IMG/VR virus record: IMGVR_UViG_3300017650_000224
Coordinates: 1-52,874 of that record
Direction: 5' to 3' (one strand)
Source: a virus
Lineage: Duplodnaviria; Caudoviricetes
DNA: 52,874 nucleotides
Part shown: one piece after another, positions 1 through 52,874 of the stretch
Layout of the letters: every line of letters starts with the position of its first letter
How positions within the stretch are numbered: the stretch's first letter is position 1
Notes under the pieces: generated by a model
Seen by the model: the letters and a program-made list of their open reading frames with translations, nothing else
What the model was told of the DNA's origin: nothing
Databases searched by the model: none
Translations under genes and position numbers: made by a program

Positions 1-43
1 CCGGTCCGTACAGTTCAGGCGTGCAAGTGTTATAGAACAGCGA

Positions 44-72
44 AACCGCCTCCTGCGTGAGCAAGAGGCGGT
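44..72. terminator. Hairpin ACCGCCTC...GAGGCGGT, probable terminator for the leftmost operon
   Basis: Inverted repeat just past the stop of 80..298; weak U-tract. Confidence 0.45.
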
Positions 73-79
73 GTGTGGG

Positions 80-298
80 TTAGAACGAAAAGAAGTGCTG
101 CGCGATCGCCACAGGTGGCAGCACGTCACAGCCAATAGTCGCCGTGCATAACAGTGCGCCCGGCCAAGTCAGGCCGACATACGCTTGCCCCAACAAATTA
201 AGCGCAGGCATAGACTTCGCAAAGGCCATGCCGGAAAGCACGGCGGAAAACAGATAGAAACTTACCGCACCAAACGTGTAGCTTTTCCAGTCCATCAC
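80..298 (-). CDS. Small hydrophobic (membrane) hypothetical protein
   Basis: 72 aa, two hydrophobic stretches, start overlaps the upstream stop. Confidence 0.65.
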   Translation of the reverse strand: MMDWKSYTFGAVSFYLFSAVLSGMAFAKSMPALNLLGQAYVGLTWPGALLCTATIGCDVLPPVAIAQHFFSF

Positions 299-963
299 CC
301 CGCCATCTCCATGGCCGTCAGCACCTTGCTTTCCAAGTCGGCAAGCGAGCCGGTGTTTTCGATGATGTCGTCTGCATCAAAGTCCATAGCCTCGCTGCTA
401 TGCGACCCGGCAATGCCGCCACGACCAACGACCCGCAGAACCACGCCGCCCAAGCTGCGAACGGTTTCCGCCTCGTTCTGGAAGCGGCAATCGTCAGTGA
501 CGATGCGGCCACCGTGCTCAACACAGTCGCGGGCAGCGTTCCACCACAGCCCGGTCCAAAGCTGCTCTCCGATACACCGCCTGCCCCATTCTGTCCCAAG
601 CGTCTGCATCGCGTGGCGCGGCGTCTGCCCCTGCAACCATGGGTGCGGGATTTCCTTTAGGTCGCCCTCGATGTGGGCGTCGGTCAGCCCAATTGCCCGC
701 ATCATCGCTTTCAGCGGCCCCGCGAACTTCACGCGGCTGTAACCGCGCCGAACGAGGATGTCGGCCGCCGTGGACTTGCCGGCACCAGCGAGGCCGGTGA
801 ATGCCACGACTTTCGGCCAAGTGGCGACCTGAGCGTGGTTGTCGTTGGCGGGGCGAAGGTGCGGCCAGTCGAGTGGTCCTAGCCCCCAGTCTTCGCGCTT
901 ATGGTGGCTCCACTTGAGATTGATGGGCGCCATTGGCAGATAAGCAGTTCCAGGAAACACCAT
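295..963 (-). CDS. Deoxynucleoside monophosphate kinase (T4 gp1/T5-like)
   Basis: P-loop GLAGAGKST, FAGPLK, TPRHAMQTLGTEWGR and DCRFQNE motifs; start placed at the TGATG overlap. Confidence 0.85.
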   Translation of the reverse strand: MVFPGTAYLPMAPINLKWSHHKREDWGLGPLDWPHLRPANDNHAQVATWPKVVAFTGLAGAGKSTAADILVRRGYSRVKFAGPLKAMMRAIGLTDAHIEGDLKEIPHPWLQGQTPRHAMQTLGTEWGRRCIGEQLWTGLWWNAARDCVEHGGRIVTDDCRFQNEAETVRSLGGVVLRVVGRGGIAGSHSSEAMDFDADDIIENTGSLADLESKVLTAMEMAG

Positions 964-1544
964 CACAACACCCCCATTCCACGCAATTCGCGCACACTCG
1001 AAAGCGCGTCGGTGTGCAGCACATACTGGCCGCCCTTCTTCTCCCACGCCGCCATGTTGACTGCCCGGTCGTCGACAAGAACGTCACCCGGTTGGCAATA
1101 GTCCGGCTTCTCGTGCGTCAAGCAGGTCACGACCTCCAAATCACCAACGTGACGTGCAATCCATTCCCGCTTCTGCACCGCGACCGCGTCGGCCCCGGCC
1201 TTAGGTAATGCGGTAAGCACCTTCGGATTGAGGTGCCTCACGCTTTCGAGTAGGAACCAAGCGTCCCGCATCGGCGGCAGGTCGAGGAAGAAATTCGGGT
1301 TGGCATTCAGCCCGGCCCAGAACGCTTTCGTGCCGTGGACCCACTCCCATTTGTACGTGTTGTCGGTTCCGAGCGCGGCACAGGCGGCCGAGTCGAAGTC
1401 GGCCAACACGCCGTCCATGTCGAGCCAGAGTTGGCCGGTGAACGGCGCGTTGCCGTATGCTTCGATCGCGCGCAATAATTCTGCCTCAGTCGGCACCCGC
1501 TCCACCGACTTGCGGGCGGCGATGTCGACAAGCTGGGCGGTCAT
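963..1544 (-). CDS. 5'(3')-deoxyribonucleotidase, HAD family (NT5C-like)
   Basis: LDMDGVLADF motif I and LVDD...N...W...GG motif IV. Confidence 0.8.
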   Translation of the reverse strand: MTAQLVDIAARKSVERVPTEAELLRAIEAYGNAPFTGQLWLDMDGVLADFDSAACAALGTDNTYKWEWVHGTKAFWAGLNANPNFFLDLPPMRDAWFLLESVRHLNPKVLTALPKAGADAVAVQKREWIARHVGDLEVVTCLTHEKPDYCQPGDVLVDDRAVNMAAWEKKGGQYVLHTDALSSVRELRGMGVL

Positions 1545-1690
1545 GTGCGCACCTCAGCTGCCGCCCCAATCACTCCAAGCACAATTGCCGAGAATGCCGA
1601 GAAGGCGCCCGCCGGGCTGTCGATACTAGTGGAAGCCAACGCAACGCACGCGCCGAATCCCGCCCAAATCATGGGTTTCAATCTTTCCAT
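1541..1690 (-). CDS. Small membrane protein (49 aa, MERLKPMIWAGFG...)
   Basis: Translated by hand; strong GAGGAG SD; ATGA overlap with the next gene. Confidence 0.6.
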   Translation of the reverse strand: MERLKPMIWAGFGACVALASTSIDSPAGAFSAFSAIVLGVIGAAAEVRT

Positions 1691-1738
1691 CTGTATTTCT
1701 CCTCTTGGTAGCGCGGGCTTGGTGGGCCCGACTTGGTG

Positions 1739-1882
1739 TTAGGCGGCGGCTCCCCAGAACCATCGCCCGGAGCGTTTGGGCGCGGAGTATCGCGGCCAGC
1801 CGTTATCGCGCAGCCGCAGAACCTTACCGATGGCTGTGCGCGAAAGGCGCTTCCAGCGGCGGGATTCTCTGTGGGAGGTCAT
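1739..1882 (-). CDS. Small basic protein (47 aa, MTSHRESRRW...WGAAA)
   Basis: Translated by hand; ATGA-coupled to the upstream ORF; GGAGG SD. Confidence 0.5.
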   Translation of the reverse strand: MTSHRESRRWKRLSRTAIGKVLRLRDNGWPRYSAPKRSGRWFWGAAA

Positions 1883-2112
1883 GCTGCAACCCTCCTAAAC
1901 AGCAATGTCTGGAAGTTCGATTTGATGAGGTCGCGCCACACTACTTCACGTAGACGCTGACCAAAAACCCTCGCTGCTTCATAAGCCGATTCAGCCAGCA
2001 CAAGCGGGACAACCAACACAATCAGTGCCAACGGCAGCGCCGCCCACATCACTATCCCGCGCAGAAAGCGATTCTTGATGTTGTGAATGTTCAATTTTCG
2101 GACTTTGCTCAC
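1879..2112 (-). CDS. Hypothetical membrane protein
   Basis: 77 aa, one TM segment, coupled overlaps on both sides. Confidence 0.6.
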   Translation of the reverse strand: MSKVRKLNIHNIKNRFLRGIVMWAALPLALIVLVVPLVLAESAYEAARVFGQRLREVVWRDLIKSNFQTLLFRRVAA

Positions 2113-3392
2113 GCAGCCACCCTCCCCTCGCTCGCCGGTTCATTATCGTTCGCGGCCCGATAAGCCCCAGCGACCATTTCTGGTCGCAGGGTCGAGCGCC
2201 CTACCTCCCCGTATTTCTTCGAGTACGTAATGACCTTGGCCGACCGGCCAGACAGCCACCCGCCGCCACTCGCGTAGGCGTCCGGGGCGGCAAGCGTTTC
2301 GTGGCGCTCGATGTGCATCAGGGCTGTCTCGACCACCGCGTCGGAATGCAGATGCCCGCCATGGCCGTAATTGTACTGGCACCGCCCGAACATTTCGCGG
2401 AACTTCCCGGCGAATGTGCGGTCGAGGTCTTTCACGCCGCGCTTGTGCATGTGGTGGTAGTAAAGTCCGGTCTGCCCCCACTCGAACGCATAATAGAGGT
2501 CCGGGCTGCGATCGACGGTAATGCGCGGTTCGTTCTCGTAGAGCGTGGCCAGTAGCTCGCGGATCCATACCGACGAAGCCGGGTCGTGATTACCAGACGC
2601 CATAACGACGTGAACGCGCTCATGCTTGGCGAGCATCATATCGATGACGCGACGCAAGGCCCGGACCACGGCTCGCACGACTTTGTGCAAGCGGCTGTCG
2701 GCGTCGAGAACGTGCCTGTGCGCTGGCGTGACGGATTCCAGGCTGTCGTGGTGCATCAGGTCGCCGAGCTGCGCCAATAGGCCGGTGTGCGCGTCTGGGC
2801 TGGTGCGGATTGCCGCCGAGAACCAATCCAAGAAAAGCTGCTCGGCGATTTTCAGGTCGTAGTCCGAGCCGGTCTCCTCGCGGTGCGCCAGCATGCCGAA
2901 GTGGTTGTCGGTGACAGTGTACTGGTTAAGCAGGTCGTCGTTCCAGATCGTGTCGGCTGTGTGCGACGGCACGGGAGCGACGCGCGGCAGCGTTTCCTTT
3001 AGCGCCTCGACCGCTGCCTCAAGCGCTACGCGCTGGCTTTCCGCCCCTGCCCGCTCCATCACGTGCTGGGTAATAATGCGCCCTTCGGCGTCGATCAGGC
3101 TTGTCTTGCCTTTGATGGTCAGACCGTCAGTCGGCGCCCATTCTGGGCCAGCTTCTTTCCGCTGCTGGACGTACTGCCCGTTTGGTGTGTCGGTGATCTG
3201 GCGGATGCTGTAACCCGGCAACGTCTCCATGTTGCCCAACAACCCCCGCTCCGCCGCGCGGTTCAGGCGGTTCGTGAACGTCTGTCTCGGCAGGCCAAGC
3301 GTGCGGGCCGCTTCGGTTTTGTTCTCGCCGCAGGCGCGGTAGGCGATTGCGGCTTCGATGGCGTCTTCGTCGGAAAGGCGGGGGTTAGCCAT
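2109..3392 (-). CDS. Calcineurin-like metallophosphoesterase with N-terminal HTH
   Basis: TDNHFG, LGDLMH, SGNHD and GHLH motifs; Fis-like NKTEAARTLGLPRQT; ends AANDNEPASEGRVAA. Confidence 0.85.
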   Translation of the reverse strand: MANPRLSDEDAIEAAIAYRACGENKTEAARTLGLPRQTFTNRLNRAAERGLLGNMETLPGYSIRQITDTPNGQYVQQRKEAGPEWAPTDGLTIKGKTSLIDAEGRIITQHVMERAGAESQRVALEAAVEALKETLPRVAPVPSHTADTIWNDDLLNQYTVTDNHFGMLAHREETGSDYDLKIAEQLFLDWFSAAIRTSPDAHTGLLAQLGDLMHHDSLESVTPAHRHVLDADSRLHKVVRAVVRALRRVIDMMLAKHERVHVVMASGNHDPASSVWIRELLATLYENEPRITVDRSPDLYYAFEWGQTGLYYHHMHKRGVKDLDRTFAGKFREMFGRCQYNYGHGGHLHSDAVVETALMHIERHETLAAPDAYASGGGWLSGRSAKVITYSKKYGEVGRSTLRPEMVAGAYRAANDNEPASEGRVAA

Positions 3393-3672
3393 GGGCGGCA
3401 CCGGTGCGGATGGCGCGAGCGGCTGCCGAAAGGACAGGAATGTGATGTGGCCCAAATTCGCGGGCCTGCTCAATCTCCTCGTCTACAATATTAGCGCAAC
3501 GCTCACGCTCGGCAAGGATGGCGCGGGCCGCAATGGAAAGCATGGGCGCGTCATCAAACTCGCCCGACGCCACCCGAAGCAAATCAGCCGCGTCTTCGAT
3601 TCCGCTTATCGCAACAAACACGGCTCGCGCCTGCTGCAACACGTCCTGCGGGATATCCCCGGGCCGGCTCAT
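3385..3672 (-). CDS. Phage hypothetical protein
   Basis: 95 aa, coupled to neighbours, AILAERERCA motif common in phage ORFs. Confidence 0.65.
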   Translation of the reverse strand: MSRPGDIPQDVLQQARAVFVAISGIEDAADLLRVASGEFDDAPMLSIAARAILAERERCANIVDEEIEQAREFGPHHIPVLSAAARAIRTGAAHG

Positions 3673-3875
3673 GCCACCACCCCGCCCGCATTGCGGATTA
3701 GATAATCAACACCAGCCTGCCACATGTCGCGATAGCCATACTCGCCGTGCCCGTTACGCTTGCGCGCCTGCGCTGCGTGCTCAGCCATGGCGCTCGTGAC
3801 GCCTGCGGCTGGCTCGCGGATCATTTCCAGCACGCGCCGTACTGTCTGCGCGTCGGGCTTGCCCTCTGCCGTCAT
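3669..3875 (-). CDS. Phage hypothetical protein
   Basis: 68 aa with GAGGA SD. Confidence 0.6.
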   Translation of the reverse strand: MTAEGKPDAQTVRRVLEMIREPAAGVTSAMAEHAAQARKRNGHGEYGYRDMWQAGVDYLIRNAGGVVA

Positions 3876-3924
3876 CCTCTACTCCTCTTGGTACGTCCGC
3901 GCCTTTGGTGTCAGCGCGGCATGC

Positions 3925-3963
3925 AAAACAAAAAATCCCCCGCCGGCGGGAGCCAACGGGGGA
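3925..3963 (-). terminator. Intrinsic terminator
   Basis: TCCCCCGTTGGC-TCCC-GCCGGCGGGGGA followed by TTTTTTGTTTT on the minus strand. Confidence 0.8.
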
Positions 3964-4047
3964 CGTGCATTCAGATGTGCAAAATCATCCCACAGCTTGC
4001 GCTGCGACCGTGGCTGGCTATGGGAATCATTTGGAATTTATGGGAGG

Positions 4048-4076
4048 CTTATATAGGATTGCGCGGCGGATGTCAA
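4048..4076 (-). promoter_or_regulatory. Sigma70-family promoter
   Basis: TTGACA-N17-TATAAG on the minus strand. Confidence 0.65.
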
Positions 4077-4106
4077 GCGAAAACACAACATGTAGTGGGC
4101 GCCGCA

Positions 4107-4385
4107 CTACTGGCCACCACTTCTGCGCGCCGCCGGCTTATAGAGCGCATCGATCCGACCCGTCAGGTGGTCTAGCTTCCCGCTCACCCCGTTGATGGCC
4201 GCCATGATCTGTGCGGTCTGCTCGGTCATGCCAGCCTTCGTGACATATACCTCGGCAATATGAAGGCGGTGCGCCGCCAAATCATCCGTGTTGCGGCGGA
4301 TCATGCCTTCCACGCGCCACCAAACGCCCGACACTGCACCCAGCAATACCAGCACCGCCGATACGACTTCCCAGGTTATGGTCAT
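4107..4385 (-). CDS. Lysis-cassette membrane protein (N-terminal TM plus coiled coil)
   Basis: MTITWEVVSAVLVLLGAVSGVWW; lies after the endolysin/holin genes. Confidence 0.65.
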   Translation of the reverse strand: MTITWEVVSAVLVLLGAVSGVWWRVEGMIRRNTDDLAAHRLHIAEVYVTKAGMTEQTAQIMAAINGVSGKLDHLTGRIDALYKPAARRSGGQ

Positions 4386-4780
4386 GCGCGCCTCCCGCGC
4401 AACACCAGCGCCCCGGCGTCGGCAATAACGATCGCCGGTACCAGAACCAGCGCCATGTCGTGGATTGCGGGCGGCACAGCGACAACCACCAGCGACAGTC
4501 CGAACCATGGGTTGATAATCTGCACCAGGTAGATGGCGGCCCACCAAATCCCGAACGGCACGACGATAAGCCAGCGGCCTACCGACGTGGCGCTCAGCGC
4601 TCGTTGGGTCTCGGCCAACGCTATGTCGCGCGCCGCTTCAATGCGGCGAGCCGTCTGCTCGGCTTCCAGCCGCTCGGTGTCGTTCTGGGCGGCCAGCTGG
4701 GCCTCATAGGCCCGGAGCAGCGGCCCGGTGAACTTGTCGATCACCGGGCCCGCGAGCAGCTTCAGCAGCCACTGCATCAC
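4382..4780 (-). CDS. Putative holin-like membrane protein
   Basis: Two C-terminal TM helices; lysis cassette position. Confidence 0.6.
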   Translation of the reverse strand: MMQWLLKLLAGPVIDKFTGPLLRAYEAQLAAQNDTERLEAEQTARRIEAARDIALAETQRALSATSVGRWLIVVPFGIWWAAIYLVQIINPWFGLSLVVVAVPPAIHDMALVLVPAIVIADAGALVLRGRRA

Positions 4781-4977
4781 GTCGCCCAGCCCAGCCGCTT
4801 GGCCAGCCAGTACCAGCCTTCCGCCACCAGCGCGGCGGCAACACCAGCAAGGACTTGCAGCGCGGACAGAAGGTCGGGGTCATTAGCCAGCATGTCGCCC
4901 ATGCCGGGATCGAGCAGGCCGCGCGCGACCAGCAGGGCTGCGACGTAGCGCAGCCCGATACGAATAAATACGGTCAT
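4777..4977 (-). CDS. Putative holin (small 2-TM protein)
   Basis: 66 aa, MTVFIRIGLRY...AEGWYWLAKRLGWAT, directly downstream of the endolysin. Confidence 0.65.
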   Translation of the reverse strand: MTVFIRIGLRYVAALLVARGLLDPGMGDMLANDPDLLSALQVLAGVAAALVAEGWYWLAKRLGWAT

Positions 4978-4987
4978 TTGGATTTCC

Positions 4988-5743
4988 TTATTGGTCGGCT
5001 GGCGTGTCATCGGCAGGCAGTACAACCGGCTCATTGCTGCGCTGGCCGCGTATGCGGCGCAGCAGCCATGCGCCAGCTGCCGCCACAGCCAAGGCCACCA
5101 GCACAAGCACACCGGGCTTCACCGCCGACGGCGTGAGCGTCGGCGCTTGTGCCACGCTGTCAGGCAGGGCTGGTTGATCGACAGTCACCGGCGGGTTGCC
5201 CGCGAACGCGGCACGCAGTTCCTTGTCGACGGATATCCGGCGAGCAGAAGACCAGTCCGGCGTCATGTTTGCACGCACGCGGGTGTATTCGGTCATCGTG
5301 CCGTCGCCGGTCCACTTCCCGTCAAAGAACAGGTCACGCTCTTTTTGGCGGCGGACGGTGATTTCCTTGGGCGTCACCCAGTTCATGAACGCCTGCCGGG
5401 CTTGCGCAACTCGGCCGGCCTTCCAATGTTCCACCCACGCGGCCTGCTTGATCTTCCCGGTGTTCCAATGGAACGACAGGGCGGCAACATACTGGTGTTC
5501 GTTCAGCCGGTGGCCAGCGAACGCCTCGTCCACCTGCTTAGCATACGCCCGCAGCGCCCACACGAACACGTTCATGCAGTGTTGGAGCGGCGCGGGGTTG
5601 CCAACATAGCGCTCAACGCGGTGCCCGGTGGCGTTGGTCATACCCACGCACCAGGTCGGCACCCCGACGCTATCCTTATAGGTTTGGCGCACAAGCGCTT
5701 CGTGCGCGGCCACCTCAAGGGCGGCGCGGTAAGTGAGGGTCAT
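4988..5743 (-). CDS. Endolysin, GH24 lysozyme with C-terminal TM segment
   Basis: Catalytic E-x8-D-x5-T (HEALVRQTYKDSVGVPT) and RRQKERDLF; Pro-rich linker then VLVLVALAVAAAGAWLLRR. Confidence 0.85.
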   Translation of the reverse strand: MTLTYRAALEVAAHEALVRQTYKDSVGVPTWCVGMTNATGHRVERYVGNPAPLQHCMNVFVWALRAYAKQVDEAFAGHRLNEHQYVAALSFHWNTGKIKQAAWVEHWKAGRVAQARQAFMNWVTPKEITVRRQKERDLFFDGKWTGDGTMTEYTRVRANMTPDWSSARRISVDKELRAAFAGNPPVTVDQPALPDSVAQAPTLTPSAVKPGVLVLVALAVAAAGAWLLRRIRGQRSNEPVVLPADDTPADQ

Positions 5744-5819
5744 TGGAGGGAATCCTATTAGGGCCGGTCTAGACTTTGCCGGGCATTTTGCGTTTCATGC
5801 CCAGAAAGAGGGGGAGATC

Positions 5820-6401
5820 ATGAAAGCAATTGTGATTGCGGCACTGCTTGCCGCTTTGCCGACCGTTGCTGGGGCGCAGGAGGGCGACTTCTATGCCGGT
5901 GTGCTTCTGGGCGCGGGCCACGGCGAGCGGGAGGCCATCGGATCGGGCTGGACGGCCGAGACAAACGGCACGCTCATCGGCGGTATGGTTGGCTATACGG
6001 TAATGACCAGCCCGATCCTTTTGGGGATCGAGGCCGACTACCAACTGTCAAATATTGGCTCAGACAGGACATGGGGCCGCATCGACGGCCTCGACCACTT
6101 TGGCACCGTGCGCGCCCTAGCAGGCTTCCAGATCGAAGACTTCTCGATTTACGGCACGGCTGGCGTTGCCTTCGGAAGCGGCTATTTCCACCCGCGCGGC
6201 GCACCGCGAAAAGACGAGTTTATAGTCGGCACCGCGATCGGCATTGGGGCGAAATATCAAGTAACGGAAGCGCTCGGCCTCACGGCCGACGTCCTGCAAC
6301 TGAATTTCGGGGAGCCGAAATATTTCTCGATGCTGCTGGGGAACGCCGCTGTTCGCACAGAGGATCGCGTAGCAAGGGTCGGAGTGGTGTTTAGTTTTTA
6401 G
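5820..6401 (+). CDS. Outer-membrane beta-barrel protein, Omp25/RopB-like (moron)
   Basis: Signal peptide, FYAGVLLG, LGIEADYQ, IYGTAGVAFG, terminal Phe; opposite strand to the flanking phage operons. Confidence 0.85.
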   Translation: MKAIVIAALLAALPTVAGAQEGDFYAGVLLGAGHGEREAIGSGWTAETNGTLIGGMVGYTVMTSPILLGIEADYQLSNIGSDRTWGRIDGLDHFGTVRALAGFQIEDFSIYGTAGVAFGSGYFHPRGAPRKDEFIVGTAIGIGAKYQVTEALGLTADVLQLNFGEPKYFSMLLGNAAVRTEDRVARVGVVFSF

Positions 6402-6493
6402 GACCACCTTCGCCGCAAGCCGGGGCTAGCTGCCTTCTTTGCCGCTCCCCCATCAGGCCCTGGCTGACATCATGACCTCTACTAGTCAGATCG

Positions 6494-6832
6494 CTAATTC
6501 TCCCTGACGTCTTTCAGCCTCTGCATCGCATAAGCCATCAAGAACGTTCGAAGCACAGACGTTGCATTCGACTGGTCAGAACCGGCGAGCATCAGAACCT
6601 TGAAGACTAGGGCGTTGCGCGACATACCGATATCGGCAGCGGCGACTTCCAGTGCGCTCCAGAAAATGGCCTCTAAACGCACGCCCTTGCGCGAGCCTTT
6701 ATGGCTAAGTGCCCTAAATTCGGGGGCGGCTAGCGCTAACATGCGCTCACTGTCCAGCAGGCTTTCGGGCGCATCTCTCTCGTATGCTAAGCCGCCCGCC
6801 TCAGTTGTGTCCACGATTGCCACCCAGCTCAC
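6494..6832 (-). CDS. Ribbon-helix-helix DNA-binding protein (RHH_4-like)
   Basis: RKGVRLEAIFWSALE...SRNALV...NATSVLR pattern. Confidence 0.7.
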   Translation of the reverse strand: MSWVAIVDTTEAGGLAYERDAPESLLDSERMLALAAPEFRALSHKGSRKGVRLEAIFWSALEVAAADIGMSRNALVFKVLMLAGSDQSNATSVLRTFLMAYAMQRLKDVREN

Positions 6833-6883
6833 CCGTGGCCGACGCGCCTATCGCGCAATCAAGCCACCCCCTGCGGGACCCGT

Positions 6884-6905
6884 ATACTGCAATATGATAC
6901 AGTAT
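6884..6905. promoter_or_regulatory. Palindrome ATACTG-N10-CAGTAT, candidate operator
   Basis: Perfect inverted half-sites about 50 bp upstream of the RHH gene. Confidence 0.4.
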
Positions 6906-7368
6906 TTCCGAAGAAACCGCCAGATGGATAGTTGATACAGAGGAAACCTTGACCCATCATAAGATGTTATACCTATTTCGAGGGCATGGCATAGCGCATT
7001 ATGAGTAAGATTGACTGATCCCCGAAGACGTTCCCTCCCAATGATCGAGACCATTACGCAGAAAAGGCTACAATGACTGTGTACTGGCTCCATACGACCA
7101 TTGCTGTTGATCAGGCGCCAAATTCCGTCCAGCATGGGCGGGCCGCGCTTCGCCCCTTCCATAGCTGGAGGCGCAGCAGGCGCCGTTCCGGGGCGGACCT
7201 CCAACTCGGAGCGGCGCTCTTACGAAAAGCTCTCATGTTAGCGCCATCAGTACAATTGGACCGATTTCCAGCAGAACCTGTTCACGCTTCCCAGATACGT
7301 CGGGCGCAGACAGGAACGGAGCGCTTTGCCAATGGTTAAATCGCTAAGTCGTGGTAAGGAGATGCGTG

Positions 7369-7599
7369 ATGACTTCGGTATACATGATGGCAGAAGACAA
7401 GGTTGAGCAGGCTCGCGGCATGGTGAGTGGGGAGATTTGGCACGACAAAAAGTTGGCATACCTCTTGGACATAGCTCTCGAACGGCTGGAAGAACTCGCT
7501 ATTGCAGATATTCATCGAAGGCGGGACAGGTTTGTAGCGCGGACGGAAACCGTGACGCCGTTTCGGCGGCGAAAAGAAAAAGCCCCGCTGAGCAGGTAG
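7369..7599 (+). CDS. Small hypothetical protein (moron)
   Basis: GGAG SD, helical acidic protein; upstream GGAAC-N16-GGTT (7313-7337). Confidence 0.5.
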   Translation: MTSVYMMAEDKVEQARGMVSGEIWHDKKLAYLLDIALERLEELAIADIHRRRDRFVARTETVTPFRRRKEKAPLSR

Positions 7600-8154
7600 G
7601 CAGCGGGGCAGTTGGGCGTCATAAGGAAGGCCAAGGGGCATATGGCCCTACCCCAGCAGCGCCGCAAGACGCGTGGCGCTGCCCGCTCATAATGCCCGAA
7701 ACTAGAAATGTGGCAAGAAGCCAAATCTGCCGGAGGCTCGCTGCAACCATTTCGAGATGGCCACGTTCACAAGAGCGGACATTCTTCGCCCCTCAATTGG
7801 CACCGCTCGCAGGCTCAAGCATCCCATGTGCGGGCGGCTCCACATGAGCGCGAATCCAACAGCCGCAACAGCTTGCCCCTCTCCTTTGTCCCCTTGATGT
7901 GGCAGGCAACACGATGCCGTCGACTTCTCCCGAGGTCGGCGGCATTTTGGTGCGGAGTTCAGAGAGACAGCAGAAGCAAGCGAGGCTCGGACCCATGCTA
8001 GGGGGCTTAGGGTCCAAGCCTCCGCAGCGTCGACTGGACGCATGACGCTGCCTCTCGATAATCGTCGGAAATGGCTTCGCTTCAAGTTGCTCAAAAGTAG
8101 TATTGATCAGTGAAGTAGCGCGAGCCCGGCAGGCCGGGCCCTTGAGATAGCAAC

Positions 8155-8991
8155 TTAGCTCGTGAATACGTGAAGCGTGGAGCCAGAACGTACGATCGAT
8201 ACCACTTGGTTCGGCCGCTTGCCCGCCTTGTTGAGTGCTGACGTAATCAGGCTGTTGCTAGCTGCTGCTTGGTGTAGCAGGCCATTCGAATGCTGCTGTA
8301 TTAGCTGCGGACAACCCACAAGAGTGAGCACTTGGACGTCCGTGACAGCATTCCACCCAGAAACAGCGCTATTAGAATAGTCAGCAGCGGCCAACACCGC
8401 CAGAACCTGCTGCTGCTCACCTACGGTGCAGGAGACCCGGCCAGTCGTAAGAGATTGCCCGCCGGGCAACACGCCGCCAGGCCGAGCGGTAGAGGGGCGG
8501 TCTGATCCGCCGCCTGGATTTCCGCCATTTCCCGGCCCACCGGGGCTGCCAGGTCCGCCGGGATTTCCGGGAGTAGCTGTCCCTCCGCCGCCAATTCCCA
8601 CGTCGACACCGACGTCGACAAGCGAGCCCCTGCCTACGCCAACATCAACGTTTGCATTGAGACCTCTATCACCACCGACGTTTGCATCCACATTGGCATC
8701 GACTAAGCCGCGCCGTCCGCCGACATCAGCCCCAACATCGGCGTTTATACCATTGCTCCCGCCTATGGATGCCCCCACGTCCGCTCCGACAAGTTTATCG
8801 CCGCCGAGGCCGACATCGGCACCGACATTGACACCTCGGCTGCCCCCGACATTGGCATCGACTTTTACGCCGTTTCTGAGATCAACCCCCACCTTTGCGA
8901 TGCCCAAATTGAGCTCCAGGGCCATGGCTGGACCAATAAGGCAGCACGATGCCAGCAACGTGACCACTGACGTGCGAAGAAATTTTCTCAT
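8155..8991 (-). CDS. Secreted Gly/Val-rich repeat protein (moron)
   Basis: Signal peptide MRKFLRTSVVTLLASCCLIGPAMA, V-D/N-A-D/N-V-G-G repeats, PG-rich linker, C-terminal domain. Confidence 0.75.
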   Translation of the reverse strand: MRKFLRTSVVTLLASCCLIGPAMALELNLGIAKVGVDLRNGVKVDANVGGSRGVNVGADVGLGGDKLVGADVGASIGGSNGINADVGADVGGRRGLVDANVDANVGGDRGLNANVDVGVGRGSLVDVGVDVGIGGGGTATPGNPGGPGSPGGPGNGGNPGGGSDRPSTARPGGVLPGGQSLTTGRVSCTVGEQQQVLAVLAAADYSNSAVSGWNAVTDVQVLTLVGCPQLIQQHSNGLLHQAAASNSLITSALNKAGKRPNQVVSIVRSGSTLHVFTS

Positions 8992-9199
8992 TTTGCCGCT
9001 CCAGTATAAAACGCAACAGTTCTTCCCTATCCGGTAGCGAAGCATGTGGCGACCATACTTTAGAGTCAATAACGAAGAGCATTTAAAGGGCGGAGAGGCG
9101 ATCCATAACGTTTAAGCTTAGTCACTCTTGGGAAAACTTTCAGAAAATTAGGCTTTGATAATTTATACTATAATAATATGTATATTATCGCTCACCAGC

Positions 9200-9517
9200 T
9201 CAGCTAGCGCCATACTTCCAAAGATCGTCTAGCTCAAGCTCGGGGATATCGAGCGCCAGTCGCGCCTCCTCGATCAGCGGATGATCGCGCTCGAAGTGCT
9301 TGGCGAACTCAAGCTTGGCTGAAACGAACCCACGCTGCACCGGGTCCTCGATCGCGTCGATCCAAGCCCGTAGCGGCTGCTCATAGCCTGTAGCCCGCAA
9401 CACACCCCAGAACTGATCGGGCTCAAGGTTGGGGAACTCGGCCTGTCGAGCTTGGGCAGCTGCTTCGACGGCCTTTTCCTCAGCACTTATCATCTGCGAC
9501 CAATCAATCATCATCAT
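9200..9517 (-). CDS. Tail-fibre-associated protein
   Basis: IDWSQMISAEEK start, FERDHPLI motif, position after the fibre gene. Confidence 0.6.
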   Translation of the reverse strand: MMMIDWSQMISAEEKAVEAAAQARQAEFPNLEPDQFWGVLRATGYEQPLRAWIDAIEDPVQRGFVSAKLEFAKHFERDHPLIEEARLALDIPELELDDLWKYGAS

Positions 9518-9812
9518 TATCCACCATCAGCGTGGGCAAAACGATCAGGCCATCGGGAGGACTCTCGATGGGATCTGGCGCATCAATGCGTCCGGCCTTC
9601 TGGTACGGCCAACGCAAGGTGATGTGGAGGACACCGTCGAGGCGAGCGACAGCTCCAACTATCCAATTGCTGGTGATCGCCGTAGCCGGCAACGTCGCGC
9701 CATCTGGCAGCGTGGAAAAGTCGAAGGCATCGCCATTGATGGTAAGAGTGCCGCCTTGGCGGGCTACCGTTATCGTGTCGTCGCGGCGCTGAGGAATGAA
9801 AGATACATGCAT
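9504..9812 (-). CDS. Tail-fibre-associated protein
   Basis: MHVSFIPQRRDD...LTINGDAFDFSTLPDGATLP; TAATG overlap with the fibre gene. Confidence 0.65.
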   Translation of the reverse strand: MHVSFIPQRRDDTITVARQGGTLTINGDAFDFSTLPDGATLPATAITSNWIVGAVARLDGVLHITLRWPYQKAGRIDAPDPIESPPDGLIVLPTLMVDNDDD

Positions 9813-11119
9813 TAGAACCACCTTCCCATGGCCATTATTCCGACGCCTGTTTGCGTGGAATTTGTTCGGATGATGTTTACGTCTGTCTGAGTTTCGGTCA
9901 TAGACGCGGCCATAGCTGGTCGCACGACCACAGCAGATGCCGCATAGGTGGTCACTTGGCATCCGGGAGTGCCAACGAACACTGCTGGATAAATCCAAGT
10001 CACAGACGACACCTCATTGGGCGTCGGGTCTATTCTAGCCTCCCCCCAACAAAACTGCGTTCCGTCTGCCCACCGGACATACGTGCCATTAGCATTTTCA
10101 CCCCGCTCGATGATGCCCCCGGTTGGCACACCCCCGTTCTGAGAGACCGGCCCGAGGATATTGGCCCGCCGATAGACGTCAGCCGGAACCGCTGGAGCCA
10201 GGGCAGCGATGGCCTGGGCAATCCGCTCGGGGCTCCAGGAACGGATCTCGGCGATTACCCCAGCCTCCGCATCGGATTGACTCACAGGCTGTTGCGCCAG
10301 CTCATAGTCCCCGGCAATCTGAGCATTTAGCCCAAGCCGCGCCGCCTCCGCATCGCCGTCCGCCCCCAGCCGCGATACCCAGAACGGCGTCACCCCGTCG
10401 ATATCGCCCGTCGGGCCGCGCGGGATCGCGAGATCAAGCCGGAACCCGCCCTCCACCGGGACAAAATTGGCCTGCGCCGGCTGGTCGGGCGGCAACGTGG
10501 TGGTGGCCCCGGGAAACAGGCGCATGCCTTCCGGAATGATGAAGCTCATATCGTATCCGCCCGGACGCGGCGACAGCGTCACGTCAGGTTCGCTGCCAAA
10601 CGGCGCGTCAACAACCGAAGCGACGTCCAGTTCAATCGCCGGGCCGGAGAACATTGCTGGCTCTGACCAGTCCCCATCCGCCGAACTGTTCTTGGAATAG
10701 ATCGCCGCGCGGCCATCGCCGATATCTGAGACCAGCACCCGGAACCGCGCCGGGCGCGCGTTGAAGGCATCCCGGTCCGCAAGCGTACCGACCTGTATGT
10801 CGAAATAGGCTTTCACATCGCCCAGTTGTTCCAGCACCCGCCGCGTCTGCGCCGTCGAACGCTCGATGATACCGACATAGCGGATTTCGTAAGGCGCATC
10901 GGCAATGGTCGTGCCCGGCCACGGAGCCCAAAGCTCCAGCTCGTTGTCCGACGTTACTTGCCGCACCCGCTGGGGCGGCACAAGCGGCTGGGCGGGATCG
11001 CAGAACAGATCCCCGGGCATGATGGCCTCATCGCCCCAGAACAGGTTTGCGCCGGTTACGGTCGTGCTGCCGCCCTCCACCGACACGGTGCCGGTGGAGT
11101 ACCAAGTTGTTAAAGCCAT
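9812..11119 (-). CDS. Tail fibre / receptor-binding protein
   Basis: N-terminal YSTGTVSV...TTVTG; C-terminal GENANGTYVRWADGTQFCWG...MAMGRW fibre-tip domain. Confidence 0.8.
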   Translation of the reverse strand: MALTTWYSTGTVSVEGGSTTVTGANLFWGDEAIMPGDLFCDPAQPLVPPQRVRQVTSDNELELWAPWPGTTIADAPYEIRYVGIIERSTAQTRRVLEQLGDVKAYFDIQVGTLADRDAFNARPARFRVLVSDIGDGRAAIYSKNSSADGDWSEPAMFSGPAIELDVASVVDAPFGSEPDVTLSPRPGGYDMSFIIPEGMRLFPGATTTLPPDQPAQANFVPVEGGFRLDLAIPRGPTGDIDGVTPFWVSRLGADGDAEAARLGLNAQIAGDYELAQQPVSQSDAEAGVIAEIRSWSPERIAQAIAALAPAVPADVYRRANILGPVSQNGGVPTGGIIERGENANGTYVRWADGTQFCWGEARIDPTPNEVSSVTWIYPAVFVGTPGCQVTTYAASAVVVRPAMAASMTETQTDVNIIRTNSTQTGVGIMAMGRWF

Positions 11120-11125
11120 GGCTGT

Positions 11126-12001
11126 CTATGTCCTGATGTAGCCAGGCCGGATCACGATCTGGCCGGTATAGGTTGAAGAAAAGTCGTGGGCGCTGTTGTT
11201 GATCGAGCAGGCGTTGAAGCGGCGCGGGTGCTTGCCGCCATATTGCGGCGTGTCCCCGCCCAGCCCGCCATTGGCGCTGGGCGGCTTGTGCTGGATCAGC
11301 GCCGCCGGGTGCCCCTTGCGGTAGGAGCCGGCAAAGTTGTTGCCCGAGATCCAGCCCCAACCCTGATAGCTGCTCAGCCCCCATGGATCGCCACCCGCCC
11401 CCGACAAAGGCAAACGGCCATTGTCCTGGGGGCTCCCCGTTTCGTAGTTGGAACGTGGCCCCGGGTCGATCACTGACTGTCGCCGGATCAACTGCACTTC
11501 GTTTCCCGACAAAACGATATCGAATGACCGCCGCCAGACCTCGGTGGCCTCAACGAGGCACGAGCCGCCCGGCAGGCTCACCCACTCGTTGGGGATCAGC
11601 GGCGGCACGCCCTGGTCGCGGAAGTTATACGGGGCTTTGGTGCGGCTGAGCCGCACCCGCACGTCGATGTAATTGGCTCCTGCCGGAATGGTGCCGATCA
11701 CCGTCGGTCCCAGAACCCGGTTCTCCGGCTCGATCATCGTGAGGGTGACGCAGGTGTCCTGCGACGTGCTCGGATACCACGGACCGGTCCCCGGCCAAGG
11801 CTGGGATGGGGGGTTATACCACCGGTTGTGACTGTAATTGACGAACTTGGAGAAATCCGGGAACGCCACGCTCAGGCTAGTGTCGATCCAATCGGCCTCC
11901 GGCAGCAAATTGACCGGCGGGAACTCGGACGACCAGCGTATCTCACCGCCGTCTCCCTCGACCGTAATGACGCCGGGCGTCTCATTGTGAACCCTACCCA
12001 T
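11126..12001 (-). CDS. Putative tail protein
   Basis: 291 aa, coupled within the tail operon. Confidence 0.6.
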   Translation of the reverse strand: MGRVHNETPGVITVEGDGGEIRWSSEFPPVNLLPEADWIDTSLSVAFPDFSKFVNYSHNRWYNPPSQPWPGTGPWYPSTSQDTCVTLTMIEPENRVLGPTVIGTIPAGANYIDVRVRLSRTKAPYNFRDQGVPPLIPNEWVSLPGGSCLVEATEVWRRSFDIVLSGNEVQLIRRQSVIDPGPRSNYETGSPQDNGRLPLSGAGGDPWGLSSYQGWGWISGNNFAGSYRKGHPAALIQHKPPSANGGLGGDTPQYGGKHPRRFNACSINNSAHDFSSTYTGQIVIRPGYIRT

Positions 12002-12801
12002 TACACCCCCACCGGCACAAAGGGCGGTGCCGTGAATGCGCCGCCATACCCCGCTTCTGTTGTGACAGTGCCGCCTGTGGCAATCCGCACCCGACCATTG
12101 TTGAGATCGACAGTGCGGCCTCGGTCAATATTGAACGGCGTTGCGCCGCCGCCTGCATGGCGGGCATAAGTACGACTGGTGCGGACTTTGCCGCGCCCGA
12201 CGACCGCCTCGCCGCCGCCCCCGCCGAACAGTGGCAGCAGAGCGTCCTCGACCGGAACCCGAAACACCATCACCTGATATGTCCGGCTGACTGCGCCAAG
12301 CCCGGACGACGAGGAATTATAGACCTCCCGTAGCCCCACGACCCCGGAAGTGATGTAGGGGGAGACGAACCGGCTACGGCCGTCGCTGGCCGTCTGCACC
12401 GCCACCCCAGGCATCAACATGCGACCGCCATAGGCAACGAACGCCAGCGGCACATAGCCCAACCCGTGGCTGACCAGGGTATGCGAGGCCGTCGCCACCT
12501 GTCCGGGCACGAGATACCCGATCGTTGAGACCGGATTGTTGCCGTCATAAACGAGGTTATAGCCCCAATAGATCGAGCGCCCCGCCAGAGCCGCATGACT
12601 AACCGTCACCGTCTGGATCGGCATGGCCAGTTCGTACTGGAAAAACTCCGAATGCCAGTGCACCGCCGATAAATGGGCACCGGGGTTCTTGGCCGGTGCG
12701 TTGCGGGGCGCATTAATGTCCCGCCAGTCACCGCCGCCGGGGGCCTCGTCGAAACACGCAACGATGCCCTCAGCTGGAAAACCACGAAGAACTGCCATCA
12801 T
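12001..12801 (-). CDS. Putative tail protein
   Basis: 266 aa, beta-rich, HGLGYVP motif, directly after the tip protein. Confidence 0.6.
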   Translation of the reverse strand: MMAVLRGFPAEGIVACFDEAPGGGDWRDINAPRNAPAKNPGAHLSAVHWHSEFFQYELAMPIQTVTVSHAALAGRSIYWGYNLVYDGNNPVSTIGYLVPGQVATASHTLVSHGLGYVPLAFVAYGGRMLMPGVAVQTASDGRSRFVSPYITSGVVGLREVYNSSSSGLGAVSRTYQVMVFRVPVEDALLPLFGGGGGEAVVGRGKVRTSRTYARHAGGGATPFNIDRGRTVDLNNGRVRIATGGTVTTEAGYGGAFTAPPFVPVGV

Positions 12802-15300
12802 CTACCCAAAGCTGAAAGCGCCGCCACCGTCTTGCAGCATCGAGATTCTGACGGTGCCGGTCGGATTACGGAAATCGCCATTGGCATCAAACAGCGCCAC
12901 CGGTGTGCCATCGGCCAGAAAGAACGCCACATTGTCGGCCATGAAACCGATGCGGGTCGCCTCATTGGGGTCCTCGGGCACGTCGAGGAACATTGTCGCG
13001 GCTCGGAAGACTCCATCGTCGACCGCTGCTTGAATGGCATACCGAGCCCGGTATCCAGACGGAGCGGCCGCAGCCTCCCACCGGACATTGACCTCAGCCG
13101 TGTTGCCGCCCATGGCCGCATAGAGGCTTTCGAGCGCCGTCGCGATTGCGCCGCCCGGGCCTAGCGCGACCTCGATCACTTCGGTGAAGCTGGCTTCCAG
13201 CCCTTCCAGTTCAACGCTGATCTCGCGGAACAGGGCTTCACGCTTGGTGTAGTTTTCCCGGTCCACCTCTTCAAGCAACGTTCCGAATTGCTTGAACCGT
13301 TCGATCAGTTCGCGCGGCTTCAAACCAAGCTGGTCGAGCACGTCGCGGGCGATGTTGGTGAGGTCGAGCGTTAGATCATCTGGCCCAAACTTGATGTTCG
13401 GCGTCGTAACAGCAAGCCACCCGGACCACTCTGCCGACTCCGGGCCGATGAAGATTCCGCGCACGACATAGGGCGTGTTCGGCGTGAACTGGCCATATAG
13501 CACCCACCGCCACGGGTCGCCGTAGGGCACTTCGGCTTCGAACATCAGCGGCCCGCTCTCGTCGCCTACGCGAACCTGCACGCGAACCCGCTCGACGCCT
13601 GGCACGCCGCTATCGGCCCGCACCTCAATGCTCGGCCTGCGGCTGACGCCCTTCTCGTCCTTGATCTCAGCCGGAAAGACCTGCCAGCCCTGCATCGGCA
13701 TGGGCTGTGGCCCGACCAACTGCAAAGGCCCGTCGAACACCGGGGTATAGTCGGCGGCCTGGTTCCAGTCATAATCGGACGGATCGACCTCAGTCAGGTC
13801 GACGATGATGTCCAGATTGGACTTGTACACCGCCCCATCGACGCGAAAGAGCTTGTCGACATACCCGTTTCGGGCTGACGACCACCGTACGATATCGCCG
13901 GGCTCAAGCACCCGGAATTCCGGGCCGAGCACAAACGTGTGCCTGCGCGCACGCAGCGCCTCGGATAGCGCCCACTTCATGAGCCGCTGCACCTGCCCGT
14001 GGTACGGTACCAGATCCAGCGACACGGACGCCATCAAACGGCGGTTGCCGTCCAACACTTCCAGATCGGGCCGCAGCAGTGGCGGCGCCTTCTTGGTGTT
14101 CCAGCCCTCGGCAGGGTTGGGATATGTCGCGTCCACACCGTTCACGGTGTCGGCCAATGAGAAGAACGGCGTGAACGACTGCTCTTCGGTCGATAAAATA
14201 TCGGCGTCGGTGAACGCCATGACCGGCGCGCCCGGCGGGCCGACATATACCTTGTAGGTGCCGCCGACCTCGACCAACCGCGCGTTGGCGGCGGTCAGCA
14301 GAGCTTCGACCGTTGTTGCCACCTGCGCGCCGACCTGCACCTCGCCACCGGCGCGGTAGGTCGGCTCATTGCCAGACGGGCCAGCAATGGAGGCTTGAGC
14401 AGCATTGATGGCCGCGATCCAGTTGGCGGCGGGTAAACGCACCGGCGCAATGGCCTGCGCCCCGTAGAGCCACTGGCCGTTGTAACGGATTCCGCGCAGC
14501 ACATTATACAGCTGCACGATTGGGTTGAAGTCATAGGCGTTGCCGCCCCACGTCGCAGGATTATCCCAGCGCTGCGTTCCGGACCCGCCGTTGGTGCTGT
14601 CCTGCGCCGGATTGTACCAGCGGACGCCATTGGTCGCGAACTTCAGATTTGGAATGCCGGAGAAAAGCGGCTTTTCGCCCTCGTCATTGCGCTCCGGCGC
14701 GAGCGCCGTCACAACGACATAGGGCACGCCGTACCCCACTCGGTCTGGCCCATAGGGGCGCTCGGCGCTGGAAACGTGGTTGGTCAGCAGCGGGTCGGCA
14801 ACTGTCTGTGTGCCGTCGTAAAAGCGCACCCAGAGGTGGTCTCGACCGCCCTTGCGGTATTCGAGCACTGGCCGACCAATCAGCTGCGGGCCGCTGAACC
14901 CCGGGTAAAGCAGGTCAAAAATGCTCGTGACCGCACCGGTCTCCGAAGGCCCAAGCGTGCATGGCGCGCCATCGACAATCACTTGCTGGAGCGAGCGGAT
15001 AGGCAGGTCGCCCAGCGCGATAACCCGGGTCGACATGATGTCGCCCTTGCCCCAGCTGTTGTGGTAGACGAGAGACCCGGCAGTGCAGTTCCAGCCCAAG
15101 TTGATGGACCGCGGCACGTCTTCGCCGCCCTGCAGCTGGCCCTGCACTCCGAACTTGGGCTTTTCCGGCTCGCCCTGCATGGCCTTGCCGATAAGGCTGA
15201 CCGCAATACCGGTGGCAACTTGTAGGGCGGCGGTCGTCAGCCCGGCCAGAAACGTACCGGCACCGAATATGGCGGCGCCGATTGAGCTGAAAAAGGCCAT
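12802..15300 (-). CDS. Central tail tip / host-specificity protein (lambda J-like)
   Basis: 832 aa, NGVDATYPNPAEGW, LEPGDIVRW, C-terminal IGFMADNVAF. Confidence 0.85.
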   Translation of the reverse strand: MAFFSSIGAAIFGAGTFLAGLTTAALQVATGIAVSLIGKAMQGEPEKPKFGVQGQLQGGEDVPRSINLGWNCTAGSLVYHNSWGKGDIMSTRVIALGDLPIRSLQQVIVDGAPCTLGPSETGAVTSIFDLLYPGFSGPQLIGRPVLEYRKGGRDHLWVRFYDGTQTVADPLLTNHVSSAERPYGPDRVGYGVPYVVVTALAPERNDEGEKPLFSGIPNLKFATNGVRWYNPAQDSTNGGSGTQRWDNPATWGGNAYDFNPIVQLYNVLRGIRYNGQWLYGAQAIAPVRLPAANWIAAINAAQASIAGPSGNEPTYRAGGEVQVGAQVATTVEALLTAANARLVEVGGTYKVYVGPPGAPVMAFTDADILSTEEQSFTPFFSLADTVNGVDATYPNPAEGWNTKKAPPLLRPDLEVLDGNRRLMASVSLDLVPYHGQVQRLMKWALSEALRARRHTFVLGPEFRVLEPGDIVRWSSARNGYVDKLFRVDGAVYKSNLDIIVDLTEVDPSDYDWNQAADYTPVFDGPLQLVGPQPMPMQGWQVFPAEIKDEKGVSRRPSIEVRADSGVPGVERVRVQVRVGDESGPLMFEAEVPYGDPWRWVLYGQFTPNTPYVVRGIFIGPESAEWSGWLAVTTPNIKFGPDDLTLDLTNIARDVLDQLGLKPRELIERFKQFGTLLEEVDRENYTKREALFREISVELEGLEASFTEVIEVALGPGGAIATALESLYAAMGGNTAEVNVRWEAAAAPSGYRARYAIQAAVDDGVFRAATMFLDVPEDPNEATRIGFMADNVAFFLADGTPVALFDANGDFRNPTGTVRISMLQDGGGAFSFG

Positions 15301-15332
15301 GAAAGAACCCCCGCGCGCCCGAAAGCGCGCAC

Positions 15333-15356
15333 AAAAAAGCCCGCTAGACGCGGGCT
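15333..15356 (-). terminator. Terminator-like hairpin
   Basis: AGCCCGC-GTCTA-GCGGGCT followed by TTTTT on the minus strand. Confidence 0.55.
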
Positions 15357-15390
15357 AAAAACGACGACGAGAGAGTTGAGCTAAGCCGAG

Positions 15391-15825
15391 CTAGAGCGGC
15401 TTCATGAAGTGGGTTTCGACAGGACTGTAGCCGCGCCGCTCATAAAGACGAGCCGCCTGCGGGAAGCTCACCAACGCCGCCATCTGGCAGAAAGCACAGC
15501 CCCGATCGCGCGCCCACTCTTCATAAGCGGCGAGCATGGCCATTGCCGACCGGCCCCGAGCGTCTGGGGCAATCCACCATGCAGTTTCCATGGCGTATTT
15601 TGCGCCGCCAAACGGATGGTCTTGGGCACTGGCCAGCAACACCCCCTTGGCTGGATTGCCAAGCACAAGCGCCAAAAGGTCGCCGCCTGCAATATGTCGA
15701 TCGGTCAAAGCCATGGCATGTGGCGCGCTGAACGGGACCGGCGAGGACGCGGCTGCTGAATGCGCATCGCGCAGCAGCCGCACTATTTGGAAGCGGTCGG
15801 CGGGCTCGGCAAATCGAACGGTCAT
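15391..15825 (-). CDS. GNAT acetyltransferase
   Basis: WWIAPDARGR acetyl-CoA motif and RLYERRGY. Confidence 0.85.
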   Translation of the reverse strand: MTVRFAEPADRFQIVRLLRDAHSAAASSPVPFSAPHAMALTDRHIAGGDLLALVLGNPAKGVLLASAQDHPFGGAKYAMETAWWIAPDARGRSAMAMLAAYEEWARDRGCAFCQMAALVSFPQAARLYERRGYSPVETHFMKPL

Positions 15826-16502
15826 AGGAATCCCAGGAAATTATTCCACCCGAACAGGCCCTTGCGGGTCTCGACCTTTGCGTTCTTGCCTGTAGCGCCC
15901 CAGTTGTGCCGCCACTCGCCGCACACCGCCGCATCCTTGAAGAACGCGTCACCCGCAGCGCGAACCTGTTGGTCCTCGTGGCTACGGGTAGCCGGGTTGG
16001 ACCGAAGCAATTCTTGCGTGCCGCTCGTGCAAGTCAATATCGCCGCGCCTTCTTCGTTCTCGCGCGGCGTGCGTATCTCAACCGTGTCGACAAAGCCAAC
16101 AAAGATTGGTTCCGCAGGGTCAACAAGCTTCTTGCTATCCGGGTCCAGCAGCCCGGAATGAACTTCAACCCGAGCCTGCTTGATGTCATAGAACCGGATC
16201 GCGTCCTGCACCTGGTCATGCAACTGGCTCATCGTAATGGTGACGCTCTGGACCGATACGCCGACCACCGCCGGGATATCGCTGATCGATATCAGCGAGC
16301 CAGCGCCATAGAAGTCCCGCAGCATCGACGCGCCAGTGTCCGGGTCCACGACCAGCGCCGAGACGCTCGCAAGGTCCGACCAAAACCCCACAGTGACGGG
16401 AGCACCAGTTGCGCGGTCCCGCGCCGTCATCGTCAGGAAGTCGCGCGGGGCCAGTCGGCGAGCCGCAAGAGCGGCCGCCGTGTTTGGTGAAACGATTTTC
16501 AT
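15822..16502 (-). CDS. Tail hub/baseplate-type protein
   Basis: Follows the Dit gene; RSHEDQQVRAAGDAFF motif. Confidence 0.7.
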   Translation of the reverse strand: MKIVSPNTAAALAARRLAPRDFLTMTARDRATGAPVTVGFWSDLASVSALVVDPDTGASMLRDFYGAGSLISISDIPAVVGVSVQSVTITMSQLHDQVQDAIRFYDIKQARVEVHSGLLDPDSKKLVDPAEPIFVGFVDTVEIRTPRENEEGAAILTCTSGTQELLRSNPATRSHEDQQVRAAGDAFFKDAAVCGEWRHNWGATGKNAKVETRKGLFGWNNFLGFL

Positions 16503-16519
16503 ACTACCTCGATGGCGCG

Positions 16520-17125
16520 TTACCGCGCCTCTGTAGCCGTGAATGAGATCGTGCCGCGCCCGGTGCGTGGGTCAGCGCTGGCAGACAGCGAGCCCGGATC
16601 AACAGTCATTGCGACCCACGGCTTGGCGATCACCACGTCCTGCCCAGCGACCGTTCCAGGCCACAGGTGGGGCGTGACCGTGAAGAACCCTGTCGGGTTG
16701 CCGCTGACCGCTTCGAGAACGCGATACAGCCCGCCGCCAATGCGCAGCATGTCGCCTATCGACAGCGAAATGCCCGGCAGATCGCTGACGCGCACCGTCT
16801 TGTCATCGGCGCCAATGCTGTGAAGCTTCCCGGTTGGCAGCGCCGTGCCGCCGGGGTGCTTGATTGGCCGGCACCGGCTCGACTGCCACGCCTGAAACGT
16901 CATCTGGCTGACCATGGCTTGCTCGATACGGGCTCGCCAGTGGTCAAGCTGGTTGGGGCGCATGGCGCGGGATACCCACGCCCCGCGCCATAGCGGCTGG
17001 CCGAAGTCCTTGGTGCGGGTGCGCCCCGACGCGTGGCGGGATTGCTCCTGCCGTGCGTAGAGGTCGAACGACGTGCACCAGCCGGGGAAGGCCGTCAGTA
17101 GGTCGAGCGGTTCGGTTAGCGCCAT
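16520..17125 (-). CDS. Distal tail protein (Dit-like)
   Basis: Directly after the tape measure gene; SGRTRTKDFGQPLW, ends ISFTATEA. Confidence 0.7.
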   Translation of the reverse strand: MALTEPLDLLTAFPGWCTSFDLYARQEQSRHASGRTRTKDFGQPLWRGAWVSRAMRPNQLDHWRARIEQAMVSQMTFQAWQSSRCRPIKHPGGTALPTGKLHSIGADDKTVRVSDLPGISLSIGDMLRIGGGLYRVLEAVSGNPTGFFTVTPHLWPGTVAGQDVVIAKPWVAMTVDPGSLSASADPRTGRGTISFTATEAR

Positions 17126-19002
17126 TTATGCCCCCTGCCTTTGACAATCTGCTTCACCCGGCCCTCGAACTCCGCCTGCTGCCGCTGCACGACCTGCTCT
17201 AGCCGGGCCACCGCCGCGACGTCCGCGCCACGAGCGTCGATGACGGGGGCGAAGGTGAAGCCGCTACCCGCTCCGGCTCCGCCCAGCGCCGCTAGCGAGC
17301 GAGCGCTCGGAACCACCTGCGATCCACGTGGTATATTCACGATTTCCGGGCCGCGTTCGCCCACGAGCGCTAGCCCTCCGGGAGCATTGCGCGTTCCATT
17401 TGCGAATGCTGGGAGGTTGAAGAGGCCGGCAAACCCGCTCGACAGTCCCGAAACACCCATGCTTATGAGCTGTCGCCCAATGTCGCGCAGGACACTGCCG
17501 AACACCTCTCCCGCATCCTTGCCATCAAGAAACCCGTCAATGATGGTGTTGAGCGCCTTGTTCGCCGCATCGTCCAGCAGCTTCATTGCTTCGGCGTTGG
17601 CCTCGATTTCCTTACGCTTGGCCTGCAACTCAGATACGGCCGCCGCAATAGCCTGGCCATACTCGCCTTCAAGCTCGACCCCGGCCGACTTGAGCTGATT
17701 GTAAAGCTCTTGCTCCTCGGCGGTGCGTCCAAGCTGCTCGCGCTCGTGGATCAGGCTGTCTATGACGCGCTGGACCGCCTCCGCCTGCTTGATAGCAGCC
17801 GAGGCGGCTTTGTTCTTGGAGCCGCCGATGTCCATGTCATCCAGCAGCCCGGACATGTCGGGAGTGCCGGGGGTGCTGAGCGTCGGCCGGTTAGCGAGAA
17901 TATTGTTGATGCGCTGTTCTTCTGCAGCGATTTCAGCCAATCGCTGTGCTCGTGTCGCAATATCGGTATCAATACCGCGCGCGCCCCAGCCCATCGGGTC
18001 AAAGCCATTTTCGCTCAATTGGCGCTTCCGGCTTTCCAGTTGAAGGATCTCACCTTCAATTCGAACTCGTTCGGCACCGAGATTGCGGTGCAGATGATCT
18101 AGATTGGTATTGCTGACATTTCCGAGGTTGCCTGACCAATATTGGAGTGCGTCGCCGATATCGCGCACGGCGTGTGCGACGTTGGACGCAAGCTGAGCGG
18201 TCTGGACCAAGAAGGGGGCTAGCGCGATCAAAGCCTGTTGAAATTGGCGGTTCAATACCGTTGTCGCAGTGTCAAACTCAGCCTTCATTTCCTGCGCCCG
18301 GACGATCAGGTGTTCGTCGATGACGAGGCCAAGTGCGCGTGCCTTGGCTCCAAAGTCATCAAGTCCCGCTGAGCCATCAGCCAATACGCGCACCATACCC
18401 GCGCCGTCCGTGTCGAACATCTGGAAGGCTAAACGGAGCTTGTCTGCGTGGTCAGGCACTCTCTGAAGTCTGTCGGCCACCTCCCGCAGAAGGTCGTCAT
18501 TTGCCTTCAGCCGCCCTTCGTTGTCGGTAAGCTCGATACCGAGTTCCTTGAATGCTCCCTTTGCTGCACCTGTACCCTGGGCCGCTTCAGCCGCCCGACG
18601 TGTCATTCTCCGCAAGGCCATGTCGAAGTTGTCGGCTGCCATGCCGCTCTGTTCGGCGGCGTAGTGGAATTCCTGCAGCACCTCAACATTGGTTCCGAGC
18701 ATAACTGCCCGATTTCCGAGCTTGTCGAAGTCATTCAACGCCGATTGAGCCGTCCGCAGGGCAGCACCGATGGACAGTATAGGCGCCAAGGCAGCCGCAG
18801 CCCCAACGATGAGCCCTCGGAAAGCATTGGAGCCGACTCGGGAAAGGCTGATATCAACTCGCTTACGCATCCGCTCAGCGTAGCTTTCGACATTGCGCAT
18901 GTTCGTGCGCATAGTTCGGTCCGCCCTGTTCATTCGCCTCTCGAACTCGGTGATCCGAGCTTCGAGCATGACGATAAGGCGATCTTGGGCAGATTCAGTC
19001 AT
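17116..19002 (-). CDS. Tape measure protein
   Basis: 628 aa, Ala-rich helical; FANGT...GGLALVGERGPEIV C-terminal motif. Confidence 0.9.
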   Translation of the reverse strand: MTESAQDRLIVMLEARITEFERRMNRADRTMRTNMRNVESYAERMRKRVDISLSRVGSNAFRGLIVGAAAALAPILSIGAALRTAQSALNDFDKLGNRAVMLGTNVEVLQEFHYAAEQSGMAADNFDMALRRMTRRAAEAAQGTGAAKGAFKELGIELTDNEGRLKANDDLLREVADRLQRVPDHADKLRLAFQMFDTDGAGMVRVLADGSAGLDDFGAKARALGLVIDEHLIVRAQEMKAEFDTATTVLNRQFQQALIALAPFLVQTAQLASNVAHAVRDIGDALQYWSGNLGNVSNTNLDHLHRNLGAERVRIEGEILQLESRKRQLSENGFDPMGWGARGIDTDIATRAQRLAEIAAEEQRINNILANRPTLSTPGTPDMSGLLDDMDIGGSKNKAASAAIKQAEAVQRVIDSLIHEREQLGRTAEEQELYNQLKSAGVELEGEYGQAIAAAVSELQAKRKEIEANAEAMKLLDDAANKALNTIIDGFLDGKDAGEVFGSVLRDIGRQLISMGVSGLSSGFAGLFNLPAFANGTRNAPGGLALVGERGPEIVNIPRGSQVVPSARSLAALGGAGAGSGFTFAPVIDARGADVAAVARLEQVVQRQQAEFEGRVKQIVKGRGHKWR

Positions 19003-19442
19003 TACCTAGCCTTCCTGATGGCTCGGCCGATAGCTGCGTTTATGGACCGCCGAGCTCTGCCTCGATTGCTTCGCCATGCGGGGAGAAAATACGGCTGGGC
19101 TTCGGCCCTGCTCGTTCCGAACTCGACCAGATGCGCGTACCGAGCCCCTGAGTTTCCGGCCGTTACTGCCACCGCATTTTCCGGTATCGCCCCAGCGCCA
19201 CCTTGACTGTAGGAGGGTGGTTTCTTCCCGCCTTCGGTGACGGTAATGCTGTCCCGTAGCGTCCCCGGTGGCTTACCGTGCGACCCGTCTTTGCTCACTG
19301 GTGCCAGCGCGCGCATGTCCTGCGCAATTCGCTCCCCGGCCCGAAGTGCGGCGTCGTAGCTTGCCTTGCGTACCTCTTCCGGAATAGCTTTCAGACGCTT
19401 GCTGAGTTCAGCAGCGCCCATGACTTTCGACTTGCGGGCCAA
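19002..19442 (-). CDS. HK97 gp10-family tail component
   Basis: GTLRDSI, YAHLVEFGT, AQPYFLPA. Confidence 0.85.
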   Translation of the reverse strand: MARKSKVMGAAELSKRLKAIPEEVRKASYDAALRAGERIAQDMRALAPVSKDGSHGKPPGTLRDSITVTEGGKKPPSYSQGGAGAIPENAVAVTAGNSGARYAHLVEFGTSRAEAQPYFLPAWRSNRGRARRSINAAIGRAIRKAR

Positions 19443-19463
19443 TTGGAGCTCCCGGGGGACCGA

Positions 19464-19643
19464 GTGAAATATTTGATGATGCTATTCGCGATCGCCTGCT
19501 GGGCCTTCGCCTTCTGGGTTAGCGGGCGTTTAGTATCTGATATTCAATTCATACTCATGGCGATCGGGATCGTAGGTGGCGGGATTTTCGTAGGGTTTGC
19601 TGCCGTTCTGATCGAGATAGAGGTGTCGCGGCGCAGCCGCTGA
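19464..19643 (+). CDS. Small 2-TM membrane protein (moron)
   Basis: GTG start, 59 aa, hydrophobic, lower GC, opposite strand within the tail operon. Confidence 0.6.
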   Translation: MKYLMMLFAIACWAFAFWVSGRLVSDIQFILMAIGIVGGGIFVGFAAVLIEIEVSRRSR

Positions 19644-19647
19644 CACC

Positions 19648-19836
19648 CTACCCCACAACCCGCGCCACCATCTCCAGGTGCTCGTCATAACTGGGCGCGT
19701 CAGGCTCCTGCTCGCCGCCCTTGCTGGCGACAAACCCATCAACCGCCGCGGTTAACTCCCAGAGCGTCATGCGGTCCACGTCCTGCGGAGTGTATCGCAG
19801 CGCACCGCCGAGGCCGTAAAAGGCCGAGAACTTCAA
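19648..19836 (-). CDS. Tail assembly chaperone, frameshifted C-terminal part (gpGT-like)
   Basis: TPQDVDRMTLWE motif; in the -1 frame of the upstream chaperone. Confidence 0.75.
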   Translation of the reverse strand: MKFSAFYGLGGALRYTPQDVDRMTLWELTAAVDGFVASKGGEQEPDAPSYDEHLEMVARVVG

Positions 19837-20333
19837 CTTGCCGTTGCTGTCGCTTCCGCTGTCGGCGTCGTCTCCGTCACGGCCACCGACTTTCCCACCG
19901 GGTCATCAGGCTCCGGCATAATGGCGTGCATCAGGATTTCCACCGCGAGCGGCCTATATTCCACGAGCGGGTATTTGTGAATCTGGTCGACATAGCGCGC
20001 CAGAACCACCGAAACTTCGCTGGGGGTCATGCCGCCGCCGATCAGACCAAGCCGGATCGGCTCGCGAATATCGTTGATGCGCCAGTCCCCGCCAATTGAG
20101 CGGAGAATGGAATAGATAGTGAGTTCGGCCCGAAACTCGTCACTTTCGGGACCTCCGAAGTCATCAGGGTTGGGCTCGCCGCGCCCGGCGACCTGCGGCT
20201 GAAAACTGACAAGTCGGGCGAGAATTGTGGCCGGGCCGGCATCGCATTTTTCCTGCAACTCACGAAGTTCGCCAATTGCCAGCCTAAAGCGGCGGTTTTC
20301 CCCGCCCAGCTCAGCCTCATAGAATGCGCCCAT
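19833..20333 (-). CDS. Tail tube assembly chaperone (GTA gp10-like, gpG)
   Basis: FRLAIGELRELQEKCDAGP and DIREPIRLGLIGGGM. Confidence 0.8.
   Translation of the reverse strand: MGAFYEAELGGENRRFRLAIGELRELQEKCDAGPATILARLVSFQPQVAGRGEPNPDDFGGPESDEFRAELTIYSILRSIGGDWRINDIREPIRLGLIGGGMTPSEVSVVLARYVDQIHKYPLVEYRPLAVEILMHAIMPEPDDPVGKSVAVTETTPTAEATATAS
19890..19896 (-). other. Programmed -1 frameshift site G GGA AAG
   Basis: Identical to the lambda G/T slippery heptamer; the -1 frame is open into 19648..19836. Confidence 0.85.
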
Positions 20334-20767
20334 TACTCTGCCGCCACCCAAGCGATCTCGCCATCGGACTGGAGCGCCACCGTGGCCGACACATAACCCT
20401 TACCCTCCTTGGCGACGCCAAGTGAGGTCATGACGTACCGACCTTCAAAATACCCACCGCCGGCCTGCGATGTTAGGTCGAGCATAACACGCACGTTAAA
20501 CGGTTCGCCGGAAAGCATGTGATCGCGGAGCACTCCGAAACTCAATGGATCCATAGTGCCGGCGCCGTTAATGCCGGCCGAAAGCGTATCGATGGAGCGC
20601 AGTACCCAAGCCGGAGCATCAGGATTTTCACAGTTGGGCTCGGTCGCATCTACGGTCGTGCCTTCAATCGTAAAGTCCTGGGACGTATTGATCGTGCAAT
20701 TGTAGGCGAAAACTTCGGGATCATCCCCATCGCCGAACTGGATAAGAAGCTTCTTCGTGGTCGCCAA
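20333..20767 (-). CDS. Major tail tube protein
   Basis: TTG start with GGAGG SD; LLIQFGDG..PEVF, ends LQSDGEIAW. Confidence 0.85.
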   Translation of the reverse strand: MATTKKLLIQFGDGDDPEVFAYNCTINTSQDFTIEGTTVDATEPNCENPDAPAWVLRSIDTLSAGINGAGTMDPLSFGVLRDHMLSGEPFNVRVMLDLTSQAGGGYFEGRYVMTSLGVAKEGKGYVSATVALQSDGEIAWVAAE

Positions 20768-20778
20768 TGCGGCCTCCA

Positions 20779-20806
20779 TAAAAGAAAAGGCCACCCGAAG
20801 GCGGCC
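20779..20806 (-). terminator. Terminator-like hairpin upstream of the tail tube gene
   Basis: GGCCGCC-TTCG-GGTGGCC followed by TTTTCTTTT. Confidence 0.55.
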
Positions 20807-20836
20807 ACATGTTTCTGTCTGTGTGTGGGGGTGCGG

Positions 20837-21232
20837 TTAAGCGGGCTGCGCTTCTACCGTCACCATGATGCGGGCCCGATGCAGTTCGGTGTTGTCTTCC
20901 CGGCTGTAGAAAATACCATCGACTCGCGCACGATCGACGACGAAACCAGCCACCGAAATGTCAGTTTCGTGCAGCAGATCGCGTACCTTCGGGGCAATGG
21001 ATTTTACCTCGTTCGAGGACGGCGTGTTCGACCACACGTCGAGTTGAAGCATGACCTCCGAACGGTCCCAGCACGCCTCATCAATCGGCACCGACGAGGG
21101 CACCGAAACCGATATGTATGGGAACGCGGAAGTCTGTGGCACGTAATCGTGCACTCGCTGGCCAATTTCGGTGATACTGGTTCGTATCAGCCCCATGATG
21201 GCGAACTGCACGGCGAATGTAGGATCAGCCAT
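20837..21232 (-). CDS. Tail terminator (DUF3168/gp17-like)
   Basis: RVHDYVP..FPYISV and LQLDVWS. Confidence 0.8.
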   Translation of the reverse strand: MADPTFAVQFAIMGLIRTSITEIGQRVHDYVPQTSAFPYISVSVPSSVPIDEACWDRSEVMLQLDVWSNTPSSNEVKSIAPKVRDLLHETDISVAGFVVDRARVDGIFYSREDNTELHRARIMVTVEAQPA

Positions 21233-21578
21233 TCGGTGTTTCAGCCTCCACCACGAATTCTAGCCAAGCGCGCTTGCCGTCAGGATCGTGCACCGGTGAG
21301 CGCAGCTCCAGCACTTCATTGGTCCGAGCGTCGACCAGCCGCCAGTCGTGCCTGATGGCCCGTGTGGTGGCTGCATTGCGCACCCGCACGACATAGGGCT
21401 GCTTGCCGGTTAGGCGCGCAGCAATGACGGCCTCCCCGCCTCGCATGGGGCGGAACTCGGCCGCTACAGTGAACTGGGTTTCAAACTCGCCAGCGCCGGG
21501 CGTTACGCCGCCCCAGCCATCCGAAAGGTCACCCCTCTTCTGAGCGTGCACCCGCCGGTTCAGCTTGCCTGCTGCCAT
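21225..21578 (-). CDS. Head closure / head-tail adaptor
   Basis: MAAGKLNRRV, GGEAVIAARLTGKQP. Confidence 0.8.
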   Translation of the reverse strand: MAAGKLNRRVHAQKRGDLSDGWGGVTPGAGEFETQFTVAAEFRPMRGGEAVIAARLTGKQPYVVRVRNAATTRAIRHDWRLVDARTNEVLELRSPVHDPDGKRAWLEFVVEAETPNG

Positions 21579-21741
21579 CGGCCACCCCCTTCGCCTTGAC
21601 CACACGCACAGCCTTGCCAGCCGCCACAGCGGCTTCGGCGCATGGCGTCACCACCATGCCGGACCAGCCCTTGCGGTAAGCGATTGTCACGCCCTGCTTG
21701 GGGCTCCAATCCATGTCTGCGGTGAAACGAACGCGGGGCAT
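21529..21741 (-). CDS. Small head-tail region protein
   Basis: MPRVRFTADMDWSP...CAEAAVAAGKA. Confidence 0.6.
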   Translation of the reverse strand: MPRVRFTADMDWSPKQGVTIAYRKGWSGMVVTPCAEAAVAAGKAVRVVKAKGVADGSRQAEPAGARSEEG

Positions 21742-21742
21742 G

Positions 21743-22081
21743 TCAGCAATCCTCCGGCATGGTCCGCCACACCCGATACGGTGCCAACAGCCGTCGCACG
21801 ACTGGCGACAGCATCGCTTCACCGGCGTTGCTTTCCGGCGGCTCGCGGCGCTCGTACAACTCACCGGTCAGCAGCAAGATCGCTGCAGCGATAGGCGGCG
21901 TGATCACCATGGCGTGCGGGTCATCTTCGGGTAGGCTTTCGCCTTCCGCCAGAACTGCGCGGTCGAGATATTCGATCACCGTGGTTTCGGCGGCGGCGAG
22001 ATAAACGGCGATTTCGCCATTCTCATCGTCCCAGTCGACCCGCAGATGCTTCTTGGCGAGCGCAAGGTCGACGAGCGCCAT
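21743..22081 (-). CDS. Head-tail connector (HK97 gp6-like)
   Basis: AKKHLRVD, AAILLLTGELYERRE, LLAPYR. Confidence 0.9.
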   Translation of the reverse strand: MALVDLALAKKHLRVDWDDENGEIAVYLAAAETTVIEYLDRAVLAEGESLPEDDPHAMVITPPIAAAILLLTGELYERREPPESNAGEAMLSPVVRRLLAPYRVWRTMPEDC

Positions 22082-22457
22082 CAGTCGCCCCCGCCGTCAG
22101 GCACAATGGTCAGCACGAATGCTTCCATATCCGCCGTGTCCTCGGCCCCATCGGTTACGCGAACCGATAAGTCGGTGAACTCACCAGCGTCGGTCGGCGT
22201 GCCGGAAACAGCGCCGGTCTCAGCGTCGACCGCGATTCCAGCAGGCCACGTTCCTACCAGCGAATAGACATAAGGCTCGACACCGCCCGTGGCGGTTACC
22301 GCGAACCCGTCATATGCTTCGTTTTCGACGCCCGCCGTTACCGGCGTCCCGCTTATTCCGAGCGGGTCCGGCGTCGGCGGTGCACCGCCACCGATAATCC
22401 CCGCGCCGATATAGCTGGCCGTCTTGCGCTTTCGACCTCTGTCTCGCGGTGTCGGCA

Positions 22458-22458
<1 letters not shown>
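22081..22458 (-). CDS. Ig-like (He_PIG) domain protein, probable capsid decoration
   Basis: ATGGVEPYVYSL...PAGIAVD..TGAVSGTPT..G.F...VRVTD. Confidence 0.75.
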
Positions 22459-22721
<263 letters not shown>

Positions 22722-22740
22722 GCAATCTCTCCTGAAGGGA

Positions 22741-22767
22741 GAGCGAGCGGCCGAAGCCGCCCGCTCT
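22741..22767 (-). terminator. Hairpin after the capsid gene
   Basis: GAGCGGGCGGC-TTCG-GCCGCTCGCTC. Confidence 0.55.
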
Positions 22768-22771
22768 TGGA

Positions 22772-23992
22772 TTACGGGCCGGTTGCAGGAAGAATGTCGC
22801 CGGTGACGAACGATTCAGGGCGCGGCACGATCAGTGCAAGACGCTCCTCAACGCGGATAGTCGCCATGTTCTTGACGAAATCATCCTCGTTCTCGGTGGA
22901 GAGAAGGACTTCAACGTCCATGCGGTCGAAGATTTGCGCGCCGAGATTGAACGCGCCCGTGAGGAACTCACCGGCGGCCATCGCCTGAGTGGCCACGACA
23001 GGCAGGTTCCACAACGTGGGCTGAATGCCCTGCTGCGCGTTCCCAACGATGTAATTGCCACCGGCATCCTTCGTCAGTTCAATGCGCGCCCAGTCAGTCG
23101 GGTGGAGCACAAAGCCAGTTGCAGGATACTCAGCAAGCGCAACCTGAAGAACCGCGAGACGCAGACGGTCAATTGCCGTCTCATCGGTCGGCGCGAACGC
23201 TGGAGCGAAGGCCGTGGCCTGGGGAACAAGTCCCTCAAGGTTCTGGCCAGTGCCGTCACCATTGAGGATCTGGCCCTCTTCAACGTACTTCAGGCCATAG
23301 GTGCCGCGAGCGTTGATGTAGCTGGCAATGCCGACCGCATCATCGAGCATCTGGCGCGAAATCTTGAAGATATGGGCCAGAGTGCGAACAGGCGCACTTT
23401 CCATGTTGAAGGTCAGGTCAGACTTCGGCTTCAGCGCACCCTCCGCGACTGGCGCAGCGGCGTTGGTGAAGCCCGTTTCCTTGACGTACTCAATGACGTT
23501 CGACGAGGTCACGCCCTGAGCCAGCAAGTCCCGGATGGTCATCTGTCGATTGGGCGGGGCAATGATGCCAGCCAGACGATGGCCCGGCACCAGCGACGTT
23601 CCCTGCGAGCGTCCAGCGCCAACGGTGGTGTCGGCCGACGTGATGTCAGCGCGTTCCGCCTTGACGCGGATCGAGCCGCGAGAGGCGCCGGAGAGGTCAG
23701 CCGCCTTGAACGCGGCAGACTCCACGAGGTAGTCGCCGAGCCCCTTGAAGCCTTCCTCGCCAATTTCACGCTCACGCGCGGCGCGCTTTTCGAGTTCGCC
23801 AAGGCGTGTGGTCGCCGAACCAAGTTCGGACAGCGCCTTGTCGACCTTCTCAGTCAGCTCAGTGGAAGCTTCGCCATTTGCGGCCAGCTTGTCCTGGAAC
23901 TCTGTTCCGAGATTGCCAACGGTTTCCTTGATGGCAGCCAAAGAGGTGCCAAGCTCGCCGATCTTCTCGACGAGTGCGGTATTTTCAGACAT
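22772..23992 (-). CDS. Major capsid protein, HK97 fold
   Basis: Coiled-coil delta domain, VAEGALKP, ILNGDGTG, FVKNMATIRVEER. Confidence 0.95.
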   Translation of the reverse strand: MSENTALVEKIGELGTSLAAIKETVGNLGTEFQDKLAANGEASTELTEKVDKALSELGSATTRLGELEKRAAREREIGEEGFKGLGDYLVESAAFKAADLSGASRGSIRVKAERADITSADTTVGAGRSQGTSLVPGHRLAGIIAPPNRQMTIRDLLAQGVTSSNVIEYVKETGFTNAAAPVAEGALKPKSDLTFNMESAPVRTLAHIFKISRQMLDDAVGIASYINARGTYGLKYVEEGQILNGDGTGQNLEGLVPQATAFAPAFAPTDETAIDRLRLAVLQVALAEYPATGFVLHPTDWARIELTKDAGGNYIVGNAQQGIQPTLWNLPVVATQAMAAGEFLTGAFNLGAQIFDRMDVEVLLSTENEDDFVKNMATIRVEERLALIVPRPESFVTGDILPATGP

Positions 23993-24003
23993 GTACGGGT
24001 ATC

Positions 24004-25137
24004 CTATTTAGGAAAAGACTGTGCGATAGCGAGCGCGTCGCCGGCGGCTGCCAGCGCTTCATTCACGGCTGCCATCAATGTTGCTTCGCCCTCATCAGGT
24101 TCCCCCTGATCAATCTTGAAGTAGAGCCGGGCTGCCCGCTCTGCCTCCGATTTCGAGAATCCCATCAGTCCCCTGATGCCGTTCTCGAACTCGCGAATTG
24201 TGACCTGATCGCCAGCCCTCATGGCCGCGAGCAGGTATTCTGCATCCTCAGCGCGCTGGCCGTTAGCCGCGCGCAGCTTTCGGACTGGCTCGGGTGTTTG
24301 GTCGGCGCCAAAGCGCGCCAGCGTCTGCGCGAGCGTACCGATACGATCGGCCATGCCCTTCTCGACAAGCTCCTCGGCGAAGAACACGCGACCTTGGCCG
24401 TAATCCTTTTCGACCTTGGCCACGGTCACACCGCGCCCATCGGCCACTGCCTGCACGAACCGGCCATATGACCGCGCCACGCGCTCCTCGATGAACGCCA
24501 ATGCATCTTCGCCCAGCGGCTCGGTCTCGTTGCCCTCGACCTTGTGCTCGCCGGCTGCGATATAGGTCCGCTTCACGCCGGCTTTTTCGAGCGCTACGGA
24601 AATGTCTTCGTGCACCGTGTAAACGCCGATCGAGCCGGCGCGGGCGCTCGGAGACACTACGATCTCGTCGGCCTGGCTGGCTATCCAGTAGGCTGCGCTT
24701 GCCGCCAAATGGTTCACCTGCGCGATGATTGGCTTATCGCCACCACGCAGCGCGCGGATTTCATCGCCAAGCTCTTGCGCCCCCGGCACGGCTCCGCCGG
24801 GGCTATCGATGTCGAGCACGACCGCCTTTACATCCGGGTCGGCAAGCGCCGCGTGCAGCGCTTTCTGTAGCGCTGTGTACGACGTGCCGCCGGAAATCTC
24901 GGTCATCAGGTCCATCTTGGGGGCCAAGACGCCAGAGACCGGAATGACCGCGACGGCACCTTCGCGCCGCGCGATCTCGCCGTCCTGTTTCTTGGTAATC
25001 CGCGCAGCCATTTCATCGGCCGCGACAGCGCCGCCGGCAGCCTTGAACGCAAGGAAGTCAGCAATAACCGACACCTTTGAGCGCTCCATAGCCCACGGCT
25101 CCGCCGCGAAGGCGGATAGAACGTGTTGGTATTTCAT
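24004..25137 (-). CDS. Prohead protease, S49 (SppA-like)
   Basis: LDIDSPGG, AASAAYWIAS, GSIGV. Confidence 0.9.
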   Translation of the reverse strand: MKYQHVLSAFAAEPWAMERSKVSVIADFLAFKAAGGAVAADEMAARITKKQDGEIARREGAVAVIPVSGVLAPKMDLMTEISGGTSYTALQKALHAALADPDVKAVVLDIDSPGGAVPGAQELGDEIRALRGGDKPIIAQVNHLAASAAYWIASQADEIVVSPSARAGSIGVYTVHEDISVALEKAGVKRTYIAAGEHKVEGNETEPLGEDALAFIEERVARSYGRFVQAVADGRGVTVAKVEKDYGQGRVFFAEELVEKGMADRIGTLAQTLARFGADQTPEPVRKLRAANGQRAEDAEYLLAAMRAGDQVTIREFENGIRGLMGFSKSEAERAARLYFKIDQGEPDEGEATLMAAVNEALAAAGDALAIAQSFPK

Positions 25138-25151
25138 TGAGTGTCCTTGGA

Positions 25152-26384
25152 CTATGCCGCCGGTCTCGCCGGAGCCGGCGCCGCGGTGTTCTGGTTTGCG
25201 GCGACGCCGATCTGGTCGAGACGCTGCATGGTGCCGTTGACGATCGACTTATCCCCGCCAGCAGTCGGAGGCTTGCCTTCATAGGCCCGCGCTTCGTCGA
25301 CGTGGTAAATCCCGCTGTTGACCAACTTCGTGAGGAACTCTGCCCGCGCCGCGCTATCACCACGCAGCAGGTCTTCCATGTTGAACTTGACCTTGACCGT
25401 CTTGCGCTGCTCGGGCGTCAACAAATCGCGGTAGATGGCGTACTCGATACGCTTGAGCATTGGCCGCATGCAGGTCTTGGTGAACTGCAGAATGAGCTGC
25501 TCAATCCCGCTGCCCCATGCAGTGGCGTTATTGCCACCCACCATCACCGGCGGGATGCCATACACGCGGCAAATCTGCTCGACGATGTACTGACGGCTCT
25601 CAAGTAGCTGCGCGTCCTTCGGATTGATCGACATCGGGTAGGGCTTCATCCCGCCCTCAAGCGGCAATACCCCACCAGCCTTGTCGGCACCTGCGAACTG
25701 AGCGAACACATCGCCGATCTGCTTGCGCTGCTCGGGATTCAGAATCTGGTCGCTGGAGACGATCAGCGATGCCATGAGCCCGCTTTTCATCATTCGGCCA
25801 ACGGCCTTCTCGCCGGCCAGCGCGTTGCCAACCGTGTTCTTGGCGTACTCGATTGGCGAGAGCCCACGATCACACCCCGGTAGCGTTTTGCCCCGGACAT
25901 GAAACATGTTCTTTTCGCTAATGCGACGCTTCGTTCCGCCGTCCTCGGTAACCTCGTAAACACGCTCGTTGCGGCTGTTACGCTGCACGTCGACGGCAAG
26001 CGGCGCGTGCGGGTTGAGCGCCACAATCGCGCCGCTGCCGTTTCGCTTTATTTCCGCGAAAAAGTTTCCATCAAGACAGACGCACAGGGCGACCTGCGAC
26101 CAGAAATCCGGGGCCGTGTCGTCCATGTTCGGCAAGTAGTGCAGCAGTTCGAAGAGTGGGCTGTCCCGATCCTCTGTTACGCCATCAGCGCCGTACACGA
26201 CGCATGACAACGTTCCCACGGTATCAGAAATAAGCGTGGTGCAAGCCCACACCGCCTCCGATTGCAGCGCAGTTTCGTACGTGACTTTCTCGCCGCTCGT
26301 TGTCCCGAAGCCGAAAAAGCCCTTCCAAAAGGCGCCGTCGGTCAGCCGGATAACCCGACCAACCCACTTATCAATGAAGCCCAT
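25152..26384 (-). CDS. Portal protein, HK97 family
   Basis: GLSPI, DAQLLESR, ICRVYGIPP, LLRGD; ends AANQNTAAPAPARPAA. Confidence 0.95.
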   Translation of the reverse strand: MGFIDKWVGRVIRLTDGAFWKGFFGFGTTSGEKVTYETALQSEAVWACTTLISDTVGTLSCVVYGADGVTEDRDSPLFELLHYLPNMDDTAPDFWSQVALCVCLDGNFFAEIKRNGSGAIVALNPHAPLAVDVQRNSRNERVYEVTEDGGTKRRISEKNMFHVRGKTLPGCDRGLSPIEYAKNTVGNALAGEKAVGRMMKSGLMASLIVSSDQILNPEQRKQIGDVFAQFAGADKAGGVLPLEGGMKPYPMSINPKDAQLLESRQYIVEQICRVYGIPPVMVGGNNATAWGSGIEQLILQFTKTCMRPMLKRIEYAIYRDLLTPEQRKTVKVKFNMEDLLRGDSAARAEFLTKLVNSGIYHVDEARAYEGKPPTAGGDKSIVNGTMQRLDQIGVAANQNTAAPAPARPAA

Positions 26385-26391
26385 AGCGCCC

Positions 26392-27951
26392 CTACCAGGT
26401 ATAGAATGTCATGTTGTCGACGAAGTCACCGATGTTGCTACTGGCGACCTCGACGTATTCACTCGCCGCACCGCACGCCATCGCCAAACTCACCATGCCG
26501 TCGATACGGCCCCGGCTTTGCGATTTCGTCAGCTTGCGGTTGCCGGCGTCGTCCATCTTGGCCACCGCATTGGCAGCGCACATATTCAGGACCGGGTGTC
26601 CGCCGTGGCGCAGCTTTTCGTTTACGGCCCAGCTCTCAAGCTGCCGTAGCGCGGGCGACATAGAGACGAAGCCCTGCCCGAACTCCATGAACCGCTCGTC
26701 GATTTCGTCTTCGGTGAAACCCGCCCGCAGCAGACATGGCCGAAGATGCCGGAAGTTGTACCGGTCGAAAGCGATCTTCTGCACGTCCATGTCATCGAAG
26801 ACGCCGCGCAGATGCTCGGCGATGTAGTCGTATTCGATGCTGCGCGCGCCCGGCACCGTCTGCAGCTTCCCGTCCGCAGCCCAAACGTCATACGGCACCC
26901 GGTCGGACCGCGACCGCTCCAGCAGACCCTCGCCGGGTAGCCAGAACGTCGGCCGAACGTCCCACACTCCATCCTCGCCCGGCGCGATAAGCACCAGCGC
27001 AGTCAGGTCAGTGGTTTCGGACAAGTCCAGCCCGCCATAGACTGGCCTGCCCGAGAAGTCCCGGTTGGGCTCCCCGCCACAGGCCTCCCACACCGCACGC
27101 GGCATGAACGGGCTATTGACCTCGACGCGCCTGTTCAGAACGAGGTTCTCAAACTCGGCCTGTCGCGACGGCATGCGCTTGGCGTCTTCGGCCATCGCCA
27201 GCACTTCTTGCTGGTTCATGAACACGTCAAACGCTGGGTTAGCTGCCCGTATGGCGTCGACCGAAAAGGTCTCGACCTCATCCGGCGCTGTTTGGAAGCG
27301 CAGCACCGTTCGCGGGTCAGCCCCGGTCTTGGCGTCGTCAATCAGGACCGATAGCAAGTCCGCGTCGGTCGGGGCCTGTGTCGAGATGATAATCGACAGC
27401 GGCTCCTCTTGGGCGGCCGTTGCCGTCTCAAGCGCCTCATACAGCGCGGATCGCGGCCCCTTAACCTGGCCCAGCTCGTCGTGGATTGTCAGGATGGGGC
27501 TCAAGCCAAACGCGGTCGACGCCTCTGCCGATAGCGCCCGATAGAGCGTTCCAAGTTCCGCGCAGAACAACTGCTTGGCCGTGTCCCGAATGACGACGTA
27601 CTGCACCAGCGTCGGAGACATGCGCACCATCTTCGCGGCGAGCGCGAACAGAAGCGACGCCTGCTCGCGCGACTGCGCGGCGCTGAACAGCTGGCTGTTG
27701 TGGCGCACCTCCGGACCGCACAGGTGCAGCAACAGGATCATCGCGCTCTCGGTGGTCTTGGCGTTCTTGCGGCCCCGAGAGATAATTGCCCGCCGTGTTC
27801 CGTTTGGATTGTCGTAAATGGCGCGGAAGTCGTCCTTCATGAACTCCGCCATCTTCAGCGGCTGCCCAACGAACCTTCCTTCCGGGATGCGCAGATGCTC
27901 CTCGCACCAGCGAATGTTGCGCTCGGCGCGAGTCTCCGGGCTCCCCATCAA
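26392..27951 (-). CDS. terL: Terminase large subunit
   Basis: GRKNAKT Walker A, IHDE Walker B, GGLDLS, RIDG. Confidence 0.95.
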   Translation of the reverse strand: MMGSPETRAERNIRWCEEHLRIPEGRFVGQPLKMAEFMKDDFRAIYDNPNGTRRAIISRGRKNAKTTESAMILLLHLCGPEVRHNSQLFSAAQSREQASLLFALAAKMVRMSPTLVQYVVIRDTAKQLFCAELGTLYRALSAEASTAFGLSPILTIHDELGQVKGPRSALYEALETATAAQEEPLSIIISTQAPTDADLLSVLIDDAKTGADPRTVLRFQTAPDEVETFSVDAIRAANPAFDVFMNQQEVLAMAEDAKRMPSRQAEFENLVLNRRVEVNSPFMPRAVWEACGGEPNRDFSGRPVYGGLDLSETTDLTALVLIAPGEDGVWDVRPTFWLPGEGLLERSRSDRVPYDVWAADGKLQTVPGARSIEYDYIAEHLRGVFDDMDVQKIAFDRYNFRHLRPCLLRAGFTEDEIDERFMEFGQGFVSMSPALRQLESWAVNEKLRHGGHPVLNMCAANAVAKMDDAGNRKLTKSQSRGRIDGMVSLAMACGAASEYVEVASSNIGDFVDNMTFYTW

Positions 27952-28379
27952 TCCTCCCAGGGCTTCTTGGCCGCGCTGCCCGCCTTGTCAGCCCCTGTGC
28001 TCGCGTTCTTGGCGTTGTACCGGGATTGCTGCGTCAGCCTCATGCGCGTCGCCAGCGACGACATTGCGCGCCCTTCCCGCTCAGCCATTTTGGTCAACTT
28101 GTCGAAGCGCTCGGCGCCGTCTTCTATGGCCAGCTGCTCAACCGGGAACTTGTCCAGCACACCGGCCAGCTTGTCGGCGTTCTCGGCGTGCCGGACGTAC
28201 TGCACTAGCAGGCCGTGCGTCTCACGGGTGAACCAGTCAGCAGGCATCCGGCCGACGATCGCTTCCCACTCAGCTTTCTGGAATTTGGTCAAACCTCGCG
28301 GCGCAGCAGGACGCTGTCCCGGCAGTTGCGCGGTAGACACTTCCTTGCTCGCCGCAGACTTTCTGCCGCGGGCGGTCAT
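27948..28379 (-). CDS. terS: Terminase small subunit
   Basis: Upstream of terL; MRLTQQSR P27-like motif. Confidence 0.8.
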   Translation of the reverse strand: MTARGRKSAASKEVSTAQLPGQRPAAPRGLTKFQKAEWEAIVGRMPADWFTRETHGLLVQYVRHAENADKLAGVLDKFPVEQLAIEDGAERFDKLTKMAEREGRAMSSLATRMRLTQQSRYNAKNASTGADKAGSAAKKPWED

Positions 28380-28511
28380 AGCTATATCCTTGGAAAATCG
28401 TCCCGATCTGAATCGGTTTTTTGTTGCGGTTTATGAAGCGTTGTGCCCCCAGCCGGCAACCAAAGCCCCCGGTCGGCAACATTTGAATCCCCCCCGGACC
28501 TGTTTGGAATA

Positions 28512-28829
28512 TTATTCCAAAGGCCACCCGTCCGGCCCGAACGTCACGACCGTCTGGCCGAGGTCCTCCCGCTGCCCGCGAGACGCGTGGCAGGGCTTGC
28601 AAGTCGAGATGAACGGACCTTCCCAGAACTTCTGGATATCGCCCTTGTGACCACCATCGGAGTGGTGAACCTCGGTCGCGGGTTCGATGATGTCCATCTC
28701 CTGGCACCACGCGCACAGCGGGTGGAGCGACAGCTGATGCTCTCGCAGCCGGCGCCACCGGGCTGTGGAATACAGCCGTCGATAAGCGCGGGCAGCGTCG
28801 GAGCGTTGGTCAGCCACCAAAGCCCTCAC
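28512..28829 (-). CDS. HNH endonuclease (HK97 gp74-like terminase cofactor)
   Basis: WRRLR..QL..HPLC..C, CKPCH, DGWP end; upstream of terS. Confidence 0.85.
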   Translation of the reverse strand: MRALVADQRSDAARAYRRLYSTARWRRLREHQLSLHPLCAWCQEMDIIEPATEVHHSDGGHKGDIQKFWEGPFISTCKPCHASRGQREDLGQTVVTFGPDGWPLE

Positions 28830-28847
28830 GGCCCCAACCTTCGCGGG

Positions 28848-29057
28848 TCATGCTGCTTTGGTCTCGGGGCGAACGAACGGAATGACGTTGCGGGTTTCCC
28901 CCATTACGGCCTTGGATAGCGGCAGCGTGATGATCGCCTGCAACTCGCCGGTGTGCTGGTCTGCACCAACGCCAGTCACAACCGCGCCAGCGACAGGGCG
29001 ACCATCGCTGTAGAGGTGAAGTGCGCCTGCATGGTCTCGCAGAAGTTCGGTCGTCAT
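28848..29057 (-). CDS. Hypothetical protein
   Basis: GGAGGAG SD; NVIPF motif; ends ETKAA. Confidence 0.6.
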   Translation of the reverse strand: MTTELLRDHAGALHLYSDGRPVAGAVVTGVGADQHTGELQAIITLPLSKAVMGETRNVIPFVRPETKAA

Positions 29058-29071
29058 GTGCTCTCTCCTCC

Positions 29072-29100
29072 AAAGAAAAAGGCCCGCCGAAGCGAGCCTT
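29072..29100 (-). terminator. Intrinsic terminator
   Basis: AAGGCTCGC-TTCG-GCGGGCCTT followed by TTTCTTT. Confidence 0.65.
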
Positions 29101-29163
29101 GGATTGCGCTGCGATGCCGCAGCAGCGCCATAATTCACCCGCTTTCGGATGCCATGAGAGGCT

Positions 29164-29191
29164 CTTGAAAACGCTATGAGCCCGCCTAAAT
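29164..29191 (+). promoter_or_regulatory. Promoter of the DUF982 moron (RpoH/RpoD-like)
   Basis: CTTG-N17-CCTAAAT. Confidence 0.4.
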
Positions 29192-29247
29192 CCAATACCG
29201 GCGAGGGTTCCTCGTCGATCTCAAAAAATCAAGAACAAGAGGATGAG

Positions 29248-29550
29248 ATGAGCCACAGGCCTTTTTCTAATCCGCTTTTGCTCAAGTTGCCTGTTTCGGG
29301 CACATTTGTTGCCGATAGCGTCTGGGAGCTGTCGGAGTATCTCGATCTGTTCTGGCCCGAAAACGACCCGGAACTCGAGGCCTTGAAACAGCTTTGCGAG
29401 GACTCACTGGATGGCTGGATAGGCGCAGCGTCCGTGCGAGCCCGAGCGTGCGATGCCGCCCGAAAGTCGGGGCTATTGGAAACTAGCAGAAGCTCGATCG
29501 GCTTCAGGGCTGTGCGAAACGATTGGCTCTCCAAAGGAGACGTAGCCTAA
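29248..29550 (+). CDS. DUF982-family protein (moron)
   Basis: F..P......SVWE..EYL..FWP....C..SLDG.....R.....AARKSGLL pattern. Confidence 0.75.
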   Translation: MSHRPFSNPLLLKLPVSGTFVADSVWELSEYLDLFWPENDPELEALKQLCEDSLDGWIGAASVRARACDAARKSGLLETSRSSIGFRAVRNDWLSKGDVA

Positions 29551-29562
29551 TCGAGTGGCGGG

Positions 29563-29763
29563 CTAATCGGCCCGCCCTTTGCCCACACACACGGGGCCGC
29601 CGTTGCGCCAGCCGCAATAGCTCAGAACGCCATCGCCGTGCTTCTGCCCGAAAGCTGCGCCTTTAAAGCCGCAGCCCTCACAGGAATATATCGGCGCCAT
29701 TGGCGTTACGGATTCATTGCCGCGCTGAATGGGCGGGCCGGACTGTTTGAATTCTGTAGGCAT
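29563..29763 (-). CDS. Small Cys-containing hypothetical protein
   Basis: 66 aa with CEGC and two further Cys. Confidence 0.45.
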   Translation of the reverse strand: MPTEFKQSGPPIQRGNESVTPMAPIYSCEGCGFKGAAFGQKHGDGVLSYCGWRNGGPVCVGKGRAD

Positions 29764-29787
29764 GAAAGCCGTATAGCTGAGTCGGGG

Positions 29788-29864
29788 TGGTAGCGGGTGT
29801 CAGAATTGAACTGACCATGCGTCGGCTTATGAGGCCGATCAGCCCACCAGGGCTTGTACCCGCG
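29788..29864 (-). tRNA. tRNA-Met(CAU), initiator (fMet)-like
   Basis: Cloverleaf with encoded CCA, anticodon loop CTCATAA, unpaired C1/U72, TCGGC/GCCGA anticodon stem. Confidence 0.85.
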
Positions 29865-29868
29865 AAAC

Positions 29869-29943
29869 TGGTGCCAGCCGCAGGATTTGAACCCCCAACC
29901 TTCTCACTACAAAAGAGCAGCGCTACCATTGCGCCAGACTGGC
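29869..29943 (-). tRNA. tRNA-Thr(UGU), atypical
   Basis: GCCAGTC/GGCTGGC acceptor, GGTTCAAATCC T-loop, CCA end; mismatches in the anticodon and T stems. Confidence 0.75.
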
Positions 29944-30045
29944 TGAATAAGAAGGCCGGTAGGGAATGGCGCACAAAGCGCAGAGCCCTTCACGCGGCCG
30001 CTCGCTGGCGATCAACCCAGCGGCCCGGTTACCCGGTATTGAGTG

Positions 30046-30196
30046 TTGGCAGGGCCGGGCGCTACTCCGGCTGTTCGCGTCGGGCTTACCGATACTTGAC
30101 ACCACTCGCCGCATTGTCCTGTCTCCCAAGCGCGAAGTGGGCGGACCTCATGCGGGTCAATGTGGTGGCGCTTCTGCTTTCAGCGCCGCCTGCCAA
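30046..30196 (-). ncRNA. Candidate structured tRNA-like RNA with a large central insert
   Basis: Closing stem TTGGCAGG/CCTGCCAA, GGCGCT-GAAAGCAGA-AGCGCC arm, GCCGG-AGTAGCGC-CCGGC arm. Confidence 0.4.
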
Positions 30197-30733
30197 TTCT
30201 GTTGCCCATTCGGGCGAATTCATTGCCGGTTGCCAGCTACCGGCGCTGCTCTTACGCGGCAGCGGCTCCCGCCTGCGCGGCGCATGGAGTGTGCAAGGGC
30301 ACGTCGCGGCATGGCCATGCGCTGCCATGTTGGCCCGCCAGGGAATACTCGCCCGACAGGAGCGATACCGTTTCCGGTCGCTCACTGCCGGGCACACGCA
30401 AAAGGCCGCAGGAGGAGAACAGCGCCAATGCGTGGATTGGACGAAGCCAGCGCGAGGGCTGCAGTCCCTATGTCTGCGCGTCGTTCTATACGGCAGGGGG
30501 CTGGCTTCGGTTCGAAATGAGCGCGCGCCCATACGGTACGCGTATTGCCTGCGTGACTGTTCGCCACATCAGCGCCCAATAGTTACCCGGTCACTCAGCG
30601 GTGGCGCCTGTTGGTGTTGCCACCAAGCCCGCCACATGGCGCCGGGTCCGTCGACGTATTTTCTCGCGACGAAACGGTGCGGGGTGTTTCAACCCCTTCA
30701 CCATACTGTGAGTGAGATCGCGGTTTATGGACC

Positions 30734-31660
30734 CTAAGCGACAAATTTCTTGATTGCGGCTGCAAGGTTGTCATTTGCCGCCATCAATGCCCGCTTGCCG
30801 CCCTTGCGCCGCGCGTATTCACGCTCCTGCCCAACCGCCTCGCCAATGTCGGCCAGCGTTCGCGCCGTCATGGCAGCATCCAGCGCCTTACGGTCCTTTT
30901 CACGCAGCGCCTTCCGGACTCTCCGCCACACACGGACGTTCTCCACCCGATGCGCGACGTCCTCCCACGCAACCGAGCCGGTCTCACCTTTGCGCCCCTT
31001 CTGCATACCGATGAAGCTTTCTGATACGCGGACCCCGCCGCAAGGCAGGCCTGGAGGGTAATGTTTGATGGCTGGCATAATAGGGGTGTTGGCGACTGCC
31101 TCGGCAATCAATGCTCGCGATTCAGCCGCCGTCAAATCCCTGTCCTCGGGCTCTCGGCGGCGCCTTCTCCCCTTAATGTGGCGAGCCGGTTCGGTGGCCA
31201 AGGCATCAGCAAAGAAGGCATTGCTGGCTTCCCGCTGTGCCTCCGAATAGCCGGCCCCGCCTGCTTGCGCCTGCAAGCGCTCCGCGGTGCGCAGCATTGC
31301 TCCTGCAGGCATTAGACGGTCGTATTCCTCAACTCGGCCTGCTGTATTCCGTCGATAAGCTTTTTCCGTCTGTGTGCCATCGCTGAAAGTCAGGCGGCCG
31401 ATTGCTGTGATCTGGCCCTTGTGGTTTCGTTGAACAGGTCCTCGCTTCACATGCCGCATGATTTCCTGGACGGATGGCGTAATCAGAAGGTTGCGCTCAA
31501 AGCCGTAGTCAGCGACCTCTTCGGGGTCGAAGTTGTCGTTTGCCGGAACTGTCGACCAATTGGACTGAACGGGCTCGGCATGTTCCGGGCGATTGCGATA
31601 GGCAAGCACGAATGAGAGTTGCTCGGCAAGCGAGCGACGAGAGCTTTTGGTGGGTGTCAT
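30734..31660 (-). CDS. Putative late-gene regulator (Q position, C-terminal HTH-like)
   Basis: Last gene before the late leader; TLADIGEAVG helix; two ANDN motifs. Confidence 0.55.
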   Translation of the reverse strand: MTPTKSSRRSLAEQLSFVLAYRNRPEHAEPVQSNWSTVPANDNFDPEEVADYGFERNLLITPSVQEIMRHVKRGPVQRNHKGQITAIGRLTFSDGTQTEKAYRRNTAGRVEEYDRLMPAGAMLRTAERLQAQAGGAGYSEAQREASNAFFADALATEPARHIKGRRRRREPEDRDLTAAESRALIAEAVANTPIMPAIKHYPPGLPCGGVRVSESFIGMQKGRKGETGSVAWEDVAHRVENVRVWRRVRKALREKDRKALDAAMTARTLADIGEAVGQEREYARRKGGKRALMAANDNLAAAIKKFVA

Positions 31661-31790
31661 CGCGACCTCCTCCGGTGTGAACGGGAATGGGCACTGCCCA
31701 GCTTAAGGCCACGGGGTATCTTCACACTGTCGCTTTGGTGCGGCTGTTCTAAATGTAGTGCTTGGAAGGCAAAATAGCGAGGAAATGACA

Positions 31791-31820
31791 AGAAAAAACC
31801 CGCAGGCGAACCGGCGGGTT
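31791..31820 (-). terminator. Terminator of the cspA moron
   Basis: AACCCGCCGG-TTCG-CCTGCGGGTT followed by TTTT. Confidence 0.65.
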
Positions 31821-31846
31821 GGCATGTTTGTCGCTGACGGTAGTGG

Positions 31847-32035
31847 CTACACCTTGCGCGGCAGGGAAATTGTGTTTGCCCGTCCGGCTGCCGTGGAAAG
31901 GCGCAGCGCCTTCAGGCGCGCAGTCTTTTCCCGTGTAATTTGAAGTTGCGTACCCTTCTCGTCTACCGCGTCTTCTTCACGCCGAGTGATTGTAGCGAAC
32001 TGGGCTTCGGCAACGGCACGTAAAGTGCTGGTCAT
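31847..32035 (-). CDS. Small helical protein downstream of cspA
   Basis: REKTARLKALRL motif; CAGGAG SD. Confidence 0.65.
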   Translation of the reverse strand: MTSTLRAVAEAQFATITRREEDAVDEKGTQLQITREKTARLKALRLSTAAGRANTISLPRKV

Positions 32036-32083
32036 GTATTCTCCTGTGGGGGAGAGGGCCGCACATAAGCGCGGCCCACTGAA

Positions 32084-32293
32084 TCAGCTTGCCATCTTAA
32101 GGTTGATCGCGGATTCGCGACCGTCGCGACCGGTCTCAACGTCGTACGTGACCTTGTCGTTCTCGTAGAGCCCGTCAAGCCCAGAGTTCTGAACAGCGGA
32201 GATGTGGACGAAGTGGTCCTGACCGCCATTTTCAGGGGTGATAAAGCCAAAGCCTTTGGTGGCGTTGAAAAACTTAATGGTGCCATTAATCAT
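32084..32293 (-). CDS. cspA: Cold-shock protein
   Basis: GTIKFFNATKGFGFI (RNP1) and HFVHISA (RNP2). Confidence 0.95.
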   Translation of the reverse strand: MINGTIKFFNATKGFGFITPENGGQDHFVHISAVQNSGLDGLYENDKVTYDVETGRDGRESAINLKMAS

Positions 32294-32487
32294 GGGATAG
32301 TCCTTTGGATTGCTCGAATGATAAACGCGAGCAGTTATCCGCCCTGCACAGCGCAGTTCGGCACGTTCGCAATAATCGAGGGGTGACTAAGCAATCCGGA
32401 CAAGCCGGTGATCAGAAAGCCAAAGACGGCTGAAAACGTAACAGGACATTACAGCTTGTGGCGAGTAATAGCAATGGCATTCAGTTT

Positions 32488-32946
32488 CTAAGCCACTTTT
32501 CGTTGCGCAGCGGCCAACCACCCACGCACCAGCTCAACTACATCGCTGGCGCCTTGCTCAATCGTCTTACCGCGGACAATCTCGACACGGTGTCCTAATC
32601 CGATCAACAATGCATGCCGCTTGCGTTGGTCGGCACTCACCGGCGTCTTCGGCCCCTTCAACTCGATCAGCAGCAACCGACCGCCCTGACCGTAGATGCG
32701 CAGGTCGGGCTCCCCGGCCGCGATGCCGGTGGCTTTTGCTTTCACCGCCTCCTGCCTACTGCGGCGAGCCGCGTTGAAGTCGCCAGCCAACGTGAACGTC
32801 ACATCAGGGCCAGCCTCGTCACCGTATCCGGGCACGAGCTTTAACCGACGAACCGCCTCGGCTTGGATACGCCATTCCTGTATCGAGTTCTCATTCGCCG
32901 CCCGGATGACACGGGTTCCGTTTTTGAGGGTGCGGACTGATGGCAT
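32488..32946 (-). CDS. VRR-NUC nuclease (Holliday junction resolvase-like)
   Basis: GIAAGEPDL, LIELK, SADQRKRH. Confidence 0.85.
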   Translation of the reverse strand: MPSVRTLKNGTRVIRAANENSIQEWRIQAEAVRRLKLVPGYGDEAGPDVTFTLAGDFNAARRSRQEAVKAKATGIAAGEPDLRIYGQGGRLLLIELKGPKTPVSADQRKRHALLIGLGHRVEIVRGKTIEQGASDVVELVRGWLAAAQRKVA

Positions 32947-32964
32947 GGGGTGCTCCTTCCAAAA

Positions 32965-33190
32965 CTGCTCCACCTCATGGTGGTGCACTTTTTCCTCTTT
33001 GTGCTGCACCACCTCTTTTCTTCCCGGTGGTGCGCTGCACACCCACCACCCACCCACCCTCTATAGGGGTGGTGGTGGTGCAGGTGTTCGGGGTGTCTCC
33101 CGCTCCACCGTGCACCACCACAAAAATCATGGTGGTGCGCACCACCGCACCACCTCAAAAACAGGTGGTGCACTCGGTGGTGGTGCGGTG
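32965..33190. repeat. Cluster of GCACCACC direct and inverted repeats, candidate replication origin
   Basis: Roughly ten (T/C)GCACC(A/C)CC or GGTGGTGC copies with short A/T spacers just downstream of the primase-helicase. Confidence 0.6.
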
Positions 33191-33194
33191 ATTT

Positions 33195-35402
33195 TTACTC
33201 GCTGAATTGAGCCGACTTGACGAACTTCTTGGCCGTCCGGCGGACTGGATCGCGGCCCTCGACAATCTTGAAAGTGCCGTCTTCGATCCATGCCGTGACC
33301 ATGCTTTTGATGCGGCGTTTTTCGGCTCGATCCGAGGCGTCCAGCCCAAGGACGTACGCTACAACCTGCCCGACCCAATCCTTGGCCTGCTCGTTCTCGC
33401 GGTAGTCCGCCATATCGATTTCTGTGCAGATGCGCCGCAGCTTGTCCGAGCTGACGCTGTCGACCAGATCCGCCTTTCCCGGCCACTGCCACTCCGTCAC
33501 CACGCCCGCATGGTCCTGTGGCTTGGTAAGGCCCGCCCCGTTCCCAAGCGGCACGCTTTGCAAACGACGCCATTCCAGGTCGCCTGACATCGCCGACAGG
33601 TTCGACTTGCCGCGAGTGACCGAGAAATAGCTAAAGCGCTCGGTGGGCGATAAGCCAGCCGCCGACGCTTGTTCGTCTGACATGCGGTTGAGCACACGAG
33701 CCGATCGGGCTGCCGCCAGGAGGGATACAGCGCCCCGGCTATCCTCGACTGTCACGTCGCGCCCGTCAGACTTGCGGACGTGGTGCACGACTTCAATCGC
33801 GCAGTTGGTGACGTCGGCGATTTTGGCCCACAGCTTGGCCACCTTGTCGATCGCACCGTTGTCGTTCTCGCTGACACCGTGCGTCGACACGAACGGGTCG
33901 ATGACCATTACGTCGATTTTGTTGCTCTTGATATGCTCGATCACAGCATCGACGATCGGCCACTGAATGACCGTTCCACTGCGCTTGTCTTCGTGCGCCA
34001 CGATGATAGATTGCTCGCGCCCGGAGTCGAGAAACAGGCCATCAAGATCACGGGGCTTGAGCTTATAGTGCACCGCGGCCGCCATGATGCGCCGGTCCAT
34101 TTCATCGCGCGGGTCCTCGGCGTTGAACAACCACACATTGAGCCTGCGCGGCGGCTTGGTGCCCAAAAGAGGGCGACCGGACACCATCGCTAGGGCCTCC
34201 GCAATGGTAAGACTGGTCTTGCCGATGCCGCCCGGCGAGACCGTAACTGACACGTATTTGCGCACCAGGTGCGTGCCATAGACAAACTCCCGCCGCGGCA
34301 ATAGCTGCGGGTCAGTCCATTGGAACGGGGTGATTTTGACGGGGAGGTCGTCGGTGGCTGGTGCAGGTGGCGGGGTGCTGGCCGGTTTGCTGCCGCTGTT
34401 ATCCGGCTCTGGCTGCGGCTCTACGCCGGTTGCGGCTGGCTTGCCGGCCGGTTCCTTGGCCGCCTGCACCTGTTGTGCTTTGGCCTGCAACTTCGCCAAC
34501 AGCTTGTGCGGCATCCAGCGCTCTAGGTCTTCCTCCTCTCGCTCCGGTATGTGGCGCGGCTGCTGCATGCCAGCGTCGAGCCCCCGCTTGATTTTTCGGT
34601 GAATCTCCGCCTCCCCGTCCTTGGCAACCACGCCACATGCGACGGCAGCCTGCCACAGCCCCTGTTCGGCATCCGCGCGTGACAAGGCACCGGCACCGAC
34701 AAGGGTGCCCAGACTGTAGGCGCTGCGGTTCACGGCCTGCCCGCGCCCACCGCTTGGTGTTGCAGCCAGTGCCGAAAGCTCGGCCTCAACGGCGCGCTCG
34801 ACGTACGGCTCGTTCTGGCCCGGCTGGTAGCTGAATGGCTGGGCGGGGGTAGTGACGGCCGATGGCAAGACAAGGTCCAGCAACCACTGCGGCGCCGGAG
34901 CCGGTTGCTCGTCATTCAGCCACTCATATGCGCGACCGTCGGCAAGCTGGCTGCCCGGTGCAATAACAAAGCCACCGTCGCCACGCACGTCGAGGCCCGG
35001 CCCAAGCGAGCCGCGGTTGCGGACGCCGGGGTGGTGCTGGAAATAGATGTGCCGGCCGCCCGATGCAGTGCGGGCTTCGCGCGTGACGGGCAACGGGCCG
35101 TTTGTGGCCACCAAAGCCGCCAAGGTAGCCTCGCCCTGCTTGCCGTCAGTAACGTCGACGTCGAGCACCCACACGCCGGTGGGCTCACCGGTGGGGATGC
35201 CGATCATTGCGTCGGGATGATCAGCCCACCAGCGATCGATAATGCGCGGCATACGGCTGGCGCTGCGGAATCCGCGCGTCGTGTATGGTGACTTGGGTGT
35301 GAGTATTTCGCCGGTTTCGGGGTGCGTTTCCTCGCCGGGGCGGCACGGAAATACCGGCCAACCGGTTGAGGCGTAGGCGTGTGGCGTGGTTGGTAGTGTC
35401 AT
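33195..35402 (-). CDS. Bifunctional primase-polymerase fused to an AAA_25 (RepA-like) helicase
   Basis: GWPVFPC, VLDVD, TASGGRHIYF, DVRGDGGFVIAPGS; SPGGIGKT, VIDPF, HHVRK. Confidence 0.9.
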   Translation of the reverse strand: MTLPTTPHAYASTGWPVFPCRPGEETHPETGEILTPKSPYTTRGFRSASRMPRIIDRWWADHPDAMIGIPTGEPTGVWVLDVDVTDGKQGEATLAALVATNGPLPVTREARTASGGRHIYFQHHPGVRNRGSLGPGLDVRGDGGFVIAPGSQLADGRAYEWLNDEQPAPAPQWLLDLVLPSAVTTPAQPFSYQPGQNEPYVERAVEAELSALAATPSGGRGQAVNRSAYSLGTLVGAGALSRADAEQGLWQAAVACGVVAKDGEAEIHRKIKRGLDAGMQQPRHIPEREEEDLERWMPHKLLAKLQAKAQQVQAAKEPAGKPAATGVEPQPEPDNSGSKPASTPPPAPATDDLPVKITPFQWTDPQLLPRREFVYGTHLVRKYVSVTVSPGGIGKTSLTIAEALAMVSGRPLLGTKPPRRLNVWLFNAEDPRDEMDRRIMAAAVHYKLKPRDLDGLFLDSGREQSIIVAHEDKRSGTVIQWPIVDAVIEHIKSNKIDVMVIDPFVSTHGVSENDNGAIDKVAKLWAKIADVTNCAIEVVHHVRKSDGRDVTVEDSRGAVSLLAAARSARVLNRMSDEQASAAGLSPTERFSYFSVTRGKSNLSAMSGDLEWRRLQSVPLGNGAGLTKPQDHAGVVTEWQWPGKADLVDSVSSDKLRRICTEIDMADYRENEQAKDWVGQVVAYVLGLDASDRAEKRRIKSMVTAWIEDGTFKIVEGRDPVRRTAKKFVKSAQFSE

Positions 35403-36106
35403 GCTGCCTCGCGGTGTGTGGTGATGTCTGCCAATGCGTGGCCGCCCCACTGGTCGGCCATGGCTGCAGCAATCCCCGGAAAGAACCGACTTCTGCGGGC
35501 TGCGCGGTCCGGACCGGGACTGGCCTTATGAATTTCGTCTCGAGCTGTGGACCCATCCAGCGTGCCTGTCGGGGTGAGCTTCGGCAGGCCCTTCAGCCAA
35601 AAGCAGGTACGCTTTTTTACGTTGTCCGGGCCGTCCGGATCGGTCCCGAACTGCCAAGGCTGGACGCTTTGCGCGGCCGGCTCAAAGTTGCGAATGCGCG
35701 CCTTGGCGTGCTTGTGCATCACGGGGTTCTCGATGGCGATGCGAGGGATAGGCGCGTTCCAGCAATCGGAAAACAATGCGCAGCCCTCCTCGAGTTCGGC
35801 CCACATCTCCTCAAGCGTGCGTCCCGGTGGCGGCGCCGATAGCCAGCGCACCCCACTATTTGTGAGCCGCGTGCACGGAGGATGCATGACGGCCAGCAAA
35901 TCCCAGCCGTCGTTCAGGTGGTTGCGAATGTCGCCGACGATGTGCCGGTTGGTGCGGTCCTCGGCCGGCTTGATGTCGATAGACCACACGTCGTGTCCCA
36001 GCGCATCGAATGCCCGCCGTACGATGCCGGAGCATTCACAACCGATCAGAACGCGCAACGGCTCAAAGTCGATTGAGAGTTGATTGTCATTCGCCGCCCG
36101 CGTCAA
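35399..36106 (-). CDS. Small DNA cytosine-5 methyltransferase-like protein
   Basis: RVLIGCECSG, HPPCT, IENP, QPWQFG, KKRTCFW; TTGA-coupled start. Confidence 0.75.
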   Translation of the reverse strand: MTRAANDNQLSIDFEPLRVLIGCECSGIVRRAFDALGHDVWSIDIKPAEDRTNRHIVGDIRNHLNDGWDLLAVMHPPCTRLTNSGVRWLSAPPPGRTLEEMWAELEEGCALFSDCWNAPIPRIAIENPVMHKHAKARIRNFEPAAQSVQPWQFGTDPDGPDNVKKRTCFWLKGLPKLTPTGTLDGSTARDEIHKASPGPDRAARRSRFFPGIAAAMADQWGGHALADITTHREAA

Positions 36107-36465
36107 AACGGAATCTCCCTCTCCCGAATAACCGCCCGCAGCCCATCGGCGCAGGCGCCCCAAATCGCGCGGATGAACTCCTCGGCGTTCTCCTCCTCCC
36201 ACTCGGCCAAGTCGGAGCCGAACCGGTGCACAAACGGCGTGACCGCATCCACGGCCCGGCTGACGGCGGCGCGCTCCAACGGCGACCACACGCGGATGGA
36301 TTTGATGGTGTCGAGCATGAGCAGACATTCTCCGCAGAGATAGCGTGGGTCTTGCTGGGGGTTGCCTATGCCCGCGCCGTGGGCGTGCCGGGCGCAGGCG
36401 TAGCAGGTGGTCGGGAAGCGGGTTGCGGGGTCGACGGTTGGCTGGAACGGGGCGGCTTGGGTCAT
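36103..36465 (-). CDS. Zn-binding hypothetical protein (DUF6511-like)
   Basis: CYAC...CGEC, GSDLAEW, ends EIPF. Confidence 0.65.
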   Translation of the reverse strand: MTQAAPFQPTVDPATRFPTTCYACARHAHGAGIGNPQQDPRYLCGECLLMLDTIKSIRVWSPLERAAVSRAVDAVTPFVHRFGSDLAEWEEENAEEFIRAIWGACADGLRAVIREREIPF

Positions 36466-36532
36466 GCCGGCCGCCCATTGGCGTGGCAATAGTTCGATGT
36501 CATGCTGCCTCCTGTTTTGAATTGGGGGCTGA

Positions 36533-37309
36533 ATGAAAAACTGGCTTAGGGGGCTCGCCGTATTCGGCGGAGGCGTCGTCGCGCTATGGGCGCTGCTCTA
36601 TGTCGTCTTTTGGTATCGACGGACGGGGTGCTTCGATCTATTCGATCGGGCCTGCAATGATGGGCTGATACACTGGTTGGAACGGCTGGTTTCGCTTGGC
36701 TGGGTTCGGGAGTATCAGACGCTTTTGGCCGGGTTGTTTGCGCTGGGAGCCGGTTTTTTTGTAGTCAGTGCTGCGAAAATCACCGCAGAAGCCCAGAACG
36801 AGGAAGCGCGTCGAAGGGCGAGAGAAGAGGCCGTTAGCGCTTGCGCAGTAGTCGCCGCTCGCTTCACGCAGGCAGCTGTCGCCTTGCAACGGAAGACTGT
36901 CTACGAGCACGATTTGGACTTCACATTCACAATCGGCCTTATTGCCACGCTTTCGAAGATCGACACTCAACTCGCCACGGTTGCGCACGCTTATATCCGA
37001 GATGCGCGAGATGCCTTGATTGAGCGCAAGCATGACTTAGCAGCTCTAGATGCGTCCCTCCCTAATAAGCGGGCAATCATAGAAACGCGAAGCCGGGATA
37101 TGGCTGCGCAATGCTACGCAATGACGACAATTCTTTATATTATCGAAGAAAACATTGACGCTGACGGCAGGTTCAACTTCCGAGACAGAAATGACCTTCG
37201 CCCCGGCGTCCTCCGCTCCAACCTGAATTACCTTGGCGTTAGCCCAAGGGCGCTAGGCGCGCTCAAGGGTTTCTTTAATTGGGATGATCATTCTCCCAGA
37301 CCCAAGTAA
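36533..37309 (+). CDS. Membrane-anchored hypothetical protein (moron)
   Basis: 258 aa, two TM segments, opposite strand. Confidence 0.75.
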   Translation: MKNWLRGLAVFGGGVVALWALLYVVFWYRRTGCFDLFDRACNDGLIHWLERLVSLGWVREYQTLLAGLFALGAGFFVVSAAKITAEAQNEEARRRAREEAVSACAVVAARFTQAAVALQRKTVYEHDLDFTFTIGLIATLSKIDTQLATVAHAYIRDARDALIERKHDLAALDASLPNKRAIIETRSRDMAAQCYAMTTILYIIEENIDADGRFNFRDRNDLRPGVLRSNLNYLGVSPRALGALKGFFNWDDHSPRPK

Positions 37310-37344
37310 ATTGCGAACGGGCAACGGAAGGCTGATTAATTCAG

Positions 37345-37914
37345 TCATGCCGCATCCCTCCCGAACAAATTATCATTCGCCGCAGCTGGAAATTTCCCGA
37401 CCTCATTCCCCCACGCCGCCCAACCGGGCCGGGCCTGCCGGGCGAACAGCTCCAGATACGGCCCAGCGACTAGCGCCTCGATGCGCTGATATTGCTCGTC
37501 GGGCTTGCGGGAATGTTCGCGGCGAGGAGCGCGAATTACGGAGCGCACGCCCTTGCTAAGCCGCCGAGGCTTGCCGCGTTTGAACAGGTGGCAGATTTCC
37601 ACTTCCTGCCGGGTCCAGTAGCCCATGCCCATGCGCCCCTTATCCCAGACAAAGGCGATTGACACAGGCTCGAAGCCCCAAGTTCGGCCGACGTCGATGG
37701 CAGCGGCCTGCAGGTGGGAAACAGTCCACATGAACAGCAGGCAATCTTCGGACGCGACGTCGCCGACTGGCAGCGCCTTGATGTCGGTCAGCGACATGAC
37801 ATCATAGGGCTGGACACCGCGCGCCGGGGCGAGGTTCTTCTTGCTGTAGGTCGTGAATCCCCACGGCGGGTCCGCGAGCACGGCACCAAATGGGCCGCTG
37901 GGTAGCGGGTTCAT
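37345..37914 (-). CDS. MT-A70 family adenine methyltransferase
   Basis: ADPPW, LFMW, GMGYWTR, HSRKP, LELFAR, WGNE; ends AANDNLFGRDAA. Confidence 0.9.
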   Translation of the reverse strand: MNPLPSGPFGAVLADPPWGFTTYSKKNLAPARGVQPYDVMSLTDIKALPVGDVASEDCLLFMWTVSHLQAAAIDVGRTWGFEPVSIAFVWDKGRMGMGYWTRQEVEICHLFKRGKPRRLSKGVRSVIRAPRREHSRKPDEQYQRIEALVAGPYLELFARQARPGWAAWGNEVGKFPAAANDNLFGRDAA

Positions 37915-37999
37915 ATCTACTTCTCCTGGTAATCCACAGCCGGTTGGTGGCCGGCTGTGGTGTGTATGCTATGGTGCTGACCTGCATGGAGACCAACAC

Positions 38000-38230
38000 A
38001 TGACGTACGATGTCGAGCGCATCGAGTTTGTTGCGCGCGCGATAAGCAAGTCGAAGGGACGCGATCCCGACGAGAAAACTAGCTATGGCTTCAATCCGGC
38101 AATCGCCGAACGTTTCGGCTTCGGGGGCCGGAACCCCTACGAGGAAGGCGTGTGGCTGTGCGACATTGAAGAAGCGGCCAAATTCATCGCTGCTTTCGAC
38201 GCCGCACAAGCCACCTATCCAAAGGCCTAA
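38000..38230 (+). CDS. Small hypothetical protein (moron)
   Basis: GGAG SD, 76 aa, ERIEFVARAI. Confidence 0.6.
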   Translation: MTYDVERIEFVARAISKSKGRDPDEKTSYGFNPAIAERFGFGGRNPYEEGVWLCDIEEAAKFIAAFDAAQATYPKA

Positions 38231-38772
38231 GCCACCCGCACCGTCAGGCCAGGCTCGCCCGGCTTCATCTCGGCGCCGGCCACCTTCTTGCCTGCCTTCA
38301 GGCGCTCGCCGATAGCGGTCTTGTCGGGGCTTTTCACTACCCGCATCGCCCACTTCGGCAACCGGGTTTCGTCGGTGATCAGCACGGAGTCCCGCCCTTT
38401 TGACACGGACAACGTGCCTTCCGGCAACTGCACGCGCTGCTGCCCCGCCGCGGTCATCAGCCGGAACATCAAAGCCCGCATGGCGTCCTGCTTACGGCTG
38501 AACCGCTCCTGCCGCTGCCGCAGTTCACCTATACGGTCAGCAATCGCGGCGCTGAAGTGCTTGGCGTCTTGGGCGCCACCCAAGAGCCGGGCCAACAAGT
38601 CGTTGAACCCCATGCCTTCGAACGTGTCGGCGGCGAGGTCAGAATCGTCGGCTAGTTCCGGGAAGTCACGCTGAACCGCCTCAAGGTGCAGGGTGAACTC
38701 CTGCACGTCGCGGGCGAGGAATGCGTTGTCATTGGCTGGTGCCGTTGGTGTGGTGTTTGTTTTTGCCGTCAT
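38227..38772 (-). CDS. Siphovirus Gp157-family protein
   Basis: DTFEG, coiled coil, PDKTAIGERLKAGKKVAGAE. Confidence 0.85.
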   Translation of the reverse strand: MTAKTNTTPTAPANDNAFLARDVQEFTLHLEAVQRDFPELADDSDLAADTFEGMGFNDLLARLLGGAQDAKHFSAAIADRIGELRQRQERFSRKQDAMRALMFRLMTAAGQQRVQLPEGTLSVSKGRDSVLITDETRLPKWAMRVVKSPDKTAIGERLKAGKKVAGAEMKPGEPGLTVRVA

Positions 38773-38818
38773 GTTTTTCTCCTCTTGGTGGCGCATAGTT
38801 GGTGGTTATGCGGTTTGT

Positions 38819-39031
38819 TTAAGATGCGCGGGCGGCGAGCATGGCGTCGGCAAAACGATACCGTGCCTGCTCGATGGTATATTTTGCACGCCTAGGCCCG
38901 CCGATTGGCGGTACTTGAAAATCTCGAAAACGAAAGAGCTCGTCGTCAGAAGCGGTCAGCGCGAGGTAGTCGCGCAGGTCAGCGTCTTTCAGAACTAGCT
39001 GCCCTTGGCGCGCAGGGTTGGTTGCGCTCAT
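38819..39031 (-). CDS. Phage hypothetical protein
   Basis: LRDYLA...YRFADAMLAAR motif. Confidence 0.7.
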   Translation of the reverse strand: MSATNPARQGQLVLKDADLRDYLALTASDDELFRFRDFQVPPIGGPRRAKYTIEQARYRFADAMLAARAS

Positions 39032-39125
39032 TTGCTTTTCTCCTCTGTGGTAACCCACCGCATTGGTAGTGCGGCGAGTGTGGTGGTGGTTAGTTGCGAT
39101 GCAACCGGCCGTTTAGCACGGTCTG

Positions 39126-40862
39126 TCAGAACGGGATGAAGTCCTCCCCTGCGACCAGCGCGGAAAGCCGCTCGCGCTCGTTGTCGTTTGCTGGCTCGCG
39201 TATTGCGTCATTGCTTGGCGACGCGCCCGCGCGCCAATACTCAACGTTCCAAAACTTCCCTTTTTTTACGACGCTGATCTCCGTGGTGATTACGAGCTCG
39301 TCGGCCCGGTCCAGAAACTCGTCGACCGTCAACGGAAATGGGAGATCCCCGCCGTGAGTGCGCCAAAACCGGTCAGACTTTTGCTTGAAAAAACCGGCAC
39401 CCTCCGGGCCGACGAAATCCTTCTGAACGGTTAGCCCAAGCTGGTAGTCAATGCGCACACACGGGCCTGCCTTTCCGGCGTGCTTTCGGAACGTCCGCCC
39501 GGTCACTCCGCGCCATACGGGCTCGGTGGTGGAGAGGATTGGGGCGTCGGAGGCGCGGGCGGCATGCTTAGGCTCCTCGCTTGGCGGAAATTCGTAACCG
39601 CAGCAGGTGCACACACGCACCGATGCATGCAGGATTTCCTCGCAGGTCGGGCAGATTTTTACAGGCGCGTCCCCGTCACCCTTGCCGGGCTTCTTAGGCT
39701 CGACCATATCCACTGGGCCGTGCTTCTCGACCAGCCCAGCGAAATCGAGCACAAGGCAGTTTGGCTTTGGGCCAGCCGCAATAGCCTCCAGTCGCTGCTC
39801 GGTGGTTTCCAGCGGCATTCCCGGCGCATACAGTACGCGCACCCCGCGCCCAGCCATTTGCAAATACAAAGCGGCTGACAAAGTGGGCCTCATGAATGCG
39901 ATTAGGTCGACACCCTTATGATTGAAGCCCGTCGTCAACACTGAATTGTTGGTGATCGCCCGCAGTCGATAAGCCTTGAAATCCTCGATGATGCGCCTGC
40001 GTTCCTCGGGCGGCGTTGTTCCGGTTATCGTCTCGCACGACACACCCCGCTTGCGGATTTCGTCGCGGATATGCAGCGCGTGGTCGACGCCTGCCCCGAA
40101 GATAAGCCAGGACTTTCGGTCGGTGCCCTTAGCGACGATTTCGTCCACCGCCGCTGCCGTAACCTCCTCGCGGTCCACTGCGCGCTGCATGGCGCCCTGC
40201 TTGTAGTCGCCTCCCAGCCGCCCCACGCCGGCCATGTCAAAGCCCGTCGCAGTTGGCTTGCTGGACAGCGGGGCAAGATAGCCGTCGCGCACGCCGGGGC
40301 CGATGCCGTATTCGTATACAACCTTATCGAACAGCCGGTCTTCGCCTTCGTCTAGCCTGCCGCTATCCAAGCGGAATGGCGTCGCCGTAAGCCCCAACAG
40401 CTTCATGTCCGGGTTTTGTTCGCGCAGCCCTTTGATAAACTGGCCGTACATGGTCTCTGTCTTGGCCGGAATTAGGTGCGCCTCGTCCACCAACATGACG
40501 TCGAACGCGCCATTGGCCGTAAGGGCCCCGACCTTGTCCCAAACAGTCTGGATACCGCAGAACAAGACCTGTGCGTGACGATCACGCCGCCCCAGGCCCG
40601 CGGAATAGATACCCGCCGGCGCGAACGGCCACATGCCGAGCAACTCCAGATAGCTCTGCTCGATCAGTTCGGCCACATGCGTGACGACAAGAACACGCAT
40701 GTCCGGCCAGCCGGAAAGCAGCCGCTTGATGATCTCAGATAGCACCGCGCTCTTGCCAAGCCCCGTGGCCAGGTCCACGAGCGGGTTCCCGGGCTCGGAC
40801 GCCCAGTAGTCGAACACCGCCTGGACTGCTTCTTCCTGATAGGGGCGGAGAACGAGAGTCAC
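39126..40862 (-). CDS. SF2 DEAH helicase with Zn finger (RadD/YejH-like)
   Basis: LRPYQ, TGLGKS, DEAH, TATP, QMAGRG, CPTC...CTCC. Confidence 0.92.
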   Translation of the reverse strand: MTLVLRPYQEEAVQAVFDYWASEPGNPLVDLATGLGKSAVLSEIIKRLLSGWPDMRVLVVTHVAELIEQSYLELLGMWPFAPAGIYSAGLGRRDRHAQVLFCGIQTVWDKVGALTANGAFDVMLVDEAHLIPAKTETMYGQFIKGLREQNPDMKLLGLTATPFRLDSGRLDEGEDRLFDKVVYEYGIGPGVRDGYLAPLSSKPTATGFDMAGVGRLGGDYKQGAMQRAVDREEVTAAAVDEIVAKGTDRKSWLIFGAGVDHALHIRDEIRKRGVSCETITGTTPPEERRRIIEDFKAYRLRAITNNSVLTTGFNHKGVDLIAFMRPTLSAALYLQMAGRGVRVLYAPGMPLETTEQRLEAIAAGPKPNCLVLDFAGLVEKHGPVDMVEPKKPGKGDGDAPVKICPTCEEILHASVRVCTCCGYEFPPSEEPKHAARASDAPILSTTEPVWRGVTGRTFRKHAGKAGPCVRIDYQLGLTVQKDFVGPEGAGFFKQKSDRFWRTHGGDLPFPLTVDEFLDRADELVITTEISVVKKGKFWNVEYWRAGASPSNDAIREPANDNERERLSALVAGEDFIPF

Positions 40863-41680
40863 AGCAACCTTCCTTTCCTTTGCGCAAATTTAATTGGATC
40901 AGTTGCGTGCTTCTCCAGGTTGCATTTGGGGCACAAAATCTGGAGGTTGTTCGGCCAATTTGTGCCGCCAAGGGCAAGCGGAACGACATGATCTACATGA
41001 TACCCGGCACTGCGCGTATCAGTGCCACATTCTGCGCACCGATGGCGCTGCAAAGCCCGAAGTCGATCAATGTCTGCAAGCGTATGACTTCCCACCGCTC
41101 CGCGCCGCCTTAGTTTATTGTTTCGATCAGTTATGCGCGCTTGCTCTGGATTTTCCTCCCTCCACCGCCGCGTGCTTTCTCGAAGTTTCTCCCGGTTTTC
41201 ACGACGATAGGCCCTGTCTTTCTCCAGAATTTCCTCGCGGTTTTCTCTGTATCGTTCACGGGCTTTCTCGAGCAGTTCATCCCTGTGTGTCTCGTGATAC
41301 TTGCGAACAGATTGTGCGTGCTTTTCAGGATTATTTGCGTTCCACTCCATCGCGCTCGCGATCTGCCTCTCGCGGGTTCTTGCGTAATACTCTTTGTGGT
41401 AGCCCCTCTCGCGGGCCTCGTCGTGATACTGTTTGCACTTGTCTGGATTTTCTTCCCGCCACTTCTTAGATGCGGCGCGGTTCTTTTCTCGGTTGGATTC
41501 GCGGTGCTCCGCGTGGCAAGCCACGCAGCCTCCGTGGTAGTATCTGACGCTAACGTGCCCGCGATTGCACGGGCGCCAATTCAAGTAGTATCGAGTTCCG
41601 AGCCTTTTGGCGTCAGCTGCTGTGGCTGGATGCGGTCCGTATATCTCTGTCCAGTGCCTCGTCTCCTTCGCCCCCATCAC
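40859..41680 (-). CDS. HNH endonuclease with N-terminal Zn ribbon
   Basis: CAEC, HVDHVVPL..GG..N..NLQILCPKCN. Confidence 0.88.
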   Translation of the reverse strand: MMGAKETRHWTEIYGPHPATAADAKRLGTRYYLNWRPCNRGHVSVRYYHGGCVACHAEHRESNREKNRAASKKWREENPDKCKQYHDEARERGYHKEYYARTRERQIASAMEWNANNPEKHAQSVRKYHETHRDELLEKARERYRENREEILEKDRAYRRENREKLRESTRRWREENPEQARITDRNNKLRRRGAVGSHTLADIDRLRALQRHRCAECGTDTRSAGYHVDHVVPLALGGTNWPNNLQILCPKCNLEKHATDPIKFAQRKGRLL

Positions 41681-42159
41681 GCCGCCCTCCGCACCAGCTT
41701 CCCTCGCGCTTCCTTTTCAAGCTGCTGGATCCGCGAACGCGAGACGCCCCGATCGTTTGCAATCTCCTGGTGCGTGTCGCCCATGGCCCGCCGCAGCAGC
41801 ACATCGCCGTCCTTGACGCCGGACAGGTGAGCTAACACCGCTGAAAGCTGCGCGTGGTCAGGCTGCGCCGGCTCGACCCTGCCCGATGGCAGTTCTTCTT
41901 GCTGCTCCATCTCCCATACCTTCTCCGTGACCTTGCGATAGTTGCGTGCAGCGTCGCGCGCCTGCCAAACCAGCCAGCGATAAAACGTGCCTTTCTCGGG
42001 GTCGAAGTTCGCCCACCGGCGGAGCGCCAGTTCAACTGTGTCAGCGACCACCTCCTCGGCGCCATGGCGGGTCAATCGCCACACGCGGCGCCGCAGCGCG
42101 TCCATGTGGTCGAGCAATAGGCGGTCGAATGATGCGGGGCGCACTGAGGGCGTTGTCAT
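41677..42159 (-). CDS. ECF-type sigma-70 factor-like protein
   Basis: FDPEKGTFYRWL (region 2) and EIA..RGVSRSRIQQLEKEA (region 4). Confidence 0.8.
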   Translation of the reverse strand: MTTPSVRPASFDRLLLDHMDALRRRVWRLTRHGAEEVVADTVELALRRWANFDPEKGTFYRWLVWQARDAARNYRKVTEKVWEMEQQEELPSGRVEPAQPDHAQLSAVLAHLSGVKDGDVLLRRAMGDTHQEIANDRGVSRSRIQQLEKEARGKLVRRAA

Positions 42160-42226
42160 ATCTACTCCTCTTGGTATTCTCGGCTGTTGGTGGCAGCCGG
42201 GAAGCTTGGGTGGTCGGGGGGGGGTG

Positions 42227-42850
42227 ATGTCGCTGCGTCTAGTGGTTTTCGCTTTAGCGTTCGTTTTGGCCGCGCTTATGTTGGTAGGCAGTGGTATTGC
42301 CGTCGGCGCGAATTCATCGAGCCTAACTCCACTGATCGTCGCGTTTTCTTTCGTGGAGCGTTTTCAAACATTAATAGCAGGAGCGCTTGCAACCGGGGCT
42401 GCCGTGGCAAGTGTTATAATGATTTCTCGACAAATCGAACTTCAGCGCAAGCATCACTCATCAAATAAGAAATTCACTCTTCGTCATGAGCAGCGCGCAA
42501 ATAATTACGCTTTTCAACTTGGAAAGAGCCTACTCGACTACGAATGGAGATTCGCGGTCACTAACGGTGTTTATAAGAATGACGGAAAGCCAATGATTCT
42601 CTCTAACCCCGCCAAACTACTTTCAGATTACGAACCTTACCTGCACGCCCCTATAAAGTACCAACTTGAGAAACTGCAACTCTCTATTGACCACTTCAAT
42701 AATGGAAAGGAAATTGAAGTATATGTGGCCGGTGAAGGCAGCCAAAAATTGTCACTGCAGTCTCAATTCGGCTTGATGAAGGCAGAAGCTAAACGCCTTA
42801 TGGTCGCTGCAAAATCGGAACTAGATCACTTGGAAGAAATGTGCGTCTGA
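42227..42850 (+). CDS. Membrane-anchored hypothetical protein (low-GC moron)
   Basis: Two N-terminal TM segments, AT-rich, opposite strand. Confidence 0.75.
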   Translation: MSLRLVVFALAFVLAALMLVGSGIAVGANSSSLTPLIVAFSFVERFQTLIAGALATGAAVASVIMISRQIELQRKHHSSNKKFTLRHEQRANNYAFQLGKSLLDYEWRFAVTNGVYKNDGKPMILSNPAKLLSDYEPYLHAPIKYQLEKLQLSIDHFNNGKEIEVYVAGEGSQKLSLQSQFGLMKAEAKRLMVAAKSELDHLEEMCV

Positions 42851-43764
42851 CCATCCACCCACGTCTCGCCATTCCTAAGCCTATACCGAACCGTCTCCGC
42901 CTCCTCGTCCGCTTCCAGCATCTCCCCCGGCACCATCCCCGGGAGAAATAAATGAGCACCACACGCCCGCCGCTGTTCATCCACCGACAATGGCTTTGAC
43001 CAGCGCGCACACGACCAATGAGCATCGCCGCCCATTTCCGGCGTGCTATGCAAACAACTCCGACAACTGACACGCGGGAACGCTCCTTCATGGCAAACCG
43101 CTTTGTGACGGCAGAACCGGCAGCCGAAGAACTCGGGGTTGTCACTTATCCGGCTGGGCGGCTCGTGCAGCCGCATCAGCCGCTCGACTTTGGCGATGGC
43201 TCGCAAGCAGTATTCGGCGTCGTACTCGATGCGCTCCGCGTACCGGCTGTCGTCGTTTTTGTTCACCACCAGGTAAAGCGCGCGGGTCAGCCCAAAAGCA
43301 TGCATCCCGATCTGGACTTGCCCAAAGTGCAAGGGCTTTGCTTTCTTGCACCCATGCTTCACGATCTGTTTGAAGCCCGCGTCGTTGCTGGACTTGAACT
43401 CGCACAGGTGTTCGGTCTTCGGGGCCTCGGGCAGGCCGATAGCCTTGCCGTCGCATTTACCGCGGATATGGCCACCGGCGAGCCGGATGCGGTCCTGCTG
43501 CCCCCAGACTTCGACGCCGATGCGCTCCAGATCGTCAACCAGCACCTCCTCCCACCGGTCACCGGTGCGGAAGATCGACAGCGTGCGGCCCGTGATGGCT
43601 TCGGGCTGGCTCGCCCACCGCAGATTGTACCAAAGGGCGCGGTCGCATTCGTTGCCGATTTCGCCGACCGAGATGCCGAGCGAGTCATAGTGCTCGTTCG
43701 CCGCTTCATACGCGCGGTAGATGGCCGAGACGGTGCTGGCTTGGGGGCGGGGAAGCGGGGCCAT
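42826..43764 (-). CDS. Cas4/RecB-like PD-(D/E)XK exonuclease
   Basis: ECDRALW, GKCDG, EFKS, QVQIGM, CRFC...C. Confidence 0.85.
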   Translation of the reverse strand: MAPLPRPQASTVSAIYRAYEAANEHYDSLGISVGEIGNECDRALWYNLRWASQPEAITGRTLSIFRTGDRWEEVLVDDLERIGVEVWGQQDRIRLAGGHIRGKCDGKAIGLPEAPKTEHLCEFKSSNDAGFKQIVKHGCKKAKPLHFGQVQIGMHAFGLTRALYLVVNKNDDSRYAERIEYDAEYCLRAIAKVERLMRLHEPPSRISDNPEFFGCRFCRHKAVCHEGAFPRVSCRSCLHSTPEMGGDAHWSCARWSKPLSVDEQRRACGAHLFLPGMVPGEMLEADEEAETVRYRLRNGETWVDGQTHISSK

Positions 43765-43931
43765 TATTGGCGAGCCACCAACGACCACAGAATACCCTTG
43801 AGGTCTTCGACGTTCTGGGCCTCGAGAATTTCGCGGTTCAAGTCTTGGTCCTCGACGATGCGCTTGGCTTCCAGAAGCCCCTTGCCCGCCTCCCGCAGTT
43901 CGCGGATGCGTTCCTGCTTGGTTTTCATCAT
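43764..43931 (-). CDS. Small protein with a bL12-CTD-like motif
   Basis: RIRELRE..KGLLEAKRIVE; GGAGGAG SD. Confidence 0.55.
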   Translation of the reverse strand: MMKTKQERIRELREAGKGLLEAKRIVEDQDLNREILEAQNVEDLKGILWSLVARQ

Positions 43932-44203
43932 ACTCCTCCCGGATCGCACATAAGCGCATAGCTCTCGCCGCTCCACTGGTGCTCTTTGAGAAATCCCGCG
44001 ATGCCTTCCTTGTGCTCCGTTGCTATGGCGACCAATTCGGCAAGCCATGTGATCGGAATTTCAGCATCGTGCACGATGATGCACGAATGGCCGACGCGAA
44101 GTGTTGCGGTTCCATGCTCGTAGTTCGGGCTTTCGATCTCAAAGAACGAACCGCCACGAGCGCCATCACCGCCGAACCTATTTTCACACTTGTGCTTAGC
44201 CAT
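43928..44203 (-). CDS. Hypothetical protein
   Basis: 91 aa, coupled overlaps. Confidence 0.6.
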   Translation of the reverse strand: MAKHKCENRFGGDGARGGSFFEIESPNYEHGTATLRVGHSCIIVHDAEIPITWLAELVAIATEHKEGIAGFLKEHQWSGESYALMCDPGGV

Positions 44204-44589
44204 CACTCCGCCTCCCCAACAGGCTCGCCCCTCCCGCACCCCGCTTCACTCGCCATACCCGCCGCAGCGATGCTGGCACCCAGTGCCTTGGCGAAATAGT
44301 CGCCCATAGGCCCCTGCCCCTTGAGCGGCTGCACATGCGGGTTGGTCGCCGCCTCATAGGCAGCACGGCTTTCAAACACCGACGCCCACTTCGGAAAGAA
44401 CTCACGTTCCAGCGTGGTCACAGCATCGGCCAAATCGCCGCGCCGTATCTGCGCGATGGCGGTGCGGACGGCGGTCTGGGCGTCATCGGGGAGCCCAATT
44501 TTGCGAGCCCGTACCTCTGCAAGCAACTCGCCGTCGCTCAATTCATCCAGCACGTCGTCGGTGTCGATTTCTACGCGTACGTATCCCAT
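44203..44589 (-). CDS. Hypothetical protein
   Basis: 128 aa, LDELSDGELLAEVRAR. Confidence 0.65.
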   Translation of the reverse strand: MGYVRVEIDTDDVLDELSDGELLAEVRARKIGLPDDAQTAVRTAIAQIRRGDLADAVTTLEREFFPKWASVFESRAAYEAATNPHVQPLKGQGPMGDYFAKALGASIAAAGMASEAGCGRGEPVGEAE

Positions 44590-44599
44590 CTCTCGCCCC

Positions 44600-45658
44600 C
44601 TACACCCTCATCGGCATCAGGACGCCGCACCAGTTATCGTTCGCGCCGACAATCCTCGCCGGGCTGCTGCTATCGCTGATTTCAAACGTCACCTTGCCGC
44701 CCTCGACGGAGCGCAGCATTTCGGTGAGATAGCTGGCGTTGTAGCCAATATCGAAAGGCTCACCGGTGTAGTCGGCAGCCAGTTCGTCACTCGCCTGCCC
44801 GCCCTCACCGTTGACAGTAAACGTCACGCCGCCCGGAGCGACTTCGAGCTTCACGGCCTTGCCTCCCCGCTCGCTGGCGAACACACCGACCCGCTCGACG
44901 GCAGCCGACATAAGGGCACGGTCCAGTGTCACCGGCCGGTCGTTGTTCTTGGGGATGACACGCTCGTAATCGGGGAACGTACCTTCGACCAGCTTGGATA
45001 CAATCACCGTATCGCCAGCGGTGAACCGGATGCGGCCCGGCCCGATATCGACCTCAATTTCGCCCGACGGGATCATGCCGACCGTCTTGCGCGGAATGAT
45101 GATGCCCTCGGGCAGGTCAAGGTCAGGCCCATACACTGCCGCCAGCCGGTGTCCGTCGGTCGCCACCGCGCGCAGCCGGCCGTGGACAGAGTGCAGGTAC
45201 ACGCCGTTGAGATAGAAGCGCGTCTCTTCGGTCGACATGGCAAAAGCGACCGGCGCGAGCAGCGCGGCCAAGTCTATGGCTAGGCCCACCGGGTACGCCG
45301 GCTGGGTCATGGTCGGGAAGTCTTCAACCGGCAGCGTGGCAACCTTGAACCGGCTGCGGCCATGGGAAACGGTCAGAATGCCACCGTCCAGCGCCAGCGA
45401 GATTTCGGCGCCATTGGGCATCCGCTTGGCGATATCGAGCAGCGTGCGCGCTGGTGCGGTTGTGGTGTCGAGTGCGCCGTCGGCTGGAACCGAAGTGGTG
45501 ATTTCAACGTCTGTATCTGTGGCGCGGACCGTCAGTTTGCTGGCGTCAGCGCTCAAAAGAACGTTCGCCAAAATCGGAACGGTGTTGCGTGTTTCCACCG
45601 CTTTGGTCGCCTGCGTGAGCGCAGCGACTAGGTGGGCCTTCTCTACTCTGAGTGCCAT
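44600..45658 (-). CDS. dnaN: DNA polymerase III beta sliding clamp
   Basis: PILANVL, ATD, TRFYLNG, VATDGHRL, GTFPDYERVIP, ends LMPMRV. Confidence 0.93.
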   Translation of the reverse strand: MALRVEKAHLVAALTQATKAVETRNTVPILANVLLSADASKLTVRATDTDVEITTSVPADGALDTTTAPARTLLDIAKRMPNGAEISLALDGGILTVSHGRSRFKVATLPVEDFPTMTQPAYPVGLAIDLAALLAPVAFAMSTEETRFYLNGVYLHSVHGRLRAVATDGHRLAAVYGPDLDLPEGIIIPRKTVGMIPSGEIEVDIGPGRIRFTAGDTVIVSKLVEGTFPDYERVIPKNNDRPVTLDRALMSAAVERVGVFASERGGKAVKLEVAPGGVTFTVNGEGGQASDELAADYTGEPFDIGYNASYLTEMLRSVEGGKVTFEISDSSSPARIVGANDNWCGVLMPMRV

Positions 45659-45733
45659 CTGATTTTCTCCTCTGGTGGTAGGCCGGGGCGATTGGTGGCC
45701 GCCCCGGCTGGTGCTAGGCCGTGTGCGTACTGC

Positions 45734-46291
45734 TTACCCCCAAGGGCGCTTTTTGGTCCCACCTGCCTGCGCTTGCGCGGCAGGCCGGGCGTTGTCGTTG
45801 GCCGCTGCTCGCTGGTTATCGTTCGCCGGGCGTGCGGGCTGGTTGGCGTCGATTGCGGGGACGGGCACGTTGCCTTGGTCCGGGAAGTAGTAGGCCTTGA
45901 TCTCGGCACGGGCGGGGTACTGGCCGTCCTTCGACGGCTTGCCCAAGCCGATTTTCACCGTGAAGCCCTTGAACAGAAGTTCATCGGTGTCCTCGACGCC
46001 GTCGAGTTCAAGGGCGCGGCAGAGGCTCGCAAATTGGCGCTGTCCAATCTCTTGGGCAGTGGGATTCGCGTTTTCCAGGTTGTAATTGTTGAAGATCAGC
46101 CGACCCTCATATTCCTCGGGCTCAAGCACTTTGTTGACGGTCTTGAGGATCGTCCCGTTGCCTGCCTTCGTGGGGGCGACGTCCGCTTCGGTGACTTCGA
46201 GGCGATAGATGCCGTTGGGCAGTTCCTCGTAGTCGGGCCGCTGCTCGGTGTCATGTTGAGTCGCGTCGAAACGCTGACCAAGTCTGGCCAT
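45734..46291 (-). CDS. DUF669 single-stranded DNA-binding protein
   Basis: LPNGIY, GRLIFNNYNL, acidic/flexible tail ending KKRPW; near the Sak4-like gene. Confidence 0.8.
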   Translation of the reverse strand: MARLGQRFDATQHDTEQRPDYEELPNGIYRLEVTEADVAPTKAGNGTILKTVNKVLEPEEYEGRLIFNNYNLENANPTAQEIGQRQFASLCRALELDGVEDTDELLFKGFTVKIGLGKPSKDGQYPARAEIKAYYFPDQGNVPVPAIDANQPARPANDNQRAAANDNARPAAQAQAGGTKKRPWG

Positions 46292-46340
46292 GCAAAACTC
46301 CTATGTTGTGGTGGTGTGGTGGTGGTGATGTGAGAGGCGG

Positions 46341-47168
46341 TCACGCCGCCTCATCATCGGCTTTGTCGTTGTCGTTCGCTGCGCCGAAGGCCAGTGAGGG
46401 CTGGAACTCCCCGGTGGTTGTCGCGCCCTTGGTCATGTTTTCGGCCTCCCATAGAGGCTGGAGGTTCGAGAGCGACCATGCACGCTTGAAGTCCAAGTCA
46501 TCTGGACAGTTATAATTGTGGGCCGACAAAGGTACTTTGTGGTCGATATGCCAGCCACCGCGCCCGTAGTTCTCCCAAGACATCCCAGGCTGAAATAGCT
46601 TTTCCAGATGGGCCATTAGTTCATCGACGCTGTATCCAAGAATATCGAATGTCCGCCGTGATGCTTTTGCGCCTTTCGTAATCCCGCGGTGCACGCCAAC
46701 AGAAATGGAGTTCTCAAGTCGACCCTTTGGAGTAGAGCGCCTACGCTCATCCCGCCTTCTGCCAGACTCCCTAACGCGCTCTGGGTCTTCCTCCATTGCG
46801 CGCCGGTACTTTGCTTTACCCCTCTCCCGCTCGGATTCGGCATTCGCTTCTCGCCATGCCTTGTTGTATGCGCGGTGAAAGTCAGGGTCTTCGGCATATC
46901 GCGCCCGCGATCTTTCGCGGTCCCTCTCCCTTTCTTTCTCAATGTTTTTCAGGCGATACAGGCGCCTCGTCTCTCGAACCTCATCCGGCTTTTCTTCGCG
47001 ACGTTTCTTGGCTCTCATTCGAAAGCAAGCATGACACCCGCCCTGATGTGTGTTGCGCTTGTCGATGTGTCCGTTCTTGCAGGGCCTTCCTGTGAAATAG
47101 TGCTTGGACCCCTGCGCCTTGGCTTCCGCGCGTGATCGAGGAAGCCGCTGGCCGTTTTCGGCTGCCAC
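46341..47168 (-). CDS. HNH endonuclease with N-terminal Zn ribbon
   Basis: LEKLFQPGMSWENYG..WHIDHKVP...NLQPLW..EN; ends AANDNDKADDEAA. Confidence 0.85.
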   Translation of the reverse strand: MAAENGQRLPRSRAEAKAQGSKHYFTGRPCKNGHIDKRNTHQGGCHACFRMRAKKRREEKPDEVRETRRLYRLKNIEKERERDRERSRARYAEDPDFHRAYNKAWREANAESERERGKAKYRRAMEEDPERVRESGRRRDERRRSTPKGRLENSISVGVHRGITKGAKASRRTFDILGYSVDELMAHLEKLFQPGMSWENYGRGGWHIDHKVPLSAHNYNCPDDLDFKRAWSLSNLQPLWEAENMTKGATTTGEFQPSLAFGAANDNDKADDEAA

Positions 47169-47170
47169 GA

Positions 47171-47953
47171 CTATGCCGCTACTCTCTCGCCGCCCGGCAA
47201 GAACTTCGCCAGTTCCGCAAAGCCCTGCCCTTTTTTAAATGGAATGCTATCGGGCATGGAGTGGCGATTCTTCGCTACAAAGCCGGGTTTCTCGTTGAGG
47301 TGAACAAGCCGCTCATTGCCACCCTCGGCGCGGGAGACCTTCTTGTTGAAGCCGACCTCTTTCTCTTTCAAGGAAATGCGGTAGTTGACGAACGCGACGA
47401 TGTCCGCCTGCTCCCGCACGAGAGCATTCGCCCGCCTGTGCAACTTGATCGTGTAGCGGGAATAGGGATCCGAGGTCGGGCTATCGAACCTAATAATCTC
47501 GGGGTGCGCGAGCTGGACCACATAGATTCCAGCCCGCGAAAGCGCAGAAACGGCCTGCAGGTACTCGGTCCATTCTGCATCAGCCTCGATGTACCCGCGA
47601 CCATACCCAACGGCCTCAATCGACTCCACGCCGAGGCGAGCGCATGTTGCCTTCCAGATTAAGGGCTCCAACCCGTCCAAGCTGTCGACAACGACTGTGC
47701 GGAAGTCATGCTCCTCGGTCAGCAGCTCGCCGAAGATGTCGAGCAGCCCGTGGAAGGATTCCACAACGCCCGGCGTGGTCAGCTCTACGTCGCTGGGCGG
47801 CGTCTCGCCTTCCGTCGGCAGGTAGATCACCGGCCCGGGGAACTCGGCGGCCAGGCTGGTTTTGCCCACGCCGTCGACGCCGTAAATCACGGTGCGCGGC
47901 GGGTTGTTGGATCTGGTGGTGGTGAGGCTAGCCAAAGACAAAGCCATTCGCAT
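47171..47953 (-). CDS. Sak4-like AAA ATPase (ssDNA annealing)
   Basis: IYGVDGVGKT, VVDSLD, GYGRGY, AKNR. Confidence 0.85.
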   Translation of the reverse strand: MRMALSLASLTTTRSNNPPRTVIYGVDGVGKTSLAAEFPGPVIYLPTEGETPPSDVELTTPGVVESFHGLLDIFGELLTEEHDFRTVVVDSLDGLEPLIWKATCARLGVESIEAVGYGRGYIEADAEWTEYLQAVSALSRAGIYVVQLAHPEIIRFDSPTSDPYSRYTIKLHRRANALVREQADIVAFVNYRISLKEKEVGFNKKVSRAEGGNERLVHLNEKPGFVAKNRHSMPDSIPFKKGQGFAELAKFLPGGERVAA

Positions 47954-48023
47954 TTCTCCTCTTGGTATCCCGCCCTGCTGGGTAGGCAGAGCGGGCAGTT
48001 GTGGTGGCTAGGCGGGCGGCAGG

Positions 48024-48431
48024 CTAGTTGAGCGACTGGCGCTGTCCGGCCTCAAGGATTGGCAGGTTCGCCTCGGTCGGAACGTAAATAACGTTGCGGC
48101 CGCCCTGACTGGTGTTTTCCAGCATTTCGATATAGCGCCAGCGCAGGTAGCCTTCCGCGCCGCCGAGGCTATCGGCAATGATGGCGTTGGCCTCGGCCAC
48201 GCCACGCGAGCGGGCGACTTCAGCCTGACTGGTGAGATCGGCAGCATCCAGTGCAGCTTGCGCCTCCAGAACCCGAATGCGTCGGTTGCTTTCAACCTCG
48301 GCAAGCTGAGCGCGGCCCGCCGACTCTTTCACGTAGATGTCGTATTGCGGATAGTAGGCAGCGCACCCAACGACGCCGCCGATTACGAGAATGACGCTTG
48401 CAACCGCGCCAACAACTCCTGCTGCACTCAT
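48024..48431 (-). CDS. Membrane protein, SPFH/band-7-like C-terminal segment
   Basis: N-terminal TM, GVAEANAIIADSL, IYVPTEANLPILEA. Confidence 0.7.
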   Translation of the reverse strand: MSAAGVVGAVASVILVIGGVVGCAAYYPQYDIYVKESAGRAQLAEVESNRRIRVLEAQAALDAADLTSQAEVARSRGVAEANAIIADSLGGAEGYLRWRYIEMLENTSQGGRNVIYVPTEANLPILEAGQRQSLN

Positions 48432-48663
48432 AGGTTTTCTCCTCATTTTCACGCATACGGCGGCCAATTGCAGGCCTGCCAGAGCAACAGACACAGGGCG
48501 GCGAGCAGCATGATTTCCATCATCTCAACGCCCCGATTGCTTGGAGCACCCATGCTGCGGGTAGCAGCAGGGTGAGGGTCACGACGGCCGCGAAAAGCGC
48601 GGTGCGCAGCGCCCGCAGCGGCGGGTGAAGCCGCTGGTCATACGGATGACAAAAGTTCATGGC

Positions 48664-49689
48664 TCAGGCGGCGGTGAGGGCCGACAGAGGAACGCCGTGG
48701 CTGGGGTTACGCAGGCCAGGAATGTTGACGTTGGCGTGCGTGCCATGAGGGTGAATGCCGGTCACCTTCACGCGCAGAGTCGCGAACTGCCCGGGGCGGA
48801 TGGTGGAATCGACCAGCAACAATTCGTCGTCTCGCCACCATTCGAAGCCTACATGGCCGGAGCAGCTGCGAAGTGACATGACACCCTTAGCGTTGCGGGT
48901 TGCGACGACGAACTCCCTGTCGTCTTCCTTCACCCGCACTCGATCACCCACTTTGAACTTCGGCTCTGCAGGCGTTGCTGTTGCGGGACCAAGCGCAACG
49001 GGGTCTTCATCCTCGGACGGCCATTCGGCGACGAGGTCGTATCCCGCCGTCATTTCGTTTCGATTGGGGCTGCCCACCGGCCAAAAACTGCCGTCCTCGT
49101 GCCACGCCTCAACGAAGTCGTGGTTATTGCCGTCAGAGCGCCAAAAGAAAGCCCCGCCACCACGTCCACGACGCACAGGCCCGACCTTCCGCCCGTCGCG
49201 CGTGCGGTAATAACGCCCGACTTGGATTTGCAGCGCGTCTGCCCCTTGCGCTTGCGCGGCAGTTGGCAGGGGTTCAAAGTTTTCCAGTAGTCCACGGAGC
49301 GACCAGTTGTGCTCCCGGTTGCCTGCCTCGTCGGTCAAGTGGAACATGCGCTCGCCGCCGCCGCCGACAATTTCGTACTCACCGTCACGCCGGTAGTAAT
49401 GGCTATCCTTGCCCTTCCACCGAACCCGATCCCCAACCTTGAACTTGACCTCGGTGCTCTGCTGGCCACCCTGCTCCTGCTCGGCACGTGCAGGGGTGTC
49501 GTCGTTGGCGGCGTCAAGAACAGTCAGGCTGCGCTTGGCCCACCAGACCTTAACACCGCTCAACCACGTACTGTCGCCGATGCATCCGGCGTACCGAACC
49601 TGCCGCTCGCCCTTTCTCTTCCCGACAATCGTTCCGACGTCACCGTCTTCGTCGCGCACACGTGCGCCAATACCGTATTTACCGGCCAT
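48664..49689 (-). CDS. Multi-SH3/KOW-like repeat protein
   Basis: Repeated KFKVGDRVR-type units and GRYYRTRDGRKV. Confidence 0.7.
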   Translation of the reverse strand: MAGKYGIGARVRDEDGDVGTIVGKRKGERQVRYAGCIGDSTWLSGVKVWWAKRSLTVLDAANDDTPARAEQEQGGQQSTEVKFKVGDRVRWKGKDSHYYRRDGEYEIVGGGGERMFHLTDEAGNREHNWSLRGLLENFEPLPTAAQAQGADALQIQVGRYYRTRDGRKVGPVRRGRGGGAFFWRSDGNNHDFVEAWHEDGSFWPVGSPNRNEMTAGYDLVAEWPSEDEDPVALGPATATPAEPKFKVGDRVRVKEDDREFVVATRNAKGVMSLRSCSGHVGFEWWRDDELLLVDSTIRPGQFATLRVKVTGIHPHGTHANVNIPGLRNPSHGVPLSALTAA

Positions 49690-49751
49690 CTGATTTTCTC
49701 CTCATGGTAAGTCGGCGGTTGGTGGCCGCCTATTTGTTCGCCGCCGAGCGG

Positions 49752-50021
49752 CTAGTTCGCGACCGGGAACGGCACGACCACTCCGGTCACTTCGGCTTCT
49801 TCCGCGTCGGCGTCATCGTGCCGCTCGACCAATGAAAGCTGGGACTCGGACCACTCGCGCTCTTGCGGCGAGCCTGTGCCGTCGATGTATTCGACCCAGT
49901 AGGTGGCTTCCTTGCGCATATGGACGGCCCAGCCCGTGATAAAGCCAACAATGGCCGAACCCAAAATCCGAACGCAGTCGCCGATGTAGAAGCCGTCGTC
50001 TTGGTCCGCCGGGCCGGTCAT
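49752..50021 (-). CDS. Small SH3-like hypothetical protein
   Basis: FYIGDCVRI...YWVEY...WSESQL. Confidence 0.65.
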   Translation of the reverse strand: MTGPADQDDGFYIGDCVRILGSAIVGFITGWAVHMRKEATYWVEYIDGTGSPQEREWSESQLSLVERHDDADAEEAEVTGVVVPFPVAN

Positions 50022-50239
50022 GCCGCCACCTCAACTGGATAGACGTCGTGGGACTTGAACCACTGACGGACCTTCCGCCCGTCAGGCAGCACCTGCTCGA
50101 CCCAGTAATGGTCGCCGGTGGGCCCGTCCTTGCGCTCGACGATCGTGCCGCGCAGGGTCACCTCGACGGTTTCGCCGAGGCCGTAATCGTATTGCTTTGC
50201 GGCGGGCTGGGTCGCCACTGCCTGCTGCATCCCGGTCAT
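50018..50239 (-). CDS. Small SH3-like hypothetical protein
   Basis: YGLGETVEV...YWVE...WF; ends EVAA. Confidence 0.65.
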   Translation of the reverse strand: MTGMQQAVATQPAAKQYDYGLGETVEVTLRGTIVERKDGPTGDHYWVEQVLPDGRKVRQWFKSHDVYPVEVAA

Positions 50240-50382
50240 GCCGCTGCCTGCTGGATGGAAATGCGCGGCAGCTTGATGTCGATGTAGCGCAGCGTCGTGT
50301 TGCAGCCGGTTTCGATCAACCGACGCACTGTGGTGGTTGGGCGCTTACCGCTGGGGCGTCTCGCTGTATCCGTTGAATTCAT
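50236..50382 (-). CDS. First early ORF (48 aa, MNSTDTARR...QQAAA)
   Basis: Translated by hand; GAGGAG SD; ATGA overlap. Confidence 0.55.
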   Translation of the reverse strand: MNSTDTARRPSGKRPTTTVRRLIETGCNTTLRYIDIKLPRISIQQAAA

Positions 50383-50573
50383 GGGCCTACTCCTCTAAAT
50401 GGTAGGCGCCCGGTTGGTAGCCGGGACGCCGGAAAGCTTTGGTTGTGGTTCGCCGTTTGGCCTACTTCTCGCCGCTGTGAGTACGCATGCGCCCTGTGGG
50501 GCTAAGCGGGTGGTACCGAGCTACGGCTCCCCGCAGGGCGTATTTTTGGTTGGCGTGACTGCTGACAACGAGC

Positions 50574-50602
50574 AATATGCGCGAATCGCATAAAATTGTC
50601 AA
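50574..50602 (-). promoter_or_regulatory. Leftward early promoter overlapped by an operator
   Basis: TTGACA-N17-CATATT; TATGCG-N5-CGCATA palindrome across the spacer. Confidence 0.75.
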
Positions 50603-50659
50603 TACTTTTATGCGATCTTCGCGAGTGACAATCGCATTTCAGCTATGCGATAAGCACTT
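50576..50659. promoter_or_regulatory. CI operator array (ATGCG-N5-CGCAT and half-sites)
   Basis: One perfect and about three partial copies upstream of cI. Confidence 0.7.
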
Positions 50660-51406
50660 ATGGAACGCGAAATCATAGCGAAATGGCTGGAAACCGGCAT
50701 CAAGGTTGCCGACATCACCCAGAGCGATCTGGCTGAGGCAATCGGTATTTCGCAGGACCAGGTCAGCAAGATCATCAAAAGGAAGCGGTCAATGACTGCC
50801 GTGGAGATGATTCGTGCCGCCATATTCCTGAGTCGTGAACTGCCCGCCCGAGAGCTGGCAGGTGAAATCCGGCCCCTTCATCTGGAATACGAGGCAACGG
50901 AGCCATTAGCGCTGCCGGCCGCCATCACGCCCGAGATGCGCTTTAACATCCCGGATAACGGCATCCCGCAGATCGACGGCAGCATTGGCCTGGGCTCACG
51001 CGATGACGTGGAAACCCTAACGATTGACCTTGGAAACGGAGAAAATACTGCAGCCGTGGCAGTATTAGGCACGTGGCACATACCCTCGTCCGTCCTTCAG
51101 CGGCGCGTCCGGACTTCCGTGAAGAATCTCCACATGGTCGAGTGCGAGGGTAACTCGATGCACCCGCTGATTAAGGATGGGGACATGGTCATGATTGACC
51201 AGTCACGCCGCAATCCTAACATGCCGGGGGTTTTCGCGCTTTACGAAGATGGCGGGCAGACCATCAAACAGGTCGAGGTCGTGCGCGGCACTGACCCCCT
51301 CAAGCTCCGCCTGATCCCAGCCAACAAAGATTACTCCACGTACGAAGTGAACGCCGACGAGGTTCATATTATCGGCCGCTATGTCGCGCGATTCACAGTG
51401 GACTAG
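50660..51406 (+). CDS. cI: CI-like repressor (XRE HTH plus S24 peptidase)
   Basis: TQSDLAEAIGISQDQVSKI; GNSMHP..DGD, IKQV. Confidence 0.92.
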   Translation: MEREIIAKWLETGIKVADITQSDLAEAIGISQDQVSKIIKRKRSMTAVEMIRAAIFLSRELPARELAGEIRPLHLEYEATEPLALPAAITPEMRFNIPDNGIPQIDGSIGLGSRDDVETLTIDLGNGENTAAVAVLGTWHIPSSVLQRRVRTSVKNLHMVECEGNSMHPLIKDGDMVMIDQSRRNPNMPGVFALYEDGGQTIKQVEVVRGTDPLKLRLIPANKDYSTYEVNADEVHIIGRYVARFTVD

Positions 51407-51425
51407 CCGTCTGGACGCAAGCAAC

Positions 51426-51476
51426 TTGCGATAATCGCATTTAATAGTTGACTTTCGCATAAGCCTGCCGCATTCT
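51426..51476 (+). promoter_or_regulatory. Rightward early promoter with operators
   Basis: TTGCG-N5-CGCAT at 51426; TTGACT-N17-CATTCT at 51448-51476. Confidence 0.7.
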
Positions 51477-51528
51477 CTCCTCATGCAACGGGATTACCAC
51501 CCCCGTAGCGCTACCAGAGGAGAAAATC

Positions 51529-51810
51529 ATGACGAACGGCATTACCAGCACCACGATTCCCGTCAGAAGACCTGATGGCGCGAGCTGCGTGTCTGGGCTT
51601 GTCCTGGCTCGCGCCTTCGCAGGGGATAACGAACGGACAATCGAGGAGGCGCGGCCGGACCCATTCGGCCGCGTATTTGCATCGAGCGTCGAGCCGATGT
51701 GCCGCCCCGACCACAAGGCCAAGAAGCACGGCCGCCCGAAGCCGAAGAAGTGGGCCCGCAGGGCTGACCGGCGGGCAGCGATGCTGGAGCTGGTGGGAGA
51801 CGGGGAATGA
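51529..51810 (+). CDS. Basic hypothetical protein
   Basis: GAGGAG SD; first ORF of the rightward operon. Confidence 0.65.
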   Translation: MTNGITSTTIPVRRPDGASCVSGLVLARAFAGDNERTIEEARPDPFGRVFASSVEPMCRPDHKAKKHGRPKPKKWARRADRRAAMLELVGDGE

Positions 51811-52079
51811 GTGTGTTCAACTGGACGATGGTGCCGCAGGTTGGTGACTGGTGGGGGGACAAGCCAGCCGAGATTGTTGGCCCGAACGGCAGGACGATAG
51901 CCACGTTGGTAATGACCGAGAACCCGGCCGACGCCAACGCAGTGGCTGCAAAAATGGCCGCCGCTCCTGAAATGCTGGAAGCGCTAAGGCAGGTCAAAGC
52001 ACAGTGCCAAGAGTTCTTGCCACTTGGGTTGGACCAGCAGATTTGCGACGCGCTCAACAAAGCCGAGGGCCGGTTATGA
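51807..52079 (+). CDS. Phage hypothetical protein
   Basis: ANA..MAAAPEMLEAL motif. Confidence 0.75.
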   Translation: MSVFNWTMVPQVGDWWGDKPAEIVGPNGRTIATLVMTENPADANAVAAKMAAAPEMLEALRQVKAQCQEFLPLGLDQQICDALNKAEGRL

Positions 52080-52249
52080 CCACGCTCGCCCTGCGGTCCG
52101 GCCACTGGCGCCCCACCCTATCCGAACACGACCGACAATTCCTGCGCGCCCTGCCATGGGGCTTGCTCGCCGCAGCTGCAACGCTGGCGCTCTGCTGGCC
52201 GCTGCGCTTTGACGGCGAAATGATTTGGGTGGCTTTGGCTGCCCTCTAA
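52076..52249 (+). CDS. Small membrane protein
   Basis: 57 aa, ATGA-coupled, hydrophobic. Confidence 0.55.
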   Translation: MTTLALRSGHWRPTLSEHDRQFLRALPWGLLAAAATLALCWPLRFDGEMIWVALAAL

Positions 52250-52341
52250 CCGCCCCGCTTGCCGCGCCCTAGCGCGCAATCGGGCAGCCTGTACCACCAC
52301 CCGGCCTCACCAGCCACCACCTACCACGAGGAGAAATTCAA

Positions 52342-52569
52342 ATGGCTATTTCGCATTTGCCGACCGCCTTCACCTACCCGGTTATCACCGCCGACCGCGC
52401 CCTTGCCGCAGGCATTTCTGCCGGGTCACTCGCCGCAACCGCCGATTGGAACCAACGGCGCGCCAAGGGTCCGGACAAGCAGCGCCGACTGGCTCAGGCC
52501 GCAGAACTGCGGCGGGTTGCTGCGCAACTGGCCGCAAATGACAATGGTGAGCGGAGGGTGGCGGCGTGA
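52342..52569 (+). CDS. Small protein ending in an ssrA-like tag
   Basis: GAGGAG SD; ends AANDNGERRVAA. Confidence 0.75.
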   Translation: MAISHLPTAFTYPVITADRALAAGISAGSLAATADWNQRRAKGPDKQRRLAQAAELRRVAAQLAANDNGERRVAA

Positions 52570-52874
52570 CCCGCTACACACGCCCTGAGCCGGTGCCGCA
52601 ATGGGTGAGCGGGCCGGCGAATGATAACGGACGTCAAAGCGTCCTACCACGGTCCCTGCCACCGATCGGTCTTTCGCGCGAAACTGCCGCTGCCTACATC
52701 GATATTAGCCCGAGCAAGTTCGACCAGCTCGTGGCGGATGGCCGAATGCCTCGACCGAAGAAAATCGACGGACGACGGGTTTGGGATCGGGTCAAGATCG
52801 AGCGATACTTCGCTGCCCTGCCGGGTGACGAGGATGGTTCCGAGGAGCAAGATGAATGGGCCGCCTACTGCTAG
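52566..52874 (+). CDS. Excisionase-like AlpA/HTH protein
   Basis: GLSRETAAAYIDISPSKFDQLVADGRMPRP...RRVWDR. Confidence 0.8.
   Translation: MTRYTRPEPVPQWVSGPANDNGRQSVLPRSLPPIGLSRETAAAYIDISPSKFDQLVADGRMPRPKKIDGRRVWDRVKIERYFAALPGDEDGSEEQDEWAAYC

Follow-up and report, generated by a model that had tools for sequence, protein, structure and literature searches.

Why does a prophage repeat, in one gene after another, the four residues that open the degradation tag of its bacterial host? The window considered here, the whole 52,874-nucleotide stretch of DNA that was analysed, belongs as a prophage to a Pelagibacterium MAG, the host being identified by a 100% match. A first-pass annotation had reported 14 in-frame copies of the tetrapeptide ANDN in it, and had proposed that they act as binding sites for the host adaptor SspB.

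ANDN in the reading frames of a prophage

A six-frame scan recovers all 14 copies where they had been placed, in frame within 12 long open reading frames (ORFs), against 0 copies in the window's non-coding frames (Table 1). The two plus-strand copies start at 52534 and 52617, 3 nt later than first given; the earlier numbers count the preceding residue. Each sequence-level check proposed with the original observation turned out in its favour, and the pattern is stronger than first described.

Table 1. Proteins of the window that carry ANDN or a degenerate tag, with window coordinates
Protein and motif	Position	Strand	Remarks
dNMP kinase (PF21448), PANDN	838..849	-	N-terminal extension, 12 residues ahead of P-loop strand
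DNA repair exonuclease (phrog_704), complete tag look-alike AANDNEPASEGRVAA-COOH	2112..2156	-	
Portal, degenerate tag AANQNTAAPAPARPAA-COOH	25155..25202	-	
phrog_36072 protein, tail AANDNLAAAIKKFVA-COOH	30737..30781	-	
phrog_36072 protein, PANDN at residue 40	31532..31543	-	
DNA methyltransferase (phrog_757), AANDN at N-terminus	36083..36094	-	
MT-A70 methyltransferase, complete tag look-alike AANDNLFGRDAA-COOH	37348..37383	-	
Gp157, PANDN at residue 21	38725..38736	-	Precedes Pfam domain (55-181)
SF2 helicase, C-terminal tail PANDN-x17	39129..39191	-	Ends DFIPF-COOH, SSB-tip-like
Beta clamp (DnaN), GANDN	44633..44644	-	Within conserved DnaN C-terminal domain
DUF669 single-strand-binding protein, tandem PANDNQRAAANDN	45791..45826	-	C-terminal tail
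Endonuclease VII-like (phrog_1035), complete tag look-alike AANDNDKADDEAA-COOH	46344..46382	-	
75-aa ORF, complete tag look-alike AANDNGERRVAA-COOH	52531..52566	+	Weak coding score
Excisionase-like HTH protein (phrog_25900/phrog_66), PANDN at residue 18	52617..52628	+	

This number is far beyond chance. In a set of 67 ORFs (14,974 amino acids), drawn up with our own codon-score caller and with four small ORFs dropped and two added by hand, 0.105 copies are expected (Poisson P 2e-25), and ANDN is the most over-represented tetrapeptide of the window proteome. None of 20,000 within-protein shuffles reaches 14 (mean 0.109, maximum 3). The motif is sharply defined, since all its single-substitution variants in the window sum to just 10; those already listed, AANEN, AANDD and AANQN, lie at 32887, 49498 and, in the portal protein, 25188. 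The copies are encoded by 11 distinct 12-mers that differ at third codon positions only (GCC/GCG/GCA, AAC/AAT, GAC/GAT), which agrees with the earlier argument from free codon variation to selection on the peptide. This pattern marks ANDN as a short motif selected at the peptide level.

Family matches support the names given to the dNMP kinase, MT-A70, Gp157, helicase, beta clamp and DUF669 proteins. The protein named Xis matches phrog_25900/phrog_66, and the one named late regulator matches phrog_36072, a family of unknown function. For three other carriers the name needed adjusting: the supposed C5-MTase stands as a DNA methyltransferase, the metallophosphoesterase is a DNA repair exonuclease, and the HNH protein is an endonuclease VII. 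Profile searches gave no family match for the 75-aa ORF. The structural block at 3.5-30.7 kb, to which 7,381 of the 14,974 residues belong, contains no exact copy, in keeping with the statement that capsid and tail proteins of the window lack one. To call the carriers 'early proteins' was nevertheless too narrow, because the portal and tape-measure proteins of relatives carry ANDN.

The motifs do sit mostly in terminal or linker segments, as had been described. In an ORF set that misses the kinase and methyltransferase copies, 11 of 12 copies are no more than 30 residues away from a terminus. ANDN falls outside Pfam or PHROG profile limits in Gp157 and the methyltransferase, beyond the profile end in the exonuclease (37-434 of 454) and the endonuclease VII-like protein (98-258 of 275), past the Pfam domain of MT-A70 (9-171 of 189), and ahead of the profile match in the excisionase-like protein (27-91). 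The methyltransferase likely starts at the TTG at 36106-36104, giving M-T-R-A-A-N-D-N; this codon overlaps the stop of a conserved upstream gene (36103-36489). With the exception of the clamp copy, these segments are probably accessible and unstructured. The clamp copy is a doubtful member and may have arisen by chance, because it lies in a folded region and is missing at that position in both orthologues.

Host tags, SspB and the ends of the phage tails

The ssrA tag of E. coli is AANDENYALAA. That of Caulobacter is AANDNFAEEFAVAA (PMC9393093). E. coli SspB recognises the seven opening residues of the tag and so tethers the substrate to ClpX (PMC9963277). The host tag on which the proposal depended, read from the ssrA gene of the Pelagibacterium genome, is ANDNYAEARLAA, and a gene for SspB (PF04386, E 6.7e-46) lies 139 nt from ssrA. 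The host protein is homologous to SspB of Agrobacterium and Caulobacter, for which the structures 2nys, 2qas and 2qaz are solved, and aligns with 2nys from end to end, including the C-terminal VVSLDAFRKK, a putative ClpX-binding tail. Four further host genomes have the tags ANDNYAEARLAA, ANDNNAKGYALAA (two genomes) and ANDNRVALAA. In all five host genomes examined the tag starts with ANDN and PF04386 finds a match, and SspB adjoins ssrA in the four further hosts too. Among alphaproteobacterial host tags, only ANDN and the terminal (L/V)AA are conserved.

Outside ssrA and the prophage, the motif is scarce in the host. The 3.1-Mb Pelagibacterium genome has 23 ANDN-coding sites, comprising 14 in the prophage, ssrA itself and eight elsewhere; of these eight, two are buried in long ORFs and six belong to short ORFs, which span 37-158 codons from stop to stop. 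There are 0 copies among 343 sampled host ORFs (112,264 aa), and the comparison with the host proteome thus favours the reported enrichment. In the four further host genomes the pattern is concentrated in their prophages.

The strongest point was absent from the first-pass annotation. Many ANDN copies are complete tag look-alikes, with an Ala-Ala end at the spacing of the real tag, which has 8 residues after ANDN in the host. Five window proteins end in whole look-alikes of this kind. Of the 14 window copies, 4 stand in extreme C-terminal tails that close with Ala-Ala and one more in a tail that ends in VA; the remainder are N-terminal, internal or have other endings. Among 33 instances with 4-13 residues after ANDN, which come from related phages and are not independent, AA is the ending of 21 and a single A that of a further 8. 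The ending is also enriched more generally. C-terminal AA is found in 12/72 window ORFs against 15/343 host ORFs (about fourfold; Fisher P 6e-4), in 47/228 ORFs of three complete phages against the same host sample (Fisher P 2e-9), and in 0/103 ORFs of two gammaproteobacterial relatives. Start/stop overlaps may add to this bias: among 20 Ala-ending ORFs, seven end in GCA-TGA and four in GCG-TGA, coinciding with possible overlaps.

In 102 of 122 instances ANDN is preceded by A or P (by A in 61). Past the motif, phage tails are unlike host tags, as position +2 is Pro in 43/122 and the aromatic +1 residue of host tags is rare. Affinity for SspB could consequently be low, if alpha-type SspB requires tag residues past ANDN. 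Unlike the tag that tmRNA adds, all window copies are encoded in ORFs, and these tails are therefore mimics and not products of trans-translation.

Docking of host SspB (residues 1-125) with the MT-A70 tail (residues 140-189) scored 0.60, against 0.01 for the best control, a weak result by the tool's calibration. The mark was reached by 51/78 solved complexes and 2/108 mismatched pairs, while scores of 0.60 or less belong to only 5/78 solved complexes and to all four of the mismatches (of 180) that passed. At least 75% of the contacts are common to the runs, and the partner has a pLDDT of at least 46. The pass may reflect memory, because a like complex (2qaz) has already been solved. The model weakly suggests that host SspB may bind the MT-A70 tail.

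Distribution among related phages

The trait is not confined to one prophage. The cultured Rhizobium phage RHph_TM3_3_14B has 18 ANDN copies and the classic Rhizobium phage 16-3 has 13-18, and related prophages and many IMG/VR contigs carry the motif too, often at orthologous tails. Enrichment is thus common to related prophages and cultured phages alike. ANDN stands at orthologous tails in the exonuclease (3/3), helicase (3/3), single-strand-binding protein (SSB; 3/3) and portal (2/3), between proteins of 23-67% identity. The exonucleases of both cultured phages carry AANDNVPAEQRRVA and AANDNVPASERRVA, and the portals of RHph_TM3_3_14B and 16-3 have the exact tails PANDNKSDDEAQAA and TANDNQEDEAEAA. 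A kinase-like ORF of 16-3 has ANDN at the same place as the window dNMP kinase, PANDN at residue 40 of the phrog_36072 protein is kept in the RHph orthologue, and the DUF669 SSB of relatives has one or two copies ahead of a conserved RRPWG end.

In the helicase tail, one or two copies occur in 11/13 distinct relatives of at least 47% identity, whereas all five distant helicases read keep the acidic IPF tail and lack ANDN, which indicates that the motif was added in this lineage. None was found in the gamma- and betaproteobacterial relatives examined, and there are 0 copies in RcapMu and Brucella phage Tb. This distribution points to a lineage-specific trait rather than one general to alphaproteobacterial phages.

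In methyltransferase tails of relatives, ANDN is followed by a clamp-like QLSLF or DLF segment, a separate module. ANDN itself was considered as a beta-clamp-binding motif and rejected, as it does not match the QL[SD]LF consensus for such motifs.

Possible functions and known parallels

Genome-encoded mimicry of the host ssrA tag, in which SspB reads ANDN and ClpX reads the terminal AA, is on balance the probable explanation; SspB binding, degradation and a benefit to the phage are what we infer. The motif would act in two forms. In the first, a C-terminal [A/P]ANDN followed by 5-12 variable residues and (A/V)A-COOH would be handled like a trans-translation product, with SspB on ANDN, ClpX on Ala-Ala, and degradation by ClpXP. 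In the second, a lone or tandem copy in a flexible segment (N-terminal extension, linker or tail) of a replication, recombination or regulatory protein would tether that protein to SspB and, via the SspB tail, to ClpX. The likely outcome would be a short life for nucleases, methyltransferases, regulators and unassembled portal, unless they escape turnover by bulk synthesis or shielding by partners. The helicase and SSB have tails with no AA at the end, so that degradation is not an obvious outcome for them. A degron that acts constitutively on an essential replication or portal protein seems a costly trait.

A more elaborate version has a modest chance of being right. It envisages a 'degradation code' across the proteome, borrowed from ribosome rescue, in which a shared protease queue serves as both noise filter and timer for the choice between lysis and lysogeny. 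Encoded tags would hold nucleases, methyltransferases, regulators and free portal near zero under the leaky expression of lysogens. On induction, bulk synthesis would saturate SspB and ClpXP; abundant SSB and helicase, with tandem ANDN and no AA end, would compete as anti-adaptors; and tagged proteins would then build up together in a switch-like manner, with clamp or SSB-tip partners shielding individual tails.

It is possible, though rather unlikely, that ANDN docks a different partner, either a phage hub or another host protein such as a second reader of the ssrA tag, and that its likeness to the tag start is coincidental or secondary. The restriction to one lineage would fit this, as would the absence from RcapMu and from phage Tb, despite the helicase, Sak4-like annealing protein, SSB and primase types that Tb has in common; so would the position of ANDN beside QLSLF/DLF, IPF and RRPWG, which is typical of modular interaction tails. 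Coincidence is nevertheless hard to reconcile with identity to the tag start at 4/4 residues and a terminal AA at equal spacing, and no candidate hub was identified. Moreover, two contigs (L063 and L110) have ANDN, and ANDN...KAA tails, though they have few or no genes in common with 16-3-like phages, and the motif persists across differing head modules (portal 23% identity; S49 versus another prohead protease).

Alternatively, the copies might be decoys. SspB would be bound by the motifs and ClpX by the AA ends, saturating adaptor and protease in lytic growth, so that other proteins are stabilised or ClpXP-dependent host processes arrested, with the phage's own turnover not the target. The 14-18 copies per genome speak for such titration, as do the tandem copies without terminal AA on the SSB and helicase, which are expected to be abundant. 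In synthetic circuits, moreover, a shared and saturable ClpXP-SspB protease couples its substrates by proteolytic queueing (PMC12013620). We still regard a decoy role as unlikely, as particular low-copy enzymes (exonuclease, methyltransferases, endonuclease VII) have complete tags that are conserved, which suggests individual control.

A processing site for tail removal is highly improbable: although the motif does lie at domain-tail boundaries, the carriers have no protease in common (an S49 head protease is present in the window, while 16-3 and RHph have a trypsin-like protease for which the orthologue table lists no window counterpart), and N-terminal copies (residues 5-40) and tandem copies misfit a single cleavage logic. 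The chance of a DNA or RNA signal (binding site, skewed oligomer or queuosine-codon pausing site) or a by-product of composition is negligible. In its favour, every copy follows the coding strand, and the codons for N, D and N are all read by queuosine-modified tRNAs; but the differences between copies fall exactly on third codon positions, out-of-frame copies are absent, shuffles give at most 3 copies, A or P precedes the motif, and a backward-read control pattern has 5 sites in the host genome against 23. A DNA repeat or protein-binding DNA site was likewise rejected, as the copies are unconserved at the nucleotide level and 14/14 in frame.

Mimicry of the ssrA tag has partial parallels. Eukaryotic viruses mimic host short linear motifs in disordered regions of many of their proteins. 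The present case likewise has a host recognition peptide copied into numerous viral proteins, but the peptide is a bacterial degradation tag and the viruses are phages. Single-protein SspB clients or ClpX C-terminal degrons include the RseA fragment ending VAA, MuA, the Mu repressor and lambda O. These resemble the present case in their encoded or exposed ClpX signals, adaptor delivery, and phage replication or transposition proteins under ClpX, but are single proteins with their own signals; to our knowledge, none copies the adaptor-binding tag segment or forms part of a proteome-wide programme. In Staphylococcus aureus, prophage induction involves ClpX-dependent removal of CI repressor fragments (PMC10584840), and thus a temperate life-cycle switch also depends on host ClpX; as far as the available text goes, that case concerns a single substrate without tag mimicry or SspB. 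Engineered ssrA/DAS-type tags set protein lifetime through SspB and ClpXP (PMC8138137), and likewise place tag variants on chosen proteins coupled by a shared protease; they are man-made, whereas those of the phage lineage apparently evolved.

The tag itself is a further parallel, in its opening residues, C-terminal Ala-Ala, similar length and SspB-encoding hosts, and in devoting one segment to the adaptor and its end to ClpX, as in E. coli (PMC9963277). The real tag, however, is added by tmRNA to broken products, while the phage copies are written into intact genes, their middle part is unrelated, and many are N-terminal, internal or without an AA end.

No prior description of ssrA-tag mimicry across phage proteins was found in the literature searched. 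If the mimicry is real, this would be the first bacterial virus that copies the host trans-translation tag across its proteome, and it would show that directing its own proteins to an adaptor and protease of the host can serve a phage as a general means of regulation. The lineage would supply, as a natural library, over 100 SspB-type peptides that differ in their spacers, and a sequence signature by which contigs of uncultured phages could be linked to alphaproteobacterial hosts. As a tractable model, phage 16-3 of Sinorhizobium, together with the phages of Rhizobium etli, would allow joint study of adaptor-mediated proteolysis, clamp binding and the control of lysogeny. The finding would also bear on why ANDN stays invariant in alphaproteobacterial tags.

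Number and placement of ANDN in the window

The tetrapeptide ANDN forms the first residues of the host tmRNA (ssrA) tag; the adaptor SspB binds the N-terminal part of such tags, and the terminal Ala-Ala is engaged by ClpX. Six-frame translation of the window returns exactly 14 copies of ANDN. Every copy is in frame with a long open reading frame (ORF), 12 such ORFs being involved, and the other frames have none. These are the sites reported by the first-pass annotation, which had claimed 14 copies in 12 proteins; the two plus-strand copies start at 52534 and 52617 rather than at the numbers given there, because the preceding residue had been counted.

Chance and composition are ruled out as a source of the motif by expectation, by shuffling, and by the host-genome and class baselines. 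The ORF set came from our own codon-score caller; four small conflicting ORFs were removed and two were added manually, giving 67 ORFs and 14,974 aa. In this set, composition predicts 0.105 copies against the 14 seen (Poisson P 2e-25), and ANDN is the top over-represented tetrapeptide of the proteome. Shuffling within proteins, repeated 20,000 times, gave at most 3 copies (mean 0.109). The second most over-represented tetrapeptide, ETET, occurs eight times within a local Thr-Glu run (TETETE...) of one tail-region protein.

The 14 copies are coded by 11 distinct 12-mers, whose differences are confined to third codon positions. Selection has therefore acted on the peptide, as had been argued from the free variation of codons, and a DNA-level repeat is ruled out by these distinct 12-mers and by the in-frame placement of every copy. 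Single-substitution variants of ANDN total only 10 in the window proteome, none present more than twice, so all four residues matter. NDN is preceded by A in 14 of 15 cases.

No exact copy occurs within the structural block (3.5-30.7 kb, 49% of residues), in line with the earlier remark that capsid and tail proteins lack one. Wherever Pfam or PHROG profiles exist, ANDN lies beyond the profile limits, except in the DnaN clamp, a doubtful member since its copy falls within a folded domain and is not kept in orthologues. The long ORF of the phrog_757 methyltransferase overlaps a conserved small gene in a different frame. Its start is more likely the TTG at 36106, in a TTGA overlap with the stop of that upstream gene; the PHROG profile then spans residues 16-230 of 235.

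The C-terminus of the helicase and the end of that small protein (phrog_19707) resemble the C-terminal tip of bacterial SSB, unlike the phage's own DUF669 SSB, which ends ...RPWG. The resemblance suggests that both proteins may dock at the docking site of the host SSB tail.

Features of the window, its host and its relatives (L, loci or contigs of relatives; C, contigs; G, host genomes)
Feature	Position (strand)	Family or sources	Observation
dNMP kinase		PF21448	ANDN 12 residues before P-loop strand (N-terminal)
DNA repair exonuclease		phrog_704 (E 1.3e-121)	ANDN carrier
phrog_36072 protein		phrog_36072	Two ANDN, one at residue 40 (N-terminal)
DNA methyltransferase	35399-36478 (-), long ORF	phrog_757	ANDN at residues 5-8 if the start is TTG (inferred)
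MT-A70 methyltransferase			ANDN carrier; tail ends ...NLFGRDAA
Gp157			ANDN at residue 21 (N-terminal)
SF2 helicase	39129-39143 (-), C-terminus		ANDN in tail ending ...EDFIPF
DnaN clamp			GANDN within folded C-terminal domain
DUF669 single-strand-binding protein			Two ANDN; tail ends ...KKRPWG
Endonuclease VII-like protein		phrog_1035	ANDN carrier
75-aa ORF		no family	ANDN carrier
Excisionase-like (Xis-like) HTH protein			ANDN at residue 18 (N-terminal)
Conserved small protein	36103-36489 (-)	phrog_19707	Ends ...REIPF; orthologues end ...APF
Ala-Ala-ending ORFs without ANDN	1879-2112, 41677-42159, 47171-47953, 48664-49689, 50018-50239, 50236-50382 (all -)		
Tail-region protein	19833-20351 (-)		ETET eight times
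tRNA-Met (CAT) and tRNA-Tyr (GTA)	29792-29943 (-)		Adjacent, between head module and regulatory region
Window in host genome	C66:117242-170097		Reverse orientation
Prophage beyond window position 52874	L041 15959-17260	also host contig C66	Integrase region
tmRNA gene and sspB	G001 C58:72718-73640	also G002-G005	Same strand
Tandem-start protein family		L063, L074, L092, L104, L110, L111, L130, L136	Few or no genes in common with 16-3-like phages
Methyltransferase tails with ANDN and LSLF or DLF		L004, L005, L006, L010, L002; RHph_TM3_3_14B 36794; 16-3 52619	

Distribution among hosts and related phages

The window is the entire virus record. Its helicase matches part of a 301-kb Pelagibacterium sp. 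MAG contig with 100% identity, and the window maps to that contig. The copy in this GTDB MAG contig is 18 bp shorter, the difference falling somewhere in ~2,075-29,874, with both flanks otherwise colinear. The prophage continues past the end of the window, where a tyrosine integrase gene (PF00589, E 4.2e-13) overlaps the end of the excisionase-like gene. A tRNA-Phe gene 138 nt past the integrase on the host contig is the likely prophage attachment site. ARAGORN detected no phage-encoded tmRNA in the window, just two tRNA genes.

The two-piece tmRNA of the Pelagibacterium MAG codes the tag ANDNYAEARLAA, and ssrA is followed after 139 nt by a gene for SspB (PF04386, E 6.7e-46). Its product is clearly homologous to the solved Agrobacterium and Caulobacter SspB structures (2nys, 2.9e-55; 2qas; 2qaz). 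In four further host genomes (Ferrovibrio, two Rhizobium and one proteobacterial MAG) the tags are ANDNRVALAA, ANDNYAEARLAA and ANDNNAKGYALAA (twice), and sspB adjoins the tmRNA gene in all five hosts, 139 to ~160 nt apart.

The host proteome does not share the enrichment: none of the 343 ORFs (112,264 aa) predicted in 388 kb of host sequence contains ANDN, against 14 copies in the prophage, which rules out a host-proteome trait. The degenerate DNA pattern for ANDN has 23 sites in the 3.1-Mb host genome (a backward-read control has 5), of which 14 are in the prophage, one is the tag-coding part of ssrA, and eight are elsewhere, two inside long ORFs and six in short ORFs (37-158 codons from stop to stop). 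The window carries 265 matches per Mb, against a mean of 4.7 (control 2.2) in 40 other genomes of the same class, a baseline of 4.67 per Mb with the unpublished genome G045 and 4.66 without it; this census holds 356 matches additional to those listed. In the four further host genomes the pattern is again concentrated in prophage regions; in Rhizobium esperanzae, 19 of 34 sites fall within one 61-kb stretch.

Nothing in the phage collection matched in a megablast with 24 kb of the window; relatives were recovered by protein-level search. Searches with the helicase yielded 22 IMG/VR loci and five genome loci. High-GC relatives carry 2-11 copies per 4-22 kb locus, on the gene strand throughout; one relative (L011, 47% identity, 63% GC) has none, and ten distant relatives of ~52% GC have none or one each. 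The enrichment is shared by related loci, host prophage regions and two cultured phages. Over its whole genome, Rhizobium phage RHph_TM3_3_14B carries ANDN 18 times where 0.15 copies are expected. For Rhizobium phage 16-3 the expectation is 0.11, and the counts are 13 within called ORFs and 18 over six frames. ANDN ranks first among the tetrapeptides of both phages.

Position is also conserved. ANDN is kept at orthologous tails sharing 23-67% protein identity in the exonuclease, helicase and SSB (3/3 each), at both positions of the phrog_36072 protein (2/2), and in portal tails of two of three orthologues, the window portal having AANQN...RPAA. The helicase tail or linker holds one or two exact copies in 11 of 13 distinct relatives (at least 47% identity); of the other two, L009 has degenerate VNDN and NNDN, and L011 neither. 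All five distant helicases examined keep the acidic ...IPF tail and lack ANDN, and therefore ANDN was inserted in this lineage.

The tandem form ANDN-x4-ANDN occurs in at least 119 IMG/VR stretches. Among the 80 listed stretches analysed, 61 high-GC loci carry 274 copies in 591 kb, mostly in helicase and SSB tails; the 19 with less than 55% GC were excluded from this density. Many of the low-GC stretches are suspected to be unrelated Asn/Asp-rich repeats, because four of them have three matches at a 36-bp period and some names are those of giant-virus contigs. Some contigs with few or no genes in common with 16-3-like phages also carry ANDN, for example in the tail ANDNTRQPEKAA. On viral contigs of 65-68% GC, one protein family begins with a tandem copy (..MIGANDNGAGIANDN..) ~240 residues before the stop.

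The relatives on Pseudomonas, Stenotrophomonas and Variovorax share the helicase type but carry neither ANDN nor another tag-like outlying tetrapeptide. The motif is therefore no common property of all phages that have this helicase module; AA-ending ORFs in these relatives number 0/103 (two gamma relatives) and 0/49. RcapMu and Brucella phage Tb, alphaproteobacterial phages of other kinds, likewise have no copies, ruling out a general habit of such phages. For the analogous E. coli case, the exact ANDEN-coding pattern occurs three times against two for its control in O157:H7 Sakai, the one lambdoid-prophage-rich genome searched. The trait is general neither to phages nor to that host class, and therefore belongs to one or a few lineages of temperate alphaproteobacterial phages.

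Tag-like tails and C-terminal Ala-Ala

Eight of the 14 copies are located 7-18 residues ahead of a stop codon. Five window tails resemble complete tags, a point overlooked by the first-pass annotation: AANDNEPASEGRVAA, AANDNLFGRDAA, AANDNDKADDEAA, AANDNGERRVAA and AANDNLAAAIKKFVA. They start as the host tag does (ANDN plus eight residues), are of comparable length, and in four cases end in Ala-Ala. ANDN and the terminal (L/V)AA are the only parts common to the host tags, and exactly these parts are kept by the phage tails. Across 15 related, non-independent sources, 69 of 122 distinct ANDN instances lie within 30 residues of the stop; among tails with 4-13 residues after ANDN (n=33), 21 end in AA and eight more in a single Ala. 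In the 122 related instances, ANDN follows A 61 times and P 41 times.

Ala-Ala C-termini are themselves over-represented: 12 of the window's 72 ORFs have one, compared with 15 of the 343 sampled in the host (Fisher P 6e-4). The shares are 18 of 75 ORFs in RHph_TM3_3_14B and 17 of 81 in 16-3. They also occur on proteins without ANDN, including the sigma factor, the Sak4-like ATPase, the portal and several small ORFs. In 16-3 and RHph_TM3_3_14B, the counterparts of the sigma factor, of the ATPase and of the protein at 48664-49689 retain an AA or VA end. Start/stop overlaps (ATGA/GTGA) may add to the bias for a last Ala, as 11 of 20 Ala-ending ORFs have GCA-TGA or GCG-TGA, but as the whole cause they leave the penultimate Ala, ANDN and the contrast with gamma relatives unexplained.

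Methyltransferase tails of relatives read ANDN-x-P-...-(Q)LSLF or DLF-x2-3-AA, where QLSLF/DLF is presumably a clamp-binding-like pentapeptide. Binding of the phage clamp between ANDN and AA could shield a degron in these relatives. The window MT-A70 retains only ...NLFGRDAA of such a tail.

Candidate roles and comparison with known tags

[quoted passage not shown] Phage ANDN is probably recognised by the alpha-type SspB of the host. If so, complete look-alikes would act as ClpXP degrons enhanced by SspB, and proteins with lone or tandem copies would be tethered to SspB and ClpX, which could serve delivery, remodelling or competition. The full-tag proteins (exonuclease, two methyltransferases, endonuclease and small regulators, plus the portal in relatives) would be harmful if leaky in a lysogen, which fits a role in holding them short-lived.

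Docking of host SspB 1-125 with the MT-A70 tail scored 0.60, against 0.01 for the best control, with contact agreement of at least 75% and partner pLDDT of at least 46. The docking mark was attained by 51 of 78 solved complexes and 2 of 108 mismatches, and only 5 of those 78 solved complexes scored 0.60 or lower, as did all 4 passing mismatches of 180. A like complex is already solved, so the result may reflect memory, and it backs SspB binding weakly. The first-pass interpretation is thereby supported in part: its predictions at sequence level have all held, and its functional part is a proposal. On balance it is judged probable that the motifs mimic the tag and are read by SspB and ClpXP, and that turnover or tethering results.

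Some observations point elsewhere. The residues after ANDN are unlike those of tags, with Pro frequent at +2 and aromatics rare at +1 (122 related instances); helicase and SSB tails lack the AA end, and degrons on replication proteins seem costly. ANDN could instead be a docking motif for another partner, an unlikely case despite the lineage restriction, which would fit a phage-specific partner equally well. Less likely still, SspB and ClpXP would be bound in the same way with titration as the purpose. A processing site or nucleic-acid signal is very improbable.

None of the components is new: the tag, SspB and ClpXP are known, as is the handling of single phage proteins by ClpX. Engineered ssrA-type tags do by design what the phage tails appear to do. 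A true ssrA tag is added by tmRNA, whereas the phage tails are genome-encoded; they are therefore not strictly of the ssrA tag family, although they are claimed here to work like it. What appears to be new is a genome-encoded host tag start across a phage proteome, often as whole tags, kept across a lineage. The literature searched contains no description of encoded tag mimicry in phages; its coverage is incomplete (most subscription journals lie outside), so this is not proof of absence. With phage 16-3 and the Rhizobium etli phages, whose laboratory hosts are harmless, the tag-mimicry hypothesis can be tested directly.

What the first reader, a model, noticed from the sequence alone, without database searches (positions are those of the whole stretch)
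1697..51522. Dispersed 5'-UTR element: variable-stem hairpin with a fixed C(C/U)ACCAA loop, then ACCA fused to the Shine-Dalgarno
Seen on the coding strand: hairpins with unrelated stems but the same 7-nt loop. The loop is CCACCAA at 1714-1730, 37934-37960, 38792-38812, 42181-42199, 45682-45708 and 49714-49730, and CTACCAA at 39058-39074 and 50405-50430. Variants occur at 47969-47995 (CTACCCA), 3897-3919 and, on the + strand, 51488-51506. Each is followed within about 10 nt by (T/C)ACCA-N0-4-(G)AGGAG and a start codon; 52290-52333 has only the ACCA-rich form. The element flips with gene orientation and precedes early and accessory genes, not virion genes. Stem variation around a fixed loop indicates an RNA structure. 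The layout (one site in a loop, one at the SD) parallels CsrA/RsmA targets, but with ACCA instead of GGA. Inference: a regulon controlled by an RNA-binding protein, antisense RNA or RNase; the phage CspA is one candidate.
Basis: partly seen in the sequence, partly recalled or inferred. Interest (0 to 1): 0.88.

Follow-up and report, generated by a model that had tools for sequence, protein, structure and literature searches.

The report
Phage ACCA-loop hairpin before gene starts
A temperate phage of a soil alphaproteobacterium, and its relatives including the classic rhizobiophage 16-3, place the same small RNA hairpin (any stem, an ACCA-bearing loop) plus a second ACCA box just upstream of the ribosome-binding site of their early genes; the motif appears undescribed and its reader is unknown.

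Summary
The window is a whole 52,874-bp prophage, found at 100% identity over one gene in a Pelagibacterium MAG contig. It carries 10 minus-strand sites and 1 plus-strand site with this layout: a GC-rich hairpin of unrelated stem, a loop of C(C/U)ACCAA or a close variant, 0-6 nt, (U/C)ACCA, GAGGAG (AGGAGA at one site), then AUG. All lie before early or accessory genes and none before virion genes.

A covariance model built only from relatives finds 8 window sites at 20 bits or more, all on the coding strand. It finds none at that score in 1.36 Mb of alphaproteobacterial chromosome. The cassette is nearly absent from the host genome outside the prophage. It recurs in phage 16-3, four other named rhizobiophages and many IMG/VR proviruses, giving 62 distinct copies with freely varying stems. 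Rfam has no match, and my literature searches found no description.

How it works is not shown. My best guess (about 0.4) is a translational operator whose ACCA boxes are read by one unknown trans-acting factor. Rivals are a factor-free insulated ribosome-binding cassette, an RNA-processing mark and a nut/Rho-type signal. The phage CspA is real but absent from the five compared relatives, so it is a poor general candidate.

The parts
50380..50430 (-). Element 1. Hairpin 50425-50409 (5 perfect bp, extendable to 50430-50404 with a bulge), loop CUACCAA, UACCA at 50404, GAGGAG, AUG 50382-50380. It heads a 48-aa ORF, the first gene of the rightward early operon.
   Evidence: 20.4 bits
49687..49735 (-). 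Element 2. Hairpin 49730-49714, loop CCACCAA, UACCA at 49709, GAGGAG, AUG 49689. It heads a 341-aa protein of unknown function.
   Evidence: 23.9 bits
47945..47995 (-). Element 3 (variant). A 10-bp hairpin 47995-47969, loop CUACCCA, UACCAA at 47967, GAGGAG, AUG 47947. It heads the Sak4-like/AAA_24 gene.
   Evidence: R2 gives only 13.8 bits
46289..46352 (-). Degenerate relative. Hairpin 46352-46334 with loop CGUGA, which holds the upstream stop codon. It is followed by a 29-nt ACC-rich tract, AGGAG and AUG 46291 (DUF669 gene). There is no ACCA loop.
45656..45708 (-). Element 4. A 10-bp hairpin 45708-45682, loop CCACCAA, UACCACCA at 45680, GAGGAG, AUG 45658. It heads the DNA pol III beta-clamp gene.
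   Evidence: 30.6 bits
42157..42199 (-). Element 5. Hairpin 42199-42181, loop CCACCAA, UACCAA at 42176, GAGGAG, AUG 42159. It heads the 160-aa sigma-70-family (regions 2 and 4) gene.
   Evidence: 21.8 bits
39029..39079 (-). Element 6. A 10-bp hairpin 39079-39053, loop CUACCAA, UACCACA at 39052, GAGGAG, AUG 39031. It is preceded by UAACCACCACCAC and heads a 70-aa ORF.
   Evidence: 22.4 bits
38770..38812 (-). Element 7. Hairpin 38812-38792 with the 9-nt loop ACCACCAAC, then CCACCAA fused to GAGGAG, AUG 38772. It heads the Gp157/Gam-like gene.
   Evidence: 20.1 bits
37912..37960 (-). Element 8. A 10-bp hairpin 37960-37934, loop CCACCAA, UACCA at 37931 fused to GGAGAA, AUG 37914. It heads the MT-A70 methyltransferase gene.
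   Evidence: 28.2 bits
3873..3919 (-). Element 9 (variant). A 7-bp hairpin 3919-3897, loop GACACCAAA, UACCAA at 3893, GAGGAG, AUG 3875 (68-aa ORF). It sits directly after a terminator-like hairpin plus U-run.
   Evidence: R1 gives 21.0 bits (in the training set)
1688..1730 (-). Element 10. Hairpin 1730-1714, loop CCACCAA, UACCAA at 1710, GAGGAG, AUG 1690. It heads a 49-aa hydrophobic ORF, followed by NT5C-like and dNMP-kinase-like genes.
   Evidence: 20.1 bits
51474..51531 (+). Plus-strand element. Hairpin 51488-51506, loop AUUACCACC, UACCA at 51512, GAGGAG 51517-51522, AUG 51529. Here an upstream UCUCUCCUC (51474-51482) is predicted to pair with the SD around the hairpin.
   Evidence: SD unpaired probability 0.00
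52290..52344 (+). ACCA-rich leader without a hairpin: ...CACCAGCCACCACCUACCAC GAGGAG, AUG 52342.
50574..50602 (-). Context only. A sigma-70-like promoter match (TTGACA-17-CATATT, 10 of 12) lies between the CI-like repressor gene (50660-51406, +) and element 1. It would place element 1 in a 5' leader of about 185 nt.
   Evidence: consensus match only; the number of promoter-like sites equals the shuffle expectation

Best explanation
The element is a phage-specific, cis-acting RNA cassette. It heads every independently translated cistron of the early and accessory transcription units.

Its parts, from 5' to 3':
- often an A/C-rich run straight after the upstream stop codon;
- a GC-rich hairpin of arbitrary sequence (4-11 bp) whose loop displays YACCA(A/C), most often C-N-A-C-C-A-A;
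- a G-poor, A/C-rich single-stranded spacer of about 10 nt that carries a second (U/C)ACCA box;
- a GAGGAG Shine-Dalgarno;
- AUG, with the base of the stem 12-32 nt (median 23) upstream of it.

I think it most likely acts as a translational operator. One sequence-specific trans-acting factor (protein or RNA, phage- or host-encoded, identity unknown) would read the ACCA boxes presented in the loop and beside the SD. That would jointly set ribosome loading, and with it mRNA survival, on the mRNAs made from the repressor-controlled early promoters.

Shown: the structure, its conservation, its strand, its position and its restriction to phage DNA. Inferred: that a trans factor exists, and the direction of its effect (activation or repression).
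For: 1. RNA-type conservation. In 38 aligned hairpins from six genomes the five loop bases ACCAA are invariant. All nine stem pairs change on both sides, and the inner four pairs show four to six pair types each.

2. Tests that do not select for stems. 35 of 283 CNACCAA words are flanked by stems, against 0.88% background. A model built without the window finds 8 window sites, all on the coding strand. It finds nothing of 20 bits or more in 1.36 Mb of control DNA.

3. Fixed relation to translation starts. In 62 distinct copies the SD is GAGGAG in 58, the start codon is ATG in 57, and ACCA lies in the spacer in 55. The spacer is 81% A+C and 6% G.

4. Restricted to phage DNA. In the 3.1-Mb host MAG, 8 of 9 loop+box+GGAG matches and 12 of 16 ACCA-GAGGAG-ATG matches lie in the prophage stretch of one contig. 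A 3.5-Mb Devosia genome has 3 of the latter.

5. Restricted to one class of genes. Seven of the eight gaps of at least 46 nt in the rightward early operon carry it, and the eighth carries a degenerate form. Late-gene gaps instead carry UUCG-type hairpins and U-rich tails.

6. Signs of a common reader rather than mere composition:
- The loop keeps its sequence across phages whose shared proteins are only 25-69% identical.
- A close relative (L217, exonuclease 83% identical) has shifted most of its loops together to (U)CACCAC.
- Two hairpins stand in tandem before some genes (16-3 near 21,550-21,590; G005 near 12,300-12,350, minus strand).

7. Known operators have the same geometry, a hairpin just 5' of the SD (recalled knowledge, see Closest known systems).
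Against: - No reader was found. Of 50 window proteins scanned against Pfam, the only RNA-binding-type domain is the CSD protein. That protein is absent from the five compared relatives.
- The ten proteins shared by all six genomes are replication, recombination or sigma proteins, or unknowns.
- No complementary loop RNA was found on the coding strand.
- Relatives show a graded series: CNACCAA, UCACCAC, CUCACCA, CACCA and UACC(C) loops, and in some (L230, L235, L218) only A/C-rich tracts next to ordinary hairpins. This fits a compositional or structural constraint as well as a specific reader.
- Predicted SD accessibility is only modestly higher than for late genes (0.61 against 0.46 mean unpaired probability).
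- There are no expression, end-mapping or binding data of any kind.
Confidence: 0.4

Rival explanations
1. Factor-free 'insulated ribosome-binding site'. The hairpin locks the end of the upstream gene into a self-contained helix. The A/C-only loop and spacer cannot pair with each other and offer an unstructured standby or enhancer site (possibly for ribosomal protein S1) next to a strong SD. Each non-overlapping early cistron would then be translated efficiently and independently, without any dedicated regulator.
For: - The element occupies essentially every sizeable gap of the early operon, while overlapping genes lack it.
- The single-stranded parts are 81% A+C.
- Relatives show looser A/C-rich versions with other loops.
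- No conserved RNA-binding protein was found.
- The SD is on average more open than at late genes.
- That CA-rich leaders enhance translation is recalled knowledge, not tested here.
Against: - Composition alone does not explain five invariant loop bases in 38 of 38 hairpins.
- Among 35 permutations of the heptamer, only CCACCAA is stem-flanked often: 20 of 120, against 12 of 1721 for the others.
- The host does not use the cassette for its own genes.
- The accessibility gain is modest, and at two sites the SD is predicted mostly paired (0.18 and 0.00).
Confidence: 0.25
2. RNA-processing or stability punctuation. An endonuclease cuts the polycistronic early RNA in the single-stranded A/C tracts. 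The hairpin then caps either the 3' end of the upstream segment or the 5' end of the downstream one. This would give each cistron its own half-life, and the loop would serve as the nuclease's or a protector's recognition mark.
For: - The position is intercistronic, with a stop codon within 15 nt upstream in 35 of 62 copies.
- The stems are stable and GC-rich.
- The early-only distribution would suit timed decay.
- Analogy with the T7 RNase III sites and the Rhodobacter puf intercistronic hairpins is recalled knowledge.
Against: - The stems (4-11 bp) are too short for RNase III (recalled requirement).
- ACCA is not avoided in coding sequence, and is if anything enriched (z +2.5 and +3.1), so a simple ACCA-specific cutter is unlikely.
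- ACCA follows the stem directly in only 5 of 62 copies, so an RNase P minihelix mimic does not fit.
- No nuclease gene is shared by all six genomes other than DNA-type nucleases.
Confidence: 0.13
3. Transcription-elongation signal. The hairpin is a boxB-like site for an N-like antiterminator, or the C-rich, G-poor flanks act as Rho loading (rut) sites. Either would couple early-operon read-through to translation or to a phage antiterminator.
For: - The layout, C-rich tract then hairpin then C-rich tract directly after a stop codon, resembles the lambda cro-nutR-tR1 region (recalled).
- Element 9 sits immediately after a terminator-like hairpin plus U-run.
- One G002 copy (near 62,350) is itself followed by a U-run.
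- Arginine-rich micro-ORFs lie in the early regions of 16-3 (C-terminus of p069, first gene after PR) and of G002, G004 and G005.
Against: - Ten or more sites per genome, each locked 12-32 nt from an AUG, is not what a processive antitermination signal needs.
- The micro-ORF is not found in the window or in G003.
- Its conservation coincides with an AGA-rich run and a hairpin, so it may not be a protein at all.
- Only 1 of 62 copies has a U-rich tail.
- The single-stranded tracts are much shorter than a typical rut site (recalled).
Confidence: 0.1
4. DNA-level feature. It could be a binding site for a DNA-binding protein, a promoter for the phage sigma factor, or a conserved linker that favours module exchange by the phage recombination genes.
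For: - The element travels with a shared replication, recombination and sigma module.
- The reverse complement forms the same hairpin.
- G.U asymmetry does not decide the strand: sense stem longer in 19 copies, antisense in 15, equal in 28.
Against: - A DNA-binding protein would not tolerate unrelated stem sequences.
- The distance from loop to GAGGAG varies from 14 to 19 nt in the window (read), too loose for a -35/-10 pair.
- Orientation always follows the gene, and the motif includes the SD and AUG.
Confidence: 0.05
5. One reading: the phage cold-shock protein (32084-32293, minus) is the reader of the ACCA boxes.
For: - A bona fide CSD protein is encoded (73.3 bits).
- Some cold-shock domains prefer CA(U/C)C-type single strands (recalled).
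Against: - There is no homologue in G002-G005 or 16-3, which all carry the element.
- Its gene lies outside the element-bearing operon stretch and has a long ordinary leader.
- Host Csp paralogues remain possible but untested.
Confidence: 0.05

Closest known systems
Start-Associated Sequences (SAS) and Extended SAS of Cluster K mycobacteriophages (PMC3203893; passages read)
   Same: - Both are short repeats dispersed through the non-structural half of the genome.
- Both lie in one orientation, a few bases upstream of start codons that are mostly ATG, and contain the SD core.
- Both are absent or nearly absent from the host genome.
- About half of the SAS carry an upstream inverted repeat.
- The function of SAS is unknown; a role in translation initiation through a host or phage factor was proposed.
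   Different: - SAS is a fixed 13-mer (GGGATAGGAGCCC). Here the fixed parts are YACCA boxes plus GAGGAG.
- ESAS arms are conserved in sequence and their differences do not keep pairing, so the authors favoured a DNA-binding site. Here the arms are unrelated in sequence and pairing is kept by changes on both sides, while the loop is what is conserved.
- The host phylum differs (Actinomycetota against Alphaproteobacteria), and there is no sequence similarity.
CsrA/RsmA binding sites (recalled knowledge)
   Same: Two copies of a short single-stranded motif, one displayed in a hairpin loop and one at or next to the SD, with variable spacing. This layout suits a dimeric RNA-binding protein that blocks or aids ribosome entry.
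   Different: - The motif is ACCA, not GGA.
- No CsrA-family domain appears among the 50 window proteins scanned.
- The sites are confined to phage genes and are not a host regulon.
Phage translational operators: T4 RegA targets, T4 gene 43 operator, MS2/PP7 coat-protein hairpins; also T4 RegB cleavage of GGAG in early mRNAs (recalled knowledge)
   Same: - A hairpin with a sequence-specific loop and an adjoining single strand at the ribosome-binding site.
- RegA and RegB act on many early mRNAs at once and help switch off early expression.
- Early genes share one SD flavour.
   Different: - There is no sequence likeness.
- No RegA, RegB or coat-protein homologue was detected in the PHROGs scan of the 10 proteins just downstream of elements or in the Pfam scans of 50 proteins.
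- Those operators usually include the SD or AUG in the bound segment, whereas here the hairpin stands 2-22 nt upstream of the SD.
Lambda nutR / tR1 region: boxA, boxB hairpin, rutA and rutB (recalled knowledge)
   Same: An intercistronic site directly after a stop codon, with a short hairpin of conserved loop flanked by C-rich, G-poor single strands.
   Different: - The boxB loop is a GNRA-like pentaloop, and there are two nut sites per genome, not locked to an SD.
- Here there are 10-11 sites per genome, each 12-32 nt from an AUG.
- No N homologue was found.

Membership tests
Any Rfam 15 family | Match to a curated covariance model at its gathering score | tested here: not met
   Searching the whole window at gathering score returned only a tRNA. 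An E-value search of 37880-39120 (three elements) gave two chance-level hits at E 4-6.
CsrA/RsmA target | GGA (A(N)GGA) motif in the hairpin loop and a second GGA at the SD | tested here: not met
   The loops are C(C/U)ACCAA and variants, and none contains GGA. GGA occurs only as part of the SD GAGGAG.
CsrA/RsmA target | A CsrA-family protein available in the phage or host | tested here: inconclusive
   No CsrA domain appears in the 50 window proteins scanned against Pfam. The host proteome was not scanned.
SAS/ESAS of Cluster K mycobacteriophages | 13-bp consensus GGGATAGGAGCCC 3-7 bp upstream of the start codon | tested here: not met
   The window consensus is (U/C)ACCA-N0-4-GAGGAG-N5-8-AUG. 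The SAS definition was read in PMC3203893.
SAS/ESAS of Cluster K mycobacteriophages | Start-associated, single orientation, non-structural genes only, rare in the host genome | tested here: met
SAS/ESAS of Cluster K mycobacteriophages | Upstream inverted repeat whose arms are conserved in sequence and do not co-vary | tested here: not met
   The arms are unrelated in sequence, all 9 pairs change on both sides, and 82.9% of cells are paired.
Lambdoid nut site (boxA + boxB) | boxB hairpin with a GNRA-like pentaloop; one site per early operon; an N-type arginine-rich protein | tested here: not met
   The loops are 7-nt ACCA loops, with 10 minus-strand sites and 1 plus-strand site in the window. 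Arginine-rich micro-ORFs occur in 16-3, G002, G004 and G005 but not in the window or G003, and their coding status is doubtful.
Intrinsic (Rho-independent) terminator | GC-rich hairpin followed directly by a U-run | tested here: not met
   1 of 62 copies has at least 4 U in the first 8 nt after the stem, and the spacer is 13% U.
RNase P minihelix / tRNA acceptor-end mimic | RCCA beginning immediately 3' of the helix | tested here: not met
   The offset from stem end to ACCA is 0 in 5 of 62 copies, 1-10 in 50 and absent in 7. ARAGORN finds only two true tRNAs, elsewhere in the window.
Promoter of the phage sigma factor | Two conserved boxes at a fixed spacing (about +/-1 nt) | tested here: not met
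   The distance from loop to GAGGAG is 14-19 nt in the window, and from loop to the ACCA box 7-12 nt (read).

The most novel reading that the evidence does not exclude
The ACCA boxes are a recognition code for a so far unknown RNA-binding factor that gives 16-3-like phages a private post-transcriptional regulon. This would be a CsrA-like two-site logic with a different letter code.

One bold version follows from the loop consensus. C-N-A-C-C-A copies the single-stranded NACCA 3' end of tRNAs, and CAACCA is the end of initiator tRNA as I recall it. Under this reading the phage mRNAs display tRNA-end mimics beside their ribosome-binding sites, to recruit or to titrate a host protein that normally handles tRNA acceptor ends.
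Probability: 0.15. Interest if true: 0.85.

Novelty: new variant of a known kind. Interest (0 to 1): 0.6.

Why it matters
- If a dedicated reader exists, this is a new RNA-protein (or RNA-RNA) recognition code that controls a whole block of phage early genes. It occurs in cultivable systems (phage 16-3 and relatives on Sinorhizobium and Rhizobium) where it can be tested at once.
- Even if no factor is involved, it is a compact, portable and host-orthogonal translation-initiation cassette for Hyphomicrobiales.
- It would also be the first start-associated phage repeat I know of where the structural (RNA) reading has covariation support.
- It gives annotators a simple mark for early-gene starts and for prophages of this group.
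- It offers a second, independent case beside the unexplained mycobacteriophage SAS/ESAS.

Tried and rejected
- Near-identity search of 37000-52000 against the phage collection: no match.
- Rfam: nothing beyond a tRNA.
- Literature. 'CCACCAA' + hairpin + phage returned 388 papers, and none of the 15 listed was relevant. Rhizobiophage / 16-3 / stem-loop / intergenic returned 59 papers, with none of the 15 listed relevant by title or abstract. 'phage 16-3' + Sinorhizobium meliloti + hairpin returned 0 papers. Subscription-journal papers on 16-3 are outside the library, and supplements were closed, so 'not described' is limited to these searches.
- A complementary (UUGGU) loop RNA on the coding strand: none convincing.
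- A local complement for a pseudoknot: TTGGT, TGGTG and GTGGT are not enriched in the first 90 nt of the downstream genes.
- 16S pairing. A Devosia 16S has TTGGTGG once, at nt 220. I recall this as a paired helix. One hit in 1.5 kb is within chance.
- G.U asymmetry to fix the functional strand: undecided, 19 against 15.
- An ACCA-cutting nuclease: ACCA is not depleted in coding sequence.
- RNase P mimic, terminator and sigma promoter: see the membership tests.
- ESM Atlas look-up of the conserved 341-aa protein: best score 0.84, a lead only, so dropped.
- Sequencing runs: no RNA holder listed for 37301-47300.
- The covariation count rests on hairpins chosen for having stems, so I do not use it alone. 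Five of the 43 candidates were dropped before alignment A1 for lack of a credible SD plus start codon: G002_15332, G002_73508, G002_24897, G003_43983 and G004_43505.
- Model R1 includes window sequences, so its window hits are circular. R2 was built to avoid this.

Full report
WHAT THE WINDOW IS. The 52,874-base window is the whole record. It is about 60% G+C, with most genes on the minus strand.

- The large terminase is 64-65% identical to those of Klebsiella and Pseudomonas siphophages.
- The early region is syntenic with Rhizobium phage 16-3: Sak4, DUF669, beta clamp, Cas4-type exonuclease, sigma factor, SF2 helicase, methylase and PrimPol-helicase.
- The beta-clamp gene is found at 100% identity in a 301-kb contig of a MAG labelled Pelagibacterium sp. 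(L082). The phage is therefore a prophage of a Devosiaceae-type host, as far as MAG binning can be trusted.
- A CI-like repressor (HTH plus S24 peptidase, 50660-51406, + strand) faces a leftward-reading operon (50382 down to 37345 in window coordinates). A promoter-like TTGACA-17-CATATT lies at 50602-50574.
- Virion and lysis genes occupy about 28 kb down to 4.4 kb. A block of small ORFs and nucleotide-metabolism genes occupies 3.9 kb down to 0.3 kb.

Reading the cited places and two mechanical scans confirm the element. It consists of a perfect hairpin of 5-10 bp with unrelated stem sequence and a 7-nt loop CCACCAA or CUACCAA. After 0-6 nt comes (U/C)ACCA, then GAGGAG (AGGAGA once), and after 5-8 nt an AUG.

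- Seven sites have the exact loop.
- One has the 9-nt loop ACCACCAAC (38812-38792), one CUACCCA (47995-47969) and one GACACCAAA (3919-3897).
- One lies on the + strand before a + strand gene, with loop AUUACCACC (51488-51506).
- 52290-52333 has only the ACCA-rich leader.
- A further gap (46352-46289) has an ordinary hairpin followed by a long ACC-rich tract.
- In the loop scan all 7 hits are on the minus strand and none on the plus strand.
- The word is over-represented: 16 against 6.3 expected, with 0 of 100 shuffles reaching 16.
- The element is the top dispersed repeat family of the genome (D2 and D3).

WHERE IT SITS. In the rightward early operon I count eight gaps of 46 nt or more between consecutive genes (gene list, sequences). 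Seven carry the element and the eighth carries the degenerate form. Genes that overlap or abut their upstream neighbour have none.

The downstream genes are:
- a 48-aa first gene;
- a 341-aa unknown;
- Sak4;
- the beta clamp;
- the sigma factor;
- a 70-aa unknown;
- a Gp157/Gam-like protein;
- the MT-A70 methylase;
- two small ORFs at 3875 and 1690.

The upstream regions of 43 other minus-strand starts, mostly virion, lysis and replication genes, show no such motif. Where late genes have gaps, these hold UUCG-type hairpins, U-rich tails and other SD forms.

IT IS A FAMILY. A pattern scan of IMG/VR returned 80 loci (the cap), most of them chance. About a dozen loci of 0.52-0.62 G+C had true hairpins.

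- Phage 16-3 has the same element before p046, p075, p086 (sigma), p089 and p096 (methylase), and in tandem before p036.
- In four complete proviruses and 16-3, a loop+box+GGAG pattern matched 24 times, against 1 match for the reversed pattern.
- Thirty further relatives fetched through the exonuclease gene added more copies.
- After removing duplicates I hold 62 distinct copies from 14 sources.
- Loops: CCACCAA 26, CUACCAA 12, CAACCAA 5, CGACCAA 3, UCACCAC 3, and 13 others that all contain ACCA.
- Stems are 4-11 bp.
- The spacer is 2-22 nt, with a peak at 9-11. It is 39% A, 42% C, 13% U and 6% G, and ACCA lies in it in 55 of 62 copies.
- The SD is GAGGAG in 58 of 62 and the start codon is ATG in 57 of 62.
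- The stem end lies 12-32 nt (median 23) from the start codon.
- A stop codon lies within 15 nt upstream in 35 of 62. The run UAACCACCAC often precedes the stem.
- Four more named rhizobiophages (AP-16-3, NV1.1.1, RHph_TM3_3_14B, RHph_X2_25) each give 6-10 matches to a looser pattern, against 0-3 for the reversed control. RR1-A gives 1. Stems were not checked there.

IS IT MORE THAN CHANCE, AND IS IT STRUCTURE? The 38-sequence alignment has ACCAA invariant. All nine stem columns change on both sides. 82.9% of cells are paired against 43.3% in shuffles and 30-38% when the partner is slid. Because I had picked those sequences for having stems, I ran three tests that do not depend on that choice.

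1. Of all 283 CNACCAA words in six genomes, 35 (12.4%) are directly flanked by at least 5 bp. The comparison values are 0.88% of all positions, 3 of 249 for the reversed word and 12 of 1721 for the other permutations of the heptamer.
2. CCACCAA is the commonest 7-nt loop among all hairpins of at least 5 bp in these phages. In 1.36 Mb of alphaproteobacterial chromosome (the dnaN neighbourhoods fetched) such hairpins number 2, against 35 in 0.405 Mb of phage DNA.
3. A covariance model built from the 29 non-window hairpins finds 8 window sites at 20.1-30.6 bits, all on the minus strand, with the next hit at 13.8 bits. Its best hit in the 1.36-Mb control is 17.9 bits.

PHAGE-SPECIFIC. In the 3.1-Mb host MAG, 8 of 9 matches to CYACCAA-N4-16-ACCA-N0-8-GGAG lie in the prophage stretch of contig C66. 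So do 12 of 16 matches to ACCA-N0-6-GAGGAG-N4-9-ATG. A 3.5-Mb Devosia genome has 3 of the latter. The host therefore does not use this cassette for its own genes.

WHAT READS IT? This I could not settle.

- Pfam scans of 50 window proteins found one RNA-binding-type domain, the cold-shock protein at 32084-32293. It has no counterpart in the five compared genomes, and its own leader is ordinary.
- The ten proteins shared by all six genomes are replication, recombination or sigma proteins, plus a 454-aa HTH protein and a 341-aa unknown. An Atlas look-up of the 341-aa protein gave only a weak lead.
- No coding-strand hairpin displays the complementary loop.
- There is no enrichment of complementary words in the downstream coding starts.
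- There is no convincing 16S partner.
- ACCA is not avoided in coding sequence.

Three things speak for a common reader rather than mere composition:
- the invariance of ACCAA across phages whose shared proteins are 25-69% identical;
- the specificity for one permutation of the heptamer;
- the closest relative by exonuclease identity (L217, 83%) has shifted its loops together to (U)CACCAC while keeping ACCA(U/C)U before GAGGAG.

Against a common reader, other relatives show CUCACCA, CACCA and UACC(C) loops, or only A/C-rich tracts beside ordinary hairpins. That graded series would also fit a structural or compositional constraint.

MECHANISM. The hairpin never includes the SD. It ends a median of 23 nt before the AUG, which is where known translational operators and standby sites sit (recalled knowledge). 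Predicted SD accessibility is somewhat higher than at late genes (0.61 against 0.46). At the + strand site the SD is instead predicted to pair with an upstream UCUCUCCUC around the hairpin (unpaired probability 0.00).

My ranking is:
- translational operator read by one unknown factor, 0.40;
- factor-free insulated ribosome-binding cassette, 0.25;
- processing or stability mark, 0.13;
- nut/Rho-type elongation signal, 0.10;
- DNA-level feature, 0.05;
- the phage CspA specifically, 0.05.

Three readings fail direct tests (and the sequences):
- Terminator: 1 of 62 copies has a U-rich tail.
- RNase P minihelix: ACCA abuts the stem in 5 of 62 copies.
- Sigma promoter: box spacing varies over 14-19 nt.

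COMPARISON WITH WHAT IS KNOWN. The nearest described thing is the SAS/ESAS system of Cluster K mycobacteriophages (PMC3203893, passages read). It too is dispersed, start-associated, of single orientation, confined to non-structural genes, absent from the host and of unknown function. There, however, the inverted-repeat arms are conserved in sequence and do not co-vary, so a DNA site was favoured. Here the arms are free and co-vary, and the loop is fixed.

The two-box layout works like a CsrA site, but the element is not a member of that family (ACCA, not GGA). T4 RegA and RegB, the T4 gene 43 operator and the lambda nutR/tR1 region are functional analogies only, recalled and not tested. No RNA sequencing run holds the region, so expression could not be examined.

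VERDICT. This is a real, well-delimited and apparently undescribed RNA motif of 16-3-like temperate phages of Hyphomicrobiales. The evidence for structure and for a role at translation starts is good. There is no evidence yet on its reader or on the sign of its effect.

Noticed in passing
window 51474-51522 (+): Before the first gene downstream of the repressor on the + strand, UCUCUCCUC (51474-51482) is predicted to pair with the SD (51517-51522). The ACCA-loop hairpin is nested inside this helix, and the SD unpaired probability is 0.00. By my own reading a weak TTGACT-17-CATTCT lies just upstream (about 51448-51476). The promoter scan did not flag it.
   Followed up: partly
window 32084-32293 (-): The phage encodes a cold-shock (CSD) protein of 69 aa (73.3 bits), with a leader of about 190 nt that lacks the element. 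No counterpart is found in five related genomes.
   Followed up: yes
window 42153-42850 (+): A low-G+C plus-strand ORF (42227-42850, 207 aa, no Pfam match) is inserted between the exonuclease and sigma genes. A promoter-like site (42153-42180) would make its mRNA begin with the antisense hairpin of element 5. That loop, UUGGUGG, is complementary to all CCACCAA loops.
   Followed up: no
L195:4500-4700 (+), L207:105-305 (-), L211:11432-11644 (-); 16-3 record 36556-36723: A conserved 29-35-codon arginine-rich micro-ORF (ending ...RGPP) lies in the early regions of three proviruses, with a weak likeness to the C-terminus of 16-3 p069, the first gene after PR. Its arginines are AGA-rich and its end forms a GC hairpin, so it may be an RNA or DNA signal rather than a protein. 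It is not found in the window or in G003.
   Followed up: partly
window 3925-3960 (-): A terminator-like hairpin (CCCGCCGGCGGGGG) plus U-run sits immediately upstream of element 9. The accessory block 3875-295 therefore needs read-through or a promoter that I did not find.
   Followed up: no
window 22502-22576: A 12-nt tandem repeat (five listed copies in family D1, overlapping in register) lies inside the 87-aa gene that follows the major capsid gene.
   Followed up: no
window 29792-29943 (-): Two phage tRNA genes, tRNA-Met (CAU) and tRNA-Tyr (GUA), lie between the replication and packaging modules.
   Followed up: no
window 5820-6401 (+): A plus-strand outer-membrane beta-barrel (OMP_b-brl / OmpA-like) gene lies near the lysis genes. 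It is a likely lysogenic-conversion gene.
   Followed up: no
L081 (16-3) about 26355 (-), 28999, 37245 and 37810 (+): In phage 16-3 a second repeat, TGACAAATTTGTA(A/G)AA..., recurs about 45 nt upstream of several ACCAC-GAGGAG starts. It may be a promoter or operator family. I did not look for a counterpart in the window.
   Followed up: no
G002 (L198) near 62,350 (+): One hairpin with the CCACCAA loop (8-bp stem) is followed by UUUUGUUG rather than an SD, so it looks like a terminator that carries the same loop.
   Followed up: no

Follow-up and report, generated by a model that had tools for sequence, protein, structure and literature searches.

Encoded tails and internal copies of ANDN

The window is a 52,874-nucleotide stretch of Caudoviricetes DNA, in which six ORFs end in short C-terminal tails that resemble ssrA tags (Table 1). 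When the ORFs are translated, all six C-termini match the initial annotation exactly. The motif AANDN is found in five of the six tails, while the portal protein has AANQN. Five tails end in AA and one ends in VA, the residues preceding the final AA being V, P, D, E, and V. The length from ANDN to the stop amounts to 11–15 residues. All six tails are encoded in frame and are followed by ordinary stop codons. ARAGORN finds only two tRNA genes in the window and no tmRNA gene. A true tmRNA tag, which is added co-translationally, was considered and rejected, as the tails lie in ORFs, before ordinary stops.

Sinorhizobium phage NV1.1.1 encodes homologs of several of these proteins. The tail of its exonuclease-like homolog reads AANDNVPVEQKRVA, its endonuclease VII-like homolog ends in AANDNTETVTKKAA, and its homolog of the 308-aa protein carries AANDNF 21 residues before its end. 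The tail of the MT-A70 methyltransferase lies outside of the Pfam domain, which covers residues 9–171 of 189. The portal tail had also been counted as a tag, which is doubtful: it contains ANQN and not ANDN, and the NV1.1.1 portal tail lacks ANxN and has only the final AA in common with it. Alignments with portal relatives end at residue 393. The portal tail probably lies outside the tag system.

Table 1. ANDN-bearing tails, linkers, and N-terminal regions in the window.
Protein	ORF	Strand	Feature	Position	Remarks
dNMP kinase-like protein	295-1047	-	ANDN (PANDN)	838..849	directly upstream of P-loop
Exonuclease-like protein (phrog_704)	2109-3473	-	C-terminal tail AANDNEPASEGRVAA	2112..2156	
Portal protein	25152-26384	-	C-terminal tail AANQNTAAPAPARPAA	25155..25202	variant, doubtful member
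308-aa protein (phrog_36072)	30734-31660	-	C-terminal tail AANDNLAAAIKKFVA	30737..30781	function unknown
308-aa protein (phrog_36072)	30734-31660	-	second ANDN (PANDN)	31532..31543	residues 40-43
C5-MTase		-	ANDN	36083..36094	N-terminus; MTRAANDN from probable TTG start at 36112
MT-A70 adenine methyltransferase	37345-37914	-	C-terminal tail AANDNLFGRDAA	37348..37383	
Gp157	38227-38796	-	ANDN	38725..38736	residues 21-24; PANDN = 20-24
Helicase		-	C-terminal extension PANDNERERLSALVAGEDFIPF	39129..39194	ANDN and SSB-tip-like IPF end, without AA
Phage DnaN clamp		-	ANDN	44633..44644	inside last Pfam domain (domain 3, residues 233-351 of 352)
DUF669 protein (SSB-like)	45734-46291	-	tandem ANDN-x4-ANDN	45791..45826	disordered linker; end RPWG
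Endonuclease VII-like protein	46341-47168	-	C-terminal tail AANDNDKADDEAA	46344..46382	
75-aa protein	52342-52569	+	C-terminal tail AANDNGERRVAA	52531..52566	no family
Xis/regulator-like protein	52566-52874	+	ANDN (PANDN)	52617..52628	residues 18-21

A split signal, with ANDN or a variant near the N-terminus and AA or VA at the C-terminus, had been described for four further proteins and is borne out by translation. Counted from the TTG at 36112 as the probable start codon, AANDN occupies residues 4–8 of the C5-MTase, whose C-terminus at 35402 is REAA. In Gp157, PANDN precedes the Pfam domain (55–181) and the protein ends in RVA. The VRR-NUC protein combines the variant ANEN with a KVA end, and the ORF at 48664 combines ANDD with TAA. 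Two internal copies are kept in NV1.1.1, namely the PANDN of the 308-aa protein (residue 37) and that of the dNMP kinase-like protein (at an equal position). The helicase extension is present in 16 of the 16 clade tails listed, with one or two [x]NDN copies in 15 and a PF end in 13; the tail at locus L030 has the extension without any [x]NDN copy. NDN was not found in the 30 listed helicase tails from outside the clade. Across the clade, the tails of the helicase and of DUF669 carry ANDN without an AA end, and the motif is often doubled. The ANDN in the DnaN clamp is probably due to chance or non-functional; ANDN was not found in the 12669–13724 region of NV1.1.1. The motif is borne by early proteins of DNA metabolism and regulation (nucleases, two methylases, and an Xis-like regulator).

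Over-representation and spread of the motif

ANDN is the top-ranked tetrapeptide in a six-frame translation of the window, with 14 copies compared to 0.18 expected. The corresponding DNA pattern GCNAAYGAYAAY has 14 matches, while 100 dinucleotide-preserving shuffles yield a mean of 0.15 and at most two. All 14 copies lie in the coding frame of ORFs read as genes, the pattern was not found in another frame or on the opposite strand of the window, and the ANDN codons vary at the four wobble positions only. The in-frame placement and the wobble-only variation point to selection at the protein level.

The C-terminal Ala-Ala is enriched as well. It ends 139 of 543 ORFs (25.6%) in motif-rich loci, compared to 122 of 1279 in motif-poor loci and 11 of 235 (4.7%) in host DNA. 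The two elements are coupled: 20 of the 45 ORFs with ANDN elsewhere end in AA, compared to 92 of the 445 ORFs that lack the motif (odds ratio 3.1, p = 7e-4), and an AA end is present in 47 of the 98 motif-bearing proteins.

In NV1.1.1, ANDN is again the top tetrapeptide (20 copies, 0.24 expected) and in several proteins often takes positions homologous to those in the window. It also leads the tetrapeptides in prophages of Rhizobium, Ochrobactrum, Falsochrobactrum, Pseudaminobacter, and Mesorhizobium. The motif ranks first in nine of 22 viral loci and in six of 80 genome loci; a seventh genome locus (L030) has three copies, with a different tetrapeptide in first place. All counts over loci contain orthologs and are not independent. 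The clade holds 138 distinct ANDN instances, and 12–20 proteins per genome bear the motif. G398, a CheckV-complete phage of 44 kb, contains five ANDN copies, four of them within 8–15 residues of the stop and three with an AA end. Neither DnaN nor the clade-specific genes were found in G398, so that the factor common to these phages is more likely to belong to the host than to be phage-encoded.

Homologs outside the clade lack the tails, as had been expected of phages from non-alphaproteobacterial hosts. The expected boundary is only partly confirmed, however, as 73 of the 80 helicase-relative loci have no or one ANDN and most of these come from alphaproteobacteria. The ANDN-poor loci belong to Methylobacterium, Rhodobacterales, Acetobacteraceae, Sphingomonadales, a Rhizobium MAG, and a few beta-/gammaproteobacterial and other MAGs. 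The Paracoccus locus is ANDN-poor although the host carries an identical ANDN tag and SspB. ANDN is best explained as a short linear motif in linkers and in unstructured tails at either terminus of early proteins, which serve replication, recombination, DNA modification, and regulation. The proteins belong to a lineage of temperate phages, the phage of the window among them, that infect Rhizobiaceae, Brucellaceae, and Phyllobacteriaceae.

Likeness to the host ssrA tag and a proposed mechanism

The alanine borne by tmRNA precedes the encoded tag, and the full ssrA tag of these hosts therefore begins with AANDN. Decoded host tags include ANDNNAKGYALAA, ANDNKAQGYALAA, and ANDNYAEARLAA; the ANDN start is present in four of four, and in a class-wide sample it is present in 19 of 23 decoded tags, all 23 of which end in AA while their middles vary. 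The phage C-terminal tails share the AANDN start, the final Ala-Ala, a similar length, and the variable middle with this system. In the clade, 63 of the 138 ANDN instances lie at most 25 residues from the stop (32 of these end in AA and five in VA), and ANDN most often stands 13 residues from the stop, compared to 12–13 in host tags. ANDN-type host tags range from 10 to 15 residues, the class-wide sample included. In contrast to the ssrA tag, which is added by trans-translation, the phage tails are gene-encoded, and their ANDN part also occurs alone, at N-termini and in linkers. They further differ at two positions. Most host tags end in LAA, VAA, or IAA, whereas Leu at −3 was tallied in none of the 32 AA-ended clade tails. 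As the second residue after ANDN, Pro occurs in 57 of 141 phage instances and Ala in all four host tags of the smaller set.

SspB is encoded in all five host genomes tested, and an SspB gene was not found in the phage. Structures of SspB have been solved from Agrobacterium (2NYS) and Caulobacter (2QAS, 2QAZ). ANDN does not occur in 76,794 residues of sampled host chromosome, and the tail pattern is present in two of 301 genomes of the class, once in a known prophage and once as a match broken by an in-frame stop. In Caulobacter, a protein fused to the ssrA tag is reported to be very unstable, and deletion of sspB slows its loss (PMC9393093). ClpXP C-degrons are described as depending critically on a terminal Ala-Ala (PMC10862746), and both ssrA-tagged proteins and N-RseA are described as being tethered to ClpXP by SspB (bioRxiv 10.1101/2020.06.12.148478).

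The combination of ANDN and terminal Ala-Ala in the phage proteins is best explained as a reproduction of both conserved, functionally constrained parts of the host tag. On balance, the two elements would seem to mimic the tag so that SspB tethers the proteins and ClpXP degrades them, as judged from sequence likeness. In the proposed mechanism, the host adaptor SspB (alpha type) would bind ANDN and tether the protein to ClpX. The ClpX pore would then engage the free Ala-Ala or Val-Ala carboxy-terminus, and the two steps together would result in an adaptor-dependent turnover of ANDN proteins by ClpXP. AANDN followed by 5–10 residues and AA or VA at the C-terminus would constitute a complete tag mimic, an N-terminal or linker ANDN would provide the tether while the degron lies apart from it at the opposite end, and the helicase and the SSB-like protein, which have no AA end, may bind SspB without being degraded.

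The initial annotation proposed constitutive degrons that keep nucleases, methylases, and a regulator short-lived. The tag parts, their spacing, and the coupling of ANDN to AA agree with a degron, and the nucleases, methylases, and Xis-like regulator are indeed among the carriers. The term “constitutive,” however, is doubtful: the AA-ended clade tails lack the Leu that most host tags have at −3, and they may therefore be weak degrons that depend on the adaptor. The proposal also leaves ANDN without AA on the helicase and the SSB-like protein unexplained.

Alternative readings and related systems

Part of the conserved end reflects how the genes are packed. Four of the six window tails overlap the start of the next gene and include a GGAGG-like sequence. 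The last codons of AANDNEPASEGRVAA share bases with the GTG start of ORF 1879-2112 and with the GGGAGG upstream of it, the MT-A70 ORF and the one after it are joined by an ATGA start/stop overlap, and GTGA overlaps are present at the end of the endonuclease VII-like ORF and between the ORFs of the 75-aa and Xis/regulator-like proteins. The tail middles thus partly encode the Shine-Dalgarno sequence of the next gene. Since a start/stop overlap also roughly doubles the frequency of AA ends (78 of 195, compared to 61 of 348, or 17.5%, without overlap), part of the “conserved end” is translational-coupling context. The whole pattern could accordingly be read as a signal in the nucleic acid or a consequence of gene packing (a junction element, or a Shine-Dalgarno sequence with ATGA/GTGA overlap) that carries no peptide signal, and the clustering of the motifs near gene ends would fit. 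Such an origin is highly improbable given the strictly in-frame, third-position-only variation described above. The AA ends remain enriched over host DNA without overlap, an overlap calls for A or G as the final base of the last codon but not for Ala-Ala, and ANDN is set back from the next start by 33–45 nt and is found within N-terminal regions as well.

Two readings accept a peptide signal and assign it another role. ANDN could dock to a different hub, such as the phage DnaN clamp or another replisome organizer, and thereby bring proteins of replication, recombination, and methylation together at the fork, the likeness to ssrA being coincidental. Most carriers are DNA-metabolism proteins, and ANDN, which is often in tandem, occurs in linkers beside other docking motifs: a clamp-binding-like [DS][LM]F is present in 12 of 76 NDN tails compared to 4 of 467 others, and helicases have SSB-tip-like IPF ends. 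Phage DnaN is encoded in 12 of 14 motif-rich loci but in 1 of 50 others, primase-polymerase is similarly distributed (12 and 1), and several proteins of unknown function also track the motif-rich loci. Replisome docking motifs (β-clamp-binding motifs and the SSB C-terminal tip) are likewise short, lie in the disordered ends of many proteins of DNA metabolism, and adjoin ANDN in relatives' tails and on the helicase. ANDN, in contrast, is polar, fits neither consensus, and is linked to an AA at the C-terminus. The β-clamp-binding consensus is a hydrophobic pentapeptide, QL[SD]LF; ANDN has no hydrophobic residue and was rejected as a motif of this type. Docking is unlikely overall, as it offers no account of the AA coupling, the tag-like spacing, and the identity with the host tag start; G398 carries ANDN...AA tails without DnaN, and carriers outside the replisome exist (the Xis-like regulator and the 75-aa protein). 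Somewhat less likely still is a role of ANDN as an SspB-binding decoy or scaffold, in which ANDN would serve other ends than the turnover of its carriers: an abundant SSB-like protein and the helicase, bearing two copies without a degron, would titrate SspB and dampen host ssrA/ClpXP proteolysis. The clade-wide ANDN tails of these two proteins without AA and the number of motif-bearing proteins per genome would suit a decoy. The AA end on about half of the motif-bearing proteins is unneeded by it, however, and the carriers have to be assumed abundant. SspB is also described as generally dispensable for ssrA degradation (PMC8138137), so that titration would be of limited effect.

The preferred reading, mimicry of the host tag, can be extended to a lineage-wide “degron code,” which is put forward tentatively and considered rather less probable than mimicry itself. 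Both halves of the tag would have been copied as separable modules and combined within single tails with clamp-binding and SSB-tip motifs, with ANDN acting as a portable SspB tether at either terminus or in a linker, in some cases in duplicate, and AA as a ClpX handle. Engagement at the fork could mask the degron while idle proteins are destroyed; the timing of at least a dozen early proteins would then depend on a host adaptor, and nucleases and methylases might be cleared on entry into lysogeny.

The closest precedent is mycobacteriophage BPs, whose repressor gp33 (in its 136-residue form) and integrase are reported to carry encoded ssrA-like C-terminal tags that target them for proteolysis and set the lysogeny frequency (PMC4557955). 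BPs and the window thus have in common phage proteins with a genetically encoded ssrA-like tag. In BPs, however, two proteins are tagged and the repressor loses its tag when integration takes place inside the gene, whereas here at least a dozen early proteins per genome are concerned, and the adaptor-binding half is also copied and used separately. With tags on many genes, integration-dependent removal as in BPs cannot apply to most of them. The proposed arrangement of an adaptor-binding peptide and a weak or separate terminal degron is found in Escherichia coli N-RseA, the C-terminus of which is given as ...GVAA (PMC8138137), and in modified ssrA tags, of which an SspB-dependent version is in use as a tool (PMC3064785). 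These substrates are single host proteins or laboratory constructs, whereas the arrangement seems to have evolved repeatedly in the phage early proteome.

Encoded tags on two proteins are thus already known from BPs, while here the mimicry extends to the adaptor-binding half of the tag and to 12–20 early proteins per genome. The mimicry is conserved in NV1.1.1, in prophages of the rhizobial genera named above, and in many IMG/VR contigs, and is absent from the sampled host chromosome. If SspB and ClpXP read the tails, they would represent natural modular adaptor-dependent degrons, a design known from synthetic biology. A simple sequence rule would then predict unstable phage proteins in rhizobia and brucellae, host SspB would bear on the phage life cycle and on the decision for lysogeny, and ready-made tunable degradation tags would be at hand for alphaproteobacteria. 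NV1.1.1 is an isolated phage with a genetically tractable host, which makes a direct test feasible.

ANDN in the proteins of the phage genome

The window makes up the whole of an IMG/VR provirus record, whose completeness is put at 82% by CheckV. Its GC content is about 0.61, and most of the genes are held by the minus strand. Among isolated phages, Sinorhizobium phage NV1.1.1 is the nearest (portal identity, 61.8%); a megablast query of 20 kb from the window returned no near-identical record in the phage collection. NV1.1.1 carries a tRNA-Met at the place equivalent to the tRNA pair of the window. The large early block encodes an S24 repressor, an Xis-like regulator, a Sak4-like annealase, an endonuclease VII-like protein, an ECF-like sigma factor, a DUF669 SSB-like protein, a phage DnaN clamp, a superfamily-2 helicase, Gp157, a primase-polymerase, MT-A70, a second DNA methylase, VRR-NUC, an exonuclease-like protein, and a dNMP kinase.

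Six proteins had been described in the initial annotation as ending in encoded ssrA-like tags, and translation gives exactly the same letters for all six C-termini. The signal exceeds what was reported there. ANDN, the tetrapeptide that matches the start of the host tmRNA (ssrA) tag, ranks first among the tetrapeptides in a six-frame translation of the window, with 14 copies against 0.18 expected from composition. The corresponding DNA pattern GCNAAYGAYAAY likewise has 14 matches in the window, compared to a mean of 0.15 and a largest value of 2 in 100 dinucleotide-preserving shuffles. Every one of the 14 copies follows the coding strand and reading frame of an ORF read as a gene. The variation in their 12 bases is confined to the four third-codon positions (GCA/GCG/GCC, AAT/AAC, GAC/GAT, AAT/AAC), and such wobble-only, in-frame variation therefore points to selection on the peptide and not on the DNA. 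The copies are found within 838–2153 or 30767–52628; the structural-gene stretch from 2154 to 30766 harbors none.

Two of the tag-like sequences are less convincing. The claimed tag of the portal consists of a final AA that is common to the NV1.1.1 portal, and of a mere variant, ANQN, that is missing from the NV1.1.1 tail, so that its membership in the tag set is doubtful. The ANDN of DnaN sits within the last folded domain of the clamp and is probably there by chance, which is the likely origin of the portal and DnaN copies alike.

Features of the window, with ANDN positions of the class 2 carriers
Feature	Position	Strand	Remarks
Low-GC stretch	3500–9800		GC down to 0.56–0.57; few confident ORFs by GC3; may be cargo or a provirus end
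Portal	25152–26384		siphovirus-type structural block
Terminase-like ORF	26392–27951		siphovirus-type structural block; name given by position
tRNA-Met (CAT) and tRNA-Tyr (GTA)	29792–29943	(-)	two adjacent genes between packaging and early blocks
VRR-NUC	32488–33057	(-)	ANEN variant at residue 54; ends VA
Primase-polymerase	33195–35450	(-)	
Second DNA methylase, start region	36094–36112	(-)	start call of long ORF 35399–36478 probably wrong; GGGAGAGGGAG upstream of TTG 36112; N-terminus MTRAANDN, given the probable TTG start; class 2
DUF6511 protein, C-terminal end	36103–36123	(-)	ORF 36103–36489; ends REREIPF
MT-A70 tail	37348–37383		contains NLF
Helicase, C-terminal end	39126–39146	(-)	ANDN in tail ending EDFIPF; class 2
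ECF-like sigma factor	41677–42159	(-)	Sigma70 r2/r4; ends RRAA
DnaN sliding clamp	44600–45658	(-)	phage-encoded
341-aa ORF	48664–49689	(-)	ANDD variant at about residue 60; ends AA
Xis-like regulator			ANDN at residue 18; class 2
Gp157			ANDN at residue 21, ahead of domain; class 2
dNMP kinase			ANDN directly ahead of P-loop; class 2
308-aa protein			additional ANDN at residue 40; class 2
DUF669 protein			ANDN tandem pair in linker; class 2

Tail anatomy and Ala-Ala ends

The carriers fall into two classes. In class 1, which comprises the exonuclease-like protein, the 308-aa protein, MT-A70, the endonuclease VII-like protein, and a 75-aa protein, [A]ANDN is located 11 to 14 residues ahead of the stop and the tail ends in AA (n = 4) or VA (n = 1). 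The tail extends beyond the Pfam domain wherever a domain was found; the MT-A70 domain, for example, stops at residue 171 of 189. Class 2 proteins take on a [P/A]ANDN near the N-terminus or in a linker. Among them, the second methylase most likely starts at the TTG, overlapping the TGA of the DUF6511 ORF. In relatives, DUF669 linkers show ANSN, ANNN, or ANQN where others carry ANDN. Four of the six tails close in a GTGA or ATGA start/stop overlap with a GGAGG-like sequence just upstream, and tail residues such as E-R-R-V, E-G-R-V, and G-R-D are partly dictated because the ribosome-binding site of the next gene overlaps them.

The Ala-Ala ends were counted in ORFs with GC3 support and a minimum length of 50 codons, duplicates being removed on the basis of the last 30 residues. 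With this ORF caller, which is crude and uniform across the sets, AA ends 139 of 543 ORFs in the motif-rich loci (25.6%), 122 of 1279 in motif-poor relatives (9.5%), and 11 of 235 in host DNA (4.7%), while the alanine content predicts about 1.3 to 1.6%. PF ranks second among the C-terminal dipeptides of the motif-rich loci (25/543). AA ends are about twice as common in ORFs whose stop codon shares bases with the following start (ATGA/GTGA), both in rich loci (78/195 with overlap, 61/348 without) and in poor ones (65/454 and 57/825, respectively), and gene packing therefore contributes to them. The excess in the clade persists with and without the overlap.

The initial annotation had proposed a signal that is split in some proteins, with ANDN near the N-terminus and AA or VA at the C-terminus. 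The counts support this, as AA ends accompany ANDN wherever it is located: 27 of 53 ORFs with a C-terminal ANDN and 20 of 45 with ANDN elsewhere end in AA, compared to 92 of 445 that lack it. The odds ratios are 4.0 (C-terminal, p = 9e-6) and 3.1 (elsewhere, p = 7e-4), with p-values that are optimistic because orthologues are not independent.

Host tags and distribution of the motif

The tmRNA tags of four genomes that carry related prophages were decoded by ARAGORN as ANDNNAKGYALAA (Rhizobium), ANDNKAQGYALAA (Falsochrobactrum), ANDNYAEARLAA (Mesorhizobium), and ANDNRAPVALAA (Paracoccus). An even sample across the class yields 23 decoded tags, of which 19 open with ANDN and all end in AA, with middles that vary in both length and sequence. 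The tmRNA carries an alanine of its own, so that the mature tag begins AANDN. At the level of sequence, the phage tails thus keep exactly the two parts that are conserved in the host tags, at the same spacing. SspB, the host adaptor for the ClpXP protease, is encoded in all five host genomes tested, and no sspB gene was found in the phage. Homologues of SspB from Agrobacterium and Caulobacter have solved structures. In three Rhizobiales genomes (G001, G002, and G003; loci L105, L106, L108, and L111–L113) sspB is located 0.15 to 3.2 kb from the tmRNA gene.

The motif is not in use on the host chromosomes sampled: 76,794 residues of host ORFs contain no ANDN. A strict tail pattern is found in two of 301 genomes of the class, one being the known prophage and the other a match cut by an in-frame stop. 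Among 91 genomes of the family it occurs in three, each with two matches on one strand of one contig, 11 to 35 kb apart; a control pattern has no matches in these 91 genomes.

ANDN also heads the tetrapeptide ranking of NV1.1.1, with 20 copies against 0.24 expected. Copies sit where the window homologues carry theirs in the exonuclease-like protein, the DUF669 protein, the helicase (which has two), the dNMP kinase, and the 308-aa protein, and further carriers include a Dmt methylase with ANDN at both ends. When IMG/VR loci are anchored on the helicase, ANDN is the top tetrapeptide in nine of 22, two hold two copies, and the remaining 11, whose helicases are more distant, hold none or one. Of 80 helicase-anchored genome loci (one genome per species), seven harbor three to nine copies, and ANDN ranks first in all of these except locus L030 (three copies). 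The seven are prophages of Falsochrobactrum, Ochrobactrum (two), Rhizobium sp., Pseudaminobacter, Mesorhizobium, and Pseudohoeflea. The other 73 have none or one and no alternative enriched tetrapeptide; they come from Methylobacterium, Rhodobacterales, Acetobacteraceae, Sphingomonadales, a Rhizobium MAG, Limnohabitans, and other beta-/gammaproteobacterial and unclassified MAGs. Neither ANDE, ANDD, nor any other tetrapeptide is enriched in betaproteobacterial helicase relatives or in low-GC viral contigs, and these relatives and contigs lend no clear support to covariation of the motif with a different host tag as a general rule.

The motif-rich set contains 138 distinct ANDN instances, 63 of which are within 25 residues of the stop at a modal distance of 13. 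These 63 end in AA (32), PF (10, helicases), or VA (5). ANDN is preceded by A in 64 and by P in 53 of 141 contexts, and the residue two after it is P in 57. Tails are evolutionarily labile among orthologues: relatives of a 377-aa protein end in DGAANDNEPGSTKA, DGATNAA, or DGATQ, and helicases outside the clade lack the whole C-terminal extension. A looser DNA scan of IMG/VR (NDN, 6 to 11 codons, AA-TGA; the Ala ahead of NDN left unspecified) matches at least 120 loci. Among the matches listed, 70 of 120 loci contain ANDN, mostly as in-frame [AP]ANDN...AA tails, and 34 of 40 loci with at least two ANDN have at least one protein in common with the window. The motif is confined to one phage lineage, though Paracoccus has the same tag and SspB and ANDN-start tags dominate the sampled alphaproteobacteria. 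It may reflect a lineage-specific strategy.

Candidate readers of the motif

The most economical reading of ANDN...AA, judged from sequence, is that it mimics the ssrA tag in function, with ANDN as the proposed SspB-binding element and the free Ala-Ala as the proposed ClpX-binding element. Lessner et al. and Chien et al. (2007) reportedly showed that SspB-alpha recognizes the N-terminal portion of the tag. None of the 32 AA-ended phage tails in the motif-rich set has a Leu at position -3; by analogy with engineered SspB-dependent tags, the phage tails may serve as weak degrons for ClpX, reliant on the tether. A predicted complex of Rhizobium SspB 1–125 (four-row alignment) and Gp157 1–50 scored 0.17, with a mark of 0.32, and gives no verdict in either direction. 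According to published studies, a Caulobacter protein with an ssrA tag is so unstable that slowing its loss required deletion of sspB (PMC9393093), ClpXP C-degrons depend critically on a terminal Ala-Ala, their strength being tuned by upstream residues (PMC10862746), and SspB serves as the ClpXP tether for both N-RseA and ssrA-tagged proteins (bioRxiv 10.1101/2020.06.12.148478; PMC8138137). That encoded ssrA-like tags destabilize phage proteins, as proposed here, is already established for gp33 and the integrase of mycobacteriophage BPs (PMC4557955). Mimicry of both parts of the tag across phage early proteins would be new relative to BPs; no description of it or of ANDN motifs was found in the openly available literature searched.

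The main rival sees in ANDN a possible docking site for a hub, either phage-encoded or part of the replisome. Phage DnaN and the primase-polymerase each occur in 12 of 14 motif-rich loci and in one of 50 others, several unknown proteins behave likewise, and a clamp-binding-like [DS][LM]F is present in 12 of 76 NDN tails against 4 of 467 others, mostly in one orthologue family. Clade-specific unknown proteins of the window are encoded by ORFs 36103–36489 and 48664–49689. A docking site, however, leaves the AA coupling and the tag-like spacing unexplained. It is also at odds with G398, a CheckV-complete phage record of 44 kb that lacks DnaN yet carries five ANDN (reversed-pattern control, zero), four of them 8 to 15 residues from the stop and three of these four AA-ended. 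G398 resembles the window only in two HNH-type proteins and one other ORF (26–33% identity), which makes a phage partner specific to the clade improbable as the shared reader. For the degron-less copies in the helicase and DUF669, a decoy or scaffold role is possible and compatible with SspB binding.

Other candidates were rejected. A DNA- or RNA-level motif is ruled out by the wobble-only degeneracy together with the uniform frame and strand of the 14 copies. Short boundary sequences for modular recombination do not fit, as twelve degenerate bases offer too little length and the flanking sequences bear no relation to one another. A translational effect of Asn/Asp codons read by queuosine-tRNA is countered by the strict A-N-D-N with its fixed Ala and by the lack of enrichment of other NAY-codon combinations in the window ranking. 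A capsid-targeting signal is contradicted by carriers that are replication and regulatory proteins and by the ANDN-free structural-gene stretch.

Companion motifs were noted in some tails. Clamp-binding-like PQLSLF, QADLF, and PDLFG are located between ANDN and the final AA in tails of relatives (in loci L004, 7184–8398; L008, 14275–15105; L012, 14532–15308), mostly in one orthologue family of 260 to 280 aa encoded 3 to 5 kb downstream of the helicase. The IPF ends of the helicase and the DUF6511 protein resemble the consensus of the SSB C-terminal tip.
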